A stretch of DNA of 64,000 nt. Origin: Candidatus Omnitrophota bacterium. Its GTDB lineage: Bacteria; Omnitrophota; Gorgyraeia; Zapsychrales; Aceulaceae. Below are positions 1 to 64,000 of this stretch, one piece after another; positions within the stretch are counted from its first letter, which is position 1; the number at the start of each line of letters is the position of its first letter. Under the pieces are notes generated by a model, which had not been told where the DNA came from, did not search any database, and saw only the letters and a list, made by a program, of their open reading frames with translations. A program made the translations under genes and the position numbers. The stretch covers positions 210,977 to 274,976 of the forward strand of contig JAKQPK010000050.1 of the NCBI GenBank assembly GCA_029564765.1, read 5' to 3'.

Positions 1-237
1 CTCTTTATCGGCGAGATCCACACGCCCGCCTTGTTCAAACTGGGCGATCGACTCCTGACGCTGTTTGATTTGCTTTTTAATGACCGCAATGATATCCAGA
101 TCGTCAACTTTTTCAACACGCTTATCGATGCGGACATTCTTGATCTGAGCGCGCAAAAAACTTAGTGTAGCGCTCTTGACCGAATCTTTATCTTTCATGG
201 CCTGGATATAATCAGCAGATATTCTTTGTTCTAACAT
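1..237 (-). CDS. GatB/YqeY-domain protein; N-terminal part only, the rest runs off the left edge
   Basis: Reverse-complement of 1-237 translates as MLEQRISADYIQAMKDKDSVKSATLSFLRAQIKNVRIDKRVEKVDDLDIIAVIKKQIKQRQESIAQFEQGGRVDLADKE, a typical YqeY/GatB_Yqey N-terminus. ATG is at 235-237 with GGAGC about 8 nt upstream. Confidence 0.6.
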   Translation of the reverse strand, partial: MLEQRISADYIQAMKDKDSVKSATLSFLRAQIKNVRIDKRVEKVDDLDIIAVIKKQIKQRQESIAQFEQGGRVDLADKE

Positions 238-250
238 GTTAGGCTCCTAT

Positions 251-484
251 TTAAATTCCTTCTATCATAATCGTTTTGCGTCTGGATTTCAATCCGCTTA
301 TAATAGTAATATTAGTTTTAGTAATTTTATAATATTCTGATAAAAAATCAACTAGTGCTTTGTTCGCCTTTCCATCTACAGCGGGCGCTGTCAGATAAAC
401 ACGCAAGGGTGAAGCATCGGCCTTGATCATGTTCTTTCTGGCGCCAGCAACAACTTTGATCTCAAGTCTCATAATAATCCTCAC
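251..484 (-). CDS. YggU/DUF167 family protein
   Basis: 77 aa; conserved VDGKANKALVDFLS and the ...SG..SR.K.I ending typical of UPF0235/YggU. Confidence 0.7.
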   Translation of the reverse strand: MRIIMRLEIKVVAGARKNMIKADASPLRVYLTAPAVDGKANKALVDFLSEYYKITKTNITIISGLKSRRKTIMIEGI

Positions 485-1236
485 GAAGAAAAACGCATGC
501 GCGGCGCATTATCTTTAAGCCAGCCCACACATTCCTGATATGCAGCGCAGCAGGATCGCACGCGCTGCCAGAATCTTGAAGAATGATTGGGTTCCAGCAA
601 ATGACAAAATTCGTGGATAAGTACATAGTCCACGACCTGTGGCGGCGCCATGATAATTTTCCAGTTAATATAGATCATTCTCTTCCTTGGATAACAGCTG
701 CCCCAGAGATGCTTCTGGGTTTTGACCATAACTTGTTCAGGGCTGATGTGAAAAGGCCTGCCAAGATCTAAAACACGCTGCGCGATCATCGTCTTGGCCT
801 GTTTTCGATACCAAGCCTTGAGCGCATGCGCGATAGAAGGCTCAATATCATCGCAGGGCATGGCCCAAGGAACAGATATCTGCAAAGAATCCTGCCATAA
901 GCGAACCGTGGCTTTCTTACCTTCGTAAGGATAATAACGTAAAGGATATGTTTTTCCTAAGAACAGAAACATGGCCCCATCGCTATACACAAGGCCTCCC
1001 GATCCTTTCTCAGAAGACTTATCACAAATAATATGACGGTTGATCCACGCTGTTTTCTTGCTCAAAAAATCTTTAACCGTATCTTCTGATATGTTCCGGG
1101 GAACAAAGACTTTTACGCGCTGACCATCTTCAATATAGATGGCCATCGTCTTGCGCCTAGTAGAGCGAACTAGAAAATAATTTAAATGCCTGTCCGCTGT
1201 CACCAGCTGACAGGCTTGTATTTTGGGGTATCGCAA
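481..1236 (-). CDS. YgjP-like metal-dependent hydrolase (DUF45/WLM, M48 family)
   Basis: HEFCHLLEPNHSSRFW zinc-hydrolase motif (HExxH...NH..FW) and RSTRRKT near the N-terminus. 4-nt overlap with the YggU gene. Confidence 0.75.
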   Translation of the reverse strand: MRYPKIQACQLVTADRHLNYFLVRSTRRKTMAIYIEDGQRVKVFVPRNISEDTVKDFLSKKTAWINRHIICDKSSEKGSGGLVYSDGAMFLFLGKTYPLRYYPYEGKKATVRLWQDSLQISVPWAMPCDDIEPSIAHALKAWYRKQAKTMIAQRVLDLGRPFHISPEQVMVKTQKHLWGSCYPRKRMIYINWKIIMAPPQVVDYVLIHEFCHLLEPNHSSRFWQRVRSCCAAYQECVGWLKDNAPRMRFSS

Positions 1237-1257
1237 TAAAAATTAACGATTGATTAG

Positions 1258-2394
1258 TTAGAAGAAAGAAACGTCAATATTGACTTTTTTTGCCGGTGAC
1301 CCTACAGTCTTCGCTTCTGGCGGAGTAAAAGCTTTTCCGTCTTTAACAATAAATCCACGATTTCCTTGGGTCAACGCAATCTCATCATGCTTACGTTGCG
1401 CCTCCCGTCGAGCGAGAGCGGCTTGCTGCTTCAGTTGCGACATCCTACCCTTCGCTGCTCGGATCTGCTTGTGATGATCACCTATCCTTGCAAGCAAAGT
1501 TTCATATTTAAGATCTTTGATACGAGCGTCGAGACTATCAAGTTGACTGCTGTAACCTGGGGCCTGATTTTGCCATGCGACATAGTCTTGAGCTGCTAGA
1601 GCGTTGATCTCATCTTGCAATGCTTGCAGATCGCTGCGCAAGCCCTCACGTTGCACCATCAGCATCTTCACATTTTCTCCCAAAGCATCCGCTTTCGCCT
1701 GAGCCAAGGCGGTCTTTAGGGTTACAACCTCTTGCTGTGCCTGCGTATATTGTCTCTGGGTTTCTGCCAATAAATTCTCTGTTTGGGCAAGCAATATTCT
1801 CGCTGAGGCATATTCAAGCTGTAATTCTGAGTACAAACCTTCCAGGGCTTTATGCTGAGCTATCAAACCTTGATAAAGTATCGCCTGCTGGCCTGACGCG
1901 CTAAGGATCAGGGTGTTTGATTGCTCAACGGTCCGCGCGATGGATGCGCGCTGAGCCAAAACCAAGCCACCAAGTGAAAGCATAACCACAACTAAAAATA
2001 TCGTGACCACGGCAAGCACTGTTTCTTTGCGGTCCATGGATGCAATACGGCTCTCAATGCGTTTCTTAAGACGGTCCACGACCTGTGATGGCGCGTCAAT
2101 GAATTCTACTCCGCATAGTGATCCTCGGCGGAACATGCCTCTTGGCTTAGACCAAACAACGCGTCCCTGAGGCGGCAAAACCCCTGTGCCCTGATCAAAG
2201 GAGATCACCGTTCCTTCCGCCAAAGGATGTTGCGCCTTGATCAAAGCACCCGTCGCGCTTAAGTCACAGACACAGCCAAACCCGCTTCCAATACCACCAA
2301 CGCTCCACTTCACGGAGGTCTTTTCGCTCACGCGAAAACTTCGGCGAGAATCCTGATACAATCTCTTAGGAAATCCGAATAAATTCCTTGTCAT
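1258..2394 (-). CDS. PilZ-domain protein with one TM helix and a long C-terminal coiled coil
   Basis: N-terminal RRSFRV...GGIGSGFGCVCDLSATGALIK PilZ signature. Hydrophobic segment LAVVTIFLVVVMLSLGGLVLA. Then about 200 aa of Q/A/L-rich heptad-like sequence. Confidence 0.65.
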   Translation of the reverse strand: MTRNLFGFPKRLYQDSRRSFRVSEKTSVKWSVGGIGSGFGCVCDLSATGALIKAQHPLAEGTVISFDQGTGVLPPQGRVVWSKPRGMFRRGSLCGVEFIDAPSQVVDRLKKRIESRIASMDRKETVLAVVTIFLVVVMLSLGGLVLAQRASIARTVEQSNTLILSASGQQAILYQGLIAQHKALEGLYSELQLEYASARILLAQTENLLAETQRQYTQAQQEVVTLKTALAQAKADALGENVKMLMVQREGLRSDLQALQDEINALAAQDYVAWQNQAPGYSSQLDSLDARIKDLKYETLLARIGDHHKQIRAAKGRMSQLKQQAALARREAQRKHDEIALTQGNRGFIVKDGKAFTPPEAKTVGSPAKKVNIDVSFF

Positions 2395-2404
2395 ACACTC
2401 CTCC

Positions 2405-2440
2405 TTAATAAAGACAAAAGGCAGCCGTTAGCGGCTGCCT
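2405..2440 (-). terminator. Terminator-like hairpin plus U-tract that abuts the SD of the PilZ/coiled-coil gene (possible leader attenuator)
   Basis: Minus-strand RNA reads AGGCAGCCG-cuaa-CGGCUGCCU (9-bp GC-rich stem, 2419-2440), then UUUGUCUUUAUU, then AAGGAGGAG-ugu-AUG. Confidence 0.5.
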
Positions 2441-2702
2441 TAATCTATGGTCTATTATGTGGGTATATGATCATTATAATGATAAAATGTTCTATAATAA
2501 TTTTATCATTTTACGATAACAGGGCAAGAATTTTTCCTTTTTTTTCACCACTTCCACCCCATCGAGCCTTGGGATTGCTGCTCTTGTATCTTTCGTTCAC
2601 GCTCATATTTCTTCTCCTGAAGATCATAATCTCTTTGGGTGAACGCGCAGCCGGCCAAAAAAGCCGTAACTAATATAAAAATGTGTGCCTTACATTTCTT
2701 CA

Positions 2703-3497
2703 TTAAAATAAGAATTCCTTTTGTTGCTCAAATGTCATCAAGCGATTTTCTTGCGCACTCTCAATTCCTTGATAATATTGGCAGTATTCGCAATCGGAAG
2801 AATAATCTGGGATCGTTTCGCTCTTTAAACACTGGTACGCCTTGCAAATCACATCCTCGACCCAGCTGTCATCCCCAGCGTACGCGATGATCTGAAGATC
2901 AAAAACAAGCTTTCCATCGAACGCACGCTTATCCTTATTCGCGTTGGCGAACAAAAAATAACCGGTTGAGGCAACGCGCAGATTTTGCTTGCGCAAAAGC
3001 CATTGGTAGATCTCTATTTGCCTCTTATACGCTTGCTTGTATTCAGAGTCTAGGTCAATAGGATCCCGCGTACTTGTCGACTTGTAATCAACAACAAATA
3101 TCTCTCCTGAAGAGGCCTGCCAAAGATCATCCACAGCTCCTGTGACAATAAGATTTGTATCAAGATGATGGTGCTGTACACCTTTAAAGTTTTCCTGCCA
3201 TTGGGAAAGCATAGGATGGGCAAAGGGAACGGCATCAATACCGTACTGCACCATGAGGGGATGGGCTTTCTTCTGCCCACGATAAATATCAAACTCTTTT
3301 TTTAGAAGTTCATCGACCGCACTGTTGAGCGTGAAAGCCGGAATGCTCGGTTGGGACACGCCCAATCGCCTATCCAGATAAAAACAACGCGGGCACTTCA
3401 TAAAATTTTCCAACTTTGAACGGCTCAGCTTAAAAGGCGTTTTTGCTTGCGGATCAAAAAGATTTTTTTTGCGTGCGAATGATGTATTGTTTTTCAT
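2703..3497 (-). CDS. PD-(D/E)XK nuclease superfamily protein (Cas4/RecB-like, DUF83 type)
   Basis: VVDYKST (D..E-x-K core). Cys pairs CPRC near the N-terminus and CEYCQYY near the C-terminus, as in Cas4/AddB Fe-S or Zn nucleases. No other cas genes in the window. Confidence 0.6.
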   Translation of the reverse strand: MKNNTSFARKKNLFDPQAKTPFKLSRSKLENFMKCPRCFYLDRRLGVSQPSIPAFTLNSAVDELLKKEFDIYRGQKKAHPLMVQYGIDAVPFAHPMLSQWQENFKGVQHHHLDTNLIVTGAVDDLWQASSGEIFVVDYKSTSTRDPIDLDSEYKQAYKRQIEIYQWLLRKQNLRVASTGYFLFANANKDKRAFDGKLVFDLQIIAYAGDDSWVEDVICKAYQCLKSETIPDYSSDCEYCQYYQGIESAQENRLMTFEQQKEFLF

Positions 3498-5311
3498 TTC
3501 TTAAAGATAGCATCCAAAACGTTGCCGATGATCTCCTTGCCAGGGATCGCTTGCGTCGAGCTTGAGCCATCTTCAGCGGTCTTTCCCCGATCTAGAGCCT
3601 TATCTAAAAGCCTGCCCAATTCTTCCCGGCCCCTTGCCTCAAAAAGCTGCCGCCCCAAATATTCCAGATCAGGCATATAGCTCAAGCGGTCCGGCGCCCG
3701 TCCTGAGATCGTCACAGGGATGGTGATCTGTCCTTGCGTATCTGTCAAGAAAACAAGTTCTTTAACGGCCGTCGCCATGCTCTCGGAAAGGTCCTTGGGA
3801 ATAATAAGACGCGCCGCAAGATTCATCTGAAGATCAAGATCGACCATGCCTTGGCCAGAGAGCAGGAATATATCTGCCTGAGCTTTTGCCGAGCGAATAT
3901 CCATCTGGCCCGATCGGATACCCACATCAAGATCAACGGAATGGATGTTCGTATTGTTTTGCTCAAGCTTTGATCGGTATTGTTCAGGCAAACTCTGCTT
4001 TAATTTCTCGCTCAAGCCAGGCAACATGCTCATTTTATCAAGTACGACCTTTAAAATATTTATGTTGATCAGCTTTCCATCTTTTAACTGCACAGTAACG
4101 CTCCCGCTCGCAGGCTTCATAGCCGCCAAACTCTCAAAAGCCTTACCTTGCATAGTAGCTTTCCCAGACACAACCCCTTCTAGCAAAACTTCTTGACCTC
4201 CCTGGTTAACGACCTGGCCAACATCGATATCGCTGGCGTCGATCTGAAAAGCATACTCTTGGCTCGATAGATAACGGTCGATCGTGGCATTCATTTGAAC
4301 GCGGCCTTTTCCTAAGGCGCAAGAAGCCTGAGGGATACTGAGGTTTTCACCGATGATCTCCATGTTCGCTTCTAAGTTCTGTACAGGGACTTTTAAAAAA
4401 AGTGTTTTTGCTTCGCCACCGCTTAAGCTCCCCTGCATTTTTTTGATCTGGGCACCCTTGGCGCTCAGCCTTATTTCATCCGCAACACATTGAAAGCGCC
4501 CTTTAAAAGGATTCTGCAGCTTAGCTGCCGCCATAGCCGGAACGATCTTCTCGATGAGCCTGGCATCGAGAGTGCCGATATCAACCTGTGCCCGCAAATC
4601 TTTTAGAATACCGGCGGCATGCAATACGTCCACCTCTGCCATGCTCGTTGCCGTCACGTTCTGTTGCGCGCTTAAACAAGCCGCCTTTAAAAAGACTTTA
4701 AAAGGTCTTGTGAGCGAAAAATCAGAGATCTTAAAATCGATCTGCGCCAGCTGCAGACTTTTGTCTTCTTCCCAATGATCCTCAAAATCTAAAACGCCGT
4801 TTGAAATAAAAATGTTCTGAATAAGAATGGCCGCTAACGCGCCGGCCGGGGCCGCGGAAGACGCGGCAGAAGATCGATCATTGCTTTCCTTAAGGATCGC
4901 CAATGTCTGAAAATTAAACATACCTTCAGCATTACGCACCAAAGAGATCCTAGGCTCCAGGATCTCTACCGTGGAAACGTTAATTTGCCGCTTGGTCACG
5001 ACCCCTAAAAGATCAAGGCCTAGGCTCACCTTTCCTAAAGAAGCAAAAGGCTTCTTAGAAAACTGTGGATCATCGGCGATCACGAATCCATCCACGTTCA
5101 CAGATAATCCTTGCGATAACGAGATCTTCACTTTCATATCACCGACCTGCACTTGACGCCCCAAGGCCTGCTGCGCCTGACTGATGATCTGAGGCTTAAA
5201 TGCGTTAGGGTCAAAATTCTTCAGGACAAAAAATGCTGTCACGCCTGCTGCTAAGGATAGCAACAGAACAATGGCTAAAATAACAACAACGACTTTCAAG
5301 ATTTTCTTCAT
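3494..5311 (-). CDS. AsmA family outer-membrane assembly protein
   Basis: 605 aa. N-terminal signal-anchor MKKILKVVVVILAIVLLLSLAAG followed by AsmA-like repetitive beta-rich sequence. ATGA-type overlap with the downstream nuclease gene. Confidence 0.65.
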   Translation of the reverse strand: MKKILKVVVVILAIVLLLSLAAGVTAFFVLKNFDPNAFKPQIISQAQQALGRQVQVGDMKVKISLSQGLSVNVDGFVIADDPQFSKKPFASLGKVSLGLDLLGVVTKRQINVSTVEILEPRISLVRNAEGMFNFQTLAILKESNDRSSAASSAAPAGALAAILIQNIFISNGVLDFEDHWEEDKSLQLAQIDFKISDFSLTRPFKVFLKAACLSAQQNVTATSMAEVDVLHAAGILKDLRAQVDIGTLDARLIEKIVPAMAAAKLQNPFKGRFQCVADEIRLSAKGAQIKKMQGSLSGGEAKTLFLKVPVQNLEANMEIIGENLSIPQASCALGKGRVQMNATIDRYLSSQEYAFQIDASDIDVGQVVNQGGQEVLLEGVVSGKATMQGKAFESLAAMKPASGSVTVQLKDGKLININILKVVLDKMSMLPGLSEKLKQSLPEQYRSKLEQNNTNIHSVDLDVGIRSGQMDIRSAKAQADIFLLSGQGMVDLDLQMNLAARLIIPKDLSESMATAVKELVFLTDTQGQITIPVTISGRAPDRLSYMPDLEYLGRQLFEARGREELGRLLDKALDRGKTAEDGSSSTQAIPGKEIIGNVLDAIFKK

Positions 5312-6585
5312 TATCTGCTCCTTGTAAACTGAAATGGATTAAATTGTTCCTCAATAAAAACCCGCCAGCAGGTCCCAGACAAAGAGCCCGCAAGCCGTCC
5401 CCGCTCTCCTCGCTGAGGTGTCCGCCACCATGGAGCGAATGGAAAAACTTGCTCCCAGGCCTTCGTGGCATACGGATAGACCATTTGCTGATGACCCCGC
5501 ATGATCGCTTTTTGATCCAAATTCTGAACGATAATCGCCGCCTTGTTGGACATCGTCACGGCCTCTTGGCTAACAGCTTGGTCGTTCATGAGATCTGCAA
5601 GTTGGGCAAAATAGTTTCCTACCCTTAGGTAAGCCAAAGCGATCATGGCTGACCACTCGATCGAGATCATCGGCTGTCGTTCAAACGATTGTCGAGAAAC
5701 TTTATCTGTAAAATCATAACCGACAATATCATCAGTATCAACAAAAAAATTCTCCTCTAAGATCGTGAACATCTCCTGCGCGCTCACGCCTAAGACGCTT
5801 TCAAGGTCTCCCGGAGAAAACGCGAGCAGCGCGAACGCAAAAACATCAGAAGCCATCACAGCATTATCCGGCCCGACAGGGATCCTGGGCTTGCGCGCAA
5901 AGATCTTTTGCTTTAAAAAAGCCTTGATCCCCGCGGCTTTACGATCAAAAACAGCTTTCTGACCACTATCAAATGTTACTGGCTGGATACCCGCAAAGAC
6001 ACCAAAGGCACTGATATTGTTCTCAGAAGAAAAAATTTCCCTCCAGTTAGCGCCCCAATCTGCCCACGGACCCATAGCCAATCCACCCGCAGAATCCTGC
6101 GGCAGCTGCGCGATCCACAAAGCGATCTTGCATGCCAACTCATAAAATCGTCGTCTCCCTGTGATCGCGTCATACTGCAAGGCCGCAATCGCGATCCACG
6201 CATTAGGACCCAAATGGGTCGTTGTTTCTAATCCTACATCTCCGGTCTTTGTATGATAAAAATTCGCAAACCCAACTCCAGTCCATTTTGCATGAAAAAA
6301 ATTTAGAATACTCGCCGCTGCTTCAAGATCATTGTTCAACAAAAACGTCATAGCTGCCAAAGATTGATCGTACGTTGACGCCTGATGAAGCAACATCTCG
6401 TCAGCTGTGTCTGTAAAACTATTGACAAGTCCTGTCTGAGGGTTCTGCTGCGCTTTCAGATAGCGATAGATCTTTTCTTTGCTATAAACTTGGGCTGAGG
6501 AAGTATCGACAGCGATTACAAAATATGCTGTCGCCACAAAAACGGCAGAAAAAAGAGTTCTTCTTGAGAAGTGTTTTGCTGGCAT
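5311..6585 (-). CDS. Secreted hypothetical protein, possibly an (alpha/alpha)6-barrel glycosidase-like fold
   Basis: 424 aa. Sec signal peptide (FSAVFVATAYFVIAVDTSSAQ). No strong motif recognised. The fold guess comes only from W/G/A-rich helical repeats. Confidence 0.4.
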   Translation of the reverse strand: MPAKHFSRRTLFSAVFVATAYFVIAVDTSSAQVYSKEKIYRYLKAQQNPQTGLVNSFTDTADEMLLHQASTYDQSLAAMTFLLNNDLEAAASILNFFHAKWTGVGFANFYHTKTGDVGLETTTHLGPNAWIAIAALQYDAITGRRRFYELACKIALWIAQLPQDSAGGLAMGPWADWGANWREIFSSENNISAFGVFAGIQPVTFDSGQKAVFDRKAAGIKAFLKQKIFARKPRIPVGPDNAVMASDVFAFALLAFSPGDLESVLGVSAQEMFTILEENFFVDTDDIVGYDFTDKVSRQSFERQPMISIEWSAMIALAYLRVGNYFAQLADLMNDQAVSQEAVTMSNKAAIIVQNLDQKAIMRGHQQMVYPYATKAWEQVFPFAPWWRTPQRGERGRLAGSLSGTCWRVFIEEQFNPFQFTRSR

Positions 6586-6591
6586 TAAATT

Positions 6592-8097
6592 TTACGGAAA
6601 ATCCTTTTCGGAAAAGACTTGTGCGCTAAAAATTTCGAGGGTCACAGAAGGATCTTTCCAGGCGTTAGCAGGAAGGCCTGCTTTCTCTGAACAAAGATAT
6701 GACAAAAACTGCTCTTTCGTCCAGCCCTGTTCTGTCGCGACTTGAGGCAAAAATAATCCTTTATTGAAAGGCCCACGACTAACGATCACCCCGTGGACGC
6801 CCAACGTGATCTCTTCAGGATCCTTGATGCGCCAAGGCTTGGAAAGAACAGAGATCTCGACCTCCAATTCCCTAAGCTCATCTTTAGAGACAGGCCGAAA
6901 ACGTGGATCTTGGGTCGCCGACGCAATAGCCATATCGCGCACGGTTTCGATCAACGGGCCTCGTCCAAAAATATTACCGATACATCCTCTTAAGCGCCCA
7001 TGTTTATGTAGCGTGACAAAGGCGCCTTCTTCCTGAAGAAGGCGCGGATCTTTTTCTTTAACATCAAACACTTTTCCATCTTGAATATGCGCAAAGATCG
7101 TCTTGCGAGCAACTTCTAAAAGTTTCTGCTTCTGCTCCTTCGTTAGTTCATCCTTTATGCCCCGCTGAGAACCTTTATCCTGAACTGAGGCAACGAACAC
7201 AGCAGAAAAATATCCCACAACCGCCTGCTTATCCCCGCTCACATCGCCGGAATCCGCGTAGCGCAGAATATCGACCTGCAATCCTTTATCTTTCGCGTAC
7301 AGCATGGCTGTAGCGACAGGAAGGAATCCACATAATTCGATCGCTTTAGTAGCGCAACCTTCCCAAAACTCCTGCACATTCAGCTCTTGAACCAAGCGAA
7401 TAGCCTTCTGGTCCATATTCTTTGCTTGATGCGCGCTGTGATAATGGGACATGTCCGTGCTGATCACGATCAGGACGTCTTGTCTGTCGCCGATAGTCTG
7501 ACGTAAAGCCTTGGCTAAAAGCGCGCACCCTTCGATACCAGGCTGCCCCATCACGATCGGCACGATCTTAAAATCCGCAAAAACTTTCTGCAGAAACGGC
7601 AGTTGAACTTCCAGAGAATGTTCTTTCGCGAAAGCGGTAGGGACAAACTCAAATTCCTTAGATCGCGCAATAAGATCAGTAGCAAAATCTTGATCAACAG
7701 GTATCGATCCCAAAGGGGTTTCAAAAGATCCTTGAGGCCATACCGATGCCCCAGCAAATCCAACATGATGGCTAGGCGCGATCACGACAATCGTTCGATA
7801 AGGGGTCTTACTGGCTGCTTTATACGCGTAAGCGGCCACAGCCCCGGAATACACATAACCAGCATGAGGGACGATCACCACCTCAACTCTTTTTTCAGAA
7901 GGCTGAATGTCCACTTTTTTCAAGAATTCATCAATCTGGTGTGATAACGCTTTTGGGTCCGCGGAATAGAACTGTCCGCTGACATTAGGTTTTTTAACTA
8001 ATTGATCAGCATAAGCCATAGACACCCAAAAGAAAATAAGAACTAAAGGATAAAAGAATTGTATTTTTCTCACAGCGATGCGGGTCTTATCGGACAA
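6592..8097 (-). CDS. Memo (AmmeMemoRadiSam protein B-like) fused to an AMMECR1 domain
   Basis: Memo signature VVIVPHAGYVYSGAVAAYAY...VIAPSHH. C-terminal AMMECR1 signature AFVTLHKHGRLRGCIGNIF. The first codon at 8097 is TTG; an in-frame ATG (MAYADQ...) lies at 8019. Confidence 0.75.
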   Translation of the reverse strand: MSDKTRIAVRKIQFFYPLVLIFFWVSMAYADQLVKKPNVSGQFYSADPKALSHQIDEFLKKVDIQPSEKRVEVVIVPHAGYVYSGAVAAYAYKAASKTPYRTIVVIAPSHHVGFAGASVWPQGSFETPLGSIPVDQDFATDLIARSKEFEFVPTAFAKEHSLEVQLPFLQKVFADFKIVPIVMGQPGIEGCALLAKALRQTIGDRQDVLIVISTDMSHYHSAHQAKNMDQKAIRLVQELNVQEFWEGCATKAIELCGFLPVATAMLYAKDKGLQVDILRYADSGDVSGDKQAVVGYFSAVFVASVQDKGSQRGIKDELTKEQKQKLLEVARKTIFAHIQDGKVFDVKEKDPRLLQEEGAFVTLHKHGRLRGCIGNIFGRGPLIETVRDMAIASATQDPRFRPVSKDELRELEVEISVLSKPWRIKDPEEITLGVHGVIVSRGPFNKGLFLPQVATEQGWTKEQFLSYLCSEKAGLPANAWKDPSVTLEIFSAQVFSEKDFP

Positions 8098-8467
8098 TAC
8101 GGCTTTGATCTTTGTGGGTTTCAGTAAAGCCTAAAAGCTGCTGAGAATAAAAATCCATGAACGCCTTGCCATCTTCTGATCTGGTATCAGAAAGCCGTAA
8201 ACCTATTTCATAGTCACCACGGTCTGCCTCCTGGCACCAAACGACTTTTGCCGCCAGCATCACAGGCCTTCCTCCAGGCAAAGAGATCACAAGATGGACT
8301 TCTTCATCAACTCCGGGCCTATCTTTCACGCGAAAACGCAAACCATTGGCGCTCACATCTAGAGTTGAAGATTTGGTCATACCCTCTTGAAAAGCGGCAA
8401 ATTTATACTGGACGGGAAGCTCTATATTGAAACGCCGGTAGGATCTTCTATCCTCCATGACCTTCAA
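8087..8467 (-). CDS. PilZ domain protein
   Basis: 126 aa; RRSYRRFNIELPVQYKF...DVSANGLRF, canonical RxxxR / DxSxxG PilZ motifs. Confidence 0.75.
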   Translation of the reverse strand: MKVMEDRRSYRRFNIELPVQYKFAAFQEGMTKSSTLDVSANGLRFRVKDRPGVDEEVHLVISLPGGRPVMLAAKVVWCQEADRGDYEIGLRLSDTRSEDGKAFMDFYSQQLLGFTETHKDQSRIVR

Positions 8468-8499
8468 CTCCTTTCATGACAGCTTTTGGATTCCTTTTA

Positions 8500-8545
8500 T
8501 CAATACCACTAAAAAGCCCCTCTGTCAAACGTCAAAGGGGCTTTT
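8500..8545 (-). terminator. Intrinsic terminator of giant gene 1
   Basis: Minus-strand RNA: AAAAGCCCCU...AGGGGCUUUU 10-bp stem (8512-8545, 14-nt loop) followed by UUUUUAGUGG. Begins about 30 nt downstream of the 8576 stop. Confidence 0.6.
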
Positions 8546-8575
8546 GCTGCTTCATGGATTATATCTTACTGTAAT

Positions 8576-11500
8576 CTATCCAGATGCTCTCACGACCTGC
8601 GCGCTATCTATCTGTGGCGTTTCAAATCCTAAGATCAAGGGAAGGTTATGCGCTGGGACCATCTGGATAATGATTGGCGCAAGGCTGTCAAAATGGATCC
8701 TTTCCATATCCTGGAATTGAACTGCCAAAGGAAGGCCCTGATCATCAGTTTTGATGTTCAGGTCTTGGTACAGGGTCGCGAAATCAATACCACCAGTAGG
8801 CGATAGATTATCCGCTCTTTTTTTCTGGAATTGCTTTTCTGCCTCAGCATAAGCCTCAGCATAACCATTCGCGAAAAGGGTCTGAGCTGTTTCATAAAGA
8901 TCAGCTAACGTTACCGAAAAGCCAAAAACAGACTCGATGATCTGCGTGGCATCTTCACCTTTGTACTGCCGTGCCATCACAGCATCTAAAACTACTCGCT
9001 GCCTTCCATCTTCACCCGCTTTAAAACCAGCACTATACAACCCTAAGCGGCTTCCCGCAAAACTAGATGAACCCATCAAAGCCACTAAGCTTTCAACAAT
9101 TTGCTCTTTCACAGTAGAGGAAGCGACTCCGCCTTGATCAGGTATCAAATTTCCAGCAACAGGAACAATTTTTCCTGTTAAAGGATGAACATAGAAAACA
9201 AGCTCAGTATCTTTATTCTGTGGAGGCAGACCTCTTGCCTGATGAGCAAGATCGCCAATATAACTTTCCAAAGAAGTGTCAACATAAAAAGGAATACCTG
9301 CCTTTTTCGCGGCTGTAGCCAAGATCATGACAGGACGTATCAGTTGATATTTTTGATCTTTTTCAGTGATATCATTGCCATTAATATTATTTCTCTCAAG
9401 CGCCATCAAATCGGAGGTAAATCGCAACGGATTCAAAAGAGATATCTCAGAAATATTGGCTTGCGCGTTTAGGATTTCATTAATCTCATAAAGATTAGCA
9501 GCAACTTCAACATCCACAGAAAGAGGAATATTAAGCCCGATCTCGCTCATAAGGCTTTTTACCTGATCGATCTCTTTAAAACTTCTCACAACCCTTAGCT
9601 GCAACACAATGCCTTTCTGGCCATTTACATCATCGACCAAGCGCTTGATAGCAGAAAGTTGTGCCCTTAAAAAATCTCGATCATTGCTTAAAGATTTAAC
9701 AAGGCCATGGACCCCATATTCCGGGTTGGCTTCACTTGGTTCATATAGCTCACCAAAAAGCAATTCTCGATATTCATTCGAGAAAAGAGCGTCCGTTGTA
9801 ATGATAAGCCGCTTTCCTTCCGTCTTTGCCTGAGAGAAAGATTTTCCAAGCGCCTCCAGAAGTCCACGCTCGTAAAACTTCATTCCGATCCCAGGTTCAT
9901 CAAGGCGCTCAACATATCCTTGATCACGCATAGAACGACGGATCTCCGTATACACTTTCCTCTCCTCGGCAGATAATGGCTGGTTTTTGAGAACCCTGGG
10001 AAGAAGGATTTCATCGTAGGACTTCAAGGCCTTATAATGAAATCCTAAAGTTAGACCAAAATCCGTCCCTATCTTGAATTGAGAATCCTCAAAAAGCTTC
10101 ACATCCGCAACGGCCTGTGGATCGATCTCAAAATCAAATCCGATCGCTTGCTGGGCTTCCGCAGGGATCTCAACGTCCTGACGGGCAAGGTTTTCCACGC
10201 CAAGCTTGATCGATTCTGGCGTCATGGAAACAGCTTCGTAACCTTCTTGCGCAAGAATCACTCCATAATTTTCCTGCCCCTTAACAGATGGCGCATTACC
10301 GCAAAAAGCATTCTTAATTTTGTTAACCGAATTGCGGAAGATCGCGTTAAATTTTTTCGTGATCTTTGGCATGCGACCATTCCAGCGCAAAATAGAAAGA
10401 CTATAATCCGTAACTACTTCTTTTAAGGACGCATTGCTCGTATTTCGATCCACTCTGGCCAATGTTTGCAAACCGTCATTGCCGCCAGTCGAGGTAAAAA
10501 AGTCAACGCTCCCAGCCTTTTTCCCTGAGCGCTGCTCAAAGATCGTGACTGCCGCCAAAAAATCCTCAATGTTAATCGAATTGGTAGGAAGCTCTGTCAT
10601 GATACCTACCTTAATATTGTCATCGATCAAGCCTTCTTCATCAAGGATCTCCAAAAATTTGACAACATCTATGGGCCTTCTGACAACAGGCGCGAAAATC
10701 CCAAACTTTGCTTTTTTTGTGTCAATGGCCTTTTTGATCGCTTCAAGCTGCCAGCGCAACGTCTGAGGATTCTTGAACATTAGATCCAACCCTCGAAAAC
10801 CTTTCATGGGATTTGCTTCACGATTAATGTACTCTTCCGCGCCATAAACATTCTGATATTCATCGCTTTTGCGGTCATCGAGTCGAATATAGTGACGTTT
10901 ATCCAAAAGCTTAACGATATCTGAAACGATCTGGGCGTCAGATCCATCCCTTATGCCACCTTCGGCGGCTTGTGCCAACTCGCTGAAAATGCTCTCAAGC
11001 TCTCGCAATGGAAAAATTTCACCGATGCCCTGCCGATAATAATTTTTAACAATATCTAACACCTTAACGCGAAGCTCGGCGTCCACAATGGTCTGAGCAT
11101 GTATCAAAACCCGCTTTAAAGGTGGGACTGTTGTAATGGATTTTGTCAATATAGATTCTGAAAGGACAGAAATATAAAAATCTTCAGCAGAATTATACCC
11201 TTCGATCGCCTTCTCAAGAAAGGAGATCTTTTCAGAATCACTAACGCGATCGAGGACCGGACCTTCATGCGGTTGCCGTTTTTCTTTCTTGACCATATTA
11301 TCATACGCCAGAAGAAGATCAGGATAGATGCCGATATCGTTTGTCAGCGTCAGCTCTTGACGATCAAGTCCTATGCCGTAAAAATCGATCATTAAGCGCA
11401 GAGGTGCTACTTTCAGGGCAGATGGCGGTGTGGCCGCGAAAACACCCACTCTTGCTTTGGTGCGCGGAAGGTCGATCGGACGAAAATCCTTGCCTTCAAC

Positions 11501-14500
11501 CTGCAAAACATAATCAGTGCCTAATAATATTTTTCCGCGGTTGGCGTCAATGGTCACCTTTACTCCATTAGGCAAAGCGTCCTGCAACTCTTCAAATGTC
11601 GCGTTAGAAACACCAGTGATCGCGACCAACCCATATTCTGAGGCAACGATCATCGTGTGCGAATTAGGCCCACCCTTAAGAGCCAAAATGCCCTTTGCCG
11701 CGATCATCGCCGAATTCATGTCAGGATCGCTTTGTTCAGCGAACATGATCTTTCCGATCGTCTGTGCCAGCGTGTCCGGTCTCTTGTCTAAGACCCAAAA
11801 GACCTGGCCTTGCGCGACCCCGCCTGTCTTGGCGATAAAATTAAAAGGCAAAACCTTTCCCTGGGCTTGTGCTTGCTGGAACGATTTATCCGTAACAAGG
11901 ATCTGTTTCATGAAGATCTTATGCGGATCACGGCGCGACCAAACCGTTTCGGGTCTGGCTTGAGTGCTGACGATCATCCAATCATATCGCGGAAAACCGC
12001 GCTCATCTAAAAGGGCTTTACCATTCTCATCCTTTAGCGTGATCATGTTCCCCTGAGCATCCCTTTTGATACGCAAAGCCCCCTCGAGATCAACGTAACC
12101 ACCGTAAAATTCATGCAAAGACCTAAAATAATCTGCGATCTTCCTTATAACCTCTTTGTCCGTGATCGAAAATTCTTGCTTGACGTCATCAGGGATCTCG
12201 ACTTCGATCTTACCCAACCCATCAGGTGTTTCAACGATCATGTGTGATCGTAAACCTCTTTTTCTGTTGAGTGGCTCGCCATCATACATCATGAAGAACT
12301 GACTTCCGGTCTCGCGTCCAGAAACGAGCATCTCTCCTTGCCCTTCTGTAGCCGATAGCGTCATTACAGGGAAACCTGTTTCGCGATCGACCGAAAAACC
12401 AATAAAACTTATCCCAGATAAAAACATTTCCTGGAATAACGTGCTGATCTCCACATGCTCATCAAAAGTAGGTAAACCAAAATCAAAACGATAATCAACA
12501 GCGCGCTTATTGAACAATGACGCTTGATTGAAGATCCAATTAGTAATGATAAAATCAAGCCCTTCAGGATCCTTTTTGGTTGCAAATGGCGTCACAAAGA
12601 TATATGTGTCCTGACGGCCAGCGAACGACGCGGCCTCGCTGTCTTCACCGACAGCTGAAGAACGGATCGCCAAAACAAGCTTATGAAGCGGGATACCGAT
12701 CCTCTGGGCAAGCTTTCGAAGATTACTTTTCATCTCTTCTTCGACAGCTCGGGGAACGATCATGGCTCGCCCGCCAATCAACAACTTACCAGAGATCATT
12801 GCTGTGATCTTTTCGTATTCAAGCTGTTTTCCCTGCAGCTGCTCCTCAAGCTGGGAGATCTTTTTGTTGATATCTACCTGATCTTCTTGCCCTTTTTTCT
12901 GGATCTCCAGCTCGGCGATCTCTTGAGCCAACTCTGTTTTCTTTTCCTTGATCAGCCGAACTTCTCGATCAAGATGATCACCCTGGGCTTTAAAATAATC
13001 TCTCAAGTTTTCATATGATCCGCTCTGTAGATCATCCAAAATAGACCTCATGACCGACAAAGTATCCTGGATCTGAGAAAAAACGCCCTCTCCTTTTTTT
13101 GTTTCAACAGCGACCCGCAAAAGAGAAAGATCTTTTGTGAGCTGATCGACCTCTTCTTCTGAAAGGCTTTGGCCAAGCGCAAGCTTCGGATGATCATCGC
13201 GATAGCGTATGATCTGCTTGATCAAGCGATCAAGGTGGGCCACGTACGCCTTCGTTGAATTACTGACAAAAAGATTTTGAAATGTTTCCCCGGCAGAAGC
13301 AAAATTAGGAAGCGTCACGATATCAGGGATGAACCCCATTTCTCCTGTATGTGCTGTCTTGCCTCCAAAGCCAACCTCATCCTGACGCTCAGCTTCGATA
13401 TCCCACACCGTAATACGGTCCTTAAAAGCGGGATCCTTGGTATATTCTTTGTGCAAGCTATAAACAAGGTTCTTCTGATCGCTTGCTTTCTGAGCTTCAT
13501 CTGCTCCAACGATCAGTTTTGTATTCGGATCAAGCTTCGCCTTGATATTCGCGATGGGATCCTCGATAGACTCCTCAGAAACCCTAACAATATTAGAGTG
13601 CTGCCGGTAAAACCTATCCAGAAGTTCTTGGGCCTTTTGTTCAGAGATCTTGCCGTATATCAAAAACTCATCGGTGAGCTTTTCCACAAGAACACGCTTA
13701 TCAAGTATCTTTCCTCGATGCAGCATATCCGAAACAAAAAGAATAATATCTGAATCGTTCAAGAAGTAAGGATCAAAAGCGCCTTCAAGCGTATCATTAC
13801 GAATGACCTTGTTCTTGATCTGATACATTGCCTTCACATCGTCCAATCGCGAGCCTTGCGGGATCAAAAGACTTTTCTTGTTGGCTCCGATAAGGATCTC
13901 CAGGTCCTTGATGCTGATATCACGCAAAACATCTTGCTGCATGATCTGAGCAAGCAAGCCAGCGATAAAGGACATCGTGATCTTCTTGCTTCCGGTCTGA
14001 AAAAGATAGTCTAAAAACTGGGTATTGATCGTGACCTTATTATTGGCAACATCAACATCCGCATACTCACCTTTTGTTTGTCCAACAAAGAATTGGACTT
14101 GGTCCATATAGCTGGCTAACAAACGCAATATTTTGTATTCTTGTTTTTCTCCGCCATAAAAAGAAAAAAAGTTCTTGGTCAAAGGGTACAGTTTGTCGTA
14201 TTTGCCAAAAAACATTTGTCCAGGCTCAAGATCACGATGGCCTGGAAATTTTTCTTTTTTGGAAAGAGCGATCGCTGAGGACATAGGAGCCGACACAAAG
14301 CCCTCATCCTTCGGAAGCTGGATGAAATCAACCGCCAGATCAGCATCATCAACGATACTCAGCTTCCAACTGACATCATGTATGCCCTTGGAAGTGCTGA
14401 CAAGCAAACCGTCGTAAGAGATCTTTACTTCTGAAATGTATTTTTTCAGGTTCTGATCAAGTCTTTGATAAGGATGCCATCCGTAATCTGTCCCTGGAGC

Positions 14501-16129
14501 ATGGCCAAGCATGGCCAAAACTTCTTTAGGTTTTTGCCCGATGGCCTGATGGATAAGGTCAAGATTGCTCTCCAAAGATCTTTTTGCGTCTAAATACGGG
14601 ATCTTAATCGCTGAGCTCAGCGATGATGATGTGCGTGTTTTTCGCTGGTAAACATAGACGATCCAACGGTCTGTGGGATTCTTTAAAGCCTTGTAGTACC
14701 CTCGAGGGGCGATCGCAACATAGCGTTGATCACCTGCGATCATGATGACAGGACTTTTAGGTGCGTCACCGGTATCAACATCAACACTCTTGTGAGCATA
14801 CTTTTCAACAAGGTAATTCTTAACTTGCTCTTGATTCCATATGTTGGCACCGTCCTCAAGAATGAAATGCCAACTCTTGCGCTCCCACTGCCCAGAAGAC
14901 CTCTCAAGAGGCGAGCTATTGCTTTTTTTATCTGTAGATAGGGCTGCCGTAATGCGCGTATTATCCCCACCGCGGACAATATTGTTCTGCTGCTGCGGGC
15001 TTGTGGATGTGATCTCCTCAAGATTCTCTGCGATCTTCGTCAAGACATCAATGCCGCCGGAGAAATATTTTCTTGGAATATGTCTTTTGGTGTGATCATC
15101 ATATTCCGCGCGAATAAAATTGTAGACGCCCTGTTTATAGGCTAAAAGATAGGACTCGTAGATCTTTTGTTTGATCTCTTTATCCTCAAGATCAATACCG
15201 GCGACCTTGGATCGATCGACGTAGATCTTTCCTAAAAGACTCTCTTTCAAGTTCTTCTTAAACCACATGCCTAAGACAAGAGCGTTGTAGGCTTGACGCA
15301 AAGACGCAAAATTCTTTCCCGTATTGACCTCTTTTTCAAGCTCTGGGATAACGATGTCGCGGATAATGGAAGAAGCGATTGAGCTTGTTGAGCTTGTTGC
15401 GTTTGTTGGGTTGGACGAACTCAAAGAACCCGATGAACTCAATAAACTCGATGAACCGTTCGAACGCGACAGCGCGAGGTAATCTTCTTCCAACATGACC
15501 TTTAACGATGCCTCAGCAACAAATGCCATATTGCCATGACGATAAACAACAACTTTATCCGGCATGATCCATACCTTATTAAAAGTGTCTACCGGGATCT
15601 CAGTGGTCTGGTATATTGCGTAAGCCTTTTGGTAAACCTTGTCCCAGAATTTCTTTCCAAGATCGGTCTGCGGGTGGATCAAGGAGGCGGTCAGTTGTTT
15701 TAAAATGTAATCTTGCGCTAGCAAGTCTCGCCCCAGATCGGTCTGCGCTAAGGCATCAGGAATGATGCGGTCCTGTTCGAAGGGAGAAAGGTTGACCCAC
15801 AGATCTTTCTCGGGGATCGTTAGCGATGCCAAGAAATACTTGATCAGCTTCTCTGATTCCTGCTTTAACGCATCACCTGCAAGATCCTCATCGCCATCAT
15901 TGATGATAAAATCGAACTTAAAAGGATTGTCGGGATAAACTTCGAGGCCTACCATCATCGCAGGATAAAATACCGGCGTTGTCGAAAGAATGGCGCCGGG
16001 CTGCGGCAATCCTAAAGCTTGGGCAAATCCAGGTGAAGGGACAATAAGATTGATCAAAAAACAGATCGAAACAAAACAACGAACAACTCGAGAGGATGCC
16101 GTTGTGGCATTCTTTTTGAAGGTGAGCAT
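8576..16129 (-). CDS. Giant secreted multidomain protein (2517 aa): signal peptide, shared N-module, PEP-synthase/PPDK-type phosphotransferase core, shared C-module
   Basis: Signal peptide MLTFKKNATTASSRVVRCFVSICFLINLIVPSPGFAQA. The N-module (about aa 40-400) is about 50% identical to that of the 33540-39197 protein. Coiled coil ELAQEIAELEIQKKGQEDQ... PPDK_N/PEPS ATP-grasp signature AIRSSAVGEDSEAASFAGRQDTY. Swivel phospho-His signature GGPNSHTMIVASEYGLVAITGV. PEP-utilizer TIM-barrel-like VDFFTSTGGNDGLQT. Ser-rich linkers. The C-terminal ~60 aa are shared with the paralog. Confidence 0.85.
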   Translation of the reverse strand: MLTFKKNATTASSRVVRCFVSICFLINLIVPSPGFAQALGLPQPGAILSTTPVFYPAMMVGLEVYPDNPFKFDFIINDGDEDLAGDALKQESEKLIKYFLASLTIPEKDLWVNLSPFEQDRIIPDALAQTDLGRDLLAQDYILKQLTASLIHPQTDLGKKFWDKVYQKAYAIYQTTEIPVDTFNKVWIMPDKVVVYRHGNMAFVAEASLKVMLEEDYLALSRSNGSSSLLSSSGSLSSSNPTNATSSTSSIASSIIRDIVIPELEKEVNTGKNFASLRQAYNALVLGMWFKKNLKESLLGKIYVDRSKVAGIDLEDKEIKQKIYESYLLAYKQGVYNFIRAEYDDHTKRHIPRKYFSGGIDVLTKIAENLEEITSTSPQQQNNIVRGGDNTRITAALSTDKKSNSSPLERSSGQWERKSWHFILEDGANIWNQEQVKNYLVEKYAHKSVDVDTGDAPKSPVIMIAGDQRYVAIAPRGYYKALKNPTDRWIVYVYQRKTRTSSSLSSAIKIPYLDAKRSLESNLDLIHQAIGQKPKEVLAMLGHAPGTDYGWHPYQRLDQNLKKYISEVKISYDGLLVSTSKGIHDVSWKLSIVDDADLAVDFIQLPKDEGFVSAPMSSAIALSKKEKFPGHRDLEPGQMFFGKYDKLYPLTKNFFSFYGGEKQEYKILRLLASYMDQVQFFVGQTKGEYADVDVANNKVTINTQFLDYLFQTGSKKITMSFIAGLLAQIMQQDVLRDISIKDLEILIGANKKSLLIPQGSRLDDVKAMYQIKNKVIRNDTLEGAFDPYFLNDSDIILFVSDMLHRGKILDKRVLVEKLTDEFLIYGKISEQKAQELLDRFYRQHSNIVRVSEESIEDPIANIKAKLDPNTKLIVGADEAQKASDQKNLVYSLHKEYTKDPAFKDRITVWDIEAERQDEVGFGGKTAHTGEMGFIPDIVTLPNFASAGETFQNLFVSNSTKAYVAHLDRLIKQIIRYRDDHPKLALGQSLSEEEVDQLTKDLSLLRVAVETKKGEGVFSQIQDTLSVMRSILDDLQSGSYENLRDYFKAQGDHLDREVRLIKEKKTELAQEIAELEIQKKGQEDQVDINKKISQLEEQLQGKQLEYEKITAMISGKLLIGGRAMIVPRAVEEEMKSNLRKLAQRIGIPLHKLVLAIRSSAVGEDSEAASFAGRQDTYIFVTPFATKKDPEGLDFIITNWIFNQASLFNKRAVDYRFDFGLPTFDEHVEISTLFQEMFLSGISFIGFSVDRETGFPVMTLSATEGQGEMLVSGRETGSQFFMMYDGEPLNRKRGLRSHMIVETPDGLGKIEVEIPDDVKQEFSITDKEVIRKIADYFRSLHEFYGGYVDLEGALRIKRDAQGNMITLKDENGKALLDERGFPRYDWMIVSTQARPETVWSRRDPHKIFMKQILVTDKSFQQAQAQGKVLPFNFIAKTGGVAQGQVFWVLDKRPDTLAQTIGKIMFAEQSDPDMNSAMIAAKGILALKGGPNSHTMIVASEYGLVAITGVSNATFEELQDALPNGVKVTIDANRGKILLGTDYVLQVEGKDFRPIDLPRTKARVGVFAATPPSALKVAPLRLMIDFYGIGLDRQELTLTNDIGIYPDLLLAYDNMVKKEKRQPHEGPVLDRVSDSEKISFLEKAIEGYNSAEDFYISVLSESILTKSITTVPPLKRVLIHAQTIVDAELRVKVLDIVKNYYRQGIGEIFPLRELESIFSELAQAAEGGIRDGSDAQIVSDIVKLLDKRHYIRLDDRKSDEYQNVYGAEEYINREANPMKGFRGLDLMFKNPQTLRWQLEAIKKAIDTKKAKFGIFAPVVRRPIDVVKFLEILDEEGLIDDNIKVGIMTELPTNSINIEDFLAAVTIFEQRSGKKAGSVDFFTSTGGNDGLQTLARVDRNTSNASLKEVVTDYSLSILRWNGRMPKITKKFNAIFRNSVNKIKNAFCGNAPSVKGQENYGVILAQEGYEAVSMTPESIKLGVENLARQDVEIPAEAQQAIGFDFEIDPQAVADVKLFEDSQFKIGTDFGLTLGFHYKALKSYDEILLPRVLKNQPLSAEERKVYTEIRRSMRDQGYVERLDEPGIGMKFYERGLLEALGKSFSQAKTEGKRLIITTDALFSNEYRELLFGELYEPSEANPEYGVHGLVKSLSNDRDFLRAQLSAIKRLVDDVNGQKGIVLQLRVVRSFKEIDQVKSLMSEIGLNIPLSVDVEVAANLYEINEILNAQANISEISLLNPLRFTSDLMALERNNINGNDITEKDQKYQLIRPVMILATAAKKAGIPFYVDTSLESYIGDLAHQARGLPPQNKDTELVFYVHPLTGKIVPVAGNLIPDQGGVASSTVKEQIVESLVALMGSSSFAGSRLGLYSAGFKAGEDGRQRVVLDAVMARQYKGEDATQIIESVFGFSVTLADLYETAQTLFANGYAEAYAEAEKQFQKKRADNLSPTGGIDFATLYQDLNIKTDDQGLPLAVQFQDMERIHFDSLAPIIIQMVPAHNLPLILGFETPQIDSAQVVRASG

Positions 16130-16224
16130 GGGGTAACTCTCCGTTTCTCCGTGGCGTGAGAAAATAAAAATAAGGCTTTATGTTTTGACTTTATGGAAAC
16201 GTTTTCTGCGCTTGACTTTGTAAA

Positions 16225-16253
16225 AGGATAGCATTTGAAAGGACGTGTGACAA
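16225..16253 (-). promoter_or_regulatory. Candidate sigma70 promoter for giant gene 1
   Basis: Minus strand TTGTCA (16253-16248), 17-nt spacer, TATCCT (16230-16225), about 95 nt upstream of the ATG. The leader holds two AAAGTCAA direct repeats. Confidence 0.3.
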
Positions 16254-16376
16254 GGGTGTGAATTCTTTACAAAGAAGGCATAAATTATTATTTTTCAATA
16301 AGTTATGCCTCTATGAATAAAAAATCTTCAATTTCGTTGAGAATTAAGCCGACAACAACACAAATGATCGTGTAAA

Positions 16377-16826
16377 CTATCTTTTCGTCGAAAGCATGTA
16401 GCCGATAACTTTTTCGCTGACTTTATTGTCTTTTAAATATTGAACGGTCTGTTCATCCATAACAAAAACAGAACCTGTTTTCTGGATCTGATCAATGATG
16501 ACATCATCCGGCGTGCCTTCCCTGCTCATGTCAACAACCTTTAAGATCGTAAGCTGATGAGAAGCGGACTCTGTTGACGGTGTCTCAGGGTTTGATTGGT
16601 CATCCATGCCGCTGCCGATCAGTCCTCCAGCGCCAGCACCGACCGCCCCGCCGATCAGCGCGCCCTCAACGCCATGGCCTGTCTGATGCCCAACAACACC
16701 ACCTGCGACAGCCCCTAGAACACCGCCGATACCGATACCTTTTTTGGTATTAGAGCCCATAGATTCGCAGCCTATCAAAGCAAAGCTTGCTAAAACAGCA
16801 ACAGTAACAATAATTTTTGATCTCAT
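16377..16826 (-). CDS. Glycine-zipper lipoprotein (17-kDa-antigen / YMGG-like)
   Basis: Lipobox LIGC after the signal peptide. GIGIGGVLGAVAGGVVG...GALIGGAVGAGAGGLIG glycine zipper. Confidence 0.65.
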   Translation of the reverse strand: MRSKIIVTVAVLASFALIGCESMGSNTKKGIGIGGVLGAVAGGVVGHQTGHGVEGALIGGAVGAGAGGLIGSGMDDQSNPETPSTESASHQLTILKVVDMSREGTPDDVIIDQIQKTGSVFVMDEQTVQYLKDNKVSEKVIGYMLSTKR

Positions 16827-16866
16827 TTCTCTCTCCTTGTTAAGATTAAATGTTGAACGATTGCTA

Positions 16867-17553
16867 TCACGCCGAAAAATTCTTTAAAAGAATAACTGCT
16901 TTAACAAAAAAGAAAGCGCTGGTTAGAAATAAAATGCCGGCAAAGGCTTGTCGGATCCTAACAAGCCAGGGTCCAGGCTTGGGCAAGCGCGCTAGCAAGC
17001 CGGTAAATGTTCCGATCAGGATCAATGAAAATCCAACGCCATAGGCAAAAACGAACAATAAACTTAGCCCGTGAAATAAATTCTTTTTTGAACCAACATA
17101 CAAAAGGATAGAGCCCAACAGAGGCGCTGTGCAAGGACCGATCGCAAAGCCAGAAACAAGGCCTGCAAAAAAGATCCCTACGATATTTCTTGGACGCAAA
17201 GATCCCTTAGCTCCTAAATGCAGGATGGGCAATGGAAGGATATCCGCCATAACAAGGCTGAAAAAAAGAAGAAGGAGCGAAACCGCGAAGAAAACATATG
17301 GATTGCTGTGAAGATGTCCGAATAATCGCCCTGTGAGAACCGCAAGGGCTCCCAAGGCGCTATACGACACAGCAGTCCCAAAGACATAAACGCAGGACAA
17401 AGAAAATCCAGCTAATTTTGTTCCGTGAATATTGGCGCGTCCGACTATAGAGGCGACGATAGGAATAAGCGGATAAACGCATGGCGTAAAGCTAACAGCA
17501 ACGCCAGCGGCAAAAGCGGCAAAATAATCATTGATATACTGTGCGACCATCAT
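16867..17553 (-). CDS. ccdA: Cytochrome c biogenesis / thiol-disulfide transporter CcdA (DsbD family)
   Basis: Polytopic membrane protein with the two conserved Cys motifs TPCVYPLIP and GPCTAPLLG. Confidence 0.8.
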   Translation of the reverse strand: MMVAQYINDYFAAFAAGVAVSFTPCVYPLIPIVASIVGRANIHGTKLAGFSLSCVYVFGTAVSYSALGALAVLTGRLFGHLHSNPYVFFAVSLLLLFFSLVMADILPLPILHLGAKGSLRPRNIVGIFFAGLVSGFAIGPCTAPLLGSILLYVGSKKNLFHGLSLLFVFAYGVGFSLILIGTFTGLLARLPKPGPWLVRIRQAFAGILFLTSAFFFVKAVILLKNFSA

Positions 17554-17581
17554 GTCCTTTGATAGGATCCTGAGCAGGTCT

Positions 17582-17620
17582 TAGCAAAAAGGGCGCCTTT
17601 TGATGATCAAAAGGCGCCCT
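17582..17620 (-). terminator. Intrinsic terminator of the PFOR gene
   Basis: AGGGCGCCUUUUGA / UCAAAAGGCGCCCU 14-bp stem, 3-nt loop (17590-17620), then UUUUUGCU on the minus strand. 17 nt downstream of the 17637 stop. Confidence 0.75.
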
Positions 17621-17636
17621 CGTCACATTCTCCTGC

Positions 17637-20600
17637 TTACGCCTTTTTCTTTGGCGCAAACGCTTCTGAAGCCAAGGCCTCATAAATAGCCCAGCGCTCG
17701 TTCACATCATTTTGCGCTTGCTCTAACAAAACTTTAGACTTCTCAGGGTTGCTAGCCGCCAAGGTCTTGAAACGTGTTTCCTTAAGCGCGTATTCAGCAA
17801 ATCCCATCTTTGGTGCCTGAGAATCCAGAACTAAAGGATTCTTACCTTCATCTTTAAACAATGGATTATATCTGAACAATGGCCAATAACCGCACGCGAC
17901 CGCGTCTTTTTGATAATCCAACCCTCGCCCCATGTTGATCCCGTGCGCGATACAATGGGAATACGCAATGATCAGCGATGGACCTGGATAATGTTCAGCC
18001 TCTAAAAATGATTTAACAGTATGCTCATCCCGCGCGCCGAGCGCGACATTGGCCACGTAAACATTACCATAGCTCATGATCATACGAGCAAGGTCTTTTT
18101 TAGGAGCAGGTTTTCCAGAAGCCGCGAATTTCGCGACAGCCCCGCGAGGAGTTGCTTTGGACATCTGTCCGCCGGTATTAGAATAAACCTCAGTGTCCAG
18201 GACCAAAACATTGACGTCAAAACCTGAGGCCAGAACATGATCAAGGCCGCCAAAGCCGATGTCATAAGCCCATCCATCACCACCCATGATCCAAACGCTT
18301 TTCTTGACCAACGTATCTACGATGCTCAAAAGCTGCTTCGCGTCGCTCGATGCGTCATTTTTGATCTTTTCCTTTAAGGTCTCAACGCGTTGACGCTGTT
18401 CAAAAATATCAGATTCTTCCACCTGCTTGGCTTCAACGATCGCCTGCGCAAGCTCTGTGCCGATCTTGCTTTCCAATCTTTTGACCAGCTCACAGGCGTA
18501 CTCTTGCTGCTTATTAAGCGCCAAACGAAAACCAAGGCCAAACTCAGCATTATCCTCAAAGAGCGAATTCGACCATGCCGGGCCTCGACCTTGTGCATTC
18601 TGCGCCCATGGCGTTGTTGGTAGATTGCCGCCGTAGATCGAGGTACAACCTGTAGCGTTAGCAACGACCATGCGGTCACCGAAAAGCTGTGACACAAGAC
18701 GAATATATGGTGTTTCTCCGCAACCACCGCACGCTCCTGAAAACTCAAACAACGGTTGTAAAAATTGAGAGCTGCGCACCGTTGGCTTAACCTTAGTACG
18801 ATCTAAAACAGGGATCGATGAGAAAAACTTCCAATTCTTAGCCTCTTCCTCCCTTAACGGGGGCTGAGGATGCATATTAATCGCTTTTTTGTTCGGATCT
18901 GCCTTGTCTTTCACAGGACATGTCGTCACGCACAAGCCGCATCCCGTACAATCCTCGACAGCGACTTGCAAAGTAAACTCCATCCCGCTGAGATCTTTAT
19001 CTTTAGCTGGAACATGCTTAAAGGCCGCAGGAGCGCCGGAAAGCACCTTTGGATCATAGGCCTTCGCGCGAATGACCGCGTGAGGGCATACGGTACTGCA
19101 CTTTCCGCACTGAATACAGATATCTTTTTCCCAGACAGGAACCTGTAGCGCGATGTTTCTTTTTTCCCATTGCGTTGTTCCTGTTGGAAAAGTTCCATCG
19201 CAAGGAAAAGCGCTTGTAGGAAGCTCATCACCGCAATTCGCCATGATCTTCGCGAGAACTTTTCTAACGAATTCCGGAGCTTCCTCTGAAACAACCGGCG
19301 GCATATCGATCATGCTTGTGACCTTATTGGGATATTCAACCTTATGTAGATTCTCAAGGGTCTTATCAACGGCAGCGAAATTCATTTTAACAACATCCGC
19401 GCCTTTCTTGCCATAGGCATGCTCGATCGATTTTTTAATCTCCGCGATCGCTTGTTCTCGAGGGAGAACGCCGGATATCGCGAAAAAGCATGTCTGCATG
19501 ATCGTGTTCACACGTCCACCCATACCGCTGGCTTCGGCCACCTTGTAACCATCAATGACATAAAACTGCAACTTCTTATTAATGATCTGCTGCTGGACTT
19601 GTTTTGGTAAATGGTCCCAAACCTCATCTTTTCCATAATAGCTATTCAACAAAAATACCCCATTATCATCAACATGGCGCAAGATATCATATTTCTCAAG
19701 GAACACAAATTGGTGACAAGCGAGAAAATTCGCGCGGGTGATCAAATACGGCGCGCGAATAGGATCAGGCCCAAAACGCAAATGGGATACCGTCATGCTT
19801 CCGGATTTCTTAGAATCATAAACAAAATACCCTTGCGCGTAATTAGGCGTGTTTTCCCCAATGATCTTAATGGACTGATGATTAGCGCCGACGGTTCCAT
19901 CTGAGCCAAGCCCGTAAAAAACCGCGCGTACACTTTTTGGGTTTTCGGTTGAAAATGATGGGTCAAATGAAAGAGATGTCTTAGTAACATCTTCTGTGAT
20001 GCCTACTGTAAAATGATTTTTCGGTTCTTTCTTTGCCATCTCATCAAAGACACCCTTGACCATCGCAGGGGTGAATTCTTTGGATGAAAGGCCGTAGCGA
20101 CCCCCGATCACCTTAGGAAGGCTGGCAAAATTTGAAGCGCCTTTCTCAAATAAAGCGTTCGTGACATCAAGATACATCGGCTCTCCGCCAGCACCAGGCT
20201 CTTTGCAGCGATCCAAGACTGCGATCGTTCGTGTTGTCTTTGGCAGGGCGTCAATAAACGCTTCAACAGCAAACGGACGATATAGGCGTACATTCAGAAC
20301 ACCGACCTTCTCACCTTTTTTCGTTAAGTGGTCCACTGTTTCTCTGCAGACTTCTGTCCCGGAACCCATCATAACGATCACGCGCTCAGCATCTAAAGCG
20401 CCGACATACTCAAAAAGCTTATATTGACGGCCTGTCAGCTTGGCAAATTTGTCCATAGCGCTTTGAACGATCGCTGGACACTTATCATAATACGCATTGA
20501 CGATCTCGCGAGCCTGGAAAAACACATCTGGATTCTGCGCAGTTCCGCGAATAACAGGATTGTCCGGAGAGAGAGCACGAGCGCGATGCGCAAAAACCTG

Positions 20601-21194
20601 CTCATCGTTGATCATCGACTTGATATCTTCATCCGTTAACAATTCGATCTTAGCAAGTTCATGGGAGGTGCGAAAACCATCAAAGAAATGCACAAAAGGA
20701 ACCCGTGATTCGAGCGTTGCGGCATGCGCGATCAAGGCAAGATCCATGACTTCCTGAACTGAATTAGACGATAACAGCGCGAACCCTGTCGAACGGGCCG
20801 CCATCACATCCGCATGATCACCAAAAATAGACAAAGCGTGCGTGGCGATCGTACGTGCAGCGATATGAAAAACGGTTGGGGTCAACTCACCGGAGATCTT
20901 AAACATATTAGGGATCATCAAAAGAAGTCCTTGGGAAGCCGTAAAAGTTGTCGCTAAAGCGCCTCGCTGCAATGCGCCATGGATCGCGCCTGCCGCGCCA
21001 CCTTCGCTTTGCATCTCTTGGACTAAAGGCGTTGTGCCCCAAATATTCTTTAAATTCTTAGCTGCCCATGCATCCGCCCACTCTCCCATATTGGAAGACG
21101 GGGTGATCGGATAGATCGCGATCACTTCGCTTACCTTAAAAGCGACATGCGCCGCGGCCTCATTACCGTCCATCATAATTTGTTTTCGTGCCAT
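17637..21194 (-). CDS. nifJ: Pyruvate:ferredoxin (flavodoxin) oxidoreductase, single-polypeptide NifJ/Por type
   Basis: About 1185 aa with the canonical N-terminus MARKQIMMDGNEAAAHVAF. Two 4Fe-4S CxxCxxCxxxCP motifs (CIQCGKCSTVCP, CTGCGLCVTTCP). TPP-domain GDGWAYDIGFGGLDH. The ORF track starts 18 codons upstream at 21248; the ATG at 21194 has AGGAAAG about 4 nt upstream. Confidence 0.9.
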   Translation of the reverse strand: MARKQIMMDGNEAAAHVAFKVSEVIAIYPITPSSNMGEWADAWAAKNLKNIWGTTPLVQEMQSEGGAAGAIHGALQRGALATTFTASQGLLLMIPNMFKISGELTPTVFHIAARTIATHALSIFGDHADVMAARSTGFALLSSNSVQEVMDLALIAHAATLESRVPFVHFFDGFRTSHELAKIELLTDEDIKSMINDEQVFAHRARALSPDNPVIRGTAQNPDVFFQAREIVNAYYDKCPAIVQSAMDKFAKLTGRQYKLFEYVGALDAERVIVMMGSGTEVCRETVDHLTKKGEKVGVLNVRLYRPFAVEAFIDALPKTTRTIAVLDRCKEPGAGGEPMYLDVTNALFEKGASNFASLPKVIGGRYGLSSKEFTPAMVKGVFDEMAKKEPKNHFTVGITEDVTKTSLSFDPSFSTENPKSVRAVFYGLGSDGTVGANHQSIKIIGENTPNYAQGYFVYDSKKSGSMTVSHLRFGPDPIRAPYLITRANFLACHQFVFLEKYDILRHVDDNGVFLLNSYYGKDEVWDHLPKQVQQQIINKKLQFYVIDGYKVAEASGMGGRVNTIMQTCFFAISGVLPREQAIAEIKKSIEHAYGKKGADVVKMNFAAVDKTLENLHKVEYPNKVTSMIDMPPVVSEEAPEFVRKVLAKIMANCGDELPTSAFPCDGTFPTGTTQWEKRNIALQVPVWEKDICIQCGKCSTVCPHAVIRAKAYDPKVLSGAPAAFKHVPAKDKDLSGMEFTLQVAVEDCTGCGLCVTTCPVKDKADPNKKAINMHPQPPLREEEAKNWKFFSSIPVLDRTKVKPTVRSSQFLQPLFEFSGACGGCGETPYIRLVSQLFGDRMVVANATGCTSIYGGNLPTTPWAQNAQGRGPAWSNSLFEDNAEFGLGFRLALNKQQEYACELVKRLESKIGTELAQAIVEAKQVEESDIFEQRQRVETLKEKIKNDASSDAKQLLSIVDTLVKKSVWIMGGDGWAYDIGFGGLDHVLASGFDVNVLVLDTEVYSNTGGQMSKATPRGAVAKFAASGKPAPKKDLARMIMSYGNVYVANVALGARDEHTVKSFLEAEHYPGPSLIIAYSHCIAHGINMGRGLDYQKDAVACGYWPLFRYNPLFKDEGKNPLVLDSQAPKMGFAEYALKETRFKTLAASNPEKSKVLLEQAQNDVNERWAIYEALASEAFAPKKKA

Positions 21195-21311
21195 TGCTTT
21201 CCTACCCTTTCTTAAATATCTGCCCTGGCAAAGTGATTTTGCGGGCATTGGTTCTATGATTTAATCCTGGTGATTGTCTTTGCAAATGCAGGTCTGTTAA
21301 AGAATTCTGAA

Positions 21312-21345
21312 ATTATAGCACGATTTGGCCAAATGAAAAGCATAA
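21312..21345 (-). promoter_or_regulatory. Candidate extended -10 promoter for the PFOR gene
   Basis: Minus strand TGcTATAAT (21320-21312), TTTTCA -35-like element 16 nt upstream, about 120-nt leader. Confidence 0.35.
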
Positions 21346-21387
21346 AATTAAAAGAATAGGGGCCTTTTTGCTTCGCAAAAGGCCCCT
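21340..21387 (-). terminator. Intrinsic terminator after the anti-sigma/vWA gene
   Basis: AGGGGCCUUUU / AAAAGGCCCCU 11-bp stem (21358-21387), 8-nt loop, then AUUCUUUUAAUUUU on the minus strand. Confidence 0.7.
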
Positions 21388-21416
21388 TCCTCAAACACCT
21401 CTACCTATATTAAAGC

Positions 21417-23516
21417 CTACTCTGTCGACCCTCCTTTAAACTGAATACCAACAGCCCCAAAGCTGGCATCTAGCAATTGAGCTTTCTTGACCAGATCAAT
21501 GAGTTCCGCGCGATAACCCCACGTATCGTTTCCCTTGGCCGCCGTTGCCGCGCTTATGACATGCTCATAAGAAGCTTTGCCCTTGTATTCTGATTTTCTA
21601 AGCAAAAGACCGAACTCTGCAACAGCTGAGGCGAACTGAAAATTATTTGATAATGGCTTATCAAAAATGTCACCTTTCTTAAGCGACTGCTCGATCAGCT
21701 GGCTCACATCCGCATCCGGCGCTTTATAGCGAAGCTTGATCGTCAAAAGGTCGTCGCTTGGGCTTACGGTTTGTTTCTGATATTTCAAGGCATCAACGTT
21801 GGACACTGCTTCGCTGGACCCCGCGGGAATAACCTCGTATAGCGCGGTCACCGTATGTCCCGCTCCGAGCTCGCCAGCATCCTTGGTATCATCATTAAAA
21901 TCCTCTTTGGCAAGGATACGGTTTTCATATCCAATCAACCGATACGCTTTAACATGGGCCGGATTGAATTCGATCTGGATCTTTACGTCCTTAGCGATCG
22001 TGAACAATGTTGAACCCAACTCGCTGACCAAAACCTTTTTCCCTTCATTCAGGTTGTCAATATAATAAAAATTACCGTTTCCTTTGTTTGCCAACTGCTC
22101 CATCTTAGCGTCTTGATAATTACCCGCACCAAAACCCAAGACGGTCAAGAAAACTCCTTCTTTACGTTTTTCCTCGATCAAACGCACAAGCTCGGCATCT
22201 GAAGAGACACCGACATTGAAATCACCGTCAGTCGCCAAGACGATCCGATTATTGCCATTAGATATAAAATTCTTTTTGGCGATCTCGTACGCAAGCTTGA
22301 TTCCTGCTCCTCCCGCGGTGGACCCTCCGGCATACAAATTATTGATCGCGCCAAGGATCATTTCTTTCTGATTTCCTGGTGTTGAATCTAAAACCAAGCC
22401 GGCGCTTCCGGCATACGTCACAATAGCCACGCGTTCGTTGGCTGTCAGCTGTTGAACTAAAAGACGGAATGACTGCTTAAGAAGCTCAAGCTTGTTTACG
22501 GACTGCATGGACCCTGAAGTATCGATCAAAAAGACCAAATTACTCGCAGGCAGCTTTTGCGCATCAAGCTTCTTTCCCTGAATCCCGACTAAAACAAGCT
22601 GGTGTTCAGCATTCCACGGACAAGTGCTTCCTTCAAGCGTTACGGAAAAAGGATCATCACCTTTTGGCTGTGGATAATCATAGGAAAAATAATTGATCAT
22701 CTCCTCAATGCGGGCTGCATCCTGAGGCGGCATCTGGTTGTTATTCAGGAACCTACGAATATTACTATAGGAAGCAGTGTCAACATCGATCGAGAAAGTT
22801 GACAGCGGATTCTGGGCGACTTCCAAGAATTTATTGTCATAGATGCGATTGTATCCTTCACGGCTGAATTCTGCAGGCGTCTGAGGATAAGGGAGCGGAC
22901 AGCCGATCACGCTCTCTTCTCTTGTGAGGCCAGCAGCCATCGATAGTGTTCTCTTGTCTGCCGCCAACCCAAAATGAGCTGATGTTTGCAGGGCTACCCC
23001 TTCGCTACGGCCGGTCCTCACGCTCGAAGCTTGATAATACGGTTCGTACTGCTGGGCGCTGATATCGTCTGCGCTTGACCGTAGCGCGCCTGTAATCGTA
23101 CGCGGAGAAACAGCTGAGGCAACGGTCTTGGCAAGCTGGACCGGTGCAGATACAAAAGTTGCCGCGTCCCGCAGCTGAGCACGTAATCCTTTTTGCGCAT
23201 AGAGCTGTAGACCGCCAACCAAAACCACCAAAACAACAACAGTTAATACTGCCTCTAAATATTTTTTGTTTTTCATCGAAGAACCTCCCGTTTGTCGACG
23301 AATGTCGAACTTATTCTGAAACTGTTTTTCCAGATCGGGAGAGGGAAGTTCATCTTTCCATGTTCGCAAAAGGGAAGAAATTTTTCGCAGCTTATCTGCG
23401 TACGCGCGGCACGAAGGACAACTCTTGAGGTGCTCGGCGACAAGAAGCTTTTGCGGTTCGGTCGCTTCATTGTCCATCATAAGCGAAATTAATTGTTTAC
23501 ATTCATGATGCCTCAT
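21417..23516 (-). CDS. Anti-sigma factor (zinc-finger type) fused to a membrane anchor and a C-terminal von Willebrand factor A (YfbK-like) domain
   Basis: N-terminal HLKSCPSCRAY zinc-binding anti-sigma motif. TM helix LEAVLTVVVLVVLVGGL. vWA MIDAS motif LVFLIDTSGSMQ plus the YfbK-like C-terminus. 14-nt overlap with the upstream ECF sigma gene. Confidence 0.7.
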   Translation of the reverse strand: MRHHECKQLISLMMDNEATEPQKLLVAEHLKSCPSCRAYADKLRKISSLLRTWKDELPSPDLEKQFQNKFDIRRQTGGSSMKNKKYLEAVLTVVVLVVLVGGLQLYAQKGLRAQLRDAATFVSAPVQLAKTVASAVSPRTITGALRSSADDISAQQYEPYYQASSVRTGRSEGVALQTSAHFGLAADKRTLSMAAGLTREESVIGCPLPYPQTPAEFSREGYNRIYDNKFLEVAQNPLSTFSIDVDTASYSNIRRFLNNNQMPPQDAARIEEMINYFSYDYPQPKGDDPFSVTLEGSTCPWNAEHQLVLVGIQGKKLDAQKLPASNLVFLIDTSGSMQSVNKLELLKQSFRLLVQQLTANERVAIVTYAGSAGLVLDSTPGNQKEMILGAINNLYAGGSTAGGAGIKLAYEIAKKNFISNGNNRIVLATDGDFNVGVSSDAELVRLIEEKRKEGVFLTVLGFGAGNYQDAKMEQLANKGNGNFYYIDNLNEGKKVLVSELGSTLFTIAKDVKIQIEFNPAHVKAYRLIGYENRILAKEDFNDDTKDAGELGAGHTVTALYEVIPAGSSEAVSNVDALKYQKQTVSPSDDLLTIKLRYKAPDADVSQLIEQSLKKGDIFDKPLSNNFQFASAVAEFGLLLRKSEYKGKASYEHVISAATAAKGNDTWGYRAELIDLVKKAQLLDASFGAVGIQFKGGSTE

Positions 23517-24090
23517 AGCGTTCCTCTGTGATTAAAAATGCCAAATGCTTTTTTAAGTTTTCCCGGGCGCGGAAAATAAGGATCTTAACTTTTTCCAAAG
23601 AACAATCCAAGACCAGGCTGATCTCCTGGTAGCTTAGGTTTTGATATTCACGCAGAACGATCACTTCCTTCTGTAGTGCAGGAAGCTTGTTGAGCGCCTT
23701 TTGGACGGCAGATGACAGTTCTTCTTCAGCCGTCACTTTTTCCGGATTCAGGCTAATGTCTGGAATATCCATCTGATGATATTCATCCTCTTTTTTGTCC
23801 TTTACCCAGAACGCAAAGAACCTGCGCTTCTGACGTAAACGCGTAAAACACATATGACGGGCAACCGTATACAGCCAAGTCGAAAACTTTGCCTGCGGCT
23901 TGTAGCTATCTTTCTTGACAAAAAGCGTGATAAAAATATCACTGACGATATCTTCCGCCTCGGCTCTATCGCTTAAGATCCGCAGGGCGTAGTTGAATAT
24001 CGGCTTTTTGTAGCGATGAAAGATCACCTCAAGCGCCTCCTTGTCGCCATCTTGATACGCCAAGATTAAGTCTTCATCACGGCTTTCCAT
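23503..24090 (-). CDS. ECF (sigma-24 family) RNA polymerase sigma factor
   Basis: 195 aa. Region-2 FNYALRILSDRAEAEDIVSDIFI. Region-4 HTH EVIVLREYQNLSYQEISLVLDCSLEKVKI. Confidence 0.85.
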   Translation of the reverse strand: MESRDEDLILAYQDGDKEALEVIFHRYKKPIFNYALRILSDRAEAEDIVSDIFITLFVKKDSYKPQAKFSTWLYTVARHMCFTRLRQKRRFFAFWVKDKKEDEYHQMDIPDISLNPEKVTAEEELSSAVQKALNKLPALQKEVIVLREYQNLSYQEISLVLDCSLEKVKILIFRARENLKKHLAFLITEERYEAS

Positions 24091-24142
24091 CTTGTCCTTA
24101 TCTTCCCTCTCCTACGTATTAAACGCGCCAGAGGACAAAAAG

Positions 24143-24817
24143 TTACACATTTTTTTCCCAGCGTTCCTGAAGGGCTTGAAACTCTTCTTCTGTGTAAGGC
24201 CTAGCGTCTTTCAAGAGGCTATCAAGAATTGGAGTTTTGGTTGAAAAAGTCTGGAGGAAATATTTCTTCGCGCCTTTAAGGCTATTTATGATATCTTGTA
24301 AATCATTGTTAGATATAAATTTACACACAAGTGTTGTGCGAAAATGATAATCTAATCCTGAGTTAATGATCATTCTGATGCTTTCTTGAATATGACTTAC
24401 ATCCACATCAATACCAGCTGCCTCGCGATAACGGCCCAAGGACGTTTTGATGTCCATCGCAATGTAATCAACAAGCCTATTATTGATCAACCTCTTTAAA
24501 GCTTTAGGATTATTGCCATTGGTATCAAGTTTTACCGCGAAACCGAGCTCTTTGATCTTTGCGAGGAACTCTGGCAGATCAGCGTGGATAGTCGGCTCAC
24601 CTCCTGTCACGACAACGCCCGTAAGCTGATCTTGTCGTTTTCGCAGGAATTTTAAGATTTCTTCTTGGTCTACGGGAGGGAGGAATCTTTCGGGGAGAAC
24701 CAAGTCGGGATTATGACAAAAAGGGCAGCGGAAATCGCACCCTTGGGTGAAGATGACCGCTGCCACTTTTTGAGGATAGTCGATCAGAGAAAACTTTTGA
24801 AATCCACCTATTCGCAT
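24143..24817 (-). CDS. nrdG: Anaerobic ribonucleoside-triphosphate reductase activating protein (radical SAM)
   Basis: CDFRCPFCHNP CxxxCxxC cluster motif plus VVVTGGEP. Directly downstream of nrdD. Confidence 0.85.
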   Translation of the reverse strand: MRIGGFQKFSLIDYPQKVAAVIFTQGCDFRCPFCHNPDLVLPERFLPPVDQEEILKFLRKRQDQLTGVVVTGGEPTIHADLPEFLAKIKELGFAVKLDTNGNNPKALKRLINNRLVDYIAMDIKTSLGRYREAAGIDVDVSHIQESIRMIINSGLDYHFRTTLVCKFISNNDLQDIINSLKGAKKYFLQTFSTKTPILDSLLKDARPYTEEEFQALQERWEKNV

Positions 24818-24916
24818 GCTTGTCCTGTTAGAGAACAGCTCTCTGTCTTCTTTGCTGAAAGGGGTCTGGTGCTGATCACGTTTTCAATTGAATATCGCTT
24901 TTGCTGGCACTTTTCT

Positions 24917-27034
24917 CTAACAGGATGAACAAATGCGATATGTTTTTCTCTGTGCAAATTCTTGCTTCTTACCTTTATTCCATTGCTGAACCGGCCGCAA
25001 ATATCCAACAACGCGTGAATAGATCTCACATTCAGCTTGGCACTTTGGGCAATGCTGATGCTCACCGGCGACATAGCCACAGCTAGGGCACACGCTAAAG
25101 GTTGGCGTGATCGTGAAGTATGGCAACTTATACTTATGACAAACTGTTTTAATAAGGGCTTTGAGACTTTCCGTGTCGTCTATCTTCTCGCCGACAAACC
25201 CGTGCAAGACCGTGCCGCCCGTGTAGCGGCTCTGTAGATCATCTTGCTGATCAAGAACCTCGAAGATATCATCCGAATAGCCGACAGGAAGGTGTGTCGA
25301 GTTGGTATAAAAAGGTTCCTTGCCTTTTTGGTATTCTTCTTCGTTAGCGCAAATGATATCCGGGAAATTATCCTTATCAACTCGCGCCAGGCGGTATGAA
25401 ACACCTTCAGCGGGCGTGGCTTCCAAATTATAGTTATTGCCGGTTTCTTCCTGGAATTCTGTCATGCGTGCGCGCATATAATCCAAAACCTTAGCGGCAA
25501 AAGCACGGCCTTTTTCAGAGGCAATGTTTTCCTGGAAAAGATTAAGGCAAGCTTCATTCATCCCAACTAAACCGATCGTTGAGAAATGATTCTTCCAATA
25601 TTCACCCAAGCGTTGCTTAACACCACGCAAATAGAATTTAATATAAGGGTAAAGATTGTTTTCTGTAAAGCTCTCCAAGACTTTTCGTTTGATCTCAAGG
25701 CTCTCTTTAGACAACAGCATCAATTCATCAAGCCCTTTAAAAAATGTTTTTTCATCTTTGGACGTATAGGCCAAACGCGGCATGTTGATGGTCACAACGC
25801 CGATCGATCCCGTTAGAGGTGAAGAACCAAACAGTCCTCCCCCACGCTTACGTAGCTCGCGATTATCCAGACGCAAGCGACAACACATACTGCGCGCGTC
25901 ATCAGGGCTCATATCCGAATTAATAAAGTTGGCAAAATATGGGATACCGTATTTGGCAGTCACTTCCCAAAGAGGTTTTAAATTTGGATTATCCCAATCA
26001 AAGTCCTTAGAGATATTATAGGTCGGGATCGGGAACGTAAAGACCCTTCCTTTGGCGTCTCCTTCGATCAAGACCTCAAGAAAAGCCTTGTTGAACATAT
26101 CCATCTCAACCTGGAATTCTTTATAGGTCTCTTTCTTCATTTCCCCGCCGATGATAACGTTTTGGTCCTTAAAATGTGACGGCGGATGAAGGTCGCAGGT
26201 GACATTGGTAAAAGGTGTTTGGAAACCAACTCTTGTTGGCACATTGACATTAAAGACAAACTCTTGCAGTACTTGCTTGACATCTTTATAGGCTAATCCA
26301 TCATAGCGGATAAAAGGCGCTAATAACGTGTCGAAGTTAGAAAAAGCCTGGGCCCCGGATGCTTCGCCTTGAAGTGTGTAAAAGAAGTTCACGAGCTGCC
26401 CTAAGGCGCTGCGCATGTGCTTAGCAGGTTTTGATTCCATTTTTCCTGAGGCACCCTTAAAACCAACCGTGAGCAGGTCCTGTAGGTCCCAACCGACGCA
26501 ATAAACGCTTAAAAGCCCTAGGTCATGAACATGAAAGTCTCCGGCGTTGTGGGCGTCCTTAACCTCTAAGGGATAAATTTTGTTTAACCAGTACACCTTG
26601 CTGATCTCAGAGGAAACATAATTATTCAATCCCTGCAAAGAAAAAGCCATATTGCTATTTTCGTTGACTTTCCAGTCCGCCTGCGTGAGGTATTGTTCAA
26701 CAAGGCTGACGTTACTGGCGGATGTGATCTCGCGGATCTTGGCATGTTGATCACGATAAATAATGTAAGCTTTTGCGGTTTTGCGGTACGGGGAGGATAT
26801 CAAAACTTCTTCGACAATATCTTGAATATCTTCAACTGTTGGCGCCGTGTCCGGACTCATGAGCTGCTGAGCAATGTTAATCACACGAAGTGTTAACTTC
26901 TGCGCAACATCTCGACCAAATTCACCTGTCGCTTCTCCGGCCTTTTCGATGGCCTTTATGATCTTCTCGGTGTTAAACGTTTCTTCAACACCATTACGTT
27001 TAACGATCTTGGTCAAGACCTCCGTGGTTTGCAT
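24917..27034 (-). CDS. nrdD: Anaerobic (class III) ribonucleoside-triphosphate reductase
   Basis: 705 aa. N-terminal ATP-cone. C-terminal Zn ribbon CPSCGYVAGEHQHCPKC. Glycyl-radical motif RVVGYLRPV. Confidence 0.9.
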   Translation of the reverse strand: MQTTEVLTKIVKRNGVEETFNTEKIIKAIEKAGEATGEFGRDVAQKLTLRVINIAQQLMSPDTAPTVEDIQDIVEEVLISSPYRKTAKAYIIYRDQHAKIREITSASNVSLVEQYLTQADWKVNENSNMAFSLQGLNNYVSSEISKVYWLNKIYPLEVKDAHNAGDFHVHDLGLLSVYCVGWDLQDLLTVGFKGASGKMESKPAKHMRSALGQLVNFFYTLQGEASGAQAFSNFDTLLAPFIRYDGLAYKDVKQVLQEFVFNVNVPTRVGFQTPFTNVTCDLHPPSHFKDQNVIIGGEMKKETYKEFQVEMDMFNKAFLEVLIEGDAKGRVFTFPIPTYNISKDFDWDNPNLKPLWEVTAKYGIPYFANFINSDMSPDDARSMCCRLRLDNRELRKRGGGLFGSSPLTGSIGVVTINMPRLAYTSKDEKTFFKGLDELMLLSKESLEIKRKVLESFTENNLYPYIKFYLRGVKQRLGEYWKNHFSTIGLVGMNEACLNLFQENIASEKGRAFAAKVLDYMRARMTEFQEETGNNYNLEATPAEGVSYRLARVDKDNFPDIICANEEEYQKGKEPFYTNSTHLPVGYSDDIFEVLDQQDDLQSRYTGGTVLHGFVGEKIDDTESLKALIKTVCHKYKLPYFTITPTFSVCPSCGYVAGEHQHCPKCQAECEIYSRVVGYLRPVQQWNKGKKQEFAQRKTYRICSSC

Positions 27035-27110
27035 CTACACCCCCTTCTATGAATAAATTAAAATGAGGAAATTATGCCGACGACAACCAAATCTGTAAAA
27101 TATCTTATAC

Positions 27111-27155
27111 CACAAGATATGGTATGTCAAGAATTTTGTTTCACAATATATAGTG
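27111..27155. promoter_or_regulatory. Tandem NrdR boxes upstream of nrdDG
   Basis: CACAAGATATGGTATG (27111-27126) and CACAATATATAGTG (27142-27155) match the NrdR consensus aCACwAtATaTwGTGt. Box starts are 31 bp apart. They lie 75-120 nt upstream of the nrdD start. Confidence 0.6.
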
Positions 27156-27170
27156 GAATCTGAAAGATAG

Positions 27171-27953
27171 CTATTTCTGAAAACTCCCATGGCGGGATGC
27201 CGTTGCTGTCTCATCGAAAGGATGGTACGGCTTGGAAGGGACATCATAGACACAGAGCGCGTGAAACGATGAATAATATCTTTTAATATCATTCATTTCT
27301 TTCTTTGTCAATGGCTTTGTTGCGCAAGGACGCAAAGGTGTGTTCAGCTGGACTTCGTCAGGATGTATTTTTTGAGCTATCTCGGCGATATCTTTTGCGT
27401 GCACCATGTTATGTTTCACGAACATGATCTGAAGCCCGAGCTTACCTTTAAATTTCTTGCGAAAGGCGCGCAATCCTTTAACAACATCAGCAAAAACAAC
27501 ATCTGCGATCCCGCGATTCACGGCCGCAAAATCTTTAGCGTTATGCGCGTCGAGCTTTGCAAGAACAAAATCTGCCAACATCAGATCTTTTTGAACATCC
27601 GCGCGCGCTATCAGAGTCGAATTAGTGATGACAGCGATCTTTTCTGGACGGATCTTGCGGACCTCTCGGATCATTTCTCCAAGATTCTTTGCAAGCGTGG
27701 GCTCTCCTCGCCCAGAAAAAGTGATGTAGTCAATACCTCCGGGGCCAAGGGATCGGATCTCCGCAATAATTCTGCGAGTCGGGACAAAAACTTCACGCAC
27801 TGTCTGCAAAACATCTGTCTCGCCTAGCTGACAATAAATACAATTAAAGTTGCAGATCTTTTTGCTCTGCGAGATAGGGTCAACGCCAAGCGACATGCCA
27901 AGCCGCCAAGAATATACAGGGCCAAAAATATAACGAAAGGATGTTCTTTTCAT
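27171..27953 (-). CDS. Radical SAM domain protein (small, function unknown)
   Basis: GPVYSWRLGMSLGVDP...CNFNCIYCQLG CxxxCxxC motif near the N-terminus; 260 aa. Confidence 0.6.
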   Translation of the reverse strand: MKRTSFRYIFGPVYSWRLGMSLGVDPISQSKKICNFNCIYCQLGETDVLQTVREVFVPTRRIIAEIRSLGPGGIDYITFSGRGEPTLAKNLGEMIREVRKIRPEKIAVITNSTLIARADVQKDLMLADFVLAKLDAHNAKDFAAVNRGIADVVFADVVKGLRAFRKKFKGKLGLQIMFVKHNMVHAKDIAEIAQKIHPDEVQLNTPLRPCATKPLTKKEMNDIKRYYSSFHALCVYDVPSKPYHPFDETATASRHGSFQK

Positions 27954-27984
27954 GAAGCGCTCGAAATGCGGGACTATGAAGATA

Positions 27985-28362
27985 TTATTTTAAAATATTC
28001 TGAACCTTTAACAGCAGATCATTTCGATCATAGGGCTTGGCGATCGTTTCGTACCAGCAATCATCAATGTTGATCTTTAAGGGTGATCCGATCTCTTCCT
28101 CAGGCTTGATCATCGCCGTTAAGAAGATCACCGGCGTCAGGCGCAGCTGGGGATATCCTTTGAGCACTTTGACCGCCTCCGCTCCACCAATATCCGGCAA
28201 GATCAAATCCATCAAGATAAGGTCGGGCAAGATATCCTTGACTTTCTGAAGGGCTTCTCTGGCGTTGACAGCCGTTGTCACATGATAACCGGCAACGGTA
28301 AGCTCTTTGGCAAGAACCTTAAGAACATCTGGCTCATCATCCACAACGAGAATCTTTTTCAT
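27985..28362 (-). CDS. Single-domain response regulator (CheY-like receiver)
   Basis: MKKILVVDDEPDV...LILMDLILPDIGG...FLTA. Phospho-acceptor Asp and conserved Lys are in place. Confidence 0.8.
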   Translation of the reverse strand: MKKILVVDDEPDVLKVLAKELTVAGYHVTTAVNAREALQKVKDILPDLILMDLILPDIGGAEAVKVLKGYPQLRLTPVIFLTAMIKPEEEIGSPLKINIDDCWYETIAKPYDRNDLLLKVQNILK

Positions 28363-28375
28363 ACCACTCCTTGAG

Positions 28376-28795
28376 CTATGACAACGCGATGTTGATCACA
28401 TCATGCCGGCCAAGAACGCCAACAAGCTTGTCCCCATTGTAAACAGGGATCGTGTGGACATTCTTGCGGTGCATGATCGCGATCGCCTTTACGACCTTAT
28501 CATCCTGCTGCAAGCTAAAGACCTTTTTGCTGGCCAGCTCTCCTACGGGACGCTGGGAAACTTTTTGAAGCTCATCGATGCGATGGATCCCCTTAGAGAT
28601 CGATTCCGCCATTAACCGCAAAAGATCTGTTGTCGTAAATATTCCAATAAGTTTATTAGGGTTTTTATCGCTAACGACCAAAATACCGTTAATTTGATAA
28701 CGGAACAGCAAGTGCGCGACATTGCCGACCGATACGCTTTCCTTTACCTTGATCGGATGATCGCACATGACATCCTTGAGAGCAATCTTAAGCAT
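28376..28795 (-). CDS. CBS-pair domain protein
   Basis: Two CBS motifs (GILVVSD...LIGIFTTTDLLR and VHTIPVYNGDKLVGVLGRHDV). Confidence 0.7.
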   Translation of the reverse strand: MLKIALKDVMCDHPIKVKESVSVGNVAHLLFRYQINGILVVSDKNPNKLIGIFTTTDLLRLMAESISKGIHRIDELQKVSQRPVGELASKKVFSLQQDDKVVKAIAIMHRKNVHTIPVYNGDKLVGVLGRHDVINIALS

Positions 28796-28816
28796 GTTGA
28801 TTTTCCCTTTTAAAAA

Positions 28817-29353
28817 CTAAGCTCCCGCCTCGTCAGTCACCTGCCCCAACAAAGAGGCTAATGTAGGCATCGGCCTGGCGCCAAGCTCTTTATCAAGCAT
28901 CAAAATGCCCTGGCCTTTATCTCCTACATATTTTAGCTTTGCCAAAATGTCTAAAGCGTTCTTTTCTTCTTCGACCTGCTCGGTGACAAACCATTCCAAA
29001 AAGATCAACGAGGCATTATCGTTTTGTTTCTGAGCTAAAGAATAGAGATTGTTAATATTTTTGGTGACAAACTTCTCGTGATCCAGGGTCTTCTCAAAAA
29101 CTTCCTGAACAGACTTAAAAGACCCCTCAGGTTTTTCAATCGCATCGAGCGTAACCACCCCGCCTCGATCAAAGATATAAGAATAGAACTTCATGGCATG
29201 GGCCATCTCTTCGATCGCCTGGGCTTTCATCCATTGAGCAAAACCACCCAAACTTTCCGCGTCAAAATATGCCGCCATGGCCAAATATAAATAGGATGAA
29301 AACATTTCACGGTTGATCTGCGCGTTCATCTCTTTTTCCATTTTTTTATCCAT
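28817..29353 (-). CDS. Non-haem ferritin
   Basis: Ferroxidase-centre residues in the EMFSSYLYLAMAAYF...EEMAHAMKFY context; 178 aa. Confidence 0.8.
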   Translation of the reverse strand: MDKKMEKEMNAQINREMFSSYLYLAMAAYFDAESLGGFAQWMKAQAIEEMAHAMKFYSYIFDRGGVVTLDAIEKPEGSFKSVQEVFEKTLDHEKFVTKNINNLYSLAQKQNDNASLIFLEWFVTEQVEEEKNALDILAKLKYVGDKGQGILMLDKELGARPMPTLASLLGQVTDEAGA

Positions 29354-29477
29354 AACAAAACTCCTTTATAAAATTAACGTCCATGTCTGACTTTTTGAGT
29401 ATACTACGTTTTACATGTTTGAAGATATTTTTTCTGTTTTGATCGGGCAGCCTGGCATCAGGCTGCCCGACTACCCG

Positions 29478-30020
29478 TTACTCCTGAAAGCTAAGATCCG
29501 ACGGCTCAAAATATTCCTTAGGATGCTTGCAGGACGGACACGCGGTCGGCGGTTCCTTGCCCTCATGGATGAAGCCGCATTTACTGCATTTCCACTGGAT
29601 GGGCTTTTCTCTTTTGTAGACCGTTCCGCTCTCAACCATGGCCAACAATTTTTTATAACGCTCTTCATGATGCTTTTCCACTTTCGCGACCTGATCAAAA
29701 AGCCGAGCGACATCTTCAAATCCTTCCGCGCGGGCATCCTTGGCAAAATTCGGATACATTTCCGTTGTCTCATAGTGCTCGCCGCCCATCGCTTCCTTCA
29801 GGTTAGCGACCGTATCTCCGATGCCACCTAAGAACTTAAACTCATCCTTGGCATGCTGCATCTCGTTATCAGCTGTTTCACGGAAAAGTTTTCCGATATA
29901 CAAATACCCTTCTTTTTCCGCGGCCTTAGCAAAGTACGTATACTTATTTCTTGCTTGGGACTCACCGGCAAAAGCCGCCATGAGATTTTTTTCCGTTTTT
30001 GATCCTTTTAACTCAGCCAT
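29478..30020 (-). CDS. rbr: Rubrerythrin with C-terminal rubredoxin-like domain
   Basis: Di-iron ExxH motifs ([17 protein letters not shown], ...EKHHEERY). C-terminal [10 protein letters not shown]...CPSCKHP rubredoxin centre. Confidence 0.85.
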
Positions 30021-30150
30021 TTCTCCTCCGTATTTAAGTTGATTGTGTTAGTTGTGTTGATTGAGTCCTTTGAGTTGTTTAAGCTTAAGGCTATTGCATA
30101 GATCCATAACCCAACAACCTCAATAAACCCAAGGAACCCTACAAACCTTT

Positions 30151-30861
30151 TTAATACCCTACAAAATTCTCTGATTTTATATTTTCCGGCAAGCAGCCAA
30201 GCGCTCGACAAGCCTGGTTCATCGCGCTGACCATGGCCGGCGGCCCTGAAATAAGAAAAATTCGTTCCTTCAGATCAGGGATCTCGCAAGAAATCATTTC
30301 TGACGTGATCATCCCCTGCCGATAACTGTTATTATGCGGCTTTTCATCAACGATCGTGTGAACAACATGGATACTCGGATCATGGTTCGTCCACGCGTCC
30401 AGATCCGAGCGAAATGGTATATCGCTTTCCAACAAATTAGAATAAAGCATGATTACGTCACATGGAAGACGGCTGAAGACAACATGCTCTAATATAGATA
30501 TCGCGGGTGTAATGCCAATGCCTCCGATCAAAAAAGCCACCTTATGGTGTTGATCGTCTAACGTGCAACTTCCCATAGGGCCTTTTAGCAAAACGTCTTC
30601 GCCCTTAGCAAGGCTCCAAAGCCTCCGCGAGAAATCACTTCCTGAAAAACGCTTGGTCAGCTCCACATACTCTTTTCCTGGGCGACAAGAAAATGATAGA
30701 TATTTGTTCAACTTTTTATTATTTCGATCCTGCTCATCAAAAACGACCTGCGCGAACTGTCCTGGGACAAAATCGATCTTTTCACAAGGACAAAAACGAA
30801 AACTGTACACAGTGTCCGTGCGCTGGATACGCTCAAGAAATTTTAGCCGATACTCATTCAT
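30151..30861 (-). CDS. FAD/NAD(P)H oxidoreductase of the ferredoxin-NADP reductase family
   Basis: FAD-binding KYLSFS (RxYS-like), GPMGS, and NAD(P)-binding LIGGIGITP. Context suggests an NAD(P)H:rubredoxin reductase role (inference). Confidence 0.6.
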   Translation of the reverse strand: MNEYRLKFLERIQRTDTVYSFRFCPCEKIDFVPGQFAQVVFDEQDRNNKKLNKYLSFSCRPGKEYVELTKRFSGSDFSRRLWSLAKGEDVLLKGPMGSCTLDDQHHKVAFLIGGIGITPAISILEHVVFSRLPCDVIMLYSNLLESDIPFRSDLDAWTNHDPSIHVVHTIVDEKPHNNSYRQGMITSEMISCEIPDLKERIFLISGPPAMVSAMNQACRALGCLPENIKSENFVGY

Positions 30862-30867
30862 TGCGAT

Positions 30868-31281
30868 TTATCTTTTTTTTGACGAACAATCCTTGCAGAC
30901 CCCGTAAAAATACCCTTGAAAATTCTCAATGGCATGGCCTTGCACGCTTTTACGATCGAGCACTGGGCATCGCGGCATCTCAACATCTAAAACCTTTCGA
31001 CATAGACGGCATAAAAAGTGATGATGATCTTCGTCTGTCCTCTCGTACAGCGATCGGCTAAAATCGATCTTGATCTCATTGAGCAGATGCTTGCTTGTGA
31101 AATTCTCCAAGATCGCGTAAACCGTTCCCAAAGAGATCGCAGGAACCTGCGCCTTCACTTTCTGGAAGATCTCTTCAGCGCTCAAATGGCACTTGCCATT
31201 ATTGAAAACACCATATACCGCCAGCCGTTGCGGCGTGACCTTAACTTTGTGCTGACGTAAAATTTGCTCAGATCGCTTCAT
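30868..31281 (-). CDS. Fur-family metalloregulator, probably PerR-type
   Basis: Fur DNA-binding helix plus HHHFLCRLCRK...CKDC metal sites. Embedded among peroxide/oxygen defence genes. Confidence 0.75.
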   Translation of the reverse strand: MKRSEQILRQHKVKVTPQRLAVYGVFNNGKCHLSAEEIFQKVKAQVPAISLGTVYAILENFTSKHLLNEIKIDFSRSLYERTDEDHHHFLCRLCRKVLDVEMPRCPVLDRKSVQGHAIENFQGYFYGVCKDCSSKKR

Positions 31282-31757
31282 TATTTTTCTTTCACAGGAT
31301 CCACGTGAGGCGGCGCAAGATCAACGACGTTCTCAACATTGACCTTGATTAAATATTTTGGATGTAAAGGAAGATGGGCTTCGTGGTGTTTTCTGGATTT
31401 AAACCCTGCCTGAACACTGCGTGCGATACGCTTAGAAATACGATGAACGACCCTTTTCTCCCACTCTTCAAAGATCTTTTCATGCAACTGGTCGCGGGTG
31501 ATGATCTCGGCTTGCCCTTGAAGCGTGTACCCTTTGAACAAATGATCGTCAAATGCCGTAATGCTGATCATGGGGTTGCGCTTAAGATTGCGAAATGTCC
31601 GATAAAGATAGAGGTCGATCAAGAAAAGATTATCTGGGCTCTCAGCGCTGATGATCCCCTTGATCGAACAATGGATACACCCTTTTTCATCCAGGGTTGA
31701 GACGATAACACTGTCTTGGCTTTCAAAGAAATTGATAATTTCTTTATCGATCCGCAT
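31281..31757 (-). CDS. Pyridoxamine-5'-phosphate-oxidase-like split-barrel flavin-binding protein
   Basis: 158 aa. Weak similarity pattern only (N-terminal VIVSTLDEKG...ISIT). Start overlaps the PerR stop. Confidence 0.4.
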   Translation of the reverse strand: MRIDKEIINFFESQDSVIVSTLDEKGCIHCSIKGIISAESPDNLFLIDLYLYRTFRNLKRNPMISITAFDDHLFKGYTLQGQAEIITRDQLHEKIFEEWEKRVVHRISKRIARSVQAGFKSRKHHEAHLPLHPKYLIKVNVENVVDLAPPHVDPVKEK

Positions 31758-31761
31758 GTCT

Positions 31762-32961
31762 CTATTGTCCGATCAATGTCTTGGCAGTAGTTACTGCGTA
31801 AGCGAGGCCCTCTAGATCACTTGCGCTTGGAATAAACTGAACATATTTTCCTTGGCCGACAAGCTCAAAGCCAGCATCCTGAATAGATGTTTCCAATTCT
31901 TTAAAACCAACCATCGACCACCCATAAGAACCAAAAGTCATCGCATATTTATTTCTGCATTTCAGGCCTTTTAAGTACATCAACAGCCCAGCCATTGTTG
32001 GAAGCATGCGATTATTCAAGATCGGCGTTCCAAAAATAACAAGCTTTGATGTTAAAATATCTGTCACGATATCCGACATATGCCCCGCTTGCAGGCTGAC
32101 AAGCTTAACAAAGATCCCTTCTCTATCAAAAATTTCTTGAAGCTTCTCTGCCATTTGCTTGGTCGAATTCCACATCGTGTCATAAACGATCAACACTTTT
32201 TTATCCGCCTGGTAATTAGCCCATTTCTCGTACAAATGGACGATCTTAGCGATATCTTCTTTCCGCCTCCAGATCAATCCGTGCGAAGGGCAGATCATGT
32301 CGATCACCATCGGCTTGAGCGCTTCTAAAGCCTTGAGCACTTGGTTTCCATATGGCATCACGATATTAGCGTAATACTTGGCCGCATCCTCAAAAATGAC
32401 ATCCGCGCCAGCCTCATCCGCATAACGCTCGACCGATGCGCGATGCTGGCCAAAGGCGTCATTAGGAAAAAGGATCTTGTCCTGCGGCGAATACGTTGCC
32501 ATAGAATCCGGCCAATGGACCATCGGCATAAGGAAGAATTTCAACGTTCGCTTACCAATGTTGAGCTCATCACCGGTGTTGACAACTTTAAAATTCCAGT
32601 CTTTTTCGCTTCGCGTACCACTAGGCAGGAAATGTTTCCTTAGCCCCTCGCATCCTTTGGGCGAGCAAACAACTTGCGCTTGAGGGCAAAACTTCAGCAA
32701 GCTGTCGATGGACCCAGAATGGTCCATTTCGGTATGATTAGAAATGATGTATTGAATCTTATCAGGGTCGATCACTTCCTTGATGCGAGAGATCATCTCA
32801 TCAAAGCCGTAATACTTGACCGTATCGATCAACGTCGGCTTTTCATCAAGGATCAAATAAGAGTTGTATGTAGAGCCTGAGGGCGTGTCATAGCCGTGAA
32901 AATTACGCAGGTCCCAATCAATGTATCCGGTCCAATAAATATCAGGAGAGATAGAGTGCAT
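31762..32961 (-). CDS. Flavodiiron protein (rubredoxin:oxygen/NO oxidoreductase, FprA/Roo type)
   Basis: Metallo-beta-lactamase di-iron motif NHTEMDHSGS plus a C-terminal flavodoxin domain (KVLIVYDTMWNSTKQMAE); 399 aa. Confidence 0.85.
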   Translation of the reverse strand: MHSISPDIYWTGYIDWDLRNFHGYDTPSGSTYNSYLILDEKPTLIDTVKYYGFDEMISRIKEVIDPDKIQYIISNHTEMDHSGSIDSLLKFCPQAQVVCSPKGCEGLRKHFLPSGTRSEKDWNFKVVNTGDELNIGKRTLKFFLMPMVHWPDSMATYSPQDKILFPNDAFGQHRASVERYADEAGADVIFEDAAKYYANIVMPYGNQVLKALEALKPMVIDMICPSHGLIWRRKEDIAKIVHLYEKWANYQADKKVLIVYDTMWNSTKQMAEKLQEIFDREGIFVKLVSLQAGHMSDIVTDILTSKLVIFGTPILNNRMLPTMAGLLMYLKGLKCRNKYAMTFGSYGWSMVGFKELETSIQDAGFELVGQGKYVQFIPSASDLEGLAYAVTTAKTLIGQ

Positions 32962-32988
32962 AATTAAATGAAAGGGTTAAAGAGTTAA

Positions 32989-33160
32989 GAGTATTTAGTC
33001 GATAGTATTTAGTAAAAACAAAAATAAAGAATCTGAAACGAAAAAGATTTATTCTACTCTTCTAAAGATTTTCTCAATTCGCAATTCTTTTATGCTTGTC
33101 GTTTTACGCTTTATTTCTTAACTTTTTTCACTATATACTAAATACTATCGGCTAAATACT
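32989..33160. repeat. 24-bp inverted repeat (1 mismatch) flanking a 123-bp AT-rich spacer between the rubredoxin and flavodiiron genes
   Basis: Left arm AGTATTTAGTCGATAGTATTTAGT (32990-33013). Right arm ACTAAATACTATCGGCTAAATACT (33137-33160), the reverse complement with one mismatch. Each arm carries AGTATTTAG twice with a 14-bp period. Confidence 0.6.
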
Positions 33161-33163
33161 TTT

Positions 33164-33328
33164 TTATCCTTCTACTGCCTCAAAATCCGCCTTTGACACC
33201 CCGCACTCTGGGCACACCCAAGAATCAGGAATAGCTTCAAATGCTGTGCCGGGTGCAATATTGCCGTCTGGATCCCCTTTTTCCGGGTCATAGATGTAGC
33301 CGCAAACAGTGCATTTATATTTTTTCAT
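33164..33328 (-). CDS. Rubredoxin
   Basis: [22 protein letters not shown]...WVCPECG, two CxxCG knuckles. ATG at 33328 has AAAGGAGG 7 nt upstream; the ORF track starts 8 codons earlier. Confidence 0.9.
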
Positions 33329-33539
33329 AAACAGCCTCCTTTGCGTGAGCACACAACTTACGCGACTGAAAGGAGCGTCAAGTTGTCCGTGCGAATTTAT
33401 CCCGGTGAAGCTGCGACCTAGCAGCTGAATCGGGAAACATTAAATAGATTTTAATATTACCACAGAACGTTATACAAATATCAATATTTTCTAATCAGGA
33501 ATAGTTATTATATAGGAATATCCTTAGATGTCAAGAAAG

Positions 33540-36500
33540 TTATCGAGCAAGGCTCAGCCGTGGTTGGCTTTCTTGGCGAACACCGAGCAAAAGCGGAAGA
33601 TTTGTAACCGGCGCGATATTGATAATAACAGGATAGAGCCCATCAATCTCAATATTCTCAAAATTCTCAAGGTCAAATTGTATAGGGCTTGCGCCTCCCT
33701 GACGTTCAAGGTCGAAATGAGCAGGATTAAGATCGATACCGCCGACTTCGTTTGGCTTCACTTGAGCTTGTTCGTATCCAGTCCTAACATCCTTAAGAGA
33801 ATCAATAAGATCAGAATAAGAATCATACCCTAAAGCCCAAGCCAAAGCCTGTTTCTTGCTGCTTGAGAATTCCTCATTTTTAAATTCTAAGTAATTCTGG
33901 ATCACATCCCAAACAGCTTTCTTAGACTCAATGGTTAAGTACCGAAGTTGGACATCTTGTGTGATCGTCGCTTCACCTGCTGATCGATCGATCACGATTC
34001 CGCTGTCTTCGAATGTCTTTTTTGCAAAAATCAAATTAATACCACCAAAACCATTCAAAAGACGAACACGCGTCATCTGCCCCTCTCCGCCGGGATTCAC
34101 GAATATTCTTTGTGCCTGAGAACCGATCATTTTCCCGTCGCTCTCAAAAATCATCTTATACAAATTCTCTAAAGTGGTTACTGTGCCGTAAGCCTCTTTT
34201 ATGGCTGAATAATTTTTTGCAAGCCAGCCTTCAACATCAAAAAATGATCGACCATGTTCTTGTGCGATAGCCTGCAACGCAACATCTACTTCAATTCCTG
34301 GTCTAAGACGATCCATTCGTTCAACACTCGATGTAATTCTCAGCTTATCAGCCGCATCATTAACTGGTATAAAATCACGATATTTTTCAAGCCATTCCTT
34401 TGTTTTTTGGATAAAAGCCAAGGCTTCCCTTGCACCCATACCAGAAATAAGCCCGTTTTGAATCTTTTGAGAAATCGCATCCCACTGCTCCTTTATTTCG
34501 CCTTGAGATACAGCTGACGATACCGGACTCCCGTCAGGATTAAAAAGCTCTAGCTGTTCGCCTGCCTTCCTGAAGAATACTTTTTCTCCAGCCGCGAGCT
34601 TATTTAAAAGCGGCTGTGAGACCGTATAAACGCCATCGCCAGCAAGCTGCATCTTTACTTTGATGCTCTGCTGAAGGGCACGATACGCCCCTTGAACGAT
34701 ATCGTTGGTCAGTGTATTCTCGGGAAACACCCACATCTCAAGACTACTCGAAAAGAAATCCGCAGTCGTGATAACAAATTTTCCATCAGAGGCCTTGCGC
34801 GCTTGATATTTAAGACCCAAGGTTCTTGTAATATTTTCGTTGATCCCCTGAGCTGCTTTAAAATGCTCCATAATATTGCCGTTGGGCTCTTGATAGCGCT
34901 CGCTAAAGAAGACAACGATGTTGCTATTGTTTGTTGTGTCAACAACAGCCTTGAATTTCCAGATGCCGTCCTTGTCCAGTGTGGCTATCTTTTCGATCGT
35001 CTTGTCATTTAGCTCTAACGCCCTTCCATTTTCAAGCAAGACATCCTCTGTGAGATCGCGCGTTGAACGAGAAATGCGATCATTGAAATAAAGCGCATGC
35101 AGCGTTGGTATAAACTGCTTCTTTTCCTGAATAACCTTTTGGACTTCCTGATATATCCTAGCCTTATTCTTTTCAGGATATTGACGATCAAGCGCTAAGA
35201 TAATATTTTCCGCTGTTGGACGGGAAACCCTGATGCGTCCACCTTCTGTGATGATAAAATTTCGGAAAGCTGGAACATTCTCATAATATTCTTCAATCGT
35301 AAAGATGCCCTTCCAGAAAAAATCTTCTGGCAAATCCAGCTTGCTCCTGCTCTTAAACTGCAAAAGCTGTGTGTCAATAACATAAGCCCCATCGATCTCA
35401 ATAATTTCATGAGTAATGCCTAACTCTTCTTCGCGAATCCTGTCTGCATTGGGTGGAATGTATATCGTTTTTGGCTCAAAACCATAGTTGAGGCGCAAAT
35501 GGCTGCTGTTTTCCCAGATGCCCATGATCTCGTTGGTGGCTAAGGCGCACTGATTAGAATGCTTCGGATCGTACTTCTTGATGATCGACTCCGCCAAATT
35601 CTTTAATTCGGCTGGGATGCTCGAGGAAGAAGCCGAAACATACAGATCTCCGACACCATAATCAACAACCCCACCATCAATAGAAATGCCTAAAATATCT
35701 CGTTGGCTGACTTTCTTAAAACCGCTCAATCCTTCAAAATACGCCTGATCGACCTTGGCTGGAGCATAATAAATCTTGCCATCTGATCTCATCTTTTTTC
35801 TTAGATTTCCACTATTGTGCCATTTCTCAAAAAAGTTCGCCACCTGCGGCGAAGGGTTGATCACGGACAAATAGTCGATCGCGCCATCAGGAATATGGTA
35901 AAGAAGATCGGCAAACTCCCCTTTAAGGATCACAAGATTCTCTTTTTCTTCTTTAAGACCATCTAATTTTTTTTGGTCCCATAGTTCTCGGTAATAATAC
36001 CCCGACTCTGCAAATGAATCAAAACCAATAACACCTATATCCCTATTTTGACCAGCCACAGCCAAAGGAAATCGTCCTTGGCCTGTTCCAGCATCTACAT
36101 AGATCTGGCCATGCTTCTGCAGGATCGAAACAGCCTTTGCGACCGCCTCCTGAGAATTCCCTTGCCTGACAAGATATTGTTCAAAATTCCTGATTTCTGA
36201 TGAAATAGCTGAAGAGACATCGCTATCAGCGTAACGTTTCTTTCCATCCTGGGACAGGACGACCATTCTCGTTCCATCTGCAGGTCGGATAGGAAGTAGA
36301 GAGTCGAAAGTCGCGTTGATCAGCATGTAATCTTCTTCGGGATAAAACGCTTTAATATTTTTCATAAAAAGATTAAATTTGTTTTGCCGCTCTTCTTGTG
36401 TCATGCGGCTATAAGCAACCCACTCGAGGATGTTGGAGACATGGACCACAGAAGCTTGTCCTGAAATTTGCGCTTTTTGTAAGAATTCTCTTATCATTTC

Positions 36501-39197
36501 TTCGCTTGACTCGCCAAACCAATCGAGTGTTAAGAAATGGATCTTGCCTGTTTGGACCATATTTTTTATTTTTAAGAAATTTTCCTCGCTTCCCAACCAG
36601 CTAAAAATATCTTGGGATTCTTCTATGGCTTTTCTAACGACAACCGACCAATTCAACATTCCACTTTTATTTTGAAAGACCCCATCCCAAAAGTTCTTCG
36701 CGCGCTCATTGCTCTCGAGGTCCGGTCTTACCTCGATCATTTTCTGCCAGATCTCGTTTTTACGCGCATAGCTGTTTGCGACGCCCGAAAGACCCAAGGA
36801 AACATCTTCTTGTGGCAAATATCCCTGTAAGAGATTTAAATACTCTTGTCGATTTCCTGAAATAGAAATGAGAGCGGCTTTGATGGGCAAAAATGCCTCT
36901 GTTACAAAAGGATTAAAATCAACCAAAACACCATCACTAAAATCACCGTTGGCAATCCAAGAAAAATCCTGCCCCGTGCCAACATAAGCACCCTGAGCAC
37001 TTTTAACTTCTTGATATGTCGGACCCCACCCCTCATTCGAACTTGACCATTGCAAAGCTGAACGCATGTCAAGTAAAGCCTGATCTTCAGCTCCCGAACG
37101 TTGTCCGCTTGGAGAAATTGATAGGCTTGGTATATTCCTAACGGAAACCATCTTCTCGTCTGTTGGAACGTAACTGACAGACTTAAAGGTATAACTTCTT
37201 CGCCCATTATCAATTGGCAAGGTGATCGATCTTTCGCTACCCGGTTTCATGTTCAAGGTGATCTCTTGATTGCCGCGACGCACTGCAGAAACGAATAAGA
37301 GACGCTCTCCAGTTTCAGCACCATTAACGATAAGATTCTTTACTCTCAGATTAATATCGATCCCTGCTTTCCGCATCTGTTCAAGGATCACAATATAATC
37401 TGTCTCATTGCGCAACCCCTGTGCGTCATTAAAAAACAAGAGCTGGCTGACAAAGGTTCCTCCATCGTTTAGCTGATGAAAAAGATTGAGCCACGCGGCA
37501 AGCGGATCAGAAAGATACTGCAAAACAAAAAAAGAAGTGATCAGGTCCATCTTGACGGGCTTTCCGTCTTTGTCATATATTCTTTTTGTCGTTATGTCGT
37601 TTTCAGGGCCTTTAAAAAAATTAACCTTGGGGGCCATCAATTCATACATCTCTTTGCCATCTGGCCCATATTCATTCAAGAACCCTTCGAGCGCTTGAGG
37701 ACCCATATCCTTAATTTGAGATTCTTTTTTGTCGATCCCATAAGCATCGATCAAGCTGCCATACGAATACTTAATATTGATCAACGACATCCCCAGCCCG
37801 CATCCGGCATCTAGGATCTTCGCCGGGACTTTTGTTCTGCTAGCCTTTGCGGCTAGGTTCTCAACGATCTTTCCTAAGGGATTTTCTCCTTGAACATTCT
37901 GGATCTCCACCCCAAAAAGATTAAGAATACCATCGTAGCGATAATAATCACGGTAATTAGTGTGGTTGCTCTCATCGGACAATTGGGAAGTTTTTTGTAA
38001 TGGCGATGCGGAGGAGCTCTGAAGCCCACTTGTGACAACTCGCAAAGATGATGAGCCGAGACTGCCAAGGCCATCTGTTTTTTCAATGATGCCGCTACCG
38101 TCAAAATGCGTTTTCATTTCAATGCCGCCGGAAAAATATTTTCTCGGGATCGCCTTGCGAATATAAGGGTCGAATTCAACCTTCATGATATCGCAAACAC
38201 CTTTTTTATAGGCAGCCAGATACTGTGCGTAGATCTTCTGGTGAACATCCTTGTCGTCAACATCAACACCCTTGACCTTGCTTTGATCACTGTACTTTTT
38301 ATTGATGATCGAATCCTTGAGCGCCTGCTTAAACCACGCCGCCAGAATAAAAGAGCTGTAAACTTGGCGCAACACAGCAAAATTCTTACCCTCATTGACC
38401 TCTTTCTCAAGCTCCGGCAACAACACTTCCCGAGCGATCTGAGAAGAAAGGGAGTTTTTAGCCGTTAGTATTTGGTCGTTAGTATTTTGTAAAGGCTTTG
38501 CACTAGATAGGCTATCGACTTGTTGCTTTGCCTGTAAAGCAACATAATCCTCCTCCAGCATGACCTTCAGCTTCGATTCGATAATAAAAGCTTTATCATG
38601 ATTCTCGTAGACCTTCGCCTTGGCAGGAACGATCCATACCTTATTGAACGTATTCGCCGGAATATTAGTCGTCCCAAAAAGCTCGTAGGATCTTTTATAA
38701 ACCTTATCCCAAAATACCTTTCCTGTCTTGCTCTCAGGATGCGTTAATGATGCCGTTATCTGCTTTAAAAGATAGTCCTGAGCTAAAAGGTCTCGCCCCA
38801 TTTCAGTTTCGCCAAAATCACCAGCAATAATGCGTTCTTTTTCGTAAGGGCTGAGATTAACCCATAAATTCTTCTCAGGAACGGTCAAAGACGCCAAAAA
38901 ATACCGAACAAGCTTCTGGGCCTCAATATTAAAGGCCTCGCCTTCCAGGCCCGAATCTCCCACATCCACGATAAAATCGAATTGAAAAGGGTTGTCGGGA
39001 TAGGCCCTGATCCCGCGAAGCATCGCAGGCATAAAGCTGTTGCTTAACAAAACAGGTGTTCCAGGCGCTGGCAAGCCTAAAAGCCCTTGGGCTAAGGCCT
39101 GAGGAGGAAAGACCGTTGTTAGCAAGAACACGCCTGCGACAAGCCAAGACAGGCTCTTTAATATACGCTTTTTTATTCGGCTATTTATCGTTTTCAT
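33540..39197 (-). CDS. Giant secreted multidomain protein (1885 aa): signal peptide, shared N-module, two class I SAM-methyltransferase domains, shared C-module
   Basis: Signal peptide MKTINSRIKKRILKSLSWLVAGVFLLTTVFPPQALA. N-module paralogous to the 8576-16129 protein (LTVPEKNLWVNLSPYEKERII, GRDLLAQDYLLKQITASLTHP, IPRKYFSGGIE). MTase motif I twice (KILDAGCGLGMSL, IYVDAGTGQGRF). C-terminal GGIDL...PVIINIAPVTNLPLLLGV matches the paralog's GGIDF...PIIIQMVPAHNLPLILGF. Confidence 0.85.
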   Translation of the reverse strand: MKTINSRIKKRILKSLSWLVAGVFLLTTVFPPQALAQGLLGLPAPGTPVLLSNSFMPAMLRGIRAYPDNPFQFDFIVDVGDSGLEGEAFNIEAQKLVRYFLASLTVPEKNLWVNLSPYEKERIIAGDFGETEMGRDLLAQDYLLKQITASLTHPESKTGKVFWDKVYKRSYELFGTTNIPANTFNKVWIVPAKAKVYENHDKAFIIESKLKVMLEEDYVALQAKQQVDSLSSAKPLQNTNDQILTAKNSLSSQIAREVLLPELEKEVNEGKNFAVLRQVYSSFILAAWFKQALKDSIINKKYSDQSKVKGVDVDDKDVHQKIYAQYLAAYKKGVCDIMKVEFDPYIRKAIPRKYFSGGIEMKTHFDGSGIIEKTDGLGSLGSSSLRVVTSGLQSSSASPLQKTSQLSDESNHTNYRDYYRYDGILNLFGVEIQNVQGENPLGKIVENLAAKASRTKVPAKILDAGCGLGMSLINIKYSYGSLIDAYGIDKKESQIKDMGPQALEGFLNEYGPDGKEMYELMAPKVNFFKGPENDITTKRIYDKDGKPVKMDLITSFFVLQYLSDPLAAWLNLFHQLNDGGTFVSQLLFFNDAQGLRNETDYIVILEQMRKAGIDINLRVKNLIVNGAETGERLLFVSAVRRGNQEITLNMKPGSERSITLPIDNGRRSYTFKSVSYVPTDEKMVSVRNIPSLSISPSGQRSGAEDQALLDMRSALQWSSSNEGWGPTYQEVKSAQGAYVGTGQDFSWIANGDFSDGVLVDFNPFVTEAFLPIKAALISISGNRQEYLNLLQGYLPQEDVSLGLSGVANSYARKNEIWQKMIEVRPDLESNERAKNFWDGVFQNKSGMLNWSVVVRKAIEESQDIFSWLGSEENFLKIKNMVQTGKIHFLTLDWFGESSEEMIREFLQKAQISGQASVVHVSNILEWVAYSRMTQEERQNKFNLFMKNIKAFYPEEDYMLINATFDSLLPIRPADGTRMVVLSQDGKKRYADSDVSSAISSEIRNFEQYLVRQGNSQEAVAKAVSILQKHGQIYVDAGTGQGRFPLAVAGQNRDIGVIGFDSFAESGYYYRELWDQKKLDGLKEEKENLVILKGEFADLLYHIPDGAIDYLSVINPSPQVANFFEKWHNSGNLRKKMRSDGKIYYAPAKVDQAYFEGLSGFKKVSQRDILGISIDGGVVDYGVGDLYVSASSSSIPAELKNLAESIIKKYDPKHSNQCALATNEIMGIWENSSHLRLNYGFEPKTIYIPPNADRIREEELGITHEIIEIDGAYVIDTQLLQFKSRSKLDLPEDFFWKGIFTIEEYYENVPAFRNFIITEGGRIRVSRPTAENIILALDRQYPEKNKARIYQEVQKVIQEKKQFIPTLHALYFNDRISRSTRDLTEDVLLENGRALELNDKTIEKIATLDKDGIWKFKAVVDTTNNSNIVVFFSERYQEPNGNIMEHFKAAQGINENITRTLGLKYQARKASDGKFVITTADFFSSSLEMWVFPENTLTNDIVQGAYRALQQSIKVKMQLAGDGVYTVSQPLLNKLAAGEKVFFRKAGEQLELFNPDGSPVSSAVSQGEIKEQWDAISQKIQNGLISGMGAREALAFIQKTKEWLEKYRDFIPVNDAADKLRITSSVERMDRLRPGIEVDVALQAIAQEHGRSFFDVEGWLAKNYSAIKEAYGTVTTLENLYKMIFESDGKMIGSQAQRIFVNPGGEGQMTRVRLLNGFGGINLIFAKKTFEDSGIVIDRSAGEATITQDVQLRYLTIESKKAVWDVIQNYLEFKNEEFSSSKKQALAWALGYDSYSDLIDSLKDVRTGYEQAQVKPNEVGGIDLNPAHFDLERQGGASPIQFDLENFENIEIDGLYPVIINIAPVTNLPLLLGVRQESQPRLSLAR

Positions 39198-39300
39198 AAA
39201 ATACGCGCTCTATCCCCTGTCCATCCAAGACATAATAAGTATAATATATAATTTTATTGATAAAAGAGGATGTCTGTCGTTTTGGGAAAGCGCTACCTTA

Positions 39301-39340
39301 GATAGTAAAAGGGCGGCTTGAGAACATTCTCAAGCCGCCC
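39301..39340 (-). terminator. Intrinsic terminator of pspC-like gene
   Basis: GGGCGGCUUGAGA-acau-UCUCAAGCCGCCC 13-bp stem (39311-39340), then UUUUACUAUC on the minus strand. Confidence 0.75.
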
Positions 39341-39373
39341 CAATCCATTACAAATACTTAGTCTATATATTTT

Positions 39374-39580
39374 TTATACAGGTTTTTTAGGCACAATGAA
39401 CCACATGATCAAGTAGACAAGGATCCCACATCCAGGAGGAAAAAGCGTGATCAAAACAAAGCCGACACGAAAAAATACCGGATCAAGCCCAAAATATTCT
39501 CCCAGGCCTGCGCAAACACCACCGATCTTCTTCTCTTCCATGACACGATAAATTCTTTTCATAAATTTTATTATACACAA
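39374..39580 (-). CDS. PspC-domain membrane protein
   Basis: KKIGGVCAGLGEYFGLDPVFFRVGFVL PspC signature followed by a TM helix. Start may be the internal MKRIYR at 39562. Confidence 0.75.
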   Translation of the reverse strand: MCIIKFMKRIYRVMEEKKIGGVCAGLGEYFGLDPVFFRVGFVLITLFPPGCGILVYLIMWFIVPKKPV

Positions 39581-39657
39581 AATCTTTTTAAAATCAATTA
39601 AGCCCCTAAACTTATACGCCTCTTAAAGAACATCAAGCAGCCAGCGTAAATTTATCC

Positions 39658-40365
39658 TTAGGCCTTTCCCTGTAAATACGCCTGACGCTTCGATTCAGAA
39701 AACCGCTCGATCGCGTAACGCAACATCGTGCGCGGCATCCCTTTATAATGCTTTGCAAGGAATCGCTCCTCGCAGATTTGATCGCGTTTGCCAACCTCGC
39801 GCAACATCCATCCTACGGCTTTGTGGATAAGGTCTTCTTTATCATAAAGCAAGATTTTAGCGATCTTTAGCGTGTCTGCAAACTTGTTTTGTCTGATAAA
39901 ATGGAACGTGGAAACGATCGCGATCCGCCTTTCCCATAACGAGCTTGAATTGGCTAAACGATAAAGAACATCCTTAGGCCTATCTGCGAGGAAAGTTCCA
40001 ACGATCTTAGCCGCGCTTAGGTCCACAAGATCCCAATTGTTAATGTGACGTGCATGCTGAAGGTAGAGCTTAAAGACGCGTGCGCGTTCAGCCTCATTAC
40101 CTTTCGCAAATCTTATGACAAGGATCAAGAGTGCCGTCAGGCGTTCTTCATGGATCTTCGATTTTAGAAGCCGAACGATCTTGGCCATCGGCAGGTCTTG
40201 AAATTCATTTGCAACTTCTCGGACCGCAGGAACTTGGACACCAATAAAAATATCGCCTTCCCCGTATTCACCGGGTTCTGCTTTAAAAAATCCCCGCAGA
40301 ATCTTCGCCTTGGCCGGAGAGGCGTACCGCTGAAGCTCCTTTTGAATACCGCCGAGAGTCATCAA
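39658..40365 (-). CDS. DNA alkylation repair protein (AlkD-like HEAT-repeat glycosylase family)
   Basis: 235 aa. FLGVQVPAVREVA...LLKSKIHEERLTALLIL...NNWDLVDLSA pattern typical of the DNA_alkylation family. Confidence 0.65.
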   Translation of the reverse strand: MMTLGGIQKELQRYASPAKAKILRGFFKAEPGEYGEGDIFIGVQVPAVREVANEFQDLPMAKIVRLLKSKIHEERLTALLILVIRFAKGNEAERARVFKLYLQHARHINNWDLVDLSAAKIVGTFLADRPKDVLYRLANSSSLWERRIAIVSTFHFIRQNKFADTLKIAKILLYDKEDLIHKAVGWMLREVGKRDQICEERFLAKHYKGMPRTMLRYAIERFSESKRQAYLQGKA

Positions 40366-40547
40366 CCCTTAACGCCACATCGGCGCAGGATCGTCATCAT
40401 CAGACACCAATTCGTGAACGCGGATTGCAAAAGATTAGCACCTACAAAAGCCGTGAACCATAACCATCGGCTATCAACAAAGACCGCTAAAGCGACGCTG
40501 ATCAGAACAACTGCTCCCGCGATACCGCGTAAATATCGCTCGACCAT
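40362..40547 (-). CDS. DUF2892 (YgaP-like) small membrane protein
   Basis: 61 aa; ERYLRGIAGAVVLISVALAVF...NLLQSAFTNWCLMMTIL, two TM segments and a conserved Cys. Confidence 0.55.
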   Translation of the reverse strand: MVERYLRGIAGAVVLISVALAVFVDSRWLWFTAFVGANLLQSAFTNWCLMMTILRRCGVKG

Positions 40548-40558
40548 AGACCCTCCTT

Positions 40559-41830
40559 TTAAAAACTATATTTAACCCTCAAGTAAATATTTTTATTGCG
40601 CTTCATCTGCCCGAATTCCGTTCGATCATCCTCTCCCCAAGGCAAATTCATCCCCGCTGTGACCTTCCATTGGTCTGTGATATCGTAGCTGACCGAGGGC
40701 CGCACATATCCATCCTTATCCGATGGAGAATAAAAAGTGAAAAGGGTGACATTCACCGTTTGACCCTTAAATAGCTTAGTGATGCGGTTGGTTAGAAGGT
40801 GCCGGAATTCATCCCAGCGGTAATCTGAAGGCATTAAGTTATCGTCATAAGCTCCCTGATTAAGCCGTTCTTCCACTAAATACTGAAAACCTATTTTAAG
40901 ATCATTGCCCAAATCTCGACTATATCCTGCCATCAGCTTAAGCCAGGAATTCTCAACTGTACGATTTGAACCATTGGTATCTTCGCGGGAGCGAATATAG
41001 CCAAACTCCAGGTTGCCGATACCCCTGGCAAAAGGTCCTTGCAAGCTTGCGCCATAAACATCCACGGGTGAATAATAAAGCTCTCTATTTGCCTCATCCT
41101 TATAGCTGCGGGGATTCTTGTCGAACCCGTGAAAATAATAGAACGCGGCTTCATTACTGCCAAAGCTGCGGTACATCCTTAAGGCGTATTCATTGTTCGA
41201 CATTTGAAAAGGCGGGCTCACAATATGCCGATCCGAATTCGTTCCCGCGATACCGCCCTGGAAGCTGTCAAAAAAAGACAGACGGTCGCCTGTGGCGATC
41301 GTGTTGGGGGTAAAATAAGGAATGATAACAAGATCAATATTAGCAAGCTTTGGATAAAAAGATGTCTTAATGGCATCCGATGGCTTCTTCAAATACTCAT
41401 CGTCGCGTCCAATAAAAAAAGACTCGTAGTCTTTTGGGAATTGGTCATTGATAAAAAGATAATCTCCTGTTCCCCATGTCAGGACCTGTCGCCCAAGCTT
41501 GATATCCATCTTTGAGAATGGGCTCATGGAAAGACTCATCTCGCGAAGATCAAAATCCGTCTTTCCGCTGTAATATTCATCAACGGTAAAATCCCCACGA
41601 AAATTAACGACAGCACCTTTTTCAGCCCAATAATTCGCACCTTGAGCGTAATACGTTGTTTTTAGCTGGAATCTCTGTTCCAGCATGTTGTAATTATCAC
41701 GCTTAGTGGTATCGTTGCTCAACTTAATACCGATATCATTTTCCACAAAACCATGCAATCCGGAAAATGATGCCAAAGCAACCGATGGGCAGAAAAACAA
41801 AAAAAACAAAAAGAACAATATTTTCTTCAT
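40559..41830 (-). CDS. Outer-membrane beta-barrel protein (partner of the MMPL/LolA-like pair)
   Basis: Signal peptide MKKILFFLFFLFFCPSVALA. Alternating beta-strand pattern. C-terminal ...YLRVKYSF with terminal Phe. Start taken at the internal ATG 41830. Confidence 0.6.
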   Translation of the reverse strand: MKKILFFLFFLFFCPSVALASFSGLHGFVENDIGIKLSNDTTKRDNYNMLEQRFQLKTTYYAQGANYWAEKGAVVNFRGDFTVDEYYSGKTDFDLREMSLSMSPFSKMDIKLGRQVLTWGTGDYLFINDQFPKDYESFFIGRDDEYLKKPSDAIKTSFYPKLANIDLVIIPYFTPNTIATGDRLSFFDSFQGGIAGTNSDRHIVSPPFQMSNNEYALRMYRSFGSNEAAFYYFHGFDKNPRSYKDEANRELYYSPVDVYGASLQGPFARGIGNLEFGYIRSREDTNGSNRTVENSWLKLMAGYSRDLGNDLKIGFQYLVEERLNQGAYDDNLMPSDYRWDEFRHLLTNRITKLFKGQTVNVTLFTFYSPSDKDGYVRPSVSYDITDQWKVTAGMNLPWGEDDRTEFGQMKRNKNIYLRVKYSF

Positions 41831-41831
41831 A

Positions 41832-42611
41832 TCACTGGACCCATTGTGTCGGTGGTTGGCGAAGATACCGCTCAGTAAAGATACCATCCTCGATGCCTAC
41901 GTCATAAACAACATTCGTAAAATCAATGATCGTGCTGCCTTTGCGTTCGACATCCGTCGCCTGGGACTTAACCGCCGTAGGATAGCCTTGAACATCTTTG
42001 ATCTCCAATGCTTCCACAGTGCGCAAAAGCTTGCCAGAAGCATTATAATATTCCGCTTTCATCGGTAAAAAGTTTGTTTTGTCGATCCAAACAAAATAAT
42101 AAGCAAATTCAACACCTTTTGCTTCCTTAGGCGTATTCTTTATCTTAAAAAGGCCTCCCTCATCGCCGATTAGCTCATGGATATCCGCGTCAACCCCGCG
42201 GCCGGACACATCCTCATAAACAAAATGGGAACCCGCAAAACTTGAACGCTTATCCGTTGCGGCAACTCGCTTGACAAGGTCCAAGGCCGGCAAGTAAAGC
42301 CAGCGGTCGTCATCTTTGCCAATATTCTTCCAGACCATGTAAACCATTCGGGCAACATCTGTCGGGCGGCGAAAATACACATAAAACTTCTGTTCTCCAC
42401 CCTCTTTAACGTTCAGACGCAAGATGCGAAACTCCCTTGTCCTCTGTCGGCCTTGCGCATCCGTGATCGTCATTACGACATCTGATTGACCGCTTTTCCC
42501 CGCGTAATACGAGGCAAGATTGGCTTTGTTAACGATCTCCTCCACTGTCTGAGCCCAGGCAGGAGTGGTCCCTACAAAAAATAGAAAAAGAAGCAGTCCA
42601 TATCTTTTCAT
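41832..42611 (-). CDS. Outer-membrane lipoprotein-sorting (LolA-like, DUF1571-type) protein
   Basis: Signal peptide plus the LolA-like fold pattern often encoded beside MMPL/RND exporters; 259 aa. Confidence 0.55.
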   Translation of the reverse strand: MKRYGLLLFLFFVGTTPAWAQTVEEIVNKANLASYYAGKSGQSDVVMTITDAQGRQRTREFRILRLNVKEGGEQKFYVYFRRPTDVARMVYMVWKNIGKDDDRWLYLPALDLVKRVAATDKRSSFAGSHFVYEDVSGRGVDADIHELIGDEGGLFKIKNTPKEAKGVEFAYYFVWIDKTNFLPMKAEYYNASGKLLRTVEALEIKDVQGYPTAVKSQATDVERKGSTIIDFTNVVYDVGIEDGIFTERYLRQPPTQWVQ

Positions 42612-45127
42612 TTTTCACCTCTTTCATTAAAACATATATTACGTTTTGACGCGATATGGCAAAGCGCTGCCAACCCCACGATCACCAAAATACTGATCCA
42701 TGTCGTTGCTTTCCATCCCAACGGCGTATAGCCTAACAGCACGTAAGCAACCGCTAAAGCGACGAACAGCGCGACTAGCATGCAGCTTCCGCAATGACAG
42801 CTAACAGTTTTTTTGTTTTCATCCAGAACCCACTGAGGCTTAAAGTAAACGATCGCAGGCAAAATAAAAAGGGTCGCGATGCTTGAAAAAGCCATGATCG
42901 TGAACATAAAAAACCCTACGGTCTTGTAAGGCACTAGCGGCGCGGCTAAAAGCGGTAAAAAACCGATCGCAACGACCAGAGCATTGCGGATGATCGCTCG
43001 CCCAGGGCCTGTGAACATTTCAGTTGCGGCTTTTTTCCAGTCTTTTGTGTGATGGTTCACTTCGCTGATCCGCTGGATGTAATGGATCGCGAAATCAACA
43101 GACAGCCCTAGTGTCAGTGCTGAAAGAACAGCCACGGGCATATCGTAATCTTTGCCAAAAAAACCAAGAAGGCTGTAAATAAAAAGGATCGTCACCGATA
43201 AAGGGATCATAGAGATCAAGGCCTTAACCGGTGAACGGAACAAGAAAAGCATCATAAAAAGCACGATAATAAAACTTCCTAGAAAATTGTTGAGCATGCC
43301 AACGACCATGTTATTCTGCCAGACCACATTAATATATGTGAGCCCTGCCCAGCGCGCGGTCATTGCTTGCGGCGCAGGATGATCTTGCATATACTGCTCA
43401 ACAAACTTAACTACCTTGGCCATATATTTATTATCCCCGCTTTTAAGCTGGAGCCAAATATTGACTTTTGAATAATCAGGAGTTGTCATGTGCCAAAGAT
43501 CATCCGGCTTGTGGGAATTCTCAAAAGAGATCAAGCATTGAGCCACAGCCTCTTTGGTCGGCGGAATGACATTGTTAACCTTATCCCCTCCTAAAAGCTC
43601 ATAATAGATCTTCTTGGTAACATCAACCAATGATGTCGTTTTTCCGACGAGCCCTGTCGCCAACAAAGCTTCTTGCAAGCTTTCCACATAGCGCATGACC
43701 TGCGGCTGAATAAAGATCTCCTCTGACTTATCCGCAGCTTCCAGCACCAGATACGCTTCATATGTCCCGGCAAAGTGATCGTTCAAGACGCGATCCGCGA
43801 TACGCAAAGAGTGCGTTGGCGCGAACCAGCGCACGGGGTTATCGTTGACCTGGATACGCGCAATGCCATAAATGGCGACAGCGACAAGGATAGTCGTCGC
43901 CGCAAGGATCTTTTTCGCATGACGGGACACTAAAAACTGAACGGCACTTAATATCTTGTCCAGATAAGGGCTTTTTTCCTCATCGCCTGTCTTGCGAAAT
44001 CCCGAAAACTTCTTAGGGTCCATCAGCATGATATACGCTGGGATAAATGTCATCGTTAAGGCCCACGCGATCGCGACTCCCACAGCGACCGCGATCCCAA
44101 AGACCTGAACAGGCGGGATCGCCGAGAACGAAAGAGAAAAGAATCCCGCGAAGGTCGTAAGCGTCGTATACAACATCGGTGAAAATAATTCATCCATGAC
44201 AGCTGTGATCGTCTTCTTTTGATCATGAAAAAAACGGTATTTCTCAGAAAAATCGCTCAAAATATGAACACAATCCAAAACCGCGATCGGCATCAAGAAA
44301 ATAGGGATCATCGAACTCATAATGTGAACCGGAAAACCAAAGCCGATCAACAATCCCATGGTGACAACCACGGTCGCGATCGCCACAAGCATAGGCGCGA
44401 CGATCAAGACAAGAGACTTAAAAAAGAACCACATCAGCAAGAATATTGCTAAGCCAGCCAACGGAGCTGATACCGCCATCTGCTTGAACATCTCAACGCC
44501 AAACTGATCATTGGCGACAGGCAAACCCGTAAAATGGAATTCTTCATCTCCTGGATAGCGAGCGACGATCTTCTTAATATCCTGGACTACGCGATAGCTA
44601 AGGTCTTTTCGCTCAACAGGAATATACAAGCACAGCGCTTGCCCATCCTCAGAAACAACACTACCATAAAGCATAGGATGATCTTGGGCCTGTGCGCGGA
44701 TCGCTAAGGCTTCTTCACGGCTCGCAGGCGGTTGCGCCATCAGCCAGTCAAACTTCACCTCCCCAATGCCGCCCTGCTCGATATTGTCCTTTGTTGATAG
44801 CGAATAGATCTCTGAAGAAATGACGCCAGGAACATCCTTTATCTCTTCTGTGATCTGGTAGATCTTCGTCAGCGTTTCAACGTTAAATACTCCTTCCGGA
44901 TCTTTTTTATTAACAATTCCAACAACAACCATATCGTAGACAGCGAACTCTTGCTTTACTTCCCGGTGAAAGACTCGCGCGGAGGCCGTGTCAGGCAACA
45001 TATTCTCCGGATCCGTATCAACTTGAATGCGCGGATACGACAGCAAAGACGCGACGACGACAAGAAGCGTCATCCATAAAATAACCTTTGGCCGATCAAT
45101 ACCGAACGTTACGATCCTCTTAAGCAT
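42608..45127 (-). CDS. MMPL/RND-superfamily exporter (HpnN-like)
   Basis: 839 aa, 12 predicted TM helices in two 6-TM bundles, each preceded by a large periplasmic loop. 4-nt overlap with the LolA-like gene. Confidence 0.8.
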   Translation of the reverse strand: MLKRIVTFGIDRPKVILWMTLLVVVASLLSYPRIQVDTDPENMLPDTASARVFHREVKQEFAVYDMVVVGIVNKKDPEGVFNVETLTKIYQITEEIKDVPGVISSEIYSLSTKDNIEQGGIGEVKFDWLMAQPPASREEALAIRAQAQDHPMLYGSVVSEDGQALCLYIPVERKDLSYRVVQDIKKIVARYPGDEEFHFTGLPVANDQFGVEMFKQMAVSAPLAGLAIFLLMWFFFKSLVLIVAPMLVAIATVVVTMGLLIGFGFPVHIMSSMIPIFLMPIAVLDCVHILSDFSEKYRFFHDQKKTITAVMDELFSPMLYTTLTTFAGFFSLSFSAIPPVQVFGIAVAVGVAIAWALTMTFIPAYIMLMDPKKFSGFRKTGDEEKSPYLDKILSAVQFLVSRHAKKILAATTILVAVAIYGIARIQVNDNPVRWFAPTHSLRIADRVLNDHFAGTYEAYLVLEAADKSEEIFIQPQVMRYVESLQEALLATGLVGKTTSLVDVTKKIYYELLGGDKVNNVIPPTKEAVAQCLISFENSHKPDDLWHMTTPDYSKVNIWLQLKSGDNKYMAKVVKFVEQYMQDHPAPQAMTARWAGLTYINVVWQNNMVVGMLNNFLGSFIIVLFMMLFLFRSPVKALISMIPLSVTILFIYSLLGFFGKDYDMPVAVLSALTLGLSVDFAIHYIQRISEVNHHTKDWKKAATEMFTGPGRAIIRNALVVAIGFLPLLAAPLVPYKTVGFFMFTIMAFSSIATLFILPAIVYFKPQWVLDENKKTVSCHCGSCMLVALFVALAVAYVLLGYTPLGWKATTWISILVIVGLAALCHIASKRNICFNERGEK

Positions 45128-45143
45128 GTTTTTCCTCTCTGTC

Positions 45144-45404
45144 TTAAGCGTTCAACATGTGGATGATTTTCTTAACTTTGTCGTGAGTGACGTGATAACA
45201 AGTTTCAACGCCTTTCTTTTCCGGCGTCAGAATCCCTGCTTTTTTTAAGATGCCCAAATGCTGTGAGATCGTGGATTGCGGCAACCCTGTCTTTTCAACG
45301 ATCTTTGTGACATTGCAATGATCCTTGATCAGGCCTTCCACCATCCGCAAGCGCATAGGATGGGCCAGGGCCTTGAGAATATCGCTCTCTTTCTGATAAT
45401 CCAT
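45144..45404 (-). CDS. ArsR/SmtB-family transcriptional regulator
   Basis: ILKALAHPMRLRMVEGL...CNVTKIVEKTGLPQSTISQHLGILKKAGIL wHTH. Start set at MDYQKES (45404), which has AGGAGG 5 nt upstream. Confidence 0.8.
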   Translation of the reverse strand: MDYQKESDILKALAHPMRLRMVEGLIKDHCNVTKIVEKTGLPQSTISQHLGILKKAGILTPEKKGVETCYHVTHDKVKKIIHMLNA

Positions 45405-45448
45405 GATTCCTCCTTGAAAGAATGATATTTTATCACAAAACATCATTC

Positions 45449-45793
45449 TTAGGTTTTTTGAAGGCACAAGGCCACTGTTTCGACGCATCCCGCACAGCTT
45501 AGCTTACGCAAACGACGGATTTCCCTGCATGTAATAGCCCCGGCCTCCAACGACAGAGCCGCCTCACATTCTTTGATCTTTTCTGGATGCTCTCTGAGAA
45601 TAACATAGGCAGCATGTAGAGCCCCGCATCGACCCTCAGGCGCTTTTCCACCGCCATGACTCTTCGCATCGTAAATTTCTTTAATGGAAATACGCCCCTG
45701 AACGTTAAACGCGCTTAAGACCGCCTGGCAACAATTTAGCTTTTGATATCCTTCTTTACCTAAAAAATAATTATAGGCCTTTTGGACAAACAT
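45449..45793 (-). CDS. C_GCAxxG_C_C family protein (putative redox-active Cys protein)
   Basis: LNCCQAVL...GRCGALHAAY...CAGCVETVALC match the family signature. Confidence 0.7.
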   Translation of the reverse strand: MFVQKAYNYFLGKEGYQKLNCCQAVLSAFNVQGRISIKEIYDAKSHGGGKAPEGRCGALHAAYVILREHPEKIKECEAALSLEAGAITCREIRRLRKLSCAGCVETVALCLQKT

Positions 45794-45831
45794 GAATTTT
45801 CACCTTCTCTATTCTAGTTTTATAAATTATA

Positions 45832-45851
45832 ATATCGTAATATTACGATAT
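45832..45851. promoter_or_regulatory. Perfect 20-bp palindrome; candidate ArsR/SmtB operator overlapping the promoter of the C_GCAxxG_C_C - arsR operon
   Basis: ATATCGTAATATTACGATAT, 39-58 nt upstream of the 45793 start. A minus-strand TATAAT (45828-45833) starts 1 bp beyond its promoter-distal end. A GAAGGTGA SD follows downstream. Confidence 0.5.
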
Positions 45852-45892
45852 AATGATGCGGATGTCAATACCTATTCACAAATCTACTCAAT

Positions 45893-46876
45893 TTATTTCT
45901 TAAGCGTGTGACCGAAACCTATGCCGATCTTGCGACCAGCGGCGAGGATCATTTTTTCTACGCACTTGCGGCAAGTGGAAGCATCTTCAGATAAGCATAT
46001 TTTATCTGGATAGATCTCGTAGAATTTACGATATTGCATGGGTGTGATGTTAGGCATGATAATATTAGCGCCGCAGGCAAGGGCTTTTTGTCGTCCCTGC
46101 GCGTCAAGCGTGCCGACAGCGGTCGTCGCCGGAATGTGGGCATCACAGGTGATGATGCGGGTTAATGCGATAACCTTGAGCACTGTCTCGATTTTGACAT
46201 CCTTATCTCCTGCCAAAGGCGTATTTGGATGCGGCAAAAATGGTCCGATGCCGATCATATCAAGCTCAAGGGACCTAAAAAGCAAAATATCGTCTGCAAT
46301 ACTTTCAGGTGTCTGCCCTGGCAAGCCTACCATGATCCCAGAACCAACCTGATAACCTAACTCTTTAAGCCAATGAAGGCATTGCAAACGTTCGCTAAAG
46401 AGATGTCCAGGCCTTAAACGAGCGTACAACTTCTCATCTGAGGTTTCAAAGCGTAAAAGATAGCGGTCGGCCCCCGCTTCTTTAAGCTTTCGATAATCCT
46501 CTTTGGGGCGCTCGCCAATGGACAATGTGATCGCGATATTGAATTTCTTGATCTCATGGATCATGCGACAGAAATCATCCACATGATAAAAAAGATCTTC
46601 TCCGGACTGCAAAACGATCGTCGGGATCCCAAGTTCAACCGCCCTGCGTGCGTTTAAAACGATCTCATCAAACGTCATACGATAACGCGCAACCTTTTCG
46701 TTGCCTTGGCGCAGTCCGCAATACAAACAATTTTGGCCGCAATAATTTGAAAACTCAATGATGCCGCGCAAATGGACCGCTTCGCCACAGTATTGTTTGC
46801 GGACTTGGTCAGCGCGCGCAAAAAGATCTGAAGTTTCTACTGATCGAAACTGTTCAACAATTCGTTCTTTATTCAT
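45893..46876 (-). CDS. hydE: [FeFe]-hydrogenase maturase HydE (radical SAM, BioB-like)
   Basis: SNYCGQNCLYCGLRQGN CxxxCxxC motif; 327 aa. Clustered with hydG and hydF. Confidence 0.8.
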   Translation of the reverse strand: MNKERIVEQFRSVETSDLFARADQVRKQYCGEAVHLRGIIEFSNYCGQNCLYCGLRQGNEKVARYRMTFDEIVLNARRAVELGIPTIVLQSGEDLFYHVDDFCRMIHEIKKFNIAITLSIGERPKEDYRKLKEAGADRYLLRFETSDEKLYARLRPGHLFSERLQCLHWLKELGYQVGSGIMVGLPGQTPESIADDILLFRSLELDMIGIGPFLPHPNTPLAGDKDVKIETVLKVIALTRIITCDAHIPATTAVGTLDAQGRQKALACGANIIMPNITPMQYRKFYEIYPDKICLSEDASTCRKCVEKMILAAGRKIGIGFGHTLKK

Positions 46877-46882
46877 GATCGA

Positions 46883-48370
46883 TCACAGATAAAGATCCCT
46901 TTCGCCTTTTTGGATGCGCGTGTAGTAGTCTATGAGTTTTGGAAAAAGCTTTGGCATTTTTTGCCTAACTTCCTCGATCTCCCGCGCCAAGACCGGCTCG
47001 GCGATTCTTTTTGTTTCTTCTGAGGCAAAGTCATCCAGCCATTCACGAAATGTCAGGATCGCATTCAGTTTGCAAAACTTCCCTTCTGTGCCGTCACGCA
47101 AAAGATCCATGATGCATTTTCCGGTACGTCCGCAACGATAACCAGCCGTACAAAAAGAAGTAATGTACCCTTTCTGCGCGAACTCCTTGATCACTTCATC
47201 CAAGCTCCTTGTATCACCAAGGAGGAACTGTTGCTTTTCTTTCTTCTGCTTTTCTTCTGGACTGTCATAGGCACCCACACCAATACGGCTTGAGGCGTCG
47301 GTTTGCGTAATGCCAAGCTCCAGAACATCTCGGCGTATTTGCTCATTTTCGCGCGCGGTAACAATAAGGCCGGCGTGCGGAACACTTAGACGGAGGATCA
47401 TAACAATTTTTTTAAAATCCTCATCATTTACACGGTAACGGGAAAAGTGATCAAGCTCGACTTTATGCGCTGGCTCAAGCCGCGGAAATGATATCGTATG
47501 CGGCCCAATGCCAAGTTTTTTCTCAAGTTCGATCGCGTGATACAGAAGCCCTAGGACTTCAAACCGCCAGTCATAAAGCCCGAATAAAATACCAATCCCG
47601 ACATCATCGATCCCGGCCTCTAGGGCTCGATGCATGCAATACAGCCGCCACGCATAGTTCCCTTTGATCGTATTAGCCGGATGAACACGTGCGTACGTTG
47701 CATGATGATACGTTTCTTGAAAAACCTGATACGTCCCCAACCCGACTTCTTTTAGGCGAACAAGATCTTCAATGGAAAATGGTGGCGCATTCACATTGAC
47801 ACGGCGGATATTGCCAACACCATGTTTTGTCTTGCTTTGAACGCTGTAGATCGTTCTGATTGTTTCTAAAATATAATTAATATCATTCTTGGGGTGTTCT
47901 CCGTACACAACAACCAACCGCTTATGCCCAATGCCGCCTGCCAGGGCCTCCACTTCTTTCTTGATCTCTTCCGCAGACAGGACACGACGGGCAACATCTT
48001 GATTGTCAGCTTTCAGGCCGCAATACGCGCAGTTGTTCACGCAAAAATTCCCTAAATATAAAGGCGCAAAGGTAACGATGCGATTGTCATAAACTTTCTT
48101 CTTAACCTCAAGCGCTGCCTTTTTCATCTCATCCAACAGATCCGGATCGCGAACATTCATTAAAAGAACCGTCTCTTGGGGTGAGAGTGTTTGAACAGAT
48201 AAGGATTTCGCCAAGATATCTTTTAACTCACGAAGATCAGGGCTGCGCTTGTTCTGCAAAAAGAACGTCATCTGGTCTTCGTTGATAAAATCTTTACCGT
48301 TATCGAGATACTTATCTATCTCATCTTGCTTAATAGGATTCTTGAACTTTGCTGTGACAGCTGCACTCAT
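46883..48370 (-). CDS. hydG: [FeFe]-hydrogenase maturase HydG (radical SAM tyrosine lyase)
   Basis: CVNNCAYCGLKADN radical-SAM motif. C-terminal extra Cys cluster (FCTAGYRCGRTGKCIMD...FCKLN). Start set at the internal ATG 48370, which has GAGGU 8 nt upstream and avoids overlap with hydF. Confidence 0.8.
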   Translation of the reverse strand: MSAAVTAKFKNPIKQDEIDKYLDNGKDFINEDQMTFFLQNKRSPDLRELKDILAKSLSVQTLSPQETVLLMNVRDPDLLDEMKKAALEVKKKVYDNRIVTFAPLYLGNFCVNNCAYCGLKADNQDVARRVLSAEEIKKEVEALAGGIGHKRLVVVYGEHPKNDINYILETIRTIYSVQSKTKHGVGNIRRVNVNAPPFSIEDLVRLKEVGLGTYQVFQETYHHATYARVHPANTIKGNYAWRLYCMHRALEAGIDDVGIGILFGLYDWRFEVLGLLYHAIELEKKLGIGPHTISFPRLEPAHKVELDHFSRYRVNDEDFKKIVMILRLSVPHAGLIVTARENEQIRRDVLELGITQTDASSRIGVGAYDSPEEKQKKEKQQFLLGDTRSLDEVIKEFAQKGYITSFCTAGYRCGRTGKCIMDLLRDGTEGKFCKLNAILTFREWLDDFASEETKRIAEPVLAREIEEVRQKMPKLFPKLIDYYTRIQKGERDLYL

Positions 48371-48374
48371 TTTA

Positions 48375-49628
48375 CTACCTCTGTTTCTTTGCCTTTTCAT
48401 CTTGAAACGCCTTGAGCGCCTGAGGAAATGGTGTTAAAACCCTTTCCAGAACACCCTGCAAAAAAGAAATGCATACACCATAATTGGTAACCGAAACACC
48501 AGCCTGTTGTGCATGATACATGCGCGATAACGTTTCTCGACGCGTAAGCATACAAGAACCGCAAAGAATTGCCAGCTTGTATCCTTTTAGATATTCGGGA
48601 TAATCACGGCCAGCGCAGACATCAATTTTTAGGTCTAAGCCTGTGTATTTTTTCAACCAGCGCGGGATCTTCACCCGGCCGATATCGTCCTCAACCGCAT
48701 GATGACTGCAAGACTCTGCGATCAAAATACGATCACCCTTCTTAAGGTTGTCGATGGCAACAACTCCGCGCGACATCTCGCTTAGATCCCCTTTCATACG
48801 CGCGAAGAGGATCGAAAATGTCGTGCAAGATACGTTTTTAGGAGTTTCCTTGACCATGCGGTCAACTACTTGCGAGTCGCAAACAACGATATCTGGAGGG
48901 GTTTTCAGATCGCCCAAAACTTTCAAATACTCAGTTTCTTTCACGATAATGCTCACGCCGCTCGCATCGAGCGTATCCCTGATAACTTGTACCTGCGGCA
49001 AAATGATGCGCCCTTTTGGCGCTTCCAAGTCAATAGGGATAATGAGCAAGGCTGTTCCGCCTTTGGGCATGAGATCTCCCACAAGAGCCGGAGGCTTGAT
49101 AAAATCTTCCGGGCAACACGTCACAAGCTGTTCCTTGAGGCCATTGACAAAGCTATCACGTTTATCTTTCTGAACACTGCTCACGCAAACGACTTTTTCT
49201 GTCTTTTTTCGCAATCTTTCTAGAAGTGTCTTTTGAGGAGCCTCGACATCGATCTTATTAACAACAACGACATAAGGGATGTTGCGCTTTAGCGCCTCAG
49301 AGCAAACATAATCCTCAAAATCAGTCCAAATGTTTGGCTCTGTGACCAGCAAAATGATATCTGAGCGATCAAAGATCTTTTTTGTCTTCTTGATACGTAG
49401 ATCTGAAAGCGTCGACACGTCATCTAGTCCGGCCGTATCTAAAAAAACCACCGGACCTAAAGGTAGAAGCTCCATAACCTTTTCGACAACATCCGTGGTT
49501 GTCCCTGGCACAGGTGACGTGATGGCGACATCTTGACCGGCCACCATATTCAGAAAACTTGACTTTCCGACATTCGTTCGGCCAAAAAGACCGATCTGTA
49601 AACGTAATGATTTTGGTGTTTTTTCCAT
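48375..49628 (-). CDS. hydF: [FeFe]-hydrogenase maturase GTPase HydF
   Basis: G1 GRTNVGKSS, G2 TT, G3 DTAG, G4 NKID. C-terminal CxH...C cluster region; 417 aa. Confidence 0.8.
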   Translation of the reverse strand: MEKTPKSLRLQIGLFGRTNVGKSSFLNMVAGQDVAITSPVPGTTTDVVEKVMELLPLGPVVFLDTAGLDDVSTLSDLRIKKTKKIFDRSDIILLVTEPNIWTDFEDYVCSEALKRNIPYVVVVNKIDVEAPQKTLLERLRKKTEKVVCVSSVQKDKRDSFVNGLKEQLVTCCPEDFIKPPALVGDLMPKGGTALLIIPIDLEAPKGRIILPQVQVIRDTLDASGVSIIVKETEYLKVLGDLKTPPDIVVCDSQVVDRMVKETPKNVSCTTFSILFARMKGDLSEMSRGVVAIDNLKKGDRILIAESCSHHAVEDDIGRVKIPRWLKKYTGLDLKIDVCAGRDYPEYLKGYKLAILCGSCMLTRRETLSRMYHAQQAGVSVTNYGVCISFLQGVLERVLTPFPQALKAFQDEKAKKQR

Positions 49629-49643
49629 AATTATCTTTTCTTT

Positions 49644-49895
49644 TTACGCTACTTTGACTAATGCGGACTTAACAGAAACACCCTTGATCTCGCCCAAGCG
49701 TCCTGTCAGAGCGCCGATTTCATCGGTCGTGGCATCCACGATCAAGGTGATCACACCGATATTTTTCTCTTTGTAGGGGATCCCCATGCGCCCGACGAAC
49801 ATCTTGGCATGCTGGTGCAGAATGTGGTTGACCGCCTCTGCGCTTTGTTCTCTGTCATGGATAATGATCCCAATAAAACCCAAACGATTATTCAT
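49644..49895 (-). CDS. TM1266-like putative iron-only hydrogenase system regulator (ACT-like)
   Basis: About 83 aa starting MNNRLGFIGIII...NIGVITLIVDA. Start at 49895 has AAGGAAGGGAAGG just upstream. Confidence 0.55.
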   Translation of the reverse strand: MNNRLGFIGIIIHDREQSAEAVNHILHQHAKMFVGRMGIPYKEKNIGVITLIVDATTDEIGALTGRLGEIKGVSVKSALVKVA

Positions 49896-49942
49896 GGCCT
49901 TCCCTTCCTTGATATGTACCAAACCTGCCGGACAGGTCGATC

Positions 49943-49982
49943 AATAAAAAATCCCGAACCGCCTAAAGACAGCAGCTCGGGA
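49943..49982 (-). terminator. Hairpin plus U-tract downstream of the AhpD-like gene
   Basis: AUCCCGA...UCGGGAU 7-bp stem with 18-nt loop (49951-49982), followed by UUUUUAUU on the minus strand. The large loop makes it weaker. Confidence 0.4.
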
Positions 49983-50106
49983 TCAATACAAAAAGACCTT
50001 ATCAGCAAAAATCTGTTGATATGGACTCCCTTGTCCTCAGGGCAAAATACCCCTCGTCTTTAGGCAATACGGAAATCTTAAGGTATTTTAAAGAGCCTTA
50101 TATGCT

Positions 50107-50451
50107 TTACTTCTTCATCAACTCATCAATGGTCTGGTCAACCATTGTAACATACGTCATAGCGCTTGCGCCGCCCACCAAGACAGCGACCATGCACGCT
50201 TCCAGCATTTCTTCCTTGGTCCAGCCCTGCTTTAAACAGTTCGTGACGGCGCGGGCAAGGCAAACAGGACATTTCTGGCTAACGCTAGAGACAAGCATCA
50301 GCAACCATTTTGTTTTTTCAGGAAGACGATTTGATCTTAAAATTGTTTCTTTTTCTTTAATGAACGCCTCATACTCGGCAGGAACGGTCTTGCGAATATC
50401 GCTCATGCGTTCATTGAAATCGCTCAAGATCACCTTTGGGTCATAGACCAT
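50107..50451 (-). CDS. Carboxymuconolactone decarboxylase / AhpD-like family protein
   Basis: CPVCLARAV CxxC core in the AhpD-like context; 114 aa. Confidence 0.65.
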   Translation of the reverse strand: MVYDPKVILSDFNERMSDIRKTVPAEYEAFIKEKETILRSNRLPEKTKWLLMLVSSVSQKCPVCLARAVTNCLKQGWTKEEMLEACMVAVLVGGASAMTYVTMVDQTIDELMKK

Positions 50452-50506
50452 CGCGCACCTCTGCTGTTATCATGACTGGCCAACAAAATTCTTAAGCGTT
50501 AATCTA

Positions 50507-52285
50507 TCAAATTTTATCACTTCGGTCAACATAATGTGTATGTAAAAGCTCATGGCTTTTATGCCCACAGGGCCCGTCCTTGAAAAACTCTTCATATAAC
50601 TTTTTAACATCTGGATTTTCATGTGACTTGCGAAGACTCTTGCCCTCATCTTCTTTATAGATCGCTTGGATACGTGCCTGGCGCACCTCATCCGTTGTGA
50701 ATCGTGGCTGTCCACCGCCACCGATACATCCCCCAGGACAGGTCATGACCTCAACAAAATGATACTGTGCCTTGCCAGCCTTGATCAGGTCCAATAATGC
50801 TGCCGCGTTCGATAAGCCATGAGCCACAGCGACCTTAAGCTCTACCCCTTCTAAGAAAGACCATGCGGGAAGGACTTTTTCAAGCTTAAGCGCTGCTTCT
50901 TTGATCCCTTGAAGCCCTGCCAGGGGCTGAATATGCAAATTCTCTGTTGGCAGCCCGCGTCCCGTGACAATCTCGTAAGCGGTGCGGATCGCGGCTTCCA
51001 TAACGCCACCGCTGTTGGCAAAAATATCCGCGGCCCCGGATGAAAGCCCAAGGGGTGAATCCATCTGTCCGTCTTCCAATGCGCGAAAGTCAATACCAGC
51101 AGCCTCGATCATCTGACCCAGTTCCCGGGTTGTCAAAACATAATCAACATCCTTAACACCGCTGCTGCTCATTTCTGGACGAGTTGATTCAAATTTCTTG
51201 GCTGTGCACGGCATCACGGAAACGACCACCATATCTTCCGGACGCACGCCTTTTTTCTGGGCGTAAAATGTTTTGGCGATAGCCCCGAACATTTGCTGCG
51301 GAGATTTGCAAGAAGAAAGATTGGACAAAAACTCAGGATAAAAATACTCAGTAAACTTGATCCATCCCGGGGAGCAACTGGAAAATTGCGGCAACGCAAC
51401 AGGTTGCTTATCCACCAAAGCTTTCTTTAATCTCATTAAAAGCTCTGTCCCTTCTTCCATGATCGTTAAGTCTGCGGTAAAATTCGTATCAAAGACCGCG
51501 TGAAAACCCATGCGGCGAAGAGCTGTGATCATTTTGCCCGTCACCAAAGTTCCCGGCGGATAATCAAAGCACTCTCCCAGCGCTGCGCGGATCGCCGGAG
51601 CTGTCTGCACGATGACATGTTTTGTTTTATCTTCTAAGGCGGCCCAAACCATATCGACATGACTTTTCTCAACGATCGCGCCCACAGGGCAGACAGCTGC
51701 GCACTGGCCGCACTGCACGCACGGCACATCATCCAACCCCAACTCAAAAGCAGGCCCGATCAACGTTTTGTATCCACGATTTTGAGGGAACAACGCCCCC
51801 ACTCTTTGGATCTCATTGCAAACGGTCACACACCGTCGACATTTAATGCATTTTCCTGAATCACGCATTAATGCTGCCGTTGTCGTGTCTAAAGATCTTT
51901 TTGGTTTCTCACCAACATAATGCGATTCCCGGATCCCCAAGCTATAAGCTAAAGTTTTCAATTCACAGTCATCTGCCCGATCACAAATCTGACAATCCCC
52001 TTCATGCTCACTCAAAAGAAGTTCAACGACGAGTTTGCGCGCCTTACGGACACGCGGGCTATTGGTAAAAACAACCATCCCTTCGTTGACTGGTGTTGAG
52101 CACGAAGAGACCAAATTGCGGCCTCCTTGAATTTCTACAACACAGACACGGCACGCGCCAATAGGGTCTTTGCCCTGCAAATAACACAAAGTTGGGATAA
52201 TAATGCCTATCTTTTTTGCCGCCTGTAGGATCGTTGTTTCAGGGGGAACTTCTACGCAGTTGCGATCAATCGTTAGCTTTATCAT
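50507..52285 (-). CDS. hydA: [FeFe]-hydrogenase catalytic subunit paralog (M3 architecture) with a non-canonical L1 motif SSCSPGW
   Basis: N-terminal [2Fe-2S] plus 4Fe-4S domains. L2 MPCTAKKFE and L3 EVMTCPGGCIGGGGQP are canonical. L1 reads FSSCSPGW (DNA agt-tgc-tcc checked) where the canonical motif is TSCCPxW. It aligns residue-for-residue with ITSCCPSW of the plus-strand HydA. Confidence 0.8.
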   Translation of the reverse strand: MIKLTIDRNCVEVPPETTILQAAKKIGIIIPTLCYLQGKDPIGACRVCVVEIQGGRNLVSSCSTPVNEGMVVFTNSPRVRKARKLVVELLLSEHEGDCQICDRADDCELKTLAYSLGIRESHYVGEKPKRSLDTTTAALMRDSGKCIKCRRCVTVCNEIQRVGALFPQNRGYKTLIGPAFELGLDDVPCVQCGQCAAVCPVGAIVEKSHVDMVWAALEDKTKHVIVQTAPAIRAALGECFDYPPGTLVTGKMITALRRMGFHAVFDTNFTADLTIMEEGTELLMRLKKALVDKQPVALPQFSSCSPGWIKFTEYFYPEFLSNLSSCKSPQQMFGAIAKTFYAQKKGVRPEDMVVVSVMPCTAKKFESTRPEMSSSGVKDVDYVLTTRELGQMIEAAGIDFRALEDGQMDSPLGLSSGAADIFANSGGVMEAAIRTAYEIVTGRGLPTENLHIQPLAGLQGIKEAALKLEKVLPAWSFLEGVELKVAVAHGLSNAAALLDLIKAGKAQYHFVEVMTCPGGCIGGGGQPRFTTDEVRQARIQAIYKEDEGKSLRKSHENPDVKKLYEEFFKDGPCGHKSHELLHTHYVDRSDKI

Positions 52286-55200
52286 TATGCCTGACCCCCT
52301 TTCTGCTCAACGCACTTCCCATAGTCACAGCGCAAACATCTTTTTGCCTGGCGTCGGGCTACCCCTTCGTTCCAAGATTGTTCTACCTCGTCAAAATTAT
52401 GCTTTCGCCGTGCAACGTCGATCAAGCGCAAAGGCTCCCGCGGATAAGGCACGGGATCCGCATCAGGATCAAAATCAACCTTGGTCTCTTTTTGCTTGCG
52501 CCAAAAGGCATGCGCTTCCCCTGTCAGGTACTGATCGATGCCAACGGCCGCACGCTCTCCAGAGGCAATAGCCATGACAACAGAGGACGGCCCTGTAGCC
52601 ACATCCCCTCCGGCAAAAATCCCTTCTGCTGACGTCTTGCCCGATACAGGATCCGCGATAATAAAACTTTTTTCAGAAAGCTTAACAACAGAACCGTCAA
52701 GGATCTTTTTTGCATCCATCTTCTGTCCTATCGCCACGATCACTTGATCTGTTTCAATATCAAAAACATCCTCTGTGTTAGCTGTTGGCCGACGGCGCCC
52801 TGTCTGATCAAAATCCCCAAGCTTCATATGGATACACTTTAGTCCACAGACCTTTCCGTTCTTGTCTTTTTTGATCTCGATCGGATGGGTGAGAGGTAAT
52901 ATCTTAACGCCTTCATGAACCGCCTCATCCACTTCTTCAGCATAAGCCGGCATTTCATTCTGGCTGCGTCGATAAATGACCGTGACCTCTTGCGCTCCTA
53001 AGCGCAAGGCGCTTCGCGACGCATCGATCGCCGCGTTACCACCTCCAACGACAATGACCTTTTTACCAACGGGAACTGACCCGCGGATATTATAAGTCCT
53101 TAAGAAATCCAAGGCATCCACAACACCCTGAGCGTCCTCACCATCGAGACCTAAGCGCACACTCTCTGGAGCACCCACAGCGACAAAGATCGCCTCATAA
53201 CCATGCTTCTTCAAGGATTCAATCGTAAAATCACGCCCTAAGGCCTTTCCTGTCTCAATATCAACGCCTAGCTGCTCGATCATGCGGATCTCCCTAGCTA
53301 ATGTTTCTCTTGGCAGGCGGTAGGCCGGGATCGTCTGCACGAGCATCCCTCCGGGGCGCATCTCTTTTTCAAAAACCTTAGGACGATAACCAAGCCGTGC
53401 GAGAAAATAAGCGCACGATAGCCCCGCGGGCCCCGCTCCAATAATAGCGATCTTTTTTGTGGCATTCTTTTCATTCTGATGCATTTCAGGGATCTGGACA
53501 ACGATCTCCTGGTCAACCATGAAACGCTTAACACCGCGGATGGAAACAGAAGTATCGAGTGTTGCGCGACGACATTTGTCTTCACACGTGTGAAAACAGA
53601 CGCGAGCGCAAACAGCGGCGAACGGATTGCGTTCACGGTGCAGCTTTAAGGCCTCCGCATACCGCTCTTCACCCGTTAACGCGACAAATCCCGGAACATC
53701 AACGCCGGCAGGGCAAGCACTTTGACAAGGAGCGCGAACAAGATCCGGACAAACCCCCGCCTCACAATGCTTATCGCGAATATGTTCTTCATATTCCTTA
53801 GGAAAATGACGCAATGTCGAACGAACAGGATTCGCGGAAGTATAGCCTAAACCGCACAAGGCCGAATCTTTAATGCCTTCGCCCAGTTCTACGAGTTTTT
53901 TCAGATCAGCTGGCTCCCCTTCTCCCCGGCATATTTTTTCAAGGATCTCAAGCATACGCTTGGACCCTACCCGGCACGGCACACATTTCCCGCAAGATTC
54001 ATCTTGCACGAACTCAAGAAAAAATCTCGCGACATCCACGATACAGGAATCATCATCCATAACAATGAGGCCGCCAGAACCCATGATGGCCCCAAGCTCA
54101 ACAAGCGTATCGTAATCCAAAGGAACATTTAGATGTTGTTTAGGGATGCATCCTCCTGATGGCCCTCCGATCTGAGCAGCTTTGAACTCTTTTCCATTTT
54201 TAATACCGCCACCGATATCATAGATCAGCTCCCCTAAAGATGTTCCGATCGGAACCTCAACGAGCCCTGTATTGTTCACAGCACCTGCCAAAGCGAAGAC
54301 CTTTGTTCCCTTGCTCTTCTCGGATCCCATTGAAGCAAACCAATCCGCACCCTTTAAAAGGATCACAGGGACATTGACATATGTTTCCACATTATTCAAA
54401 AGACTTGGCTTTCCCCACAACCCTTTGATCGCTGGAAACGGTGGCCGAGGACGTGGTTCGCCGCGTTTGCCTTCCAAGGACGCCATAAGCGCGGTCTCTT
54501 CCCCACACACAAAAGCCCCGGAACCCATACGAATATCAAGATCAAAAGAAAAATCTGTTCCAAGGATCTTATCCCCTAAAAGACCACAGGCACGCGCCTG
54601 CTCGATCGCCTTCATTAATCGTGAAACAGCCAACGGATATTCTGCGCGCACATAAACAAATCCTTGTTTCGCACCGATCGCTAAAGCAGCGATCATCATC
54701 CCTTCGATAACGCTATGAGGATCTCCTTCAAGAACGCTGCGGTTCATGAACGCTCCGGGGTCACCTTCATCCGCATTGCAAATGACATATTTCACATCCC
54801 CTAAAGCCTTACGCGCGAAATCCCACTTCATGCCGGTAGAAAAACCTGCCCCTCCGCGACCGCGCAAGCCCGATCTCTTGACTTCGTCGATGATCTGATC
54901 AGCTGTTAACGAGGTTAACGCTTTTGCTAATGCCTGATACCCGTCAACCCGGATATAGTCAACGATATTCTGAGGATCGATCGTCCCGCAATGACGCAAA
55001 ACAACCTTTGTCTGCCGCTTAAAAAAATCAACATCCTTGATATCCTGAACAGCTTGGTTCGTTTCGTAATTCCGGTGCAAAAGACGCTCGACAACTTTTC
55101 CTTTGAACAGATGTTCTTCAAAGATCTGATCAACATCCTGAAGGGAAACATTCTCATAAAAAACATGTCCCGGGTTAACGACCATCACAGGCCCCTTCGC

Positions 55201-55422
55201 GCAAGGCCCTAAGCATCCGGTTTCCACAATATCGATCACGACACCATTTTTTTCTATTTTCTCCTGAAGCCGCTTCTTGATCTCCAACGCGCCGCTGGCA
55301 ATACATCCTCCTCCCGTGCAAATGAGGACTTCCTTGTATATGCTTCGCCTTGCCTTTTCTGCAACAGCGGCATCCTTGATGCGATCCAACTCTTTTAGTG
55401 ATGTGATCCTCTCAGTTAACAT
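52285..55422 (-). CDS. NuoF-like NAD(H)-binding hydrogenase subunit (HydB/HndC) fused to a GltD-like NAD(P)H:FAD oxidoreductase domain
   Basis: N-terminal Trx-like [2Fe-2S]. NuoF core GRGGAGFSTGMKWDF, ESCGKCVPCR. Two ferredoxin-like 4Fe-4S sites. C-terminal about 450 aa carry IAIIGAGPAGLSCAYFLA...VIVVGGGNAAIDASRSA (GltD/NfnB/SudA-type). Confidence 0.8.
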   Translation of the reverse strand: MLTERITSLKELDRIKDAAVAEKARRSIYKEVLICTGGGCIASGALEIKKRLQEKIEKNGVVIDIVETGCLGPCAKGPVMVVNPGHVFYENVSLQDVDQIFEEHLFKGKVVERLLHRNYETNQAVQDIKDVDFFKRQTKVVLRHCGTIDPQNIVDYIRVDGYQALAKALTSLTADQIIDEVKRSGLRGRGGAGFSTGMKWDFARKALGDVKYVICNADEGDPGAFMNRSVLEGDPHSVIEGMMIAALAIGAKQGFVYVRAEYPLAVSRLMKAIEQARACGLLGDKILGTDFSFDLDIRMGSGAFVCGEETALMASLEGKRGEPRPRPPFPAIKGLWGKPSLLNNVETYVNVPVILLKGADWFASMGSEKSKGTKVFALAGAVNNTGLVEVPIGTSLGELIYDIGGGIKNGKEFKAAQIGGPSGGCIPKQHLNVPLDYDTLVELGAIMGSGGLIVMDDDSCIVDVARFFLEFVQDESCGKCVPCRVGSKRMLEILEKICRGEGEPADLKKLVELGEGIKDSALCGLGYTSANPVRSTLRHFPKEYEEHIRDKHCEAGVCPDLVRAPCQSACPAGVDVPGFVALTGEERYAEALKLHRERNPFAAVCARVCFHTCEDKCRRATLDTSVSIRGVKRFMVDQEIVVQIPEMHQNEKNATKKIAIIGAGPAGLSCAYFLARLGYRPKVFEKEMRPGGMLVQTIPAYRLPRETLAREIRMIEQLGVDIETGKALGRDFTIESLKKHGYEAIFVAVGAPESVRLGLDGEDAQGVVDALDFLRTYNIRGSVPVGKKVIVVGGGNAAIDASRSALRLGAQEVTVIYRRSQNEMPAYAEEVDEAVHEGVKILPLTHPIEIKKDKNGKVCGLKCIHMKLGDFDQTGRRRPTANTEDVFDIETDQVIVAIGQKMDAKKILDGSVVKLSEKSFIIADPVSGKTSAEGIFAGGDVATGPSSVVMAIASGERAAVGIDQYLTGEAHAFWRKQKETKVDFDPDADPVPYPREPLRLIDVARRKHNFDEVEQSWNEGVARRQAKRCLRCDYGKCVEQKGGQA

Positions 55423-55979
55423 GCCGCAGCCTCCTGTGTCGGTTGTTTCGCGTCACGATACGCGCCCAAAAGCTCTTTGATCTTCGCCGGCTTAACGCGT
55501 TGGTGCACATCATCGTTGATCATGACAACGGGGGCTAAGCCGCAAGCCCCAAAACAACGCCCAACCTCAAGAGAAAACATCTTATCCTCGGTCGTTTCGC
55601 CAATATTAATCCCTAAGGTTTTCTGCATGGCAGATAAAACTTCCTTGCCTCCTCGAACATAACACGCGGTCCCTAGGCAAACACGTACCAAATTCTTTCC
55701 GCGAGGGTTTGTTGAAAAGAAAGAATAAAAAGAAACAACACCAGCCACCTGGCTATAAGGAATATGTAGTCGCTCACCGATACGGCGTAGGACATTTTTC
55801 GGAAGATATCCAAACAAATTCTGAGCAGCCTGCAAGATGGGGATCAACGCGCCATCCGTAGATTGATACGTATCAATGATCACGTCTAATCGCTTGAGCA
55901 TCTCGCTTTCTGAAAGCTCGCTGCAACCGCAGGAAGCTGTGGGTGGATTCTCTGACGGGTTCTGATGTGCTTGCTTCAC
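55416..55979 (-). CDS. NuoE-like [2Fe-2S] thioredoxin-fold hydrogenase subunit (HydC/HndA)
   Basis: CLGTACYVRGG...CFGACGLAPVVMIND. GTG start with AGGAGG 4 nt upstream. Overlaps the start of the NuoF-GltD gene by 7 nt. Confidence 0.75.
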   Translation of the reverse strand: MKQAHQNPSENPPTASCGCSELSESEMLKRLDVIIDTYQSTDGALIPILQAAQNLFGYLPKNVLRRIGERLHIPYSQVAGVVSFYSFFSTNPRGKNLVRVCLGTACYVRGGKEVLSAMQKTLGINIGETTEDKMFSLEVGRCFGACGLAPVVMINDDVHQRVKPAKIKELLGAYRDAKQPTQEAAAC

Positions 55980-56006
55980 GGGACCTCCTTTATATAAATG
56001 CCTATC

Positions 56007-56042
56007 AAAAGAAAAACCGGTTTACCGTTACCGATAAACCGG
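56007..56042 (-). terminator. Strong intrinsic terminator between the regulatory module and the hydC-hydB/gltD-hydA genes (candidate attenuator)
   Basis: Minus strand CCGGUUUAUCG-guaa-CGGUAAACCGG (11-bp stem incl. one G-U, GNRA-like loop, 56017-56042), then UUUUUCUUUU. Only about 17 nt separate the U-tract from the hydC SD. Confidence 0.65.
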
Positions 56043-56137
56043 AAAAAATAACTGCTGACGATACGCGAAGGACGCTCTACGCAAACAATGCTCCGTTTCT
56101 GAATACGTGTTCATCTTTTCGTTTTTGTATAGGAAAC

Positions 56138-56170
56138 ATTATACATAAAATGCCATAAAGCAAAAAGATT
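56138..56170 (-). promoter_or_regulatory. Candidate promoter upstream of the terminator/leader
   Basis: Minus strand TGTATAAT (-10 hexamer at 56143-56138) with a weak T-rich -35 region. Would create an approximately 150-nt leader containing the terminator hairpin. Confidence 0.3.
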
Positions 56171-56211
56171 TTTTATTGATCACATTTTTAAGAAAATACA
56201 TGCAGGATCAT

Positions 56212-56934
56212 TTACGTTAAACGGATCACGACTTTCTTTTGATTCAAGGCTTGTTTTAAATGTGCCAACGATAATGTTGGCATCTCGATCTCGTTATAGA
56301 CACAGCCAATGTCTTTCGGTAAATGCGCATCCGAGCTTGACACAAGGGCGTAGGGATGCTGTCCTAGGTCGACTGCGCTGCACTGCGCATGATACACCTC
56401 CAAGGCATCAACGATCGGCTCCGCGGGAATAAAACCAAGCTGGGAAACAAGGCCAAAGACCATCCGGTCGACATGCGCCGGAATGATCAGGCCGTTGCGC
56501 TTCCTGACGCTGGCGCAAAGATCATAAAAGCTGATCGTCGTCGCGTTGCCAAGATATTTTTCAACAAAACCCAGCACCTCTTCCTCCTCATTCACATAAA
56601 CCTGATCCCCAAAGATCTCAGGCTGATTACGAACATCCGGTAAATGCGCTTCCACATAAGAACCAAACTCCTGGATCGTTTCAAGATCTTGAAAAAGACA
56701 AAGGACATGACATTCTTCGCGCGTTGTGACTTCTGCGCCTCCCAGGCAAAATAGATTTGATCGCTGACACAAAGAAAAGAAGGCAGGACAATTACGAGTA
56801 CAGTTGTGGTCCGTCAAAGCGATCAACGACATCCCCTTCTTAAGCGCGGCAGCAACAATGTTCTGAGGAGACATCTCCAGGCTCGCGCAAGGCGAAACGG
56901 TTGAATGAATATGAAAATCCGCCTTAACGCGCAT
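56212..56934 (-). CDS. PHP-domain (polymerase/histidinol-phosphatase-like) metal-dependent phosphoesterase
   Basis: ADFHIHSTVSPCAS...ALTDHN PHP motifs I and II; 240 aa. Confidence 0.7.
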   Translation of the reverse strand: MRVKADFHIHSTVSPCASLEMSPQNIVAAALKKGMSLIALTDHNCTRNCPAFFSLCQRSNLFCLGGAEVTTREECHVLCLFQDLETIQEFGSYVEAHLPDVRNQPEIFGDQVYVNEEEEVLGFVEKYLGNATTISFYDLCASVRKRNGLIIPAHVDRMVFGLVSQLGFIPAEPIVDALEVYHAQCSAVDLGQHPYALVSSSDAHLPKDIGCVYNEIEMPTLSLAHLKQALNQKKVVIRLT

Positions 56935-57268
56935 GATCCTTTGCCAGCAATTGGCCGATCAACACGGACAGGTCGAACTGATTAAGCGTTGAGCAAAAAA
57001 TCGCGATGCGTTCTTTTTTAGCGGCCTGCGCCATATCTTCGAGGATCTCGCGATCGTTGGCAATGATCAACGCGCGAATACCAACTAATTTCGCGACAGC
57101 GATCGTATTGATATGGGCCTGGATAGTGATGAGCACGTTATCTGCTGCGGCATGCGCCATCACATCACTCAAAAGATCTGAGGTATAACCTCCAGTAATC
57201 ACCGCGTCATCAAAATCTTCCTGGACAAGCTTCAGCTGCGCGCACCGTGTGAGGTCTTTAATGGTCAT
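56924..57268 (-). CDS. DRTGG-domain protein
   Basis: 114 aa; ...ITGGYTSDLLSDVM... pattern of the DRTGG family found in hydrogenase-linked regulatory clusters. Confidence 0.5.
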   Translation of the reverse strand: MTIKDLTRCAQLKLVQEDFDDAVITGGYTSDLLSDVMAHAAADNVLITIQAHINTIAVAKLVGIRALIIANDREILEDMAQAAKKERIAIFCSTLNQFDLSVLIGQLLAKDHAR

Positions 57269-58199
57269 GCTCTTCTCCTTTTTTATTCTTAAAATAAATA
57301 ACAGCCCGAACGGTCGTCCCTTTGCCTAAAGAGGATTGAAACTCAAATTCATCCGAAACCCGGCGGATATTCGCCAGCCCCATCCCCGCTCCAAAACCTA
57401 AGGATTTGATCCATTCGTTAGCGGTTGAATACCCTTCTTGAAGGGCAAGCTCTGGGTTTTCAATCCCAGGGGCTGCGTCCTTGGCGACGATCTCCGCGCG
57501 ATCTTGATCGATCGCGACCGTCAGCGTCCCTCCTTCAGAATGGACGGTAATATTGATCTCCATTTCGTACATCGCGACAGCGACGCGACGGATATCCCGA
57601 GGATCATGCTTGCGTTCTGTTAAAAGCTTTTTGATCCGGTTAGAGGCGATCCCGGCATGCTCAAAATCATACTTACGGATGCGAAACACTTTACGAAAAT
57701 TCTTGGCATCCACCGGCGCATTCTGAGCCAACATTTCTTCCATGCGCGAAACTTCTTTATTGATCGCCATGAGAAGCCCCACATTGATGTCGCGGCTTGT
57801 GATCATGCCGACCAAAAGATTATCCTTGTCCACAACAGGAAAACGCCCATACTTAAACTTATCAAAATAAGATATCGCGAACGCCAAAGGCATATCTTCT
57901 TCTAAGATCACCAACTTCTTGGACATATATTTCTCAGCTAACTCATCCATATAGCCATTATCAAGCGCCTTAAAAATATCATCAATGCTTAAAATGCCTA
58001 AAAGTCGGTCTTTTTTGACGATCGGAATGCCAGTCACATTCCTCTGTTTCATCAATGTTTTGATATGATGGAGCGTGTCTTGAGCGCAGGCAACGACCAG
58101 ATCGCGGCTCATGACATCCTTGATCTTCAGCTGATAGATCAGATCAAGGATCAATGACGCAGAATCTTCGGCCTTGATCGGGATGTTCTTATCGATCAT
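57258..58199 (-). CDS. CBS-pair domain fused to a GHKL (HATPase_c, RsbW-type anti-sigma Ser kinase-like) domain
   Basis: Two CBS motifs (IKDVMSRDLVV...GIPIV; GRFPVVDKDNLLVGMITSRD). C-terminal HSEGGTL...GFGAGMGLANIRRVSDEF G1/G2 ATP-lid motifs. Confidence 0.65.
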   Translation of the reverse strand: MIDKNIPIKAEDSASLILDLIYQLKIKDVMSRDLVVACAQDTLHHIKTLMKQRNVTGIPIVKKDRLLGILSIDDIFKALDNGYMDELAEKYMSKKLVILEEDMPLAFAISYFDKFKYGRFPVVDKDNLLVGMITSRDINVGLLMAINKEVSRMEEMLAQNAPVDAKNFRKVFRIRKYDFEHAGIASNRIKKLLTERKHDPRDIRRVAVAMYEMEINITVHSEGGTLTVAIDQDRAEIVAKDAAPGIENPELALQEGYSTANEWIKSLGFGAGMGLANIRRVSDEFEFQSSLGKGTTVRAVIYFKNKKGEEHDH

Positions 58200-58540
58200 G
58201 CCGCGTGCTCCTTAAGGCGATGAATGATGCCGCAGGTCTGAAAAGTGGAAAGCTTGGTCCTTAATAACGTAATATCGAATTCTTTTGCAGCAGCCTTCAT
58301 ATCCGCAGAGACTGGTTTTCCATTGACGATCACAACGCCGATGGCGCTGACGATATCCGCGGTCCGGATCGCCTGGGCGGTCGATAAAGACGTGATCAGG
58401 ATATCGATCTCATTATCGACCAATAACACATCGCTCATCAAATCTGAGGCGATAAACGATCTTAAATCTTTTGTCCCACCTTCTTTGCGCCGGTACAAAA
58501 TTTCACAATCTAGCTCTTTGATAAGCGTATCACCCTTCAT
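58196..58540 (-). CDS. DRTGG-domain protein (second copy)
   Basis: Start set at MKGDTLIKE (ATG 58540), which has AAGGAAAGAGG upstream and lies 5 nt past the Rex stop. Same family pattern as the 56924-57268 protein. Confidence 0.5.
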   Translation of the reverse strand: MKGDTLIKELDCEILYRRKEGGTKDLRSFIASDLMSDVLLVDNEIDILITSLSTAQAIRTADIVSAIGVVIVNGKPVSADMKAAAKEFDITLLRTKLSTFQTCGIIHRLKEHAA

Positions 58541-59192
58541 GAAGCAACCTCTTTCCTTTATGATAATCGTGGTCCTTGCTGAGCGCATTTACAAAATAAA
58601 ACAAATTCTCGATCTTAAGCTCAATATTAACCGTATCGACAACCGTCCCTTCAGCTTCTCGAATGTAAACTCTGGCAAAATTCAGAACACCTTTAATGCC
58701 CGCTGCCGCCATCTTCTCATAGATCGTCGCGCAGTCGTTCTCAGGGACAGCGATAATACCGACCTTGATCTGATTCTTTTTGACAAAATCTTCCATTCTT
58801 TCAAGCGGATAGATCGGGACCTTCGCGTCCGGGTCCCACTTAGCCTTGTTGATATCAAAACCCGCCATGATCTTTAATTTTTCTCCGTGGAAACCGTTAT
58901 ACTCAATGAGCGCGCGGCCAATATTGCCACAACCTACAACGATCACGCGCTGCTTTTTGTCGCCTACAAGGATATGATCCAGCTTATCGATCAGCGCATC
59001 CACGCTATAGCCTCCACGCTTATTGCCGGTGATCTTAAAAGCGGAGAAATCCTTGCGCACTTGTGATGATGCCAATCCTGTGGCGTCCCCAAGGTTATCG
59101 GAAAACACCTTCACAAGCCCAAGTTTTTTAAAATTCGTTAACGCGTTCTTATACTTAAGCAATCTTGATATGAATTCCTTACTCTCAGTCAC
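58530..59192 (-). CDS. rex: Redox-sensing transcriptional repressor Rex
   Basis: N-terminal wHTH plus Rossmann NADH site VVGCGNIGRAL; 220 aa. Confidence 0.85.
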   Translation of the reverse strand: MTESKEFISRLLKYKNALTNFKKLGLVKVFSDNLGDATGLASSQVRKDFSAFKITGNKRGGYSVDALIDKLDHILVGDKKQRVIVVGCGNIGRALIEYNGFHGEKLKIMAGFDINKAKWDPDAKVPIYPLERMEDFVKKNQIKVGIIAVPENDCATIYEKMAAAGIKGVLNFARVYIREAEGTVVDTVNIELKIENLFYFVNALSKDHDYHKGKRLLHEG

Positions 59193-59260
59193 ATAAACCT
59201 CCTTATTTCGTATATTTTATGTAATGATAGTATCATAATCTATTATGTTGTCAATTTAAA

Positions 59261-59276
59261 TGTTATTGTAATAACA
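59261..59276. promoter_or_regulatory. Candidate Rex operator
   Basis: TGTTATT-gt-AATAACA inverted repeat (context aaaTGTTATTGTAATAACAaaa), close to the clostridial-type Rex consensus TTGTTAA-N4-TTAACAA. Ends 11 bp before the -35 element of the plus-strand hyd promoter, in the divergent region shared with rex. Confidence 0.5.
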
Positions 59277-59287
59277 AAACATTTTTC

Positions 59288-59316
59288 TTGATTAATTACG
59301 CCCTTTCACTTATAAT
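59288..59316 (+). promoter_or_regulatory. Near-consensus sigma70 promoter of the plus-strand hydrogenase operon
   Basis: TTGATT (59288-59293), 17 nt, TATAAT (59311-59316); about 37 nt before the ATG at 59354. Confidence 0.55.
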
Positions 59317-59353
59317 TTCCCCTATTCTTAAGCGTTGTGATCAGGAGGATAAA

Positions 59354-59824
59354 ATGGAAACGATCAAAAACCTTGAACTAAAACCTTCCCTTATTGACTA
59401 TATCGCTCAATGGAGAGATAAACCAGGAAACCTTATCATGATCTTGCATAAGGCCCAAGAAGAATACGGGTTTATCCCTCGCGATGTCGCTTTCAAGCTT
59501 GCTGAAGTTCTGGATGTTCCTCTGGCAAAGATCTATGGCGTTATTACCTTCTATCATTTCTTTAAATTAGAAAAACGAGGAAAGAATATCATTAATGTCT
59601 GTATGGGTACAGCCTGTTATCTAAAAGGCGGTGAAGACATCATTAAAGAACTTGAGATCATTTTGGGTGTTGGCCTGAACACGGTCACGCCCGATGGAAA
59701 ATTTTCCGTTGAGGCTGTACGTTGTTTAGGCTGTTGCGGCTTGGCTCCGGTCGTATCGATTAACGGGACCGTTTATGGTAAGCTGTCCAAAAACCAGCTC
59801 CCAGAAATTCTTTCTAAGTATTAA
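59354..59824 (+). CDS. NuoE-like [2Fe-2S] hydrogenase subunit HydC
   Basis: CMGTACYLKGG...CLGCCGLAPVVSING. AGGAGG 6 nt upstream of the ATG; the ORF track starts 22 codons earlier. Confidence 0.8.
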   Translation: METIKNLELKPSLIDYIAQWRDKPGNLIMILHKAQEEYGFIPRDVAFKLAEVLDVPLAKIYGVITFYHFFKLEKRGKNIINVCMGTACYLKGGEDIIKELEIILGVGLNTVTPDGKFSVEAVRCLGCCGLAPVVSINGTVYGKLSKNQLPEILSKY

Positions 59825-59827
59825 ACA

Positions 59828-60370
59828 ATGCATTTAACGCTTTGTGATTTCTTAAGCGATATCGTTGAGAACGCGATCGCGTCAGACGCGACAATGATCA
59901 TCGTGGATGTGATTGAAAGCGAGGAAGAATTTCGCTTTCTGATCGCGGATAACGGGAAAGGGATGGACCCGGAAACGCTGTCAAAGGTACACAGCCCTTT
60001 TACGACCGATGGCAAAAAACACCATCGGCCCCAAGGATTTGGCGTGTCGTTTCTAGCGCAAGCGGCTGACCATGGTTGCGGGACATGGGATATTCGGTCT
60101 GAAAAAGACCTTGGGACGTCGGTCATGTTCACCTTTCTTAAGGCACATATCGACACTCCCCCGCTGGGTGATGTGACCCAAACGCTCTTGCAGCTCCTCG
60201 CCTTTGACGGAAAGCATGATCTGTTGATCAATCGATCGCGCAAGGACAGAAAATATTCTGTCCTTCGCAGTGATCTGATAAAAACTTTAAGCGATTTGTC
60301 TTGCGCTGGCAATCTAATGTTAGCTAAACGATACATTGATAGCCTTGAGCAAGACATCAAAAAAACATAG
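59828..60370 (+). CDS. GHKL-type (HATPase_c) ATP-binding protein encoded inside the hyd operon
   Basis: IADNGKGMD...GFGVSF G1/G2-like motifs. Position between hydC and the [2Fe-2S] gene, as in Thermoanaerobacter-type hydABCD operons. Confidence 0.5.
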   Translation: MHLTLCDFLSDIVENAIASDATMIIVDVIESEEEFRFLIADNGKGMDPETLSKVHSPFTTDGKKHHRPQGFGVSFLAQAADHGCGTWDIRSEKDLGTSVMFTFLKAHIDTPPLGDVTQTLLQLLAFDGKHDLLINRSRKDRKYSVLRSDLIKTLSDLSCAGNLMLAKRYIDSLEQDIKKT

Positions 60371-60379
60371 GAGTTATTT

Positions 60380-60769
60380 ATGGGTAAGCTGACACTCGAC
60401 GATCTGCGCAAGATGCGCGAATCACTGAAGAACGAAATGGACAAGCGTGACGGCGAAAAGGATATCCGCATCGTCGTTGGTATGGGCACATGCGGTATTG
60501 CCGCGGGAGCGAAAAAAACCCTAGAAGCTTTTATCGAAGACCTCGATAAGCGCAGTTTAAAAAACGTTTCGGTAAAACAGACTGGTTGCATGGGCAACTG
60601 TAATGTTGAACCAACGGTCGAGGTCTTCATGCCAGAGATGCCGGCAACGCTTTACGGAAACGTTTCCGCGGATGTCGCCCGCAAGATCGTCCAGAAACAC
60701 ATCCTTGAGAGGACACTGCTCAACGACCACATTCAAGACAAACCTTCTATCGATATTGTTAAACACTAA
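60380..60769 (+). CDS. Thioredoxin-like [2Fe-2S] ferredoxin subunit (HydD-like)
   Basis: VGMGTCGIAAGA...GCMGNCNVEP, four Cys of a Trx-like 2Fe-2S site; 129 aa. Confidence 0.65.
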   Translation: MGKLTLDDLRKMRESLKNEMDKRDGEKDIRIVVGMGTCGIAAGAKKTLEAFIEDLDKRSLKNVSVKQTGCMGNCNVEPTVEVFMPEMPATLYGNVSADVARKIVQKHILERTLLNDHIQDKPSIDIVKH

Positions 60770-60780
60770 AGAGGTTTTTT

Positions 60781-62577
60781 ATGCCCTATAAACATTATAT
60801 CCTGATCTGCGCTGGAACAGCTTGCGAGTCAAGCCACGCGCAGGAAATTCATGATAATTTTATCAAGGAGATCAAGGACCGTCAGCTGGAAAGCGACGTG
60901 CAAGTCGTTAAAACAGGCTGCTTTGGGTTTTGTGAGCAGGGCCCGATCGTCAAGATCCTCCCGGACAACGCGTTTTACGTCAAACTAAAGCCTGAAGACG
61001 TGAAAGAAATCGTTGATGAGAACATCATTAAAGGGCGCGTCGTGCAACGCCTTCTCTATAGCCCTAAAGAAGATAAAGGCCGTCATCAAATGACCGATGT
61101 CGCCAATATTGATTTTTATCAAAAACAGTTCCGCATTGTCCTCAGGAACTGTGGCATCATTGACCCGGAAAAGATCGATGAATATATCGCTCGAGATGGC
61201 TACAAAGCGCTGGAAAAAGTCCTCTTTGAAATGTCCCCAACTCAAGTTATCGATGAAGTTTCTCGGTCGGGGCTTCGCGGCCGCGGAGGCGCAGGCTTTC
61301 CGACAGGACTGAAGTGGTCTTTCACGCAAAAAACTTCTAGCGATGTGAAATACATTGTCTGTAATGCGGATGAGGGAGATCCTGGAGCTTACATGGATCG
61401 AAGCACTCTTGAGGGTGACCCTCATTCTATTTTAGAAGCCATGACCATCGCCGGATATGCGGTTGGCGCCCACAAAGGTTATATCTATATCCGCGCCGAA
61501 TATCCTCTAGCGATCGAACGGCTTAACATCGCGATCGGACAAGCGCGTGATTACGGCCTACTGGGTGAAAAAATACTCGGTAGTAATTTCGATTTTGACA
61601 TTGAGATACGCTTAGGGGCAGGAGCTTTTGTTTGCGGCGAAGAAACAGCCCTTCTAGCTTCTGTCGAGGGTGAGCGCGGGATGCCAAGGCCTCGGCCACC
61701 TTTTCCAGCCGTCAAAGGGCTCTGGGGTAAACCAACGGTCATCAATAATGTGGAGACTTGGGCCAATATCCCCGTTATCATTCTCAAAGGCGCTTCATGG
61801 TTCGCCAAGATCGGGACCGAAAGATCAAAAGGAACAAAAGTTTTTGCGTTAACCGGAAAGATCAATAATTCTGGCTTGATCGAAGTGCCGATGGGAACGA
61901 CCCTTCGCGAGATCATTTTTGATATCGGCGGCGGGATCAAGGACGGCAAACAATTTAAGGCCGCTCAAACCGGAGGGCCATCGGGTGGGGTTATCCCTGC
62001 AGAATTCCTCGATACGCCGATCGATTACGACAATTTAACAGCGATCGGTTCGATGATGGGTTCCGGCGGCATGATCGTCATGGACGAAGATGATTGTATC
62101 GTTGATATTACAAAGTTCTATCTGCAGTTCTCTGTTGATGAATCTTGCGGAAAATGCGCTCCCTGCCGTATCGGTGGCTATCAGCTTCTGAACCTGCTTG
62201 AGAAGATCACAAGTGGTCGAGGAGAAATGGCTGATTTGAACAAACTTTTTAAGATCTCCCAAGCCATGCAAAAAGCGTCGTTATGCGGGCTCGGGCAAAC
62301 GGCCAGTAATCCTGTTTTGTCGACGATGAAATATTTTGGTGAAGAATACCAAGAACACATCCAAAACAACAAATGCCGGGCTCGTAAATGTGCCCAGCTA
62401 TTAAAATTTGAGATCCTTCCAGAAAAATGCGTCAAATGCGGCCTGTGCGCTAAAGTATGTCCCGTGGGCGCTATTTCTGGCGACCGCGAAAAAGGCTATG
62501 TGATCGATCAAGCCAAATGCATTCGCTGCGGCCAATGCCTTGAACGGTGTAAATTCAAAGCTATCACACGAGGTTAA
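60781..62577 (+). CDS. NuoF-like NADH-binding flavoprotein subunit HydB
   Basis: N-terminal Trx-like 2Fe-2S. GRGGAGFPTGLKWSF (FMN/NADH). ESCGKCAPCR. Two C-terminal 4Fe-4S ferredoxin motifs (CVKCGLCAKVCP, CIRCGQCLERC). Confidence 0.85.
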   Translation: MPYKHYILICAGTACESSHAQEIHDNFIKEIKDRQLESDVQVVKTGCFGFCEQGPIVKILPDNAFYVKLKPEDVKEIVDENIIKGRVVQRLLYSPKEDKGRHQMTDVANIDFYQKQFRIVLRNCGIIDPEKIDEYIARDGYKALEKVLFEMSPTQVIDEVSRSGLRGRGGAGFPTGLKWSFTQKTSSDVKYIVCNADEGDPGAYMDRSTLEGDPHSILEAMTIAGYAVGAHKGYIYIRAEYPLAIERLNIAIGQARDYGLLGEKILGSNFDFDIEIRLGAGAFVCGEETALLASVEGERGMPRPRPPFPAVKGLWGKPTVINNVETWANIPVIILKGASWFAKIGTERSKGTKVFALTGKINNSGLIEVPMGTTLREIIFDIGGGIKDGKQFKAAQTGGPSGGVIPAEFLDTPIDYDNLTAIGSMMGSGGMIVMDEDDCIVDITKFYLQFSVDESCGKCAPCRIGGYQLLNLLEKITSGRGEMADLNKLFKISQAMQKASLCGLGQTASNPVLSTMKYFGEEYQEHIQNNKCRARKCAQLLKFEILPEKCVKCGLCAKVCPVGAISGDREKGYVIDQAKCIRCGQCLERCKFKAITRG

Positions 62578-62579
62578 TC

Positions 62580-64000
62580 ATGCAACCAAAAACAATTAGA
62601 GCAAAAATCAACGGTAAAAATATTCGCGTGCCTGCGGGGTTAAGCATCCTGGATGCTGCCAAGCAAGCACAGATCAAGATCCCGACTCTCTGCAAGCACC
62701 CAGACCTGCCTGCCACAGCGGCCTGTGGGCTATGTATCGTCAAGATCAAAGACTCTAAAAAACTTTTACGGTCTTGCTGTACAACCCTTGAAGAAGGCAT
62801 GGATATCATTACCCACGATCCTGAAATCGTGGAAGTGCGCAAAACCGTTCTTGAACTCATCCTCTCTAACCATCCTAATGACTGCTTGCAGTGCGGCCGA
62901 AGCTATTATTGTGAGCTTCAGAAACTGACAGCAGATTTCGCGATCCAAGAAGAGCTTTTCGAGAAGATCGTTAAAAACAAGACAAAAGATACATCGACTA
63001 AAAGTATTGTTCTGGAGCCTGCCAAGTGTATCCGTTGCGGCCGATGCGTTGAAGTCTGCCAGCAGATCCAGGATGTTTGGGCCTTAGGATTCTTGTCCCG
63101 TGGCATCAACATGCGCATCGCTCCAGCCGGAGATCTGGAAACTGCTAATATCAACCTCGCAGAATCACCTTGCGTACGCTGCGGACAATGCTCAGCGCAT
63201 TGCCCGACCGGTGCTATTTTTGAATACGATCAGACAGAAACGACATGGGCTAAACTCCGCGATGAGAACAATTATTGTGTCGCCCAGATCGCGCCCGCAG
63301 TACGTGTGGCTATCGGTGAAAGCTTCGGATACCCCATCGGGACCAATCTGACCAAAAAGCTTTACGCGGTCTTACGTCGTTTAGGATTTAAGGCGGTATT
63401 CGATACCAACTTTGGCGCTGACGTGACGATTGTGGAAGAAGCTACAGAATTTGTTCAGCGCTTCGCTCACAAAAAAGGGCCTTTACCCCTGATCACAAGC
63501 TGCTGCCCCTCCTGGGTGGATTTTATGGAAAAATATATCCACGGCGCCATTGATCTTTTTTCCTCGTGTAAATCCCCCCATGAGATGGTCGGAGCCTTAG
63601 CTAAAACATATTTTGCCGAGAAAAATAAGATCGATCCCAAGCGCATCTGCGTGGTATCCATTATGCCATGCACATCCAAGAAATTCGAGATCATCCGCTC
63701 ACAAGAGATGTTCTCTTCCGGACAGCAAGATGTCGATCTGTCGCTCACAACGCGAGAGTTGGCCCGCATGATCCGCCAAGCTGGTATTGATTTTAAGAAC
63801 CTTCCAGATGAAGAACCTGATCATATCTTAGGGGATTACGCGGGAGGTGGAACGATCTTTGGCACCACGGGAGGCGTTATGGAGGCTGCCTTGAGAACCG
63901 CTTACAATATGATCACGGGTGAGAACTTGAAGAATGTCGAGATCGATATCGTACGCGGGCTACAAAGGGTCAAGGAAGGAACCATTGATATCAAGGGAAC
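62580..64000 (+). CDS. hydA: Canonical group-A [FeFe]-hydrogenase catalytic subunit HydA; C-terminus beyond window
   Basis: Own translation of frame +3 from ATG 62580 (GAGG 6 nt upstream). 2Fe-2S and 4Fe-4S N-domain. L1 TSCCPSW and L2 MPCTSKKFE present. L3 lies beyond the window edge. Confidence 0.85.
   Translation, partial: MQPKTIRAKINGKNIRVPAGLSILDAAKQAQIKIPTLCKHPDLPATAACGLCIVKIKDSKKLLRSCCTTLEEGMDIITHDPEIVEVRKTVLELILSNHPNDCLQCGRSYYCELQKLTADFAIQEELFEKIVKNKTKDTSTKSIVLEPAKCIRCGRCVEVCQQIQDVWALGFLSRGINMRIAPAGDLETANINLAESPCVRCGQCSAHCPTGAIFEYDQTETTWAKLRDENNYCVAQIAPAVRVAIGESFGYPIGTNLTKKLYAVLRRLGFKAVFDTNFGADVTIVEEATEFVQRFAHKKGPLPLITSCCPSWVDFMEKYIHGAIDLFSSCKSPHEMVGALAKTYFAEKNKIDPKRICVVSIMPCTSKKFEIIRSQEMFSSGQQDVDLSLTTRELARMIRQAGIDFKNLPDEEPDHILGDYAGGGTIFGTTGGVMEAALRTAYNMITGENLKNVEIDIVRGLQRVKEGTIDIKG

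Follow-up and report, generated by a model that had tools for sequence, protein, structure and literature searches.

What use would an ultra-small bacterium have for very large proteins that pair a Sec-type leader with enzymes of a kind expected in the cytoplasm? This question is raised by two genes of a Candidatus Omnitrophota contig (JAKQPK010000050.1, positions 210,977 to 274,976), a 64-kb stretch of DNA referred to here as the window. Omnitrophota are ubiquitous, ultra-small and uncultivated bacteria with a presumed lifestyle of epibiotic predation or parasitism. Their action on hosts and the role of the enormous multi-enzyme proteins described in this phylum pose a puzzle, of which the family to which the two genes belong offers a tractable and clean version.

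Two proteins with common ends and unrelated cores

Both genes lie on the minus strand and were recovered from the list of open reading frames and its translations exactly as the first-pass annotation had placed them. Protein A (8576..16129) has 2517 aa and a cargo predicted to be a PEP-synthase-type enzyme, and protein B (33540..39197) has 1885 aa and a cargo that includes predicted methyltransferase domains. The gene for an identical 2517-aa protein A is called on 13 public contigs, among them JGI 3300009669 and SRR4236650, and since these contigs are independent, a chance or gene-calling origin of protein A was rejected.

When the two proteins were compared by BLASTP, they matched at their two ends. 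The N-terminal match joins aa 14-412 of A to aa 14-404 of B with 48% identity over 401 aa (E 2e-112), close to the identity of about 50% that had been claimed from the sequence, and the C-terminal match joins aa 2445-2501 to aa 1818-1872 with 41% identity over 59 aa (E 4e-7), which corresponds to the C-terminal module of about 60 aa described earlier. No further HSP with E < 0.5 was obtained, and the cores of A and B are therefore unrelated, as had also been proposed. The motifs quoted for the shared regions (DNPFxFDFI, WVNLSP, GRDLLAQDYxLKQ, KVWIxP, IPRKYFSGGI, GGID..., PxIIxxxPxxNLPLxLG) were all found, and within the window a tblastn search located copies of the modules in A and B only.

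In protein A, the conserved N-module (15050..16021, aa 37-360) runs from LGLPQPG to IPRKYFSGG and is followed by a variable cargo without similarity to B (8798..15049, aa 361-2444), a conserved C-module (8627..8797, aa 2445-2501; TGGIDFATL...LAPIIIQMVPAHNLPLILG) and a short variable tail (8579..8626, aa 2502-2517). The N-module of B, delimited by BLASTP against A and by the family alignment, occupies 38121..39089 (aa 37-359). Its variable cargo (33747..38120, aa 360-1817) is likewise followed by a C-module (33582..33746, aa 1818-1872; VGGIDLNPAHFDLE...LYPVIINIAPVTNLPLLLG) and by a tail of 13 aa that ends in RLSLAR (33543-33581).

A large family with a fixed frame and exchanged cargo

The resemblance between A and B far exceeds chance. 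The N-module has at least 1183 relatives at about 50-63% identity in the database search, nearly all of them labelled Omnitrophota, and occurs at no fewer than 598 loci in species-representative Omnitrophota genomes, with multiple copies in several genomes. For the locus-level analyses, 80 of these loci were retrieved, all from Omnitrophota MAGs, many of which are deposited under the name 'uncultured Planctomycetales'. The alignment of the family contains 40 invariant columns, and the AF2 model of the N-module of protein A (pLDDT 78.5, pTM 0.70) predicts an alpha/beta fold with seven helices and three beta-hairpins.

The C-module was counted by an exhaustive profile search, whereas word-indexed searches with the C-modules of A and B returned zero and five matches, respectively. 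The profile matched 5164 representative proteins at E<=1e-3, every one of them at the extreme C-terminus, so that the further family members with other cargos that the two genes had led one to expect exist by the thousand. Its consensus, about 60 aa long, reads GGIDLNP..LQIKRDgnGvPLP....I.GF.PVIINI.PV.NLPLLLG. The distance from the PxIIxIxP motif to the C-terminus ranges from 7 to 63 aa in the family (median 36), and much of this span is a variable, often acidic tail. The two modules go together: nearly all complete ORFs bearing an N-module end in a C-module, and among 74 C-module matches of at least 700 aa, 56 carry the N-motif, nearly all of these with a signal peptide. Of the remaining 18, two or more start within the N-module and are therefore 5'-truncated. 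The frame, made up of a predicted cleavable signal peptide, an N-domain of some 325 aa, the C-module and a variable tail, encloses a cargo whose length varies from 0 to more than 4500 aa.

Family members range from 438 aa to at least 4969 aa, a span over which the word 'giant' is only a relative term for A and B. The shortest, P0109, is a frame-only member that carries no cargo. In its AlphaFold model, the GGIDL strand region (about residues 367-382) is the sole part of the C-module predicted with confidence, the remainder having pLDDT < 50, and confident docking of the C-module onto the N-module is absent.

Neither module corresponds to a named domain or to a known adhesin, S-layer or sorting domain, in agreement with the first-pass annotation, which had recognised none. 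The N- and C-modules of A and B had no Pfam match at E<=0.1. In NCBIfam, no match at E<=10 was returned for seven C-terminal segments (two from the window and five database fragments) or for two further family C-modules, and the N-module gave chance-level matches only (E 0.0012 and 0.48). A sequence profile search of the PDB found nothing, no solved structure being matched by either module. The fold predicted for the N-module matches none that is known. A fold search had suggested a ClyA-type alpha-pore-forming toxin, and this candidate was rejected for want of an elongated helical bundle with a beta-tongue and a significant structural superposition. The idea that cargo is inserted inside a duplicated 'GGID', formed by the FSGGI(D) end of the N-module and the GGID start of the C-module, was also dropped, because among the 254 members checked the residues after FSGG are not specifically I-D. 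No description of the N/C frame was found in the literature, including the two preprints on giant Omnitrophota proteins, and the family is apparently specific to Omnitrophota and without a name.

The cores behave very differently from the frame. When 92 family cores were clustered, 90 clusters resulted, and related cores were present in just 2 of 47 pairs whose N-modules are 70-99% identical. For example, P0138 and P0143 share 92% identity in their N-modules and 82% in their C-modules and have unrelated cores, and there are several such pairs. The identities of N- and C-modules are correlated (Spearman 0.37). The cargo is swapped in the manner of a cassette, much faster than the frame diverges, and the two halves of the frame diverge together.

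The core of A itself had a sole match among the 92 family cores, a 97-aa stretch in common with the protein of a syntenic locus in Ca. Aceula lacicola (L001), which carries PGK and an HMGL-like domain where A has PEP synthase. The two loci share a Gly-zipper gene, the N-module, the last 100 aa, the C-module, PilZ and Memo/AMMECR1, and about 1900 aa of cargo have been replaced between them. In tblastx, the window has no match to this locus from 9113 to 14939, and similarity returns about 100 aa before the C-module. Such replacement strengthens the earlier comparison of this layout, a conserved frame with variable cargo, to that of polymorphic effector families. It also makes the family a natural system for the study of domain-cassette exchange within a fixed protein frame. 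Family genes multiply in tandem as well, tandem copies being found at 17 of the 80 loci.

Cytoplasm-type cargo behind a predicted Sec leader

The cargo of A holds a complete PEP-synthase-type unit (10202..12877, aa ~1085-1976), a PEP synthase or pyruvate,water dikinase-like assignment that draws on Pfam, NCBIfam and PDB 2ols. Pfam recognised the ATP-grasp domain PPDK_N (aa 1123-1366, E 2.9e-32), the mobile phospho-His domain (aa 1459-1532, E 2.7e-13) and the PEP-binding domain PEP-utilizers_C (aa 1740-1976, E 9.6e-23). The match to the NCBIfam PEP synthase reached E 1e-93, under the equivalog cutoff. In the alignment with 2ols (E 1.3e-41), the phosphocarrier His is kept, GGPNSHTMIVASEYG being aligned to GGRTCHAAIIARELG, and the ATP-grasp motif SSAxxED and a CG[NQ]APS motif can also be read in the sequence. 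Protein B carries a SAM-methyltransferase domain (37440-37865, aa 445-586; Pfam Methyltransf_23, E 1.5e-9), DUF7790 (36318-37019, aa 727-960; E 9.1e-12) and a second methyltransferase-like domain (35844-36128, aa 1024-1118), for which the NpmA/Methyltransf_4 matches are partial and below cutoff. SAM motif I is intact in B and can be read as ILDAGCGLG and YVDAGTGQG.

Elsewhere in the family, the cargo includes PGK, enolase, PGM, UDPGP, PPDK/PEP synthase, methyltransferases, REC, HATPase_c and PP2C, along with SNF2/ResIII, ankyrin, HEAT and NHL domains; neither glycoside hydrolases nor proteases are among the families listed. Lower-glycolysis enzymes recur (PGK in four members, enolase in two, PGM in two and PEP synthase/PPDK in at least three), and the PGK and enolase cargos match full-length profiles with E 1e-102 and 1e-86, respectively. 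Recognisable cargo thus appears to consist of cytoplasm-type enzymes and signalling domains that use ATP, SAM or phosphoryl transfer, a statement that applies to the annotated minority, because some 60-75% of the cores have no recognisable domain. The dependence on cytoplasmic cofactors that had been pointed out for the two window proteins, ATP for the PEP-synthase unit of A and SAM for the methyltransferases of B, is similar in other members. As a separate observation, the glycolytic cargo (PGK, enolase and PGM) could represent the cell's own metabolic enzymes, which would fit a cytoplasmic or unusual compartment better than an effector role.

This cargo follows what reads as a Sec-type signal peptide. 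Judged by rule, the leader of A (16022..16129, aa 1-36) has a basic n-region (K5, K6, R14 and R17), the h-region VVRCFVSICFLINLIV with a Kyte-Doolittle value of 1.88 and the c-region PGFA|QA, with G-F-A|Q at the predicted site. That of B (39090..39197, aa 1-36) has a basic n-region (R7, K9-R11 and K14) that includes the stretch KKRILK, the h-region SLSWLVAGVFLLTTVF with a value of 1.86 and the c-region QALA|QG, with A-L-A|Q. Both show the tripartite layout of Sec/SPase I signals, in which a basic n-region precedes a hydrophobic h-region of 10-20 aa and a c-region with small residues at -3 and -1, and in both the small-x-A|Q site is predicted at A36|Q37, where cleavage would take place. In either protein the leader is the sole segment to reach 1.6 on the Kyte-Doolittle scale, and neither has an internal TM segment. 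The N-terminal segments of the family as a whole are predicted to behave as Sec signal peptides, as first suggested for A and B. This view is supported by the charge asymmetry, with K/R of 3.0 upstream of the h-region versus 0.15 in the 20 residues downstream, by retention of the A|Q site in 224 of 265 members and by its presence in a LolA-like periplasmic protein encoded in the window.

Across the 80 loci, no transporter, chaperone, protease or immunity gene was conserved next to the family genes, and no cluster of neighbours recurred. Downstream lies an unrelated housekeeping gene, a further family member or no ORF at all. The neighbours seen most often are histidine kinases, Trp-biosynthesis genes, ACC and an ABC ATPase.

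Possible functions and relation to known systems

With its conserved frame and swapped middle, the family has the look of a new device by which tiny predatory or parasitic bacteria export or deliver proteins. A and B are paralogues within this very large family, and we consider the chances about even that it functions as a polymorphic effector or payload-display system with a frame of a new type, directed at a host or prey. Under such a scheme, Sec would export the whole polypeptide, signal peptidase I would cleave at A|Q, and the constant N- and C-modules would serve a common post-Sec step, either sorting or anchoring in the envelope or at the cell surface, or transfer of the protein to an apparatus for secretion or contact. 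The variable middle would be a payload for substrates missing from the producer's own periplasm (ATP, SAM and glycolytic intermediates), and it would act inside, or at the breached surface of, a host or prey cell bound by the ultra-small epibiont. It is from the lack of these substrates in the producer's periplasm that we infer action in or at another cell. Traits of host dependence, predation or parasitism have been described for the ultra-small Omnitrophota (PMC10066038). Were the frame to act in sorting or delivery, it would represent a new secretion or effector-targeting signal with thousands of candidate effectors, and if the proteins are not delivered, ATP- and SAM-dependent enzymes would be at work outside the cytoplasm, which would be unusual cell biology.

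The same topology evidence would apply if the proteins stayed with their producer, tethered by the frame in its periplasm or surface coat, and processed metabolites leaked from lysed or punctured prey with no delivery at all, for example by turning glycolytic intermediates of the prey into ATP or PEP prior to uptake. The recurrence of lower-glycolysis cargo agrees with this, an extracellular 'pre-processing of sugars' has been proposed for the glycolytic domains of giant proteins (West-Roberts et al., bioRxiv 10.1101/2023.11.21.568195), and some Omnitrophota classes have ATP/ADP translocases (Seymour et al., PMC10066038). However, for the REC, HATPase_c, PP2C, SNF2/ResIII, ankyrin and methyltransferase cargos no substrate outside the cell is obvious, a lone pathway enzyme is hardly useful outside the cell, and the family has no linked solute-uptake genes; we regard retention for the cell's own metabolism as unlikely, if worth keeping in view. 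Export itself might be doubted, given that every recognisable cargo needs cytoplasmic cofactors and that 46% of long Omnitrophota proteins read as membrane-anchored with cytoplasmic domains (bioRxiv 10.64898/2026.06.07.730766). The hydrophobic segment would then be an uncleaved membrane tether or have another role, and the frame would scaffold cytoplasmic enzymes or regulators at the inner membrane or within some intracellular compartment not yet recognised in this PVC-related phylum. Against this, the charge difference across the h-region predicts an N-in/C-out orientation, bona fide periplasmic proteins encoded by the same genome have an identical small-x-A|Q site, and A and B have no second TM segment that would bring the chain back to the cytoplasm, which makes a cytoplasmic location of the cargo quite improbable.

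The frame could also polymerise or anchor into a surface layer (the 'velamen'), in which the middle would supply diversity in antigenicity or adhesion, the enzyme-like domains having been recruited as binding modules or pseudoenzymes. Extreme cargo diversity with mostly unannotated cores, the HEAT, ankyrin and NHL repeat cargos and the cargo-less P0109 are all consistent with a structural coat or adhesin, and in other bacteria glycolytic enzymes are known as moonlighting adhesins. Yet the catalytic features of A are kept, including the phospho-His aligned with 2ols and the SSAxxED and CG[NQ]APS motifs, as is SAM motif I of B, and the PGK and enolase cargos match their profiles over the full length. 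We give the coat or adhesin explanation little credence.

Among known systems that resemble the family, MARTX toxins of Vibrio and its relatives have conserved N- and C-terminal regions around interchangeable effector domains that act in a cytosol, and their effector content varies among close strains by recombination. The present family shares the arrangement of conserved ends that flank an interchangeable middle. It differs in that A and B have no Pfam matches to RTX, HemolysinCabind or Peptidase_C80 (the cysteine protease, or CPD), the frame is not repetitive, lacks glycine-rich repeats and is unrelated in sequence, the leader is of Sec type, in contrast to the C-terminal T1SS signal of the leaderless MARTX, and the cargo comprises enzymes of metabolism and signalling where MARTX has known cytotoxic modules. 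Polymorphic toxins such as Rhs, CDI/CdiA and MafB likewise combine a conserved trafficking part with a hypervariable payload and grow by duplication and cassette replacement, with tandem copies. The present family has the conserved N-terminal part and the exchange of payloads by recombination too. Its variable part, however, is internal, the extreme C-terminus being occupied by the conserved C-module, a known trafficking domain is missing, and the payloads are not nucleases, deaminases or pore-formers. As it has neither a C-terminal toxin nor a downstream immunity gene, the family falls outside the formal definition of classical polymorphic toxins.

The T9SS CTD cargo proteins of Bacteroidota likewise pair a Sec signal peptide and varied cargo with a conserved signal at their very C-terminal end. 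In that phylum, a 'Q-rule' describes the exposure of an N-terminal Gln at the signal-peptidase site, and the predicted cleavage would expose an N-terminal Gln here too. Unlike these CTDs, which are beta-sandwiches of about 70-100 aa, the C-module is a Pro-rich, hydrophobic segment of about 60 aa with an acidic tail and without a match to a CTD model in NCBIfam or Pfam. The family has in addition an obligatory N-domain of 325 aa, and its cargo is of cytoplasmic type rather than hydrolases or adhesins. TpsA exoproteins and LapA-type RTX adhesins resemble it in having a conserved N-terminal module near the leader, which serves secretion or retention and precedes a long variable passenger. Differences are the absence of a TPS domain (Haemagg_act, PF05860) and of a beta-helix, the N-module model being alpha/beta with long helices, and the fact that no adjacent TpsB/Omp85/ShlB or ABC/MFP/TolC genes were found in the window or the family neighbourhoods.

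From the same phylum come the giant Omnitrophota proteins of at least 30,000 aa, for which the paradox of cytoplasm-type enzymes that are predicted to be extracellular has already been raised (West-Roberts et al. 2023, bioRxiv 10.1101/2023.11.21.568195). These Archaeovorins, catalogued from 10,000 aa upwards in 2026 (bioRxiv 10.64898/2026.06.07.730766), contain many TM helices, and their N-terminal regions 'generally lack identifiable domains' (bioRxiv 10.1101/2023.11.21.568195). The paradox of cargo outside the cell is the same in both groups, and so is the cargo repertoire (PPDK_N, methyltransferases, HATPase_c, PGM/PMM, REC, HEAT and glycolytic domains). The present family is far smaller (0.4-5 kaa against 10-147 kaa) and is defined by an N/C frame that neither paper describes. 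An 'overlooked TM helix' has been offered as the explanation for the giants, and this is inapplicable to A and B, which have a leader only and no internal TM helices. This simple topology, together with a size small enough for expression, makes family members accessible to study, and the sharply defined frame permits an HMM with which paralogues can be counted, payloads mapped and co-occurring machinery searched for.

More tentatively, and with a probability that we put well short of even, the family may be a phylum-specific system in which a novel N-domain and a C-terminal signal direct the export of whole enzymes of cytoplasmic type, a kind of 'outsourced metabolism' or metabolic-hijack arsenal. 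It would export glycolytic ATP-forming and ATP-consuming enzymes, kinases, methyltransferases and chromatin-type ATPases as cassette-exchangeable payloads, sent either into the cytoplasm of the host or prey to which the bacterium is attached or to an energised extracytoplasmic space, and the giant proteins of 10-147 kaa would be concatenated versions of the same principle.

Gene context provides a last point of comparison. For most giant genes pilZ has been reported directly downstream, and a T2SS-like locus upstream is a further feature of the giants. No T2SS-like locus is present in the 64-kb window, upstream of the family genes or elsewhere. A small PilZ-domain gene lies directly downstream of A (8087..8458, minus strand; 123 aa, Pfam PilZ 1.4e-14). 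PilZ was rejected as a general partner of the family, being found downstream of A and its syntenic counterpart only and not of B or most members. The gene downstream of A is called on public contigs and is kept at the syntenic Ca. Aceula locus.

Paired modules around unrelated cores

The first-pass annotation had described two giant secreted proteins with common ends and different middles, and both ORFs are present exactly so on the minus strand: protein A (2517 aa, window 8576–16129) and protein B (1885 aa, window 33540–39197). BLASTP aligned A aa 14–412 with B aa 14–404 at 48% identity (E 2e-112), close to the 50% proposed for the N-module, and A aa 2445–2501 with B aa 1818–1872 at 41% identity (E 4e-7), which corresponds to the C-module of about 60 aa. 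Outside these two modules, no segment of A matched B better than E 0.5, and tblastn with each module detected no third copy in the 64-kb window. Pfam assigned to A a complete PEP-synthase-type unit (PPDK_N, mobile His domain and PEP-binding domain, aa 1123–1976), whose phosphocarrier histidine lines up with the one in the PEP synthase structure 2ols, and to B a DUF7790 and two SAM-methyltransferase-like domains. Given these BLASTP, tblastn, Pfam and 2ols alignment results, the earlier observation on A and B is correct in every particular. An assembly artefact was ruled out for A, since the identical protein has been called on 13 public contigs.

Neither module resembles a named domain, as had been supposed. 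Pfam returned zero matches at E≤0.1 in the N-module or C-module of either protein, NCBIfam gave no credible match for the modules, and searching the PDB sequences by profile gave none either. The N-module, modelled with AlphaFold from 62 sequences (pLDDT 78.5, pTM 0.70), consists of three beta-hairpins interleaved with seven helices; the one stretch of it that varies lies between beta-hairpin 2 and helix 5 and is a disordered, low-complexity insert rich in Ser and Thr (A aa 222–252, window ~15370–15470, and the equivalent position in B). The structure search proposed in the first-pass annotation yielded no known fold, with no significant relative in the PDB by Foldseek (best E 0.5, TM ≤0.16) or in BFVD (best E 0.12). 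The alignment contains 40 invariant columns rich in Trp, Tyr, Asn, Gln, Asp, Glu and Arg, from which Cys and His are absent, a make-up that we would tentatively read as a glycan- or partner-binding surface rather than a hydrolase.

A large family with replaceable cargo

With the N-module as query, 1183 proteins were recovered at E≤1e-3. The top 120 listed were 50–63% identical, apart from a single 100% self-match, and the best relatives carry a Candidatus Omnitrophota annotation. Scanning one genome per species located the N-module at 598 or more loci, and all 80 that were retrieved seem to come from Omnitrophota MAGs, many of them deposited as 'uncultured Planctomycetales'; several genomes contributed multiple copies, and two or three family genes stand in tandem at 17 of these 80 loci. 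No recurrent neighbouring gene was found across the family loci examined.

Translation around the locus matches showed that nearly every complete ORF with an N-module ends in the C-module (consensus GGIDLNP..L.LQIKRDgnGvPLP...Q.....I.GF.PVIINI.PV.NLPLLLG). From its PxIIxIxP motif to the C-terminus there are 7–63 aa (median 36), much of which belongs to a variable tail that is often acidic. Roughly one member in four has a tail terminating in hydrophobic-S-x-L-N (EVSALN, KISLLN, QLSARN and similar), which could act as a further signal at the terminus, recognised for instance by a PDZ domain or by a tail-specific protease; B ends in RLSLAR (window 33543–33560). An exhaustive C-module profile search retrieved 5164 representative proteins, 1873 of them at E≤1e-10, and always placed the module within the last ~100 residues of proteins of up to 4969 aa. 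The N-motif was present in 56 of the 74 matches of ≥700 aa, nearly all of these 56 also having a signal peptide. Of the remaining 18, two or more start inside the N-module and are hence 5'-truncated, which may hold for the rest too. One member of 438 aa (P0109) is frame only, with the N-module, 15 aa and the C-module; its model (pLDDT 73.6) is confident in the C-module only at the GGIDL strand region. It lies immediately upstream of a 1110-aa member, in tandem (L083 2704–7425, ENA ERZ18640406 scaffold_519). A BrnT-like toxin gene occurs near this pair.

Further members with different cargos do exist: BLASTP with reciprocal coverage sorted 92 member cores into 90 clusters. The N-module is uniformly conserved (median pairwise identity 56%, 5–95% range 49–64%), and N- and C-module identities are correlated (Spearman 0.37). 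Even among 47 pairs with N-modules 70–99% identical, the cores were related over half their length in only two and showed no similarity at all in 38; members P0138 and P0143, for example, are 92% identical in the N-module and 82% in the C-module, around unrelated cores. What is, from the alignment, the clearest case of cargo replacement inside a kept frame is a Ca. Aceula lacicola locus (L001, JAVCCC010000043.1, 88–11859) syntenic with the A locus (window 5632–16838). The upstream glycine-zipper gene, N-module, C-module, PilZ, Memo/AMMECR1 and next gene are kept at roughly 42–70% amino-acid identity, as are the last ~100 aa before the C-module (56%), and ~1900 aa of cargo have no tblastx similarity; phosphoglycerate kinase and an HMGL-like domain stand where A has PEP synthase. 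Cargo turnover is thus shown to be cassette-like, with frame halves that diverge together and with tandem expansion, and the interpretation as a conserved frame with a polymorphic payload holds up.

Overlapping Pfam censuses, covering 35 full-length proteins and sets of 49 cores, 10 random cores and 3 large cores, assigned a domain to only some 25–40% of members. Among the enzymes are PGK in four members, enolase and phosphoglucomutase in two each, UDP-glucose pyrophosphorylase, PPDK_N/PEP-utilisers, RmlD/epimerase and methyltransferases of several families. The other domains are the receiver domain Response_reg, HATPase_c and PP2C, SNF2 together with ResIII, and ankyrin, HEAT and NHL repeats. 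None of the usual extracellular-type glycoside hydrolases, proteases or nucleases is among the families listed; judged by these domains, the recognisable cargo is therefore of a cytoplasmic type, with predicted chemistry that needs ATP, SAM or phosphoryl transfer. Consecutive glycolytic enzymes occur in single proteins (L043 5327–12379, L038, L007 and L022), such as PGK followed by enolase in the first of these. The four PGK cargos are only 36–44% identical to each other, which suggests that these payloads are old or were repeatedly acquired.

Predicted export and possible destination

At a Kyte-Doolittle cut-off of ≥1.6 per 19-mer, the N-terminal h-region is the only such segment in A and in B; a Pro-rich hydrophobic stretch in the C-module reaches 1.45 and 1.52 in the two proteins and up to 1.98 in relatives. 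Family-wide, K/R residues average 3.0 ahead of the h-region versus 0.15 in the following 20 residues, and an N-in/C-out orientation is therefore predicted. A conserved small-x-A|Q site is found in 224 of 265 members. The A|Q context recurs in a LolA-like periplasmic protein (window 41832–42611, minus; TTPAWA|QTVEE) and in a leader-bearing 424-aa ORF (window 5311–6585, minus; DTSSA|QVYSK), suggesting that this Omnitrophota genome follows a 'Q-rule' (Gln at +1) like the one known in Bacteroidota. By these rules, and as the first-pass annotation had read it, the leader is predicted to be a genuine Sec/SPase I signal, with the whole remainder exported.

Omnitrophota are ultra-small bacteria with host-dependent, predatory or parasitic traits (PMC10066038). 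We propose that Sec exports the protein with cleavage at A|Q, and that the constant modules would then share one localisation step, either envelope or surface anchoring or sorting, or transfer to an apparatus for secretion or contact. The swapped middle section would be a payload acting where ATP, SAM and glycolytic intermediates are present, within the host or prey cell to which these bacteria attach or where the surface of that cell is breached. We give this proposal as a whole an even chance. Export for a self-serving extracytoplasmic metabolism is distinctly less probable. It is improbable that the proteins stay unexported, tethered in the cytoplasm or some unrecognised compartment; both the charge bias and the cleavage site speak against this. 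Just as improbable is a family of coat proteins or adhesins whose domains were co-opted, which the retained catalytic motifs weigh against.

The layout is functionally similar to that of MARTX toxins, with conserved ends and exchangeable central effectors, but their RTX repeats and CPD have no counterpart here. Polymorphic toxins likewise join a conserved trafficking part to recombining payloads, although neither their C-terminal toxin nor an immunity gene was found. Leader and C-module recall T9SS cargo, yet CTD models had no match in the C-module, and neither the TPS domain nor TpsB of two-partner secretion was detected. Since these defining features fail, the family belongs to none of the four classes. 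Within Omnitrophota, the Archaeovorin giants are closest in content, sharing the domain repertoire and the extracellular-glycolysis paradox; the pilZ neighbour reported for them is seen downstream of A, though not of B or of most family members. The giants span 10–147 kaa and are full of TM helices, in contrast to this family, with members of up to at least 4969 aa and, in A and B, leader-only topology. An overlooked TM helix, the published explanation for the giants, which were described as generally without identifiable N-terminal domains (West-Roberts et al. 2023, bioRxiv 10.1101/2023.11.21.568195), is not applicable here because the predicted topology is 'signal peptide only'. The frame is described neither there nor in bioRxiv 10.64898/2026.06.07.730766. 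The novelty is best described as two previously unnamed modules and an unusual, metabolism-heavy cargo on the principle of conserved frame and polymorphic payload. The frame is a probable new sorting or delivery signal, with predicted localisation and function, and the family offers a manageable way into the puzzle of giant multi-enzyme proteins in Omnitrophota.

Genomic surroundings

No secretion-system genes flank A or B in the window. Directly downstream of A lies a 123-aa PilZ-domain gene (8087–8458, minus), as reported for Omnitrophota giant genes; it is kept at the Ca. Aceula locus (L001 9015–9383), but in general it does not accompany family genes. A small ORF upstream of B (window ~39370–39565, minus; MKRIYRVMEEKKIGGVCAGLGEYFGLDPVFFRVGFVLITLF...) encodes what we take by eye to be a PspC-domain-like membrane protein, and a GC-rich hairpin with a T-run terminator follows it, before the B promoter region. 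Most window genes share one strand and serve the ordinary housekeeping of an anaerobe: pyruvate:ferredoxin oxidoreductase, NrdD/NrdG, rubrerythrin, ferritin, flavodiiron protein, MMPL with the LolA-like protein and an outer-membrane protein, AsmA, and a bifurcating [FeFe]-hydrogenase with HydEFG maturases. The hydrogenase module is complete (45893–55979, minus, and 60781–62577, plus), comprising HydE/HydG-like radical SAM proteins, HydF, a large subunit with an SSU domain, a 1045-aa NuoF-like/pyridine-nucleotide oxidoreductase fusion, a NuoE-like subunit and a second NuoF-like gene on the strand opposite to the rest, and is consistent with a fermentative, electron-bifurcating metabolism.

Follow-up and report, generated by a model that had tools for sequence, protein, structure and literature searches.

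A diverged PEP synthase-type module as probable cargo of an Omnitrophota giant-protein scaffold

Results

A PEP synthase-type module inside a 2,517-aa protein

A giant protein of a Candidatus Omnitrophota bacterium probably carries, at residues ~901–1995, a complete, highly diverged and catalytically competent PEP synthase-type enzyme, which would be the cargo of an Omnitrophota-specific scaffold; judging from sequence, we put the probability of this reading at roughly 0.7. The protein is one of thousands in this phylum with ordinary cytoplasm-type enzymes set between the same N-terminal domain and C-terminal motif, and this role of the module as interchangeable cargo of a very large family is a more remarkable fact than the enzyme itself. 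The gene lies in a 64,000-nucleotide stretch of DNA that was analyzed as a whole (hereafter, the window). Its open reading frame has no breaks, begins with ATG, and yields a product identical to HOD11672.1, which GenBank names “PEP/pyruvate-binding domain-containing protein” (Candidatus Omnitrophota bacterium). Measured against a 96%-identical ortholog (locus L084), the reference for all dN/dS values given here, the whole protein has a dN/dS of 0.13, indicating purifying selection. The gene, its segments and a paralogue in the same window are as follows.

8576..16129, minus strand: whole gene, 2,517 aa plus stop (HOD11672.1)
16019..16129, minus strand: signal-peptide-like N-terminus, residues 1–37, from sequence and a hydrophobicity scan
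15053..16018, minus strand: N-terminal domain (N-dom), residues 38–359, family-defining, running from LPxPG via WVNLSPYE and DYxLKQ to PRKYFSGG
14258..15052, minus strand: spacer, residues 360–624, poorly conserved
13430..14257, minus strand: pre-PPS region, residues 625–900, conserved and ortholog-group-specific, adjoining the ATP-grasp domain upstream
11930..13429, minus strand: ATP-grasp domain, residues 901–1400 (Pfam PPDK_N; alignment to E. coli PpsA)
12770..13252, minus strand: enlarged helical/coiled-coil sub-domain within the ATP-grasp domain, residues ~960–1120
11495..11842, minus strand: swivelling phospho-histidine domain, residues 1430–1545 (Pfam PEP-utilizers; alignment)
10145..11452, minus strand: TIM1, the catalytic PEP/pyruvate-binding barrel, residues 1560–1995 (Pfam PEP-utilizers_C; alignment)
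9230..10072, minus strand: TIM2, a degenerate second PEP-utilizers_C barrel, residues ~2020–2300 (BLASTP)
8795..9229, minus strand: linker, residues 2301–2445, also found in a few other family members
8621..8794, minus strand: C-terminal motif (C motif), residues 2446–2503, family-wide, followed by a short variable tail
33540..39197, minus strand: giant 2, a paralogue of 1,885 aa

A first-pass annotation had proposed a complete triad of ATP-grasp, swivelling-histidine and TIM-barrel domains in this protein, and Pfam, PDB and the alignment to PpsA all bear this out, in the order found in PpsA and PPDK. The three strings on which the proposal was built are present: AIRSSAVGEDSEAASFAGRQDTY in the ATP-grasp domain (residues 1154–1176, window positions 12602–12670), GGPNSHTMIVASEYGLVAITGV in the phospho-histidine domain (residues 1486–1507, 11609–11674) and VDFFTSTGGNDGLQT in the TIM barrel (residues 1875–1889, 10463–10507). 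PPDK_N (residues 1123–1366, E 2.9e-32, 112.7 bits, cut-off 27), PEP-utilizers (1459–1532, E 2.7e-13, 49.7 bits, cut-off 23.1) and PEP-utilizers_C (1740–1976, E 9.6e-23, 81.2 bits, cut-off 22.8) follow one another canonically, each above its Pfam gathering score. Among PDB structures, the PEP synthases 2OLS (6e-39), 9DAE (3.5e-38) and 8A8E (3.6e-31) each match in several stretches that jointly span the three sub-domains.

Alignment to E. coli PpsA revealed that the nucleotide-binding residues of the ATP-grasp domain are kept, namely K924 (GGK), R1156 (AIRSS), E1349 (DLEG) and Q1390/R1392 (QARPET). The module begins close to residue 901 and not at 1123, since the N-terminal ATP-grasp strand GGKTAHTGEM (922–931) precedes the Pfam match by ~200 residues. 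The distance from GGK to xxRSS is ~230 aa, compared with ~100 aa in E. coli PpsA, and this part of the protein includes a coiled-coil-like stretch (~1040–1110) with weak coiled-coil-type Pfam matches at 1005–1113. The catalytic histidine is H1491, in GGPNSH (GGRTCH in E. coli PpsA), and is kept in 16 of the 16 aligned Omnitrophota giants. This histidine and the ATP-grasp lysine, whose absence would have refuted the first-pass annotation, are both present, and the similarity extends over all three sub-domains and not just one. In TIM1, the kept residues are R1590, E1592, R1749, GFRG (1777–1780), E1846, N1884-D1885 and C1943, with an insertion of ~90 aa between the first two arginines; the roles assigned to these barrel-site residues come from the PPDK, Enzyme I and PpsA literature. 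The pyruvate/PEP-binding Arg and Cys positions singled out earlier for checking (R1590, R1749 and C1943) are shared with 15 related giants, as are GFRG, E1846 and N1884-D1885.

Overall, the catalytic columns are kept in this protein and 15 other Omnitrophota giants, which belong to two sub-families and are 33–96% identical. Selection on the catalytic domains is also tight, with dN/dS of 0.06 in the ATP-grasp domain, 0 in the histidine domain (0 non-synonymous versus 6 synonymous changes) and 0.08 in TIM1, below that of the scaffold. One regulatory position differs. PpsA and PPDK carry a regulatory threonine near the catalytic histidine (PMC2817694). The corresponding position, two residues before the histidine, is Asn1489 in this ortholog group, apart from P0006, which has Leu; the second giant sub-family retains the threonine. 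Because Asn replaces this threonine, PSRP/DUF299-type control is probably absent from the enzyme.

By homology to PpsA and PPDK, catalysis would begin in the ATP-grasp domain, where K924, R1156, E1349, Q1390 and R1392 would bind Mg-ATP and pass phosphoryl groups to His1491. The swivelling domain would then swing over to the first TIM barrel, where pyruvate, bound together with Mg2+ by R1590, R1749, E1846, N1884-D1885 and C1943, would be turned into PEP by these residues. Running backwards, the enzyme would yield ATP from PEP, AMP and Pi.

Substrate and family assignment

The best-scoring NCBIfam models are those of PEP synthase, NF005057 (314.8 bits, cut-off 598) and TIGR01418 (288.8 bits, cut-off 739.75); as these scores fall under the equivalog cut-offs, they do not establish orthology to PpsA. 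The nearest non-giant relatives are ~770–970 aa long (most near 790), align over as much as 99% of the module with 25–30% identity and, where named by their source, are labelled PEP synthase or pyruvate, water dikinase. The first-pass annotation had left the substrate open and suggested that it could be a macromolecule. Since all the catalytic positions of PpsA are conserved, including the residues for PEP/pyruvate binding, Mg2+ binding and proton donation, pyruvate/PEP is most likely the substrate pair, rather than a macromolecule or a rifampicin-like drug, and pyruvate to PEP interconversion is the default expectation.

The chemistry of PpsA (a water dikinase) and that of PPDK (a phosphate dikinase) are not separable by sequence alone. 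A PPi-forming, reversible PPDK running in the glycolytic, ATP-forming direction in a fermentative anaerobe would have the same three-domain architecture, and the window encodes PFOR, an FeFe hydrogenase and an anaerobic RNR, as befits a fermentative organism. In addition, West-Roberts et al. 2023 refer to “pyruvate-diphosphate kinase domains” in Omnitrophota giants. Nonetheless, we consider this alternative unlikely: the PPDK model TIGR01828 reaches 48.4 bits (cut-off 843.45) against 315 for PpsA, PPDK structures match the histidine domain alone (E ~1e-4), and the closest full-length relatives named by their source are annotated as water dikinases.

A second alternative, in line with the first-pass annotation, is that the triad phosphorylates a target other than pyruvate. 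This could be a small molecule, as for RPH or PigC/RedH-type enzymes, a protein, as for Enzyme I, or a polymer, which is what glucan, water dikinase acts on. The divergence of the enzyme from PpsA, with scores under the equivalog cut-offs, would fit such a role, as would its setting in a giant protein whose N-terminus resembles an export signal and the presence of further conserved regions (residues 625–900 and TIM2) that could bind another substrate. However, both giant sub-families keep the PEP/pyruvate-site residues, the two Arg and the proton-donor Cys among them, which makes a non-pyruvate target quite unlikely. The earlier description of the module as rifampicin-phosphotransferase-type is not supported either. 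Matches to the RPH, PigC and RedH models are confined to the ATP-grasp and histidine parts, at 63–99 bits against cut-offs of 999–1350 (for RPH, NF041857 scores 99.1 bits versus 999), NF000283 gives 60.9 bits versus 1700, and the RPH structure 5FBS aligns in two stretches (3e-16) restricted to the same two parts. With a canonical PEP barrel also present, an RPH-like or PigC-like identity was rejected. The only Enzyme I model match, to PTS Enzyme I TIGR01417 (49.7 bits, cut-off 341.7), has its best stretch in the barrel (1768–1902), yet the protein also has an ATP-grasp domain.

That the module is a non-catalytic relic, acting as structural filler of a surface or coat protein, is highly improbable: TIM2 is demonstrably degenerate and many family members are without recognisable domains, but the catalytic residues are intact in 16 sequences of 33–96% identity and the catalytic-domain dN/dS (0–0.08) is lower than that of the scaffold.

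A second, degenerate barrel and the flanking regions

Examining the region downstream of the PEP synthase-type module revealed a second barrel, TIM2, which matches both E. coli PpsA residues 520–661 (BLASTP E 5e-13) and the protein’s own TIM1 (E 4e-9). The first-pass annotation overlooked this degenerate barrel, as well as the status of the module as interchangeable cargo. TIM2 is without both substrate arginines, the Asn-Asp pair and the Cys, and the catalytic columns are gone in 13 aligned sequences. These features mark it as a catalytically dead TIM-barrel copy, homologous to TIM1. Searching the 19 PPS-bearing giants with phmmer gave a match to a second barrel in most of them, though only a weak one (E >= 0.01) in three and none in two, and TIM2 is still under selection, with a dN/dS of 0.13. 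It possibly replaces the barrel that the second subunit contributes in the usual homodimer, which would make an intramolecular pseudo-dimer.

The pre-PPS region (625–900) was found in homologs P0001–P0006, at 32–96% identity; its profile had no significant match in PDB or Pfam, with only sub-threshold CheY-like noise (E ~0.01–0.4). The spacer (360–624) was matched in only two of 120 homologs (P0001 and P0007), and its dN/dS of 0.24 is among the two highest of the long segments. The linker (2301–2445) matches P0001, P0002 and P0007–P0010 and has 0 non-synonymous changes relative to the reference ortholog.

The module is interchangeable cargo of a large scaffold family

In the protein, a signal-like helix and a ~320-aa N-dom are followed by variable cargo and a 58-aa C motif. 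N-dom, recognisable by WVNLSPYE, DYxLKQ and PRKYFSGG, is present as a single N-terminal copy (residues 1–359 including the signal-like helix). The Ser-rich stretch reported by the first-pass annotation, which also correctly described a 2517-aa protein with a signal-peptide-like N-terminus and a coiled coil, falls within N-dom (222–254), where it forms a variable, low-confidence loop. The C motif here reads GGIDF, ~35 aa and then PIIIQMVPAHNLPLILGF, before a short variable tail. It thereby fits the consensus GGI[DN][LFM]...PVIINIxPxxNLPxLLG in the C-terminal 180 residues; GGI[DN][LFM] occurs within the last 180 aa of 114 of the 121 family proteins.

The two caps are far more widespread than the enzyme between them: among 120 homologs, N-dom is present in all 120 and the C motif in 105–114, while only 18 have the PPS module. 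A profile search recovered 8,360 cluster representatives of the N-dom family, and there are at least 594 N-dom loci, several per genome. All 80 retrieved loci are from metagenome-assembled genomes, mostly labelled Omnitrophota or Omnitrophica and about a third “uncultured Planctomycetales”; among these loci, the scaffold appears to be Omnitrophota-specific. The cargo of related proteins includes PGK, TIM, PGI, PGM, aldolase, GAPDH, hexokinase, isocitrate lyase/malate synthase, methyltransferases, kinases and more. No NCBIfam model, sorting-signal models included, matches N-dom or the C motif, and neither is in any domain database searched.

Two other views of the scaffold were rejected. The C motif does not behave as an autonomous domain in AF2, where its model has a pTM of 0.28 and almost no secondary structure. 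Nor are the giants chains in which each TM helix has its own N-dom unit: a single N-terminal stretch is seen in 146 of the 150 top-scoring profile matches, and proteins with several full copies would have outscored these 150.

Giant 2, the paralogue in the window, has an N-dom 52% identical over 347 aa and the same C motif, around a cargo of SAM-methyltransferase domains and DUF7790. We found no dedicated neighboring machinery (sortase, transporter or peptidase) as a recurrent partner in the clustered ORFs of 80 N-dom loci; what recurs there is limited to response-regulator-type proteins of a generic kind, what is probably an antisense artefact, and trp genes, the latter possibly from orthologous loci. 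An operon link to the adjacent PFOR was also dismissed, as the 96% ortholog (L084) alone retains the order PFOR-DsbD-giant, which is absent around the 58% ortholog P0003 (L003).

An export-like signal on an ATP-requiring enzyme

The N-terminus has a basic n-region (K5, K6, R14 and R17) and a 13-residue hydrophobic core (18–30), followed by the breakers P31, P33 and G34 and then by A35-Q-A37, preceding L38. F24, P31 and the “AQ” are kept across the family. This looks like a Sec-type signal of the SPase I kind, with a cleavage site predicted by the -3/-1 rule. No other part of the protein exceeds 1.6 on the Kyte-Doolittle scale (window of 19 residues), on which this segment peaks at 1.89. With a cleavable-Sec-like N-terminus and no other hydrophobic segment, the ATP-requiring enzyme would, at face value, be extracytoplasmic. 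Outside the cytoplasm, ATP and pyruvate are normally unavailable. The topology reading is incomplete, or else the physiological picture is.

The scaffold most likely governs the placement or tethering of the enzyme. A bolder reading, which we hold only tentatively, is that the PEP synthase is cargo of a previously undescribed, Omnitrophota-wide placement system carrying active ATP-dependent metabolism beyond the cytoplasmic membrane. Such a system would consist of a Sec-like signal with a 320-aa N-dom and a 58-aa C-peptide, ending and starting, respectively, at an invariant Gly-Gly. Across at least 8,360 protein clusters, its caps would bracket interchangeable cytoplasm-type enzymes, from most of glycolysis and the glyoxylate enzymes to kinases, methyltransferases and response regulators. 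The cargo could end up in a surface coat, in a membrane-bounded compartment or in the prey or host cell of these ultra-small epibionts.

Discussion

Parts of this picture were already known: the PEP/pyruvate-binding name of HOD11672.1 comes from automatic annotation, and PPDK domains in Omnitrophota giants were reported in a 2023 preprint. The enzyme chemistry, that of a PpsA-type dikinase, is ordinary. In giants of 30,000–150,000 aa, the paradox of an “extracellular metabolic enzyme” could be put down to unreliable TM prediction; the protein studied here offers a clean example, with 2.5 kaa, one N-terminal signal-like segment, an intact ATP-dependent active site and strong purifying selection. 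The huge, sharply defined family makes the location of the enzyme and the role of the caps (targeting, tethering or processing) experimentally tractable, and the fused dead TIM2 provides a testable case of a pseudo-enzyme copy possibly taking the place of a homodimer partner.

Omnitrophota giants have been described as “Archaeovorins” (West-Roberts et al. 2023, bioRxiv 10.1101/2023.11.21.568195) and as “multi-enzyme metabolic cluster” proteins (bioRxiv 10.64898/2026.06.07.730766). Both papers describe glycolytic and PPDK-type domains in very long proteins predicted to lie outside the membrane, with PPDK_N among the 20 commonest domains; the 2023 giants are discussed there at >= 30,000 aa, with numerous TM helices and common N-terminal C39/S8 peptidase domains. 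In targeted text searches, a description of the N-dom/C-motif family was found neither in the passages of these two papers that deal with N-terminal domains nor in the Antarctic-lake Omnitrophota paper or Seymour 2023. Searching the literature for WVNLSPYE, PRKYFSGG and GGIDL/GGIDF as motif strings gave nothing relevant.

Comparison with known systems

With the Archaeovorins, the protein shares only the phylum and PPDK-type domains; at 2,517 aa, it has a single N-terminal hydrophobic segment, no peptidase domain and one enzyme module.

Dedicated sorting is known for proteins with a T9SS CTD, for PEP-CTERM/exosortase and GlyGly-CTERM/rhombosortase cargo, and for LapA-type T1SS adhesins, which have an N-terminal retention module and a C-terminal signal. 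The scaffold resembles these cargoes by analogy, in formal architecture only (a signal or N-terminal module, variable domains and a conserved element at the extreme C-terminus), and its C motif is without the TM-helix-plus-basic-tail layout of the -CTERM signals.

Among phosphotransfer enzymes, the likeness to Enzyme I is confined to the barrel, and the ATP-grasp domain is additional here. RPH (5FBS, 5HV1) has homologous ATP-grasp and swivelling-histidine domains. It comprises a rifampicin-binding domain and a C-terminal histidine domain, with no TIM barrel, whereas in our protein a canonical PEP/pyruvate barrel follows the histidine domain. PPDK (1DIK/1KBL) is alike in architecture and swivelling-domain mechanism, with sequence likeness detectable in the histidine domain alone; its catalytic residue set maps one-to-one onto that of the module.

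The closest counterpart is PEP synthase, the best match in every sequence search. E. coli PpsA (b1702) has the same three domains in the same order and shares the residues of the nucleotide, phospho-histidine and PEP/pyruvate sites. Relative to PpsA, the module has ~130 extra aa (the coiled coil) in the ATP-grasp helical sub-domain and ~90 in the barrel, Asn in place of the regulatory Thr, and an additional dead barrel fused C-terminally. PpsA is a soluble enzyme of ~790 aa, whereas here the module is part of a 2,517-aa protein that begins with an export-like signal.

A PEP synthase-type module within a giant protein

The dikinase giant, whose sequence is identical to GenBank HOD11672.1 ([quoted passage not shown]), had been proposed in the first-pass annotation to carry a phosphotransfer module of the PEP synthase (PpsA), PPDK, or rifampicin phosphotransferase type. 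We located the three peptide strings cited there at residues 1154-1176, 1486-1507, and 1875-1889, and Pfam recovered three domains in the canonical order, each far over its gathering score:

8576..16129, minus strand: dikinase giant gene, intact ORF of 2,517 aa
Residues 1123-1366, minus strand: PPDK_N (E 2.9e-32)
Residues 1459-1532, minus strand: PEP-utilizers (E 2.7e-13)
Residues 1740-1976, minus strand: PEP-utilizers_C (E 9.6e-23)

The top relatives in the PDB were PEP synthases (2OLS, 6e-39; 9DAE, 3.5e-38; 8A8E, 3.6e-31), with stretches spanning all three sub-domains. In the same search, rifampicin phosphotransferases (5FBS/5HV1) matched in two stretches only (~3e-16), and PPDK structures matched only the His domain (~1e-4). 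PEP synthase also ranked first in NCBIfam, with 315 and 289 bits, which fall short of its equivalog cut-offs (598 and 739.75, respectively). Given the Pfam, PDB, and NCBIfam matches, the proposed triad is real and beyond chance. Searching with the module only (PPS module) retrieved ordinary proteins of ~770-970 aa, most near 790; those named by their source are PEP synthases/pyruvate, water dikinases, with 25-30% identity and up to 99% of the query covered.

We aligned E. coli PpsA with the module from the dikinase giant and 15 other Omnitrophota giants (MAFFT E-INS-i). All functionally assigned positions are kept, among them the catalytic His (H1491), the ATP-grasp Lys (K924), and, in the pyruvate/PEP-binding pocket, the TIM-barrel Arg and C1943. 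We take the roles of these residues to be those established for PPDK, PpsA, and Enzyme I; for the giant, the alignment speaks to their presence alone.

Motifs of the dikinase giant (minus strand) aligned with E. coli PpsA
GGK: K924
AIRSS: R1156
DLEG: E1349
QARPET: Q1390, R1392
GGPNSH: H1491
GIGLDRQE: R1590, E1592
IRLDD: R1749
GFRG: 1777-1780
MTELP: E1846
GGND: N1884, D1885
FCGNAPS: C1943

From GGK (922-924, the first ATP-grasp strand) to AIRSS, the giant has ~230 residues compared with ~100 in E. coli PpsA; the helical sub-domain of the ATP-grasp is therefore enlarged by ~130 residues, part of which is a coiled-coil-like stretch (~1040-1110). The proteins also differ two residues before the catalytic His, where E. 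coli PpsA has a Thr, the residue through which PSRP/PDRP control acts (PMC2817694), and the ortholog group of the dikinase giant has Asn. This Thr is kept in a second sub-family of PPS-bearing giants.

Selection and likely function

Selection was estimated by the Nei-Gojobori method for one pair, the dikinase giant and its 96%-identical ortholog P0001, whose locus (L084) has the same gene order as the window.

dN/dS of the dikinase giant against its 96%-identical ortholog
Whole gene: 0.13
ATP-grasp: 0.06
His domain: 0 (0 non-synonymous, 6 synonymous)
Catalytic barrel (TIM1): 0.08
N-terminal domain (N-dom): 0.20
Spacer 360-624: 0.24

The low dN/dS and the intact active sites argue for the module being a working enzyme. 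Together with the relatives named PEP synthase, they make the interconversion of pyruvate and PEP via phospho-His1491 the best-supported predicted function. The macromolecular or drug substrate suggested earlier is not favored, because the pyruvate/PEP pocket is intact.

The active barrel is followed by a diverged copy of itself:

Residues ~2020-2300, window 9230-10072, minus strand: TIM2, a fused second PEP-utilizers_C barrel

By BLASTP, TIM2 matches E. coli PpsA 520-661 (E 5e-13) and the giant's own first barrel (E 4e-9). With phmmer, a second barrel region was matched in most of the 19 PPS-bearing giants, weakly (E >= 0.01) in three; two gave no match. TIM2 is predicted to be catalytically dead, as the 13 sequences that we aligned have lost the two substrate Arg, the Asn-Asp pair, and the Cys; purifying selection on it continues (dN/dS 0.13). 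Since the barrel is the dimerization domain in PpsA, PPDK, and Enzyme I, we infer by analogy that TIM2 may act as a built-in partner barrel.

A scaffold family with exchangeable cargo

Whole-protein searches matched giants, which were from Omnitrophota wherever the source was named. Six of these (P0001-P0006) are co-linear with the dikinase giant across the PPS region, while the remaining matches have ~14-17% of the query in common (45-59% identity) and carry different enzymes as cargo. By local BLAST, residues 1 to ~360 are common to 120 of 120 homologs and the last ~75 residues to 105 of 120, at their own C-termini; only 18 of the 120 contain the PPS module.

15053-16018, minus strand: N-dom (residues 38-359)
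8621-8794, minus strand: C motif
13430-14257, minus strand: conserved region of ~275 aa upstream of the ATP-grasp (motifs GKYDKLYPL, NDTxEGA, LHRGKxL)
33540..39197, minus strand: giant 2, 1,885 aa, with N-dom (52% identity) and a C-terminal GGID motif

The cargo includes glycolytic and related enzymes (PGK, triose-phosphate isomerase, PGI, PGM, aldolases, GAPDH, FBPase, hexokinase), isocitrate lyase/malate synthase, HMGL-like, UDPGP, acyl-CoA dehydrogenases, and UbiB-type kinases with M48 peptidase, as well as methyltransferases, Ser/Thr kinase with PP2C, response regulators, HTH domains, and HEAT repeats. Giant 2 combines the same scaffold with SAM-methyltransferase domains and DUF7790, with no dikinase; within one genome, then, the scaffold is modular. 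The ~275-aa region is confined to the closest orthologs, and neither PDB nor Pfam yielded a detectable relative.

N-dom, with invariant motifs including WVNLSP, DYxLKQ, and YFSGG, has no sequence relatives in Pfam, NCBIfam, or PDB. Its profile nevertheless matched 8,360 proteins among 1.84 billion representatives (6,707 at E<=1e-30). Among the best 150 of these 8,360, N-dom lies at or near the N-terminus (one starts at residue 122), almost always as a single stretch, in proteins of 420 to 5,312 aa. GTDB genomes hold at least 594 N-dom loci; the 80 that we retrieved all come from MAGs, mostly labeled Omnitrophota/Omnitrophica, and several genomes contributed more than one. About a third of these MAGs are labeled "uncultured Planctomycetales bacterium", probably a placeholder or mis-assigned taxonomy. 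The genes are often in tandem, with 2-3 paralogues within 21 kb at 20 of 77 loci. The C motif (consensus GGIDLNPxxLDLQIKRDGNGVPLPLxxQPIExMxIxGFxPVIINIxPxxNLPxLLG) is present in 114 of 121 proteins and is predicted not to fold on its own.

Gly-Gly borders both scaffold elements: N-dom ends in ...PRKYFSGG, with G358 and G359 invariant, and the C motif starts with GGI(D/N). Double-glycine sites are cleavage sites of C39-type peptidases, and by analogy these borders are a possible processing signal. C39 domains occur near the N-termini of far larger Omnitrophota giants, according to West-Roberts et al. 2023 (bioRxiv 10.1101/2023.11.21.568195).

Genomic context and localization

The window is an ordinary stretch of chromosome from a fermentative anaerobe, encoding PFOR, DsbD, anaerobic RNR with activase, rubrerythrin, ferritin, a NuoF-like subunit, an ECF sigma factor, and VWA proteins. 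No mobile-element signal was seen near the dikinase giant gene.

16867-21248, minus strand: PFOR (1,203 aa) and a membrane protein of the DsbD type, directly upstream of the dikinase giant
13277-13753, plus strand: antisense ORF, 158 aa, inside the dikinase giant gene
45893-55979, minus strand: FeFe-hydrogenase cluster, HydA-like (592 aa)

The PFOR-DsbD-giant order is kept at the locus of the 96% ortholog (L084, 4937-9264) but differs around the 58% ortholog P0003; having a pyruvate-producing/consuming neighbor is suggestive, though not conserved. The antisense ORF is in all likelihood spurious, and a similar antisense ORF cluster occurs in 15 related loci. The hydrogenase cluster also includes a 1,045-aa NuoF-like/pyridine-nucleotide-disulphide-oxidoreductase fusion, a thioredoxin-like 2Fe-2S subunit, and maturases of the radical-SAM and GTPase types (HydE/G/F-like). 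In the genome of a fermentative Omnitrophota bacterium, such a cluster is unremarkable.

Residues 1-37 of the giant are consistent with a cleavable Sec signal: the n-region is basic, the h-region has 13 residues, Pro/Gly breakers follow, and A-x-A precedes L38. Elsewhere, hydropathy never exceeds 1.6 (Kyte-Doolittle window-19), the next peak being the Pro-rich C motif (1.45), and under the usual rules the protein would be exported. The family cargo, however, is overwhelmingly cytoplasm-type: ATP-, NAD-, CoA-, SAM-, or FAD-dependent enzymes, with HTH and receiver domains. This creates a localization paradox. At least three locations are candidates: surface or coat, a compartment, and delivery to prey. 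No conserved partner gene was found beside N-dom genes at the 80 retrieved loci.

Comparison with known giants

West-Roberts et al. 2023 encountered this paradox in giants of 30,000 aa and longer, and suspected that TM helices had been missed; a 2026 complete-genome preprint (bioRxiv 10.64898/2026.06.07.730766) likewise reads its "multi-enzyme metabolic" giants as membrane-associated. The far simpler topology call in the dikinase giant sharpens the paradox without solving it. The dikinase family and the automatic annotation of HOD11672.1 were already known, as were, from West-Roberts et al., PPDK-type domains in Omnitrophota giants. In the searchable literature we found no residue-level evidence for a catalytically intact, selected PPS-type module in giants, nor any description of the dead barrel fused behind the active one, of the change from Thr to Asn before the catalytic His, or of the N-dom/C-motif scaffold family. 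This scaffold family is the part of the finding most worth following up.

Follow-up and report, generated by a model that had tools for sequence, protein, structure and literature searches.

Omnitrophota are uncultured, ultra-small and probably host-dependent bacteria whose giant proteins are still puzzling. MARTX proteins of Vibrio and its relatives have conserved ends that flank variable effector domains needing cofactors of the host cytosol. Their cassettes recombine between strains, and an internal cysteine protease of the caspase-like type (C80) frees the effectors. These proteins leave the cell by type I secretion, lack a Sec signal and carry long arms of glycine-rich repeats. Cargo proteins of the T9SS of Bacteroidota combine a Sec signal with variable domains and a small conserved C-terminal domain (CTD), present on dozens of paralogs per genome and served by one machinery; to our knowledge, they have no conserved N-terminal module and their enzymes are of extracytoplasmic type. 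In polymorphic toxins (CdiA, Rhs, LXG), a constant trafficking part is followed by a variable extreme C-terminus and then by an immunity gene. Finally, the SAM-dependent effectors NleE/OspZ, which travel by the T3SS and other routes, are active only after delivery into another cell.

Within the phylum itself, molecule transfer into prey, with open cytoplasmic contact, has been described for the predator Ca. Velamenicoccus archaeovorus (PMC13153191). Passages of two preprints on Omnitrophota giant proteins (10.64898/2026.06.07.730766, 10.1101/2023.11.21.568195) report the same Pfam repertoire as that met below, mostly together with signal peptides or TM helices. The corresponding passages propose, for the Archaeovorins (West-Roberts et al. 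2023 preprint) and in the long-protein catalogue of the 2026 preprint, that such proteins take part in contact with host or prey.

The window analysed here is a stretch of 64,000 nucleotides from an Omnitrophota genome. One of its open reading frames encodes a protein of 1885 residues (Table 1) that belongs to a very large, apparently so far undescribed Omnitrophota family, called here the cap family after its conserved terminal modules, the N-cap and the C-cap. This reading frame is a genuine gene: every module is under purifying selection and a syntenic ortholog (L081) exists, in which the start MKTINSRIKKRILK is kept. Against this ortholog, dN/dS is 0.14 over aa 1-1555 and ranges from 0.08 to 0.20 over the modules, a purifying selection equal in strength to that on neighbouring genes. 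Elevated dN/dS was sought in the modules and none was found, which leaves them without an arms-race signal.

Table 1. Features of the 1885-residue protein gene, its flanks and its paralog (positions in the window).
Feature	Residues	Position	Strand	Basis or remark
Whole ORF	1-1885	33540..39197	(-)	Uninterrupted, ATG start
Sec-type signal peptide	1-36	39090..39197	(-)	Predicted cleavage between ALA and QG
N-cap (conserved N-terminal module)	37-360	38118..39089	(-)	Family conservation; ends PRKYFSGG
Class I SAM methyltransferase domain 1	434-694	37116..37898	(-)	Pfam, AF2, Foldseek
DUF7790 module	727-960	36318..37019	(-)	PF25046, E 9.1e-12, above cut-off
Class I methyltransferase domain 2 (TrmB/NpmA-like)	994-1190	35628..36218	(-)	Profile against PDB, AF2
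Candidate papain/transglutaminase-like Cys-His-Asp module (C1217, H1263, D1275)	1194-1310	35268..35618	(-)	Residue conservation, AF2
Cargo module without family match	1311-1558	34524..35267	(-)	Common to P0001 and P0005
Last cargo module, swapped cassette	1559-1817	33747..34523	(-)	Ortholog comparison
C-cap (conserved C-terminal module)	1818-1873	33579..33746	(-)	Family alignment; GGIDLNP...IDGLYPVIINIAPVTNLPLLLG
Short tail ending ..RLSLAR, with stop codon		33540..33578	(-)	Resembles tails of many members
Promoter TTGACA-16-TATAAT (perfect) for the rubredoxin gene 33164-33328		33507..33534	(-)	Directly after the ORF stop
Terminator and promoter-like site		39251..39341	(-)	Upstream of the ORF
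Paralog, 2517 aa, same N-cap and C-cap, PEP-synthase-type cargo		8576..16129	(-)	Pfam/NCBIfam

The first-pass annotation had set this gene apart by its missing Shine-Dalgarno (SD) sequence and terminator. Indeed, no SD-like 4-mer is present at -16 to -7 of ATG 39197 and no terminator-like site lies 3' of the stop. However, the claim that these traits are unusual is not supported. An SD-like 4-mer is likewise missing at these positions in 16 of the 34 ORFs of the window, and its absence therefore does not single out this gene; a terminator is absent because the perfect promoter of the next gene directly follows the stop. On the upstream side, a weak promoter-like site (39280-39251, minus strand) lies between the strong intrinsic terminator of the PspC gene (39341-39310, minus strand) and the ORF. 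Rfam and tRNA scans of the whole window returned nothing.

The two caps define the family. The N-cap, about 325 residues long, is 47% identical to that of the paralog and 50-63% identical to those of family members. It was found in 8352 cluster representatives (clusters at 50% identity) and occurs once, at the N-terminus, in each of the top 150 of these matches. Repetition of the N-cap inside longer proteins was ruled out, as all top 150 show a single match or one near-full-length best stretch. Its AF2 model has a pLDDT of 72.8. Foldseek gave no fold match in PDB or BFVD, and no family match was obtained in Pfam, in NCBIfam or with a profile against PDB; therefore, the role proposed below for the N-cap is a guess. 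The C-cap, about 55 residues long, follows the pattern GGIDLNP...PVIINIxPVTNLPLLLG in the family. It lacks the traits of the C-terminal sorting signals described so far, having neither a TM helix with basic cluster nor a match to the T9SS CTD (TIGR04183/TIGR04131 type, NCBIfam and Pfam), and neither the C-cap nor the frame as a whole is matched in Pfam, NCBIfam or PDB. When homologs were sought with the C-cap profile, only short fragments lying at the ends of contigs came back. Among loci picked by the C-cap motif alone, all five ORFs longer than 1000 aa with a visible 5' end carry the N-cap, and both caps stand at the termini, around unrelated middles, in 108 of 120 homologs. After an acidic spacer, many members close with a ..LS(x)L or ..LSLAR tail. 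We found no paper describing either cap, and the passages of the 2023 and 2026 giant-protein preprints on N-terminal and C-terminal parts do not mention them.

At least 582 loci of the family, which was seen only in Omnitrophota, were confirmed. In the best 80 of these, the genome labels, where given, are Omnitrophota or 'uncultured Planctomycetales', the latter taken as automatic, and up to five loci occur per genome. Members measure from 0.7 to at least 5.3 kaa, and their cargo includes PGK, PGI, PEP synthase, kinases, GNAT and CoA enzymes, a cargo that is metabolic and not obviously toxic. In the 3-kb flanks of these 80 loci, no conserved neighbour gene was seen except further family members, and a search for partner machinery found none. 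Immunity-like genes were not seen at family loci, and orphan 3' fragments lie downstream of some of them (L099). The modules of the 1885-residue protein sit at different positions in other members. How the middles vary is visible in the syntenic ortholog: the DNA is 91% identical on both sides, and window positions 33744-34522 have no counterpart, showing that exactly one cargo cassette was replaced between the two genes.

The signal peptide holds the sole hydrophobic 19-mer of the protein. Across the family, the n-region has a net charge of about +3 and, in an alignment judged by eye, A36 (the -1 Ala) of the AxA↓Q site never varies and position -3 holds a small residue. A Tat signal was ruled out, as the sequence has no RR, and so was a prepilin-type signal, as it has no G↓F(T/S)LIE. 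The protein contains only three cysteines, that is 0.16%, close to the family median of 0.14%, as compared to 1.81% for other ORFs of the window. This depletion, about tenfold, is a compositional signature of export, being like that of the envelope proteins of the window; the remaining Cys-poor ORFs there are mostly of this kind (LolA-like, DUF1302-like, AsmA). Thus, the protein unites the family marks: signal peptide with N-cap, terminal C-cap and cysteine depletion. From the sequence, the signal peptide is probably cleaved and the protein located outside the cytoplasm.

An arrangement with an uncleaved N-terminal anchor, in which the N-cap and the cargo stay on the cytoplasmic face and the caps arrange the enzymes along the membrane of a tiny cell, would suit the cargo, made of cofactor-dependent, cytoplasm-type enzymes to which SAM and ATP would be available there. 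It would also agree with 10.64898/2026.06.07.730766, passages of which read many long Omnitrophota proteins as anchored in the inner membrane with cytoplasmic domains. We nevertheless consider this arrangement unlikely. By the positive-inside rule, the N-terminus lies in the cytoplasm and the remainder of the chain beyond the membrane, and no second hydrophobic segment, hence no later TM helix, follows the signal peptide to return the chain. In addition, the family retains the signal-peptidase site, and its cysteine depletion fits envelope and not cytoplasmic proteins of the same genome.

The first-pass annotation had called a SAM enzyme behind a Sec signal unexpected. The oddity is borne out, with a predicted Sec signal and methyltransferase folds on one chain, but it is no peculiarity of this protein: it is the general rule in a large family with swappable cargo. 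The remark had been extended to the paralog, which has PEP-synthase domains and no detectable methyltransferase domain.

The first of the two methyltransferase domains is strongly supported as a class I SAM methyltransferase fold of generic Methyltransf_23/25 type. Its motif I match KILDAGCGLGMSL lies at aa 460-472. The Pfam models Methyltransf_23 (aa 445-586, E 1.5e-9, 38.2 bits for a cut-off of 27) and Methyltransf_31 (31.7 bits, cut-off 27) pass, and Methyltransf_12 stays narrowly under its cut-off (27.7 bits, cut-off 30). The AF2 model (pLDDT about 90) shows an alternating beta/alpha core with an extra C-terminal sheet, in keeping with the Rossmann-like seven-stranded fold of the class. 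Foldseek against PDB gave 723 matches at E<=1e-3, the top 50 having the class I methyltransferase fold and being nearly all SAM methyltransferases; MitM matched this domain with E 3.9e-8. D463, G465, G467 and G469 of motif I (LDAGCGLG) are invariant in 8 sequences. The post-I acidic residue and motif IV, proposed earlier as a check, are both present and equally invariant, as D489 (YGID, end of beta2) and D551 (MDLI, beta4). These SAM-contact residues are kept in homologs 29-58% identical (29-88% over all seven), and dN/dS of the domain is 0.14.

The second domain is moderately supported as a class I SAM methyltransferase fold, TrmB/NpmA-like. TrmB is the tRNA m7G46 and NpmA/KamB the 16S m1A1408 methyltransferase. 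A six-sequence profile matched the 16S rRNA methylase 7jlz (E 1.2e-6) and TrmB 1yzh (E 4.6e-6) in PDB, and every match at E<=0.001 was a methyltransferase. Family models remained under their cut-offs: NpmA (E 4.7e-7, 29.8 bits, cut-off 60), Methyltransf_4 (E 0.006, 16.4 bits, cut-off 24) and TIGR00091 (12.6, cut-off 112). The domain contains VDAGTGQG (GTGQG at 1037-1041), the acidic beta2 residue GFD1060 and INPSPQ at 1113-1118, with NPSP as compared to DPWP in TrmB. In the AF2 model, beta1-beta5 have a pLDDT of 80-94 and aa 1150-1190, where beta6/beta7 are expected, fall below 50. Its dN/dS is 0.17. The motif I match IYVDAGTGQGRF (aa 1032-1043) is 572 aa from KILDAGCGLGMSL, in agreement with the spacing of about 600 aa noted at first, and in the AF2 model each motif lies on a beta1 strand flanked by helices (pLDDT 83-96), confirming the Rossmann-like context. 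Therefore, two class I folds are retained from the first-pass annotation. They are not in tandem, with a DUF7790 module of about 300 aa between them, and the protein has at least six cargo modules in all.

Both domains have features of class I SAM methyltransferases: motif I, an acidic residue following beta2, motif IV and an alternating beta/alpha fold. Unlike known enzymes of this class, they are embedded in a predicted exported multidomain protein. SAM is not expected outside the cytoplasm, and GxGxG is degenerate in homologs of domain 2 (ACGDAN, GCDNGA). Both facts would suit a protein resident in the periplasm or at the surface whose methyltransferase-like modules are pseudoenzymes for binding or scaffolding. 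Yet the invariance of the domain 1 residues across distant homologs and a purifying selection like that on neighbouring genes argue against this reading, which we regard as very unlikely; in the explanation preferred below, the modules are presumed to be catalytically active.

The other cargo is less readily classified. The DUF7790 module has low AF2 confidence; NCBIfam gave a weak match to the LIC_10091 lipoprotein family, and a profile against PDB retrieved only the uncharacterised chain 6ulo (E 0.4). A literature search returned no paper mentioning DUF7790 or 6ULO. A homolog search with aa 400-1250 yielded a single, identical fragment (P0121). For the module at aa 1311-1558, which occurs twice in P0005, dN/dS is 0.08. 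The last cargo module is 56% identical to aa 1435-1672 of P0004. In the module that follows domain 2, C1217 (one of the three cysteines), H1263 and D1275 are invariant in 7 homologs. The AF2 model (pLDDT 80-93) places the Cys at a helix start, the His on a strand and the Asp directly after the next strand. No match was found in Pfam or among PDB sequences, and the sole Foldseek run, on the multidomain model, was saturated by methyltransferases. We therefore infer the fold class from residue order and predicted secondary structure, and the module is a candidate peptidase-like domain.

Two linker motifs are found repeatedly between modules, SSP[VI], enriched 34-fold, and D.AML, and module borders as well as the cassette breakpoint fall in Ser-rich stretches. 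Taken with a conserved module that retains a scarce cysteine, these linkers could mark an exported polyprotein precursor, cut in the Ser-rich stretches, perhaps by its own Cys-His-Asp module, to release the enzymes. However, this module is present in only some members, its assignment as a peptidase has no family or PDB match behind it, and Ser/Pro-rich linkers are common in uncleaved extracellular multidomain proteins. Such processing, which would be compatible with the explanation preferred below and refine it, is in our view rather unlikely.

On balance, the protein is probably an exported cargo protein handled by shared machinery, and it may be delivered to a host or prey cell. A frame made of a predicted cleavable signal peptide, the N-cap and the C-cap with its short tail encloses a row of cargo modules that fold independently and are connected by Ser-rich linkers: here the SAM methyltransferase, DUF7790, the TrmB/NpmA-like domain, the candidate Cys-His-Asp domain and the two modules without family match. 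The pre-protein would pass the inner membrane unfolded via Sec and lose its signal at ALA↓QG. The two invariant caps would then be read by one postulated shared envelope machinery, which would anchor the protein at the surface or hand it over, possibly to the inside of a host or prey cell attached to the bacterium; nowhere else would such cargo find SAM, ATP and CoA. Diversity arises by swapping whole cassettes at the linkers.

More speculatively, N-cap/C-cap proteins may be the substrates of a protein-delivery route across Omnitrophota, undescribed in the sources checked, that leads to a host or prey cell or to an energised extracytoplasmic compartment, with the caps as address labels and cassette exchange generating the repertoire. 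We put this forward as a tentative possibility. If it were true, thousands of Sec-exported proteins would take SAM-, ATP- and CoA-dependent enzymes out of tiny cells. With the caps as a handle, one can catalogue the enzymes that any given Omnitrophota genome exports and look for the machinery that reads the caps, and one can test whether metabolic enzymes really reside extracellularly or within a partner cell. Family genes annotated as 'phosphoglycerate kinase' or 'class I SAM-dependent methyltransferase' probably do not encode ordinary housekeeping enzymes of the cytoplasm, which affects metabolic reconstructions of the phylum.

Among the known systems, MARTX proteins resemble the cap family in their conserved ends, variable middle and cassette exchange, and the candidate cysteine module of some members adds to the likeness. 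The 1885-residue protein has no Pfam or NCBIfam match to the MARTX repeats or to C80, and it has a Sec signal. The likeness to T9SS cargo lies in the Sec signal, the variable domains and the small conserved C-terminal module. With polymorphic toxins, the family has in common constant and variable parts, cassette replacement and orphan 3' fragments; unlike these toxins, it has a constant C-terminus and an internal, metabolic cargo, and no immunity gene was seen. NleE/OspZ differ in fold or family and in secretion route, and offer a precedent by analogy, with no homology shown.

The giant proteins belong to the same phylum and, in the passages describing them, carry the same one-chain cargo repertoire (methyltransferase, PPDK_N, GNAT, HATPase, PGM, starch synthase, NUDIX, HEAT). 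The 1885-residue protein agrees with the Archaeovorin type of cargo (methyltransferase, kinase, glycosyl and NUDIX on one Omnitrophota chain) but not with its size and topology (more than about 10-30 kaa, many TM helices), having a single hydrophobic segment. More generally, the giants described there reach 10-147 kaa with many TM helices, whereas the cap family has none after the signal. With 0.7-5 kaa, thousands of members, sharp constant ends and interchangeable enzyme cargo, the cap family is far more tractable than the giants.

The ORF at 33540-39197 (-) is uninterrupted, with an ATG start and 1885 codons. The first-pass annotation had seen in it two tandem class I SAM-methyltransferase folds, from two motif-I matches that we located at aa 460-472 and aa 1032-1043. 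Both folds are supported by database matches and structure models, the first strongly (with invariant SAM-contact positions as well) and the second moderately. In domain 1, the first methyltransferase, aa 445-586 passed Pfam's curated cut-offs for Methyltransf_23 (E 1.5e-9) and Methyltransf_31, with Methyltransf_12 slightly under cut-off. In the region of domain 2, the NpmA and Methyltransf_4/TrmB matches of Pfam were both sub-threshold, and phmmer directly matched TrmB 1yzh. Profiles of the two domains, each aligned with few homologs (A2 and A3), were searched against solved structures, a comparison that the annotation had proposed. The domain 1 profile gave 43 matches, nearly all class I methyltransferases (top E 1.4e-4), and the top matches of domain 2 were the 16S rRNA methylase 7jlz (E 1.2e-6) and TrmB (E 4.6e-6).

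AlphaFold2 modelling of aa 405-1600 gave domain 1 a core of alternating beta strands and helices, in which beta1 carries motif I, and an extra C-terminal sheet (pLDDT ~90). For domain 2, beta1 to beta5 were modelled at aa 994-1150 (pLDDT 80-94), and the region expected to hold the final strands (aa 1150-1190) fell below pLDDT 50. Using this model, Foldseek returned 723 PDB matches at E<=1e-3. The best 50 all have the class I methyltransferase fold, and almost all of them are SAM methyltransferases; MitM, RebM, JHAMT, BioC and the cyclase SpnF are among the 50. Domain 1 contacts SAM at D463, G465, G467, G469, D489 and D551 by alignment, and these positions were invariant down to 29%-identical sequences; D489 and D551 are the post-I acidic residue and the motif IV residue to which the annotation had pointed. 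It is quite improbable that the methyltransferase-like modules are non-catalytic binding modules. The tandem arrangement did not hold, a DUF7790 module (Pfam, E 9e-12) lying between the two folds. Neither methyltransferase domain is out of the ordinary; each is a member or a relative of a known family.

The 1885-aa protein and its paralog in the window share two stretches only, the first ~400 aa (47% identity) and ~55 aa at the extreme end; the middle of the paralog is a PEP-synthase-type enzyme. We call the conserved end modules N-cap and C-cap, the modules between them cargo, and Omnitrophota proteins with signal peptide and both caps the capped family. A whole-protein database search gave more than 3600 matches, a lower bound, almost all spanning ~19% of the query, and all named ones came from Omnitrophota MAGs. 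Local BLAST and inspection placed both caps at their ends in 108 of the 120 best matches, the others apparently being cut off by contig ends. In these 108, the motif GGIDLNP...(I/M)xIxG(F/L)xPVIINIxPVTNLPLLLG stands near the C-terminus; among the 120, an acidic spacer follows it, often then a ..LSxL tail. In an exhaustive HMMER search, 8352 cluster representatives (50% identity) matched the N-cap profile, and 6695 of these did so at E<=1e-30. Among the best 150, the N-cap occurs essentially once per protein, at residues ~5-365 (146 show a single stretch, and the remaining four have one best stretch of nearly full length). Protein lengths were 420-5312 aa among the N-cap matches listed; members of 3.7-5.3 kaa retain both caps, with CoA- and nucleotide-sugar enzymes as cargo in the two that were scanned. 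As a reverse test, loci were chosen by a back-translated C-cap pattern alone: all five ORFs >1000 aa with a visible 5' end begin with the N-cap.

Scanning one genome per species yielded at least 582 family loci, with a second member directly upstream at at least 7 of them. Among the best 80, up to five loci occur per genome, and the named MAGs are all labelled Omnitrophota or 'uncultured Planctomycetales', which we took to be automatic labels. The latter stands on many Omnitrophota MAGs with the capped family, and members are publicly named after one cargo domain (phosphoglycerate kinase, glucose-6-phosphate isomerase, class I SAM-dependent methyltransferase); such names and labels could mislead metabolic and taxonomic summaries. 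At another locus, L099 (Ga0247727_10023192, ~6500-8950), two extra partial C-cap copies lie downstream of a complete member, with small genes between; among these is a nucleotidyltransferase-type ORF, possibly with a HEPN-like partner (judged by eye alone). The arrangement looks like the result of insertions that duplicated the gene's 3' end. Neither cap matched Pfam or NCBIfam models or PDB sequences. A mixed alpha/beta model of the N-cap (pLDDT 72.8) gave no match among PDB and viral folds.

Features of the 1885-aa protein and of its surroundings in the window
Feature	Residues (aa)	Window position	Strand	Remarks
N-cap	37-360			with signal, 38118-39197
Domain 1	434-694			methyltransferase
DUF7790 module	727-960			
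Domain 2	994-1190			TrmB/NpmA-like methyltransferase
Small domain	1194-1310	35268-35618	-	after domain 2 and SSSS linker; pLDDT 80-93
Unassigned module	1311-1558			homologs only inside capped family
Last cargo module	1559-1817	33744-34522	-	homologs only inside capped family
C-cap	1818-1873			
Paralog		8576-16129	-	2517 aa; same N-cap and C-cap; PEP-synthase/PPDK-type cargo (PPDK_N, mobile domain, PEP-binding domain); 3 Cys in total, C1943 within PEP-binding domain
PilZ-domain protein		1258-2394	-	~6 kb downstream of paralog
Oxidative-stress cluster		28817-33328	-	anaerobe-type
Rubredoxin gene		33164-33328	-	54 aa; strong SD
Rubredoxin promoter		33534-33507		perfect sigma-70 consensus

A Sec signal peptide on a SAM enzyme had been judged unexpected, and the signal stood up. 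The only hydrophobic 19-mer of the protein is its N-terminus; family-wide, the mean net charge ahead of the hydrophobic region is ~+3, and the -1 Ala is invariant; the -3 residue is small in the sequences of alignment A1, as read by eye. The N-terminus thus looks like a cleavable Sec signal, with a predicted site here at ALA/QG, cut between A and Q. Median Cys content is 0.14% in the capped family versus 1.81% pooled for the other window ORFs, of which the Cys-poor ones are mostly envelope proteins (LolA-like 0.00%, DUF1302-like 0.23%, AsmA 0.50%). Cargo with cytoplasmic relatives has therefore come to resemble exported proteins in composition. That composition and the conservation of the signal-peptidase site argue that the predicted export is genuine and of long standing in the family, and against a false-positive signal or a tether holding the protein at the cytoplasmic membrane; we consider the tether unlikely.

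By the Pfam assignments that the database itself supplies, the cargo is unrelated among family matches. It includes PGK, PGI, phosphoglucomutase, starch synthase, PEP synthase, GNAT, Ser/Thr kinase, PP2C, HATPase, receiver, NUDIX, PRTase, acyl-CoA dehydrogenase, M48 and M3 peptidases and HEAT repeats. In the small domain that follows domain 2, the model places C1217 at a helix start, H1263 on a strand and D1275 right after the next strand; seven homologs keep all three unchanged, and C1217 is one of only three Cys in the protein. By inference from their order and spacing, the domain is a candidate papain- or transglutaminase-like cysteine peptidase core; searches of family models and PDB sequences gave no match to it. 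It could be a self-processing protease. At module borders, SSP[VI] is enriched 34 times over expectation (207 family proteins), and VSSP/SSSP and D.AML(S/T) recur; these motifs could be processing sites, glycosylation sites or simply linkers. A self-processing polyprotein is rather unlikely, and would be compatible with export.

A syntenic ortholog on Logan contig L081 is flanked as here, by DNA-alkylation-repair/PspC genes on one side and flavodiiron/PNPOx genes on the other. There, 671 unrelated bases (5874-6544) stand precisely in place of the last cargo module, with 91% identical DNA on both sides and breakpoints in a Ser-rich linker upstream and at the C-cap start downstream. The window's own last module shares 56% identity with one in the family protein P0004, and elsewhere in the family the modules of the 1885-aa protein stand at different positions. 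Purifying selection acts on every module of the protein (dN/dS 0.08-0.20), about as it does on neighbouring genes. Therefore, diversity arises from cassette exchange and not from rapid point substitution. Synonymous divergence from L081 is only 0.07 over signal and N-cap versus 0.35-0.48 over the cargo part, which suggests recent recombination or extra constraint.

The lack of an SD and of a downstream terminator had been taken to set the gene apart. Both absences stood: no SD-like 4-mer is present at -16..-7, and no terminator was found after the stop. The gene is not set apart by them, as 16 of 34 window ORFs likewise lack the 4-mer and the perfect promoter of the downstream rubredoxin gene (TTGACA-16-TATAAT) begins six bases past the stop. 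A strong terminator ends the PspC gene upstream. The ~180-nt rubredoxin leader gave no known RNA element in Rfam. The oxidative-stress cluster (rubredoxin, flavodiiron protein, PNPOx-like protein, NAD-binding reductase) is kept in L081, where rubrerythrin and ferritin are annotated among the orthologous genes. According to the giant-gene preprint, pilZ genes often follow giant genes; the connection of the window PilZ gene to this pattern is loose.

Short conserved end modules mark the substrates of one shared machinery in T9SS CTDs, TPS domains and MARTX arms. By analogy, the two caps, short and strongly conserved on thousands of proteins that differ in all else, would be such a signature, and we therefore propose an export route. 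Sec export and signal cleavage would be followed by cap-dependent anchoring or onward translocation, and the cargo would act at the surface or inside an attached host or prey cell. The latter destination would fit the cargo's need for SAM, ATP and CoA more consistently. The Omnitrophota predator Ca. Velamenicoccus archaeovorus is reported to transfer molecules into prey and to form an open cytoplasmic contact (PMC13153191). Weak points of the proposed route are that the cargo is not obviously toxic and that the evidence on localisation is computational throughout; no partner machinery was found in the 3-kb flanks of 80 loci.

The available passages of two preprints on Omnitrophota giant proteins (10.64898/2026.06.07.730766; 10.1101/2023.11.21.568195) and of Seymour et al. 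do not mention the caps, and further literature searches returned nothing on them. According to the preprints, the giants have the same domain repertoire, mostly with signal or TM. The capped family has a substantial chance of marking a new delivery route. MARTX toxins follow a similar logic, but the 1885-aa protein is without their repeats or T1SS; T9SS cargo does also, but no CTD match was found in this protein. The giants are similar in content, whereas the 1885-aa protein has neither their size nor their TM helices. We rate it as belonging with the modular exported multi-enzyme proteins of Omnitrophota.
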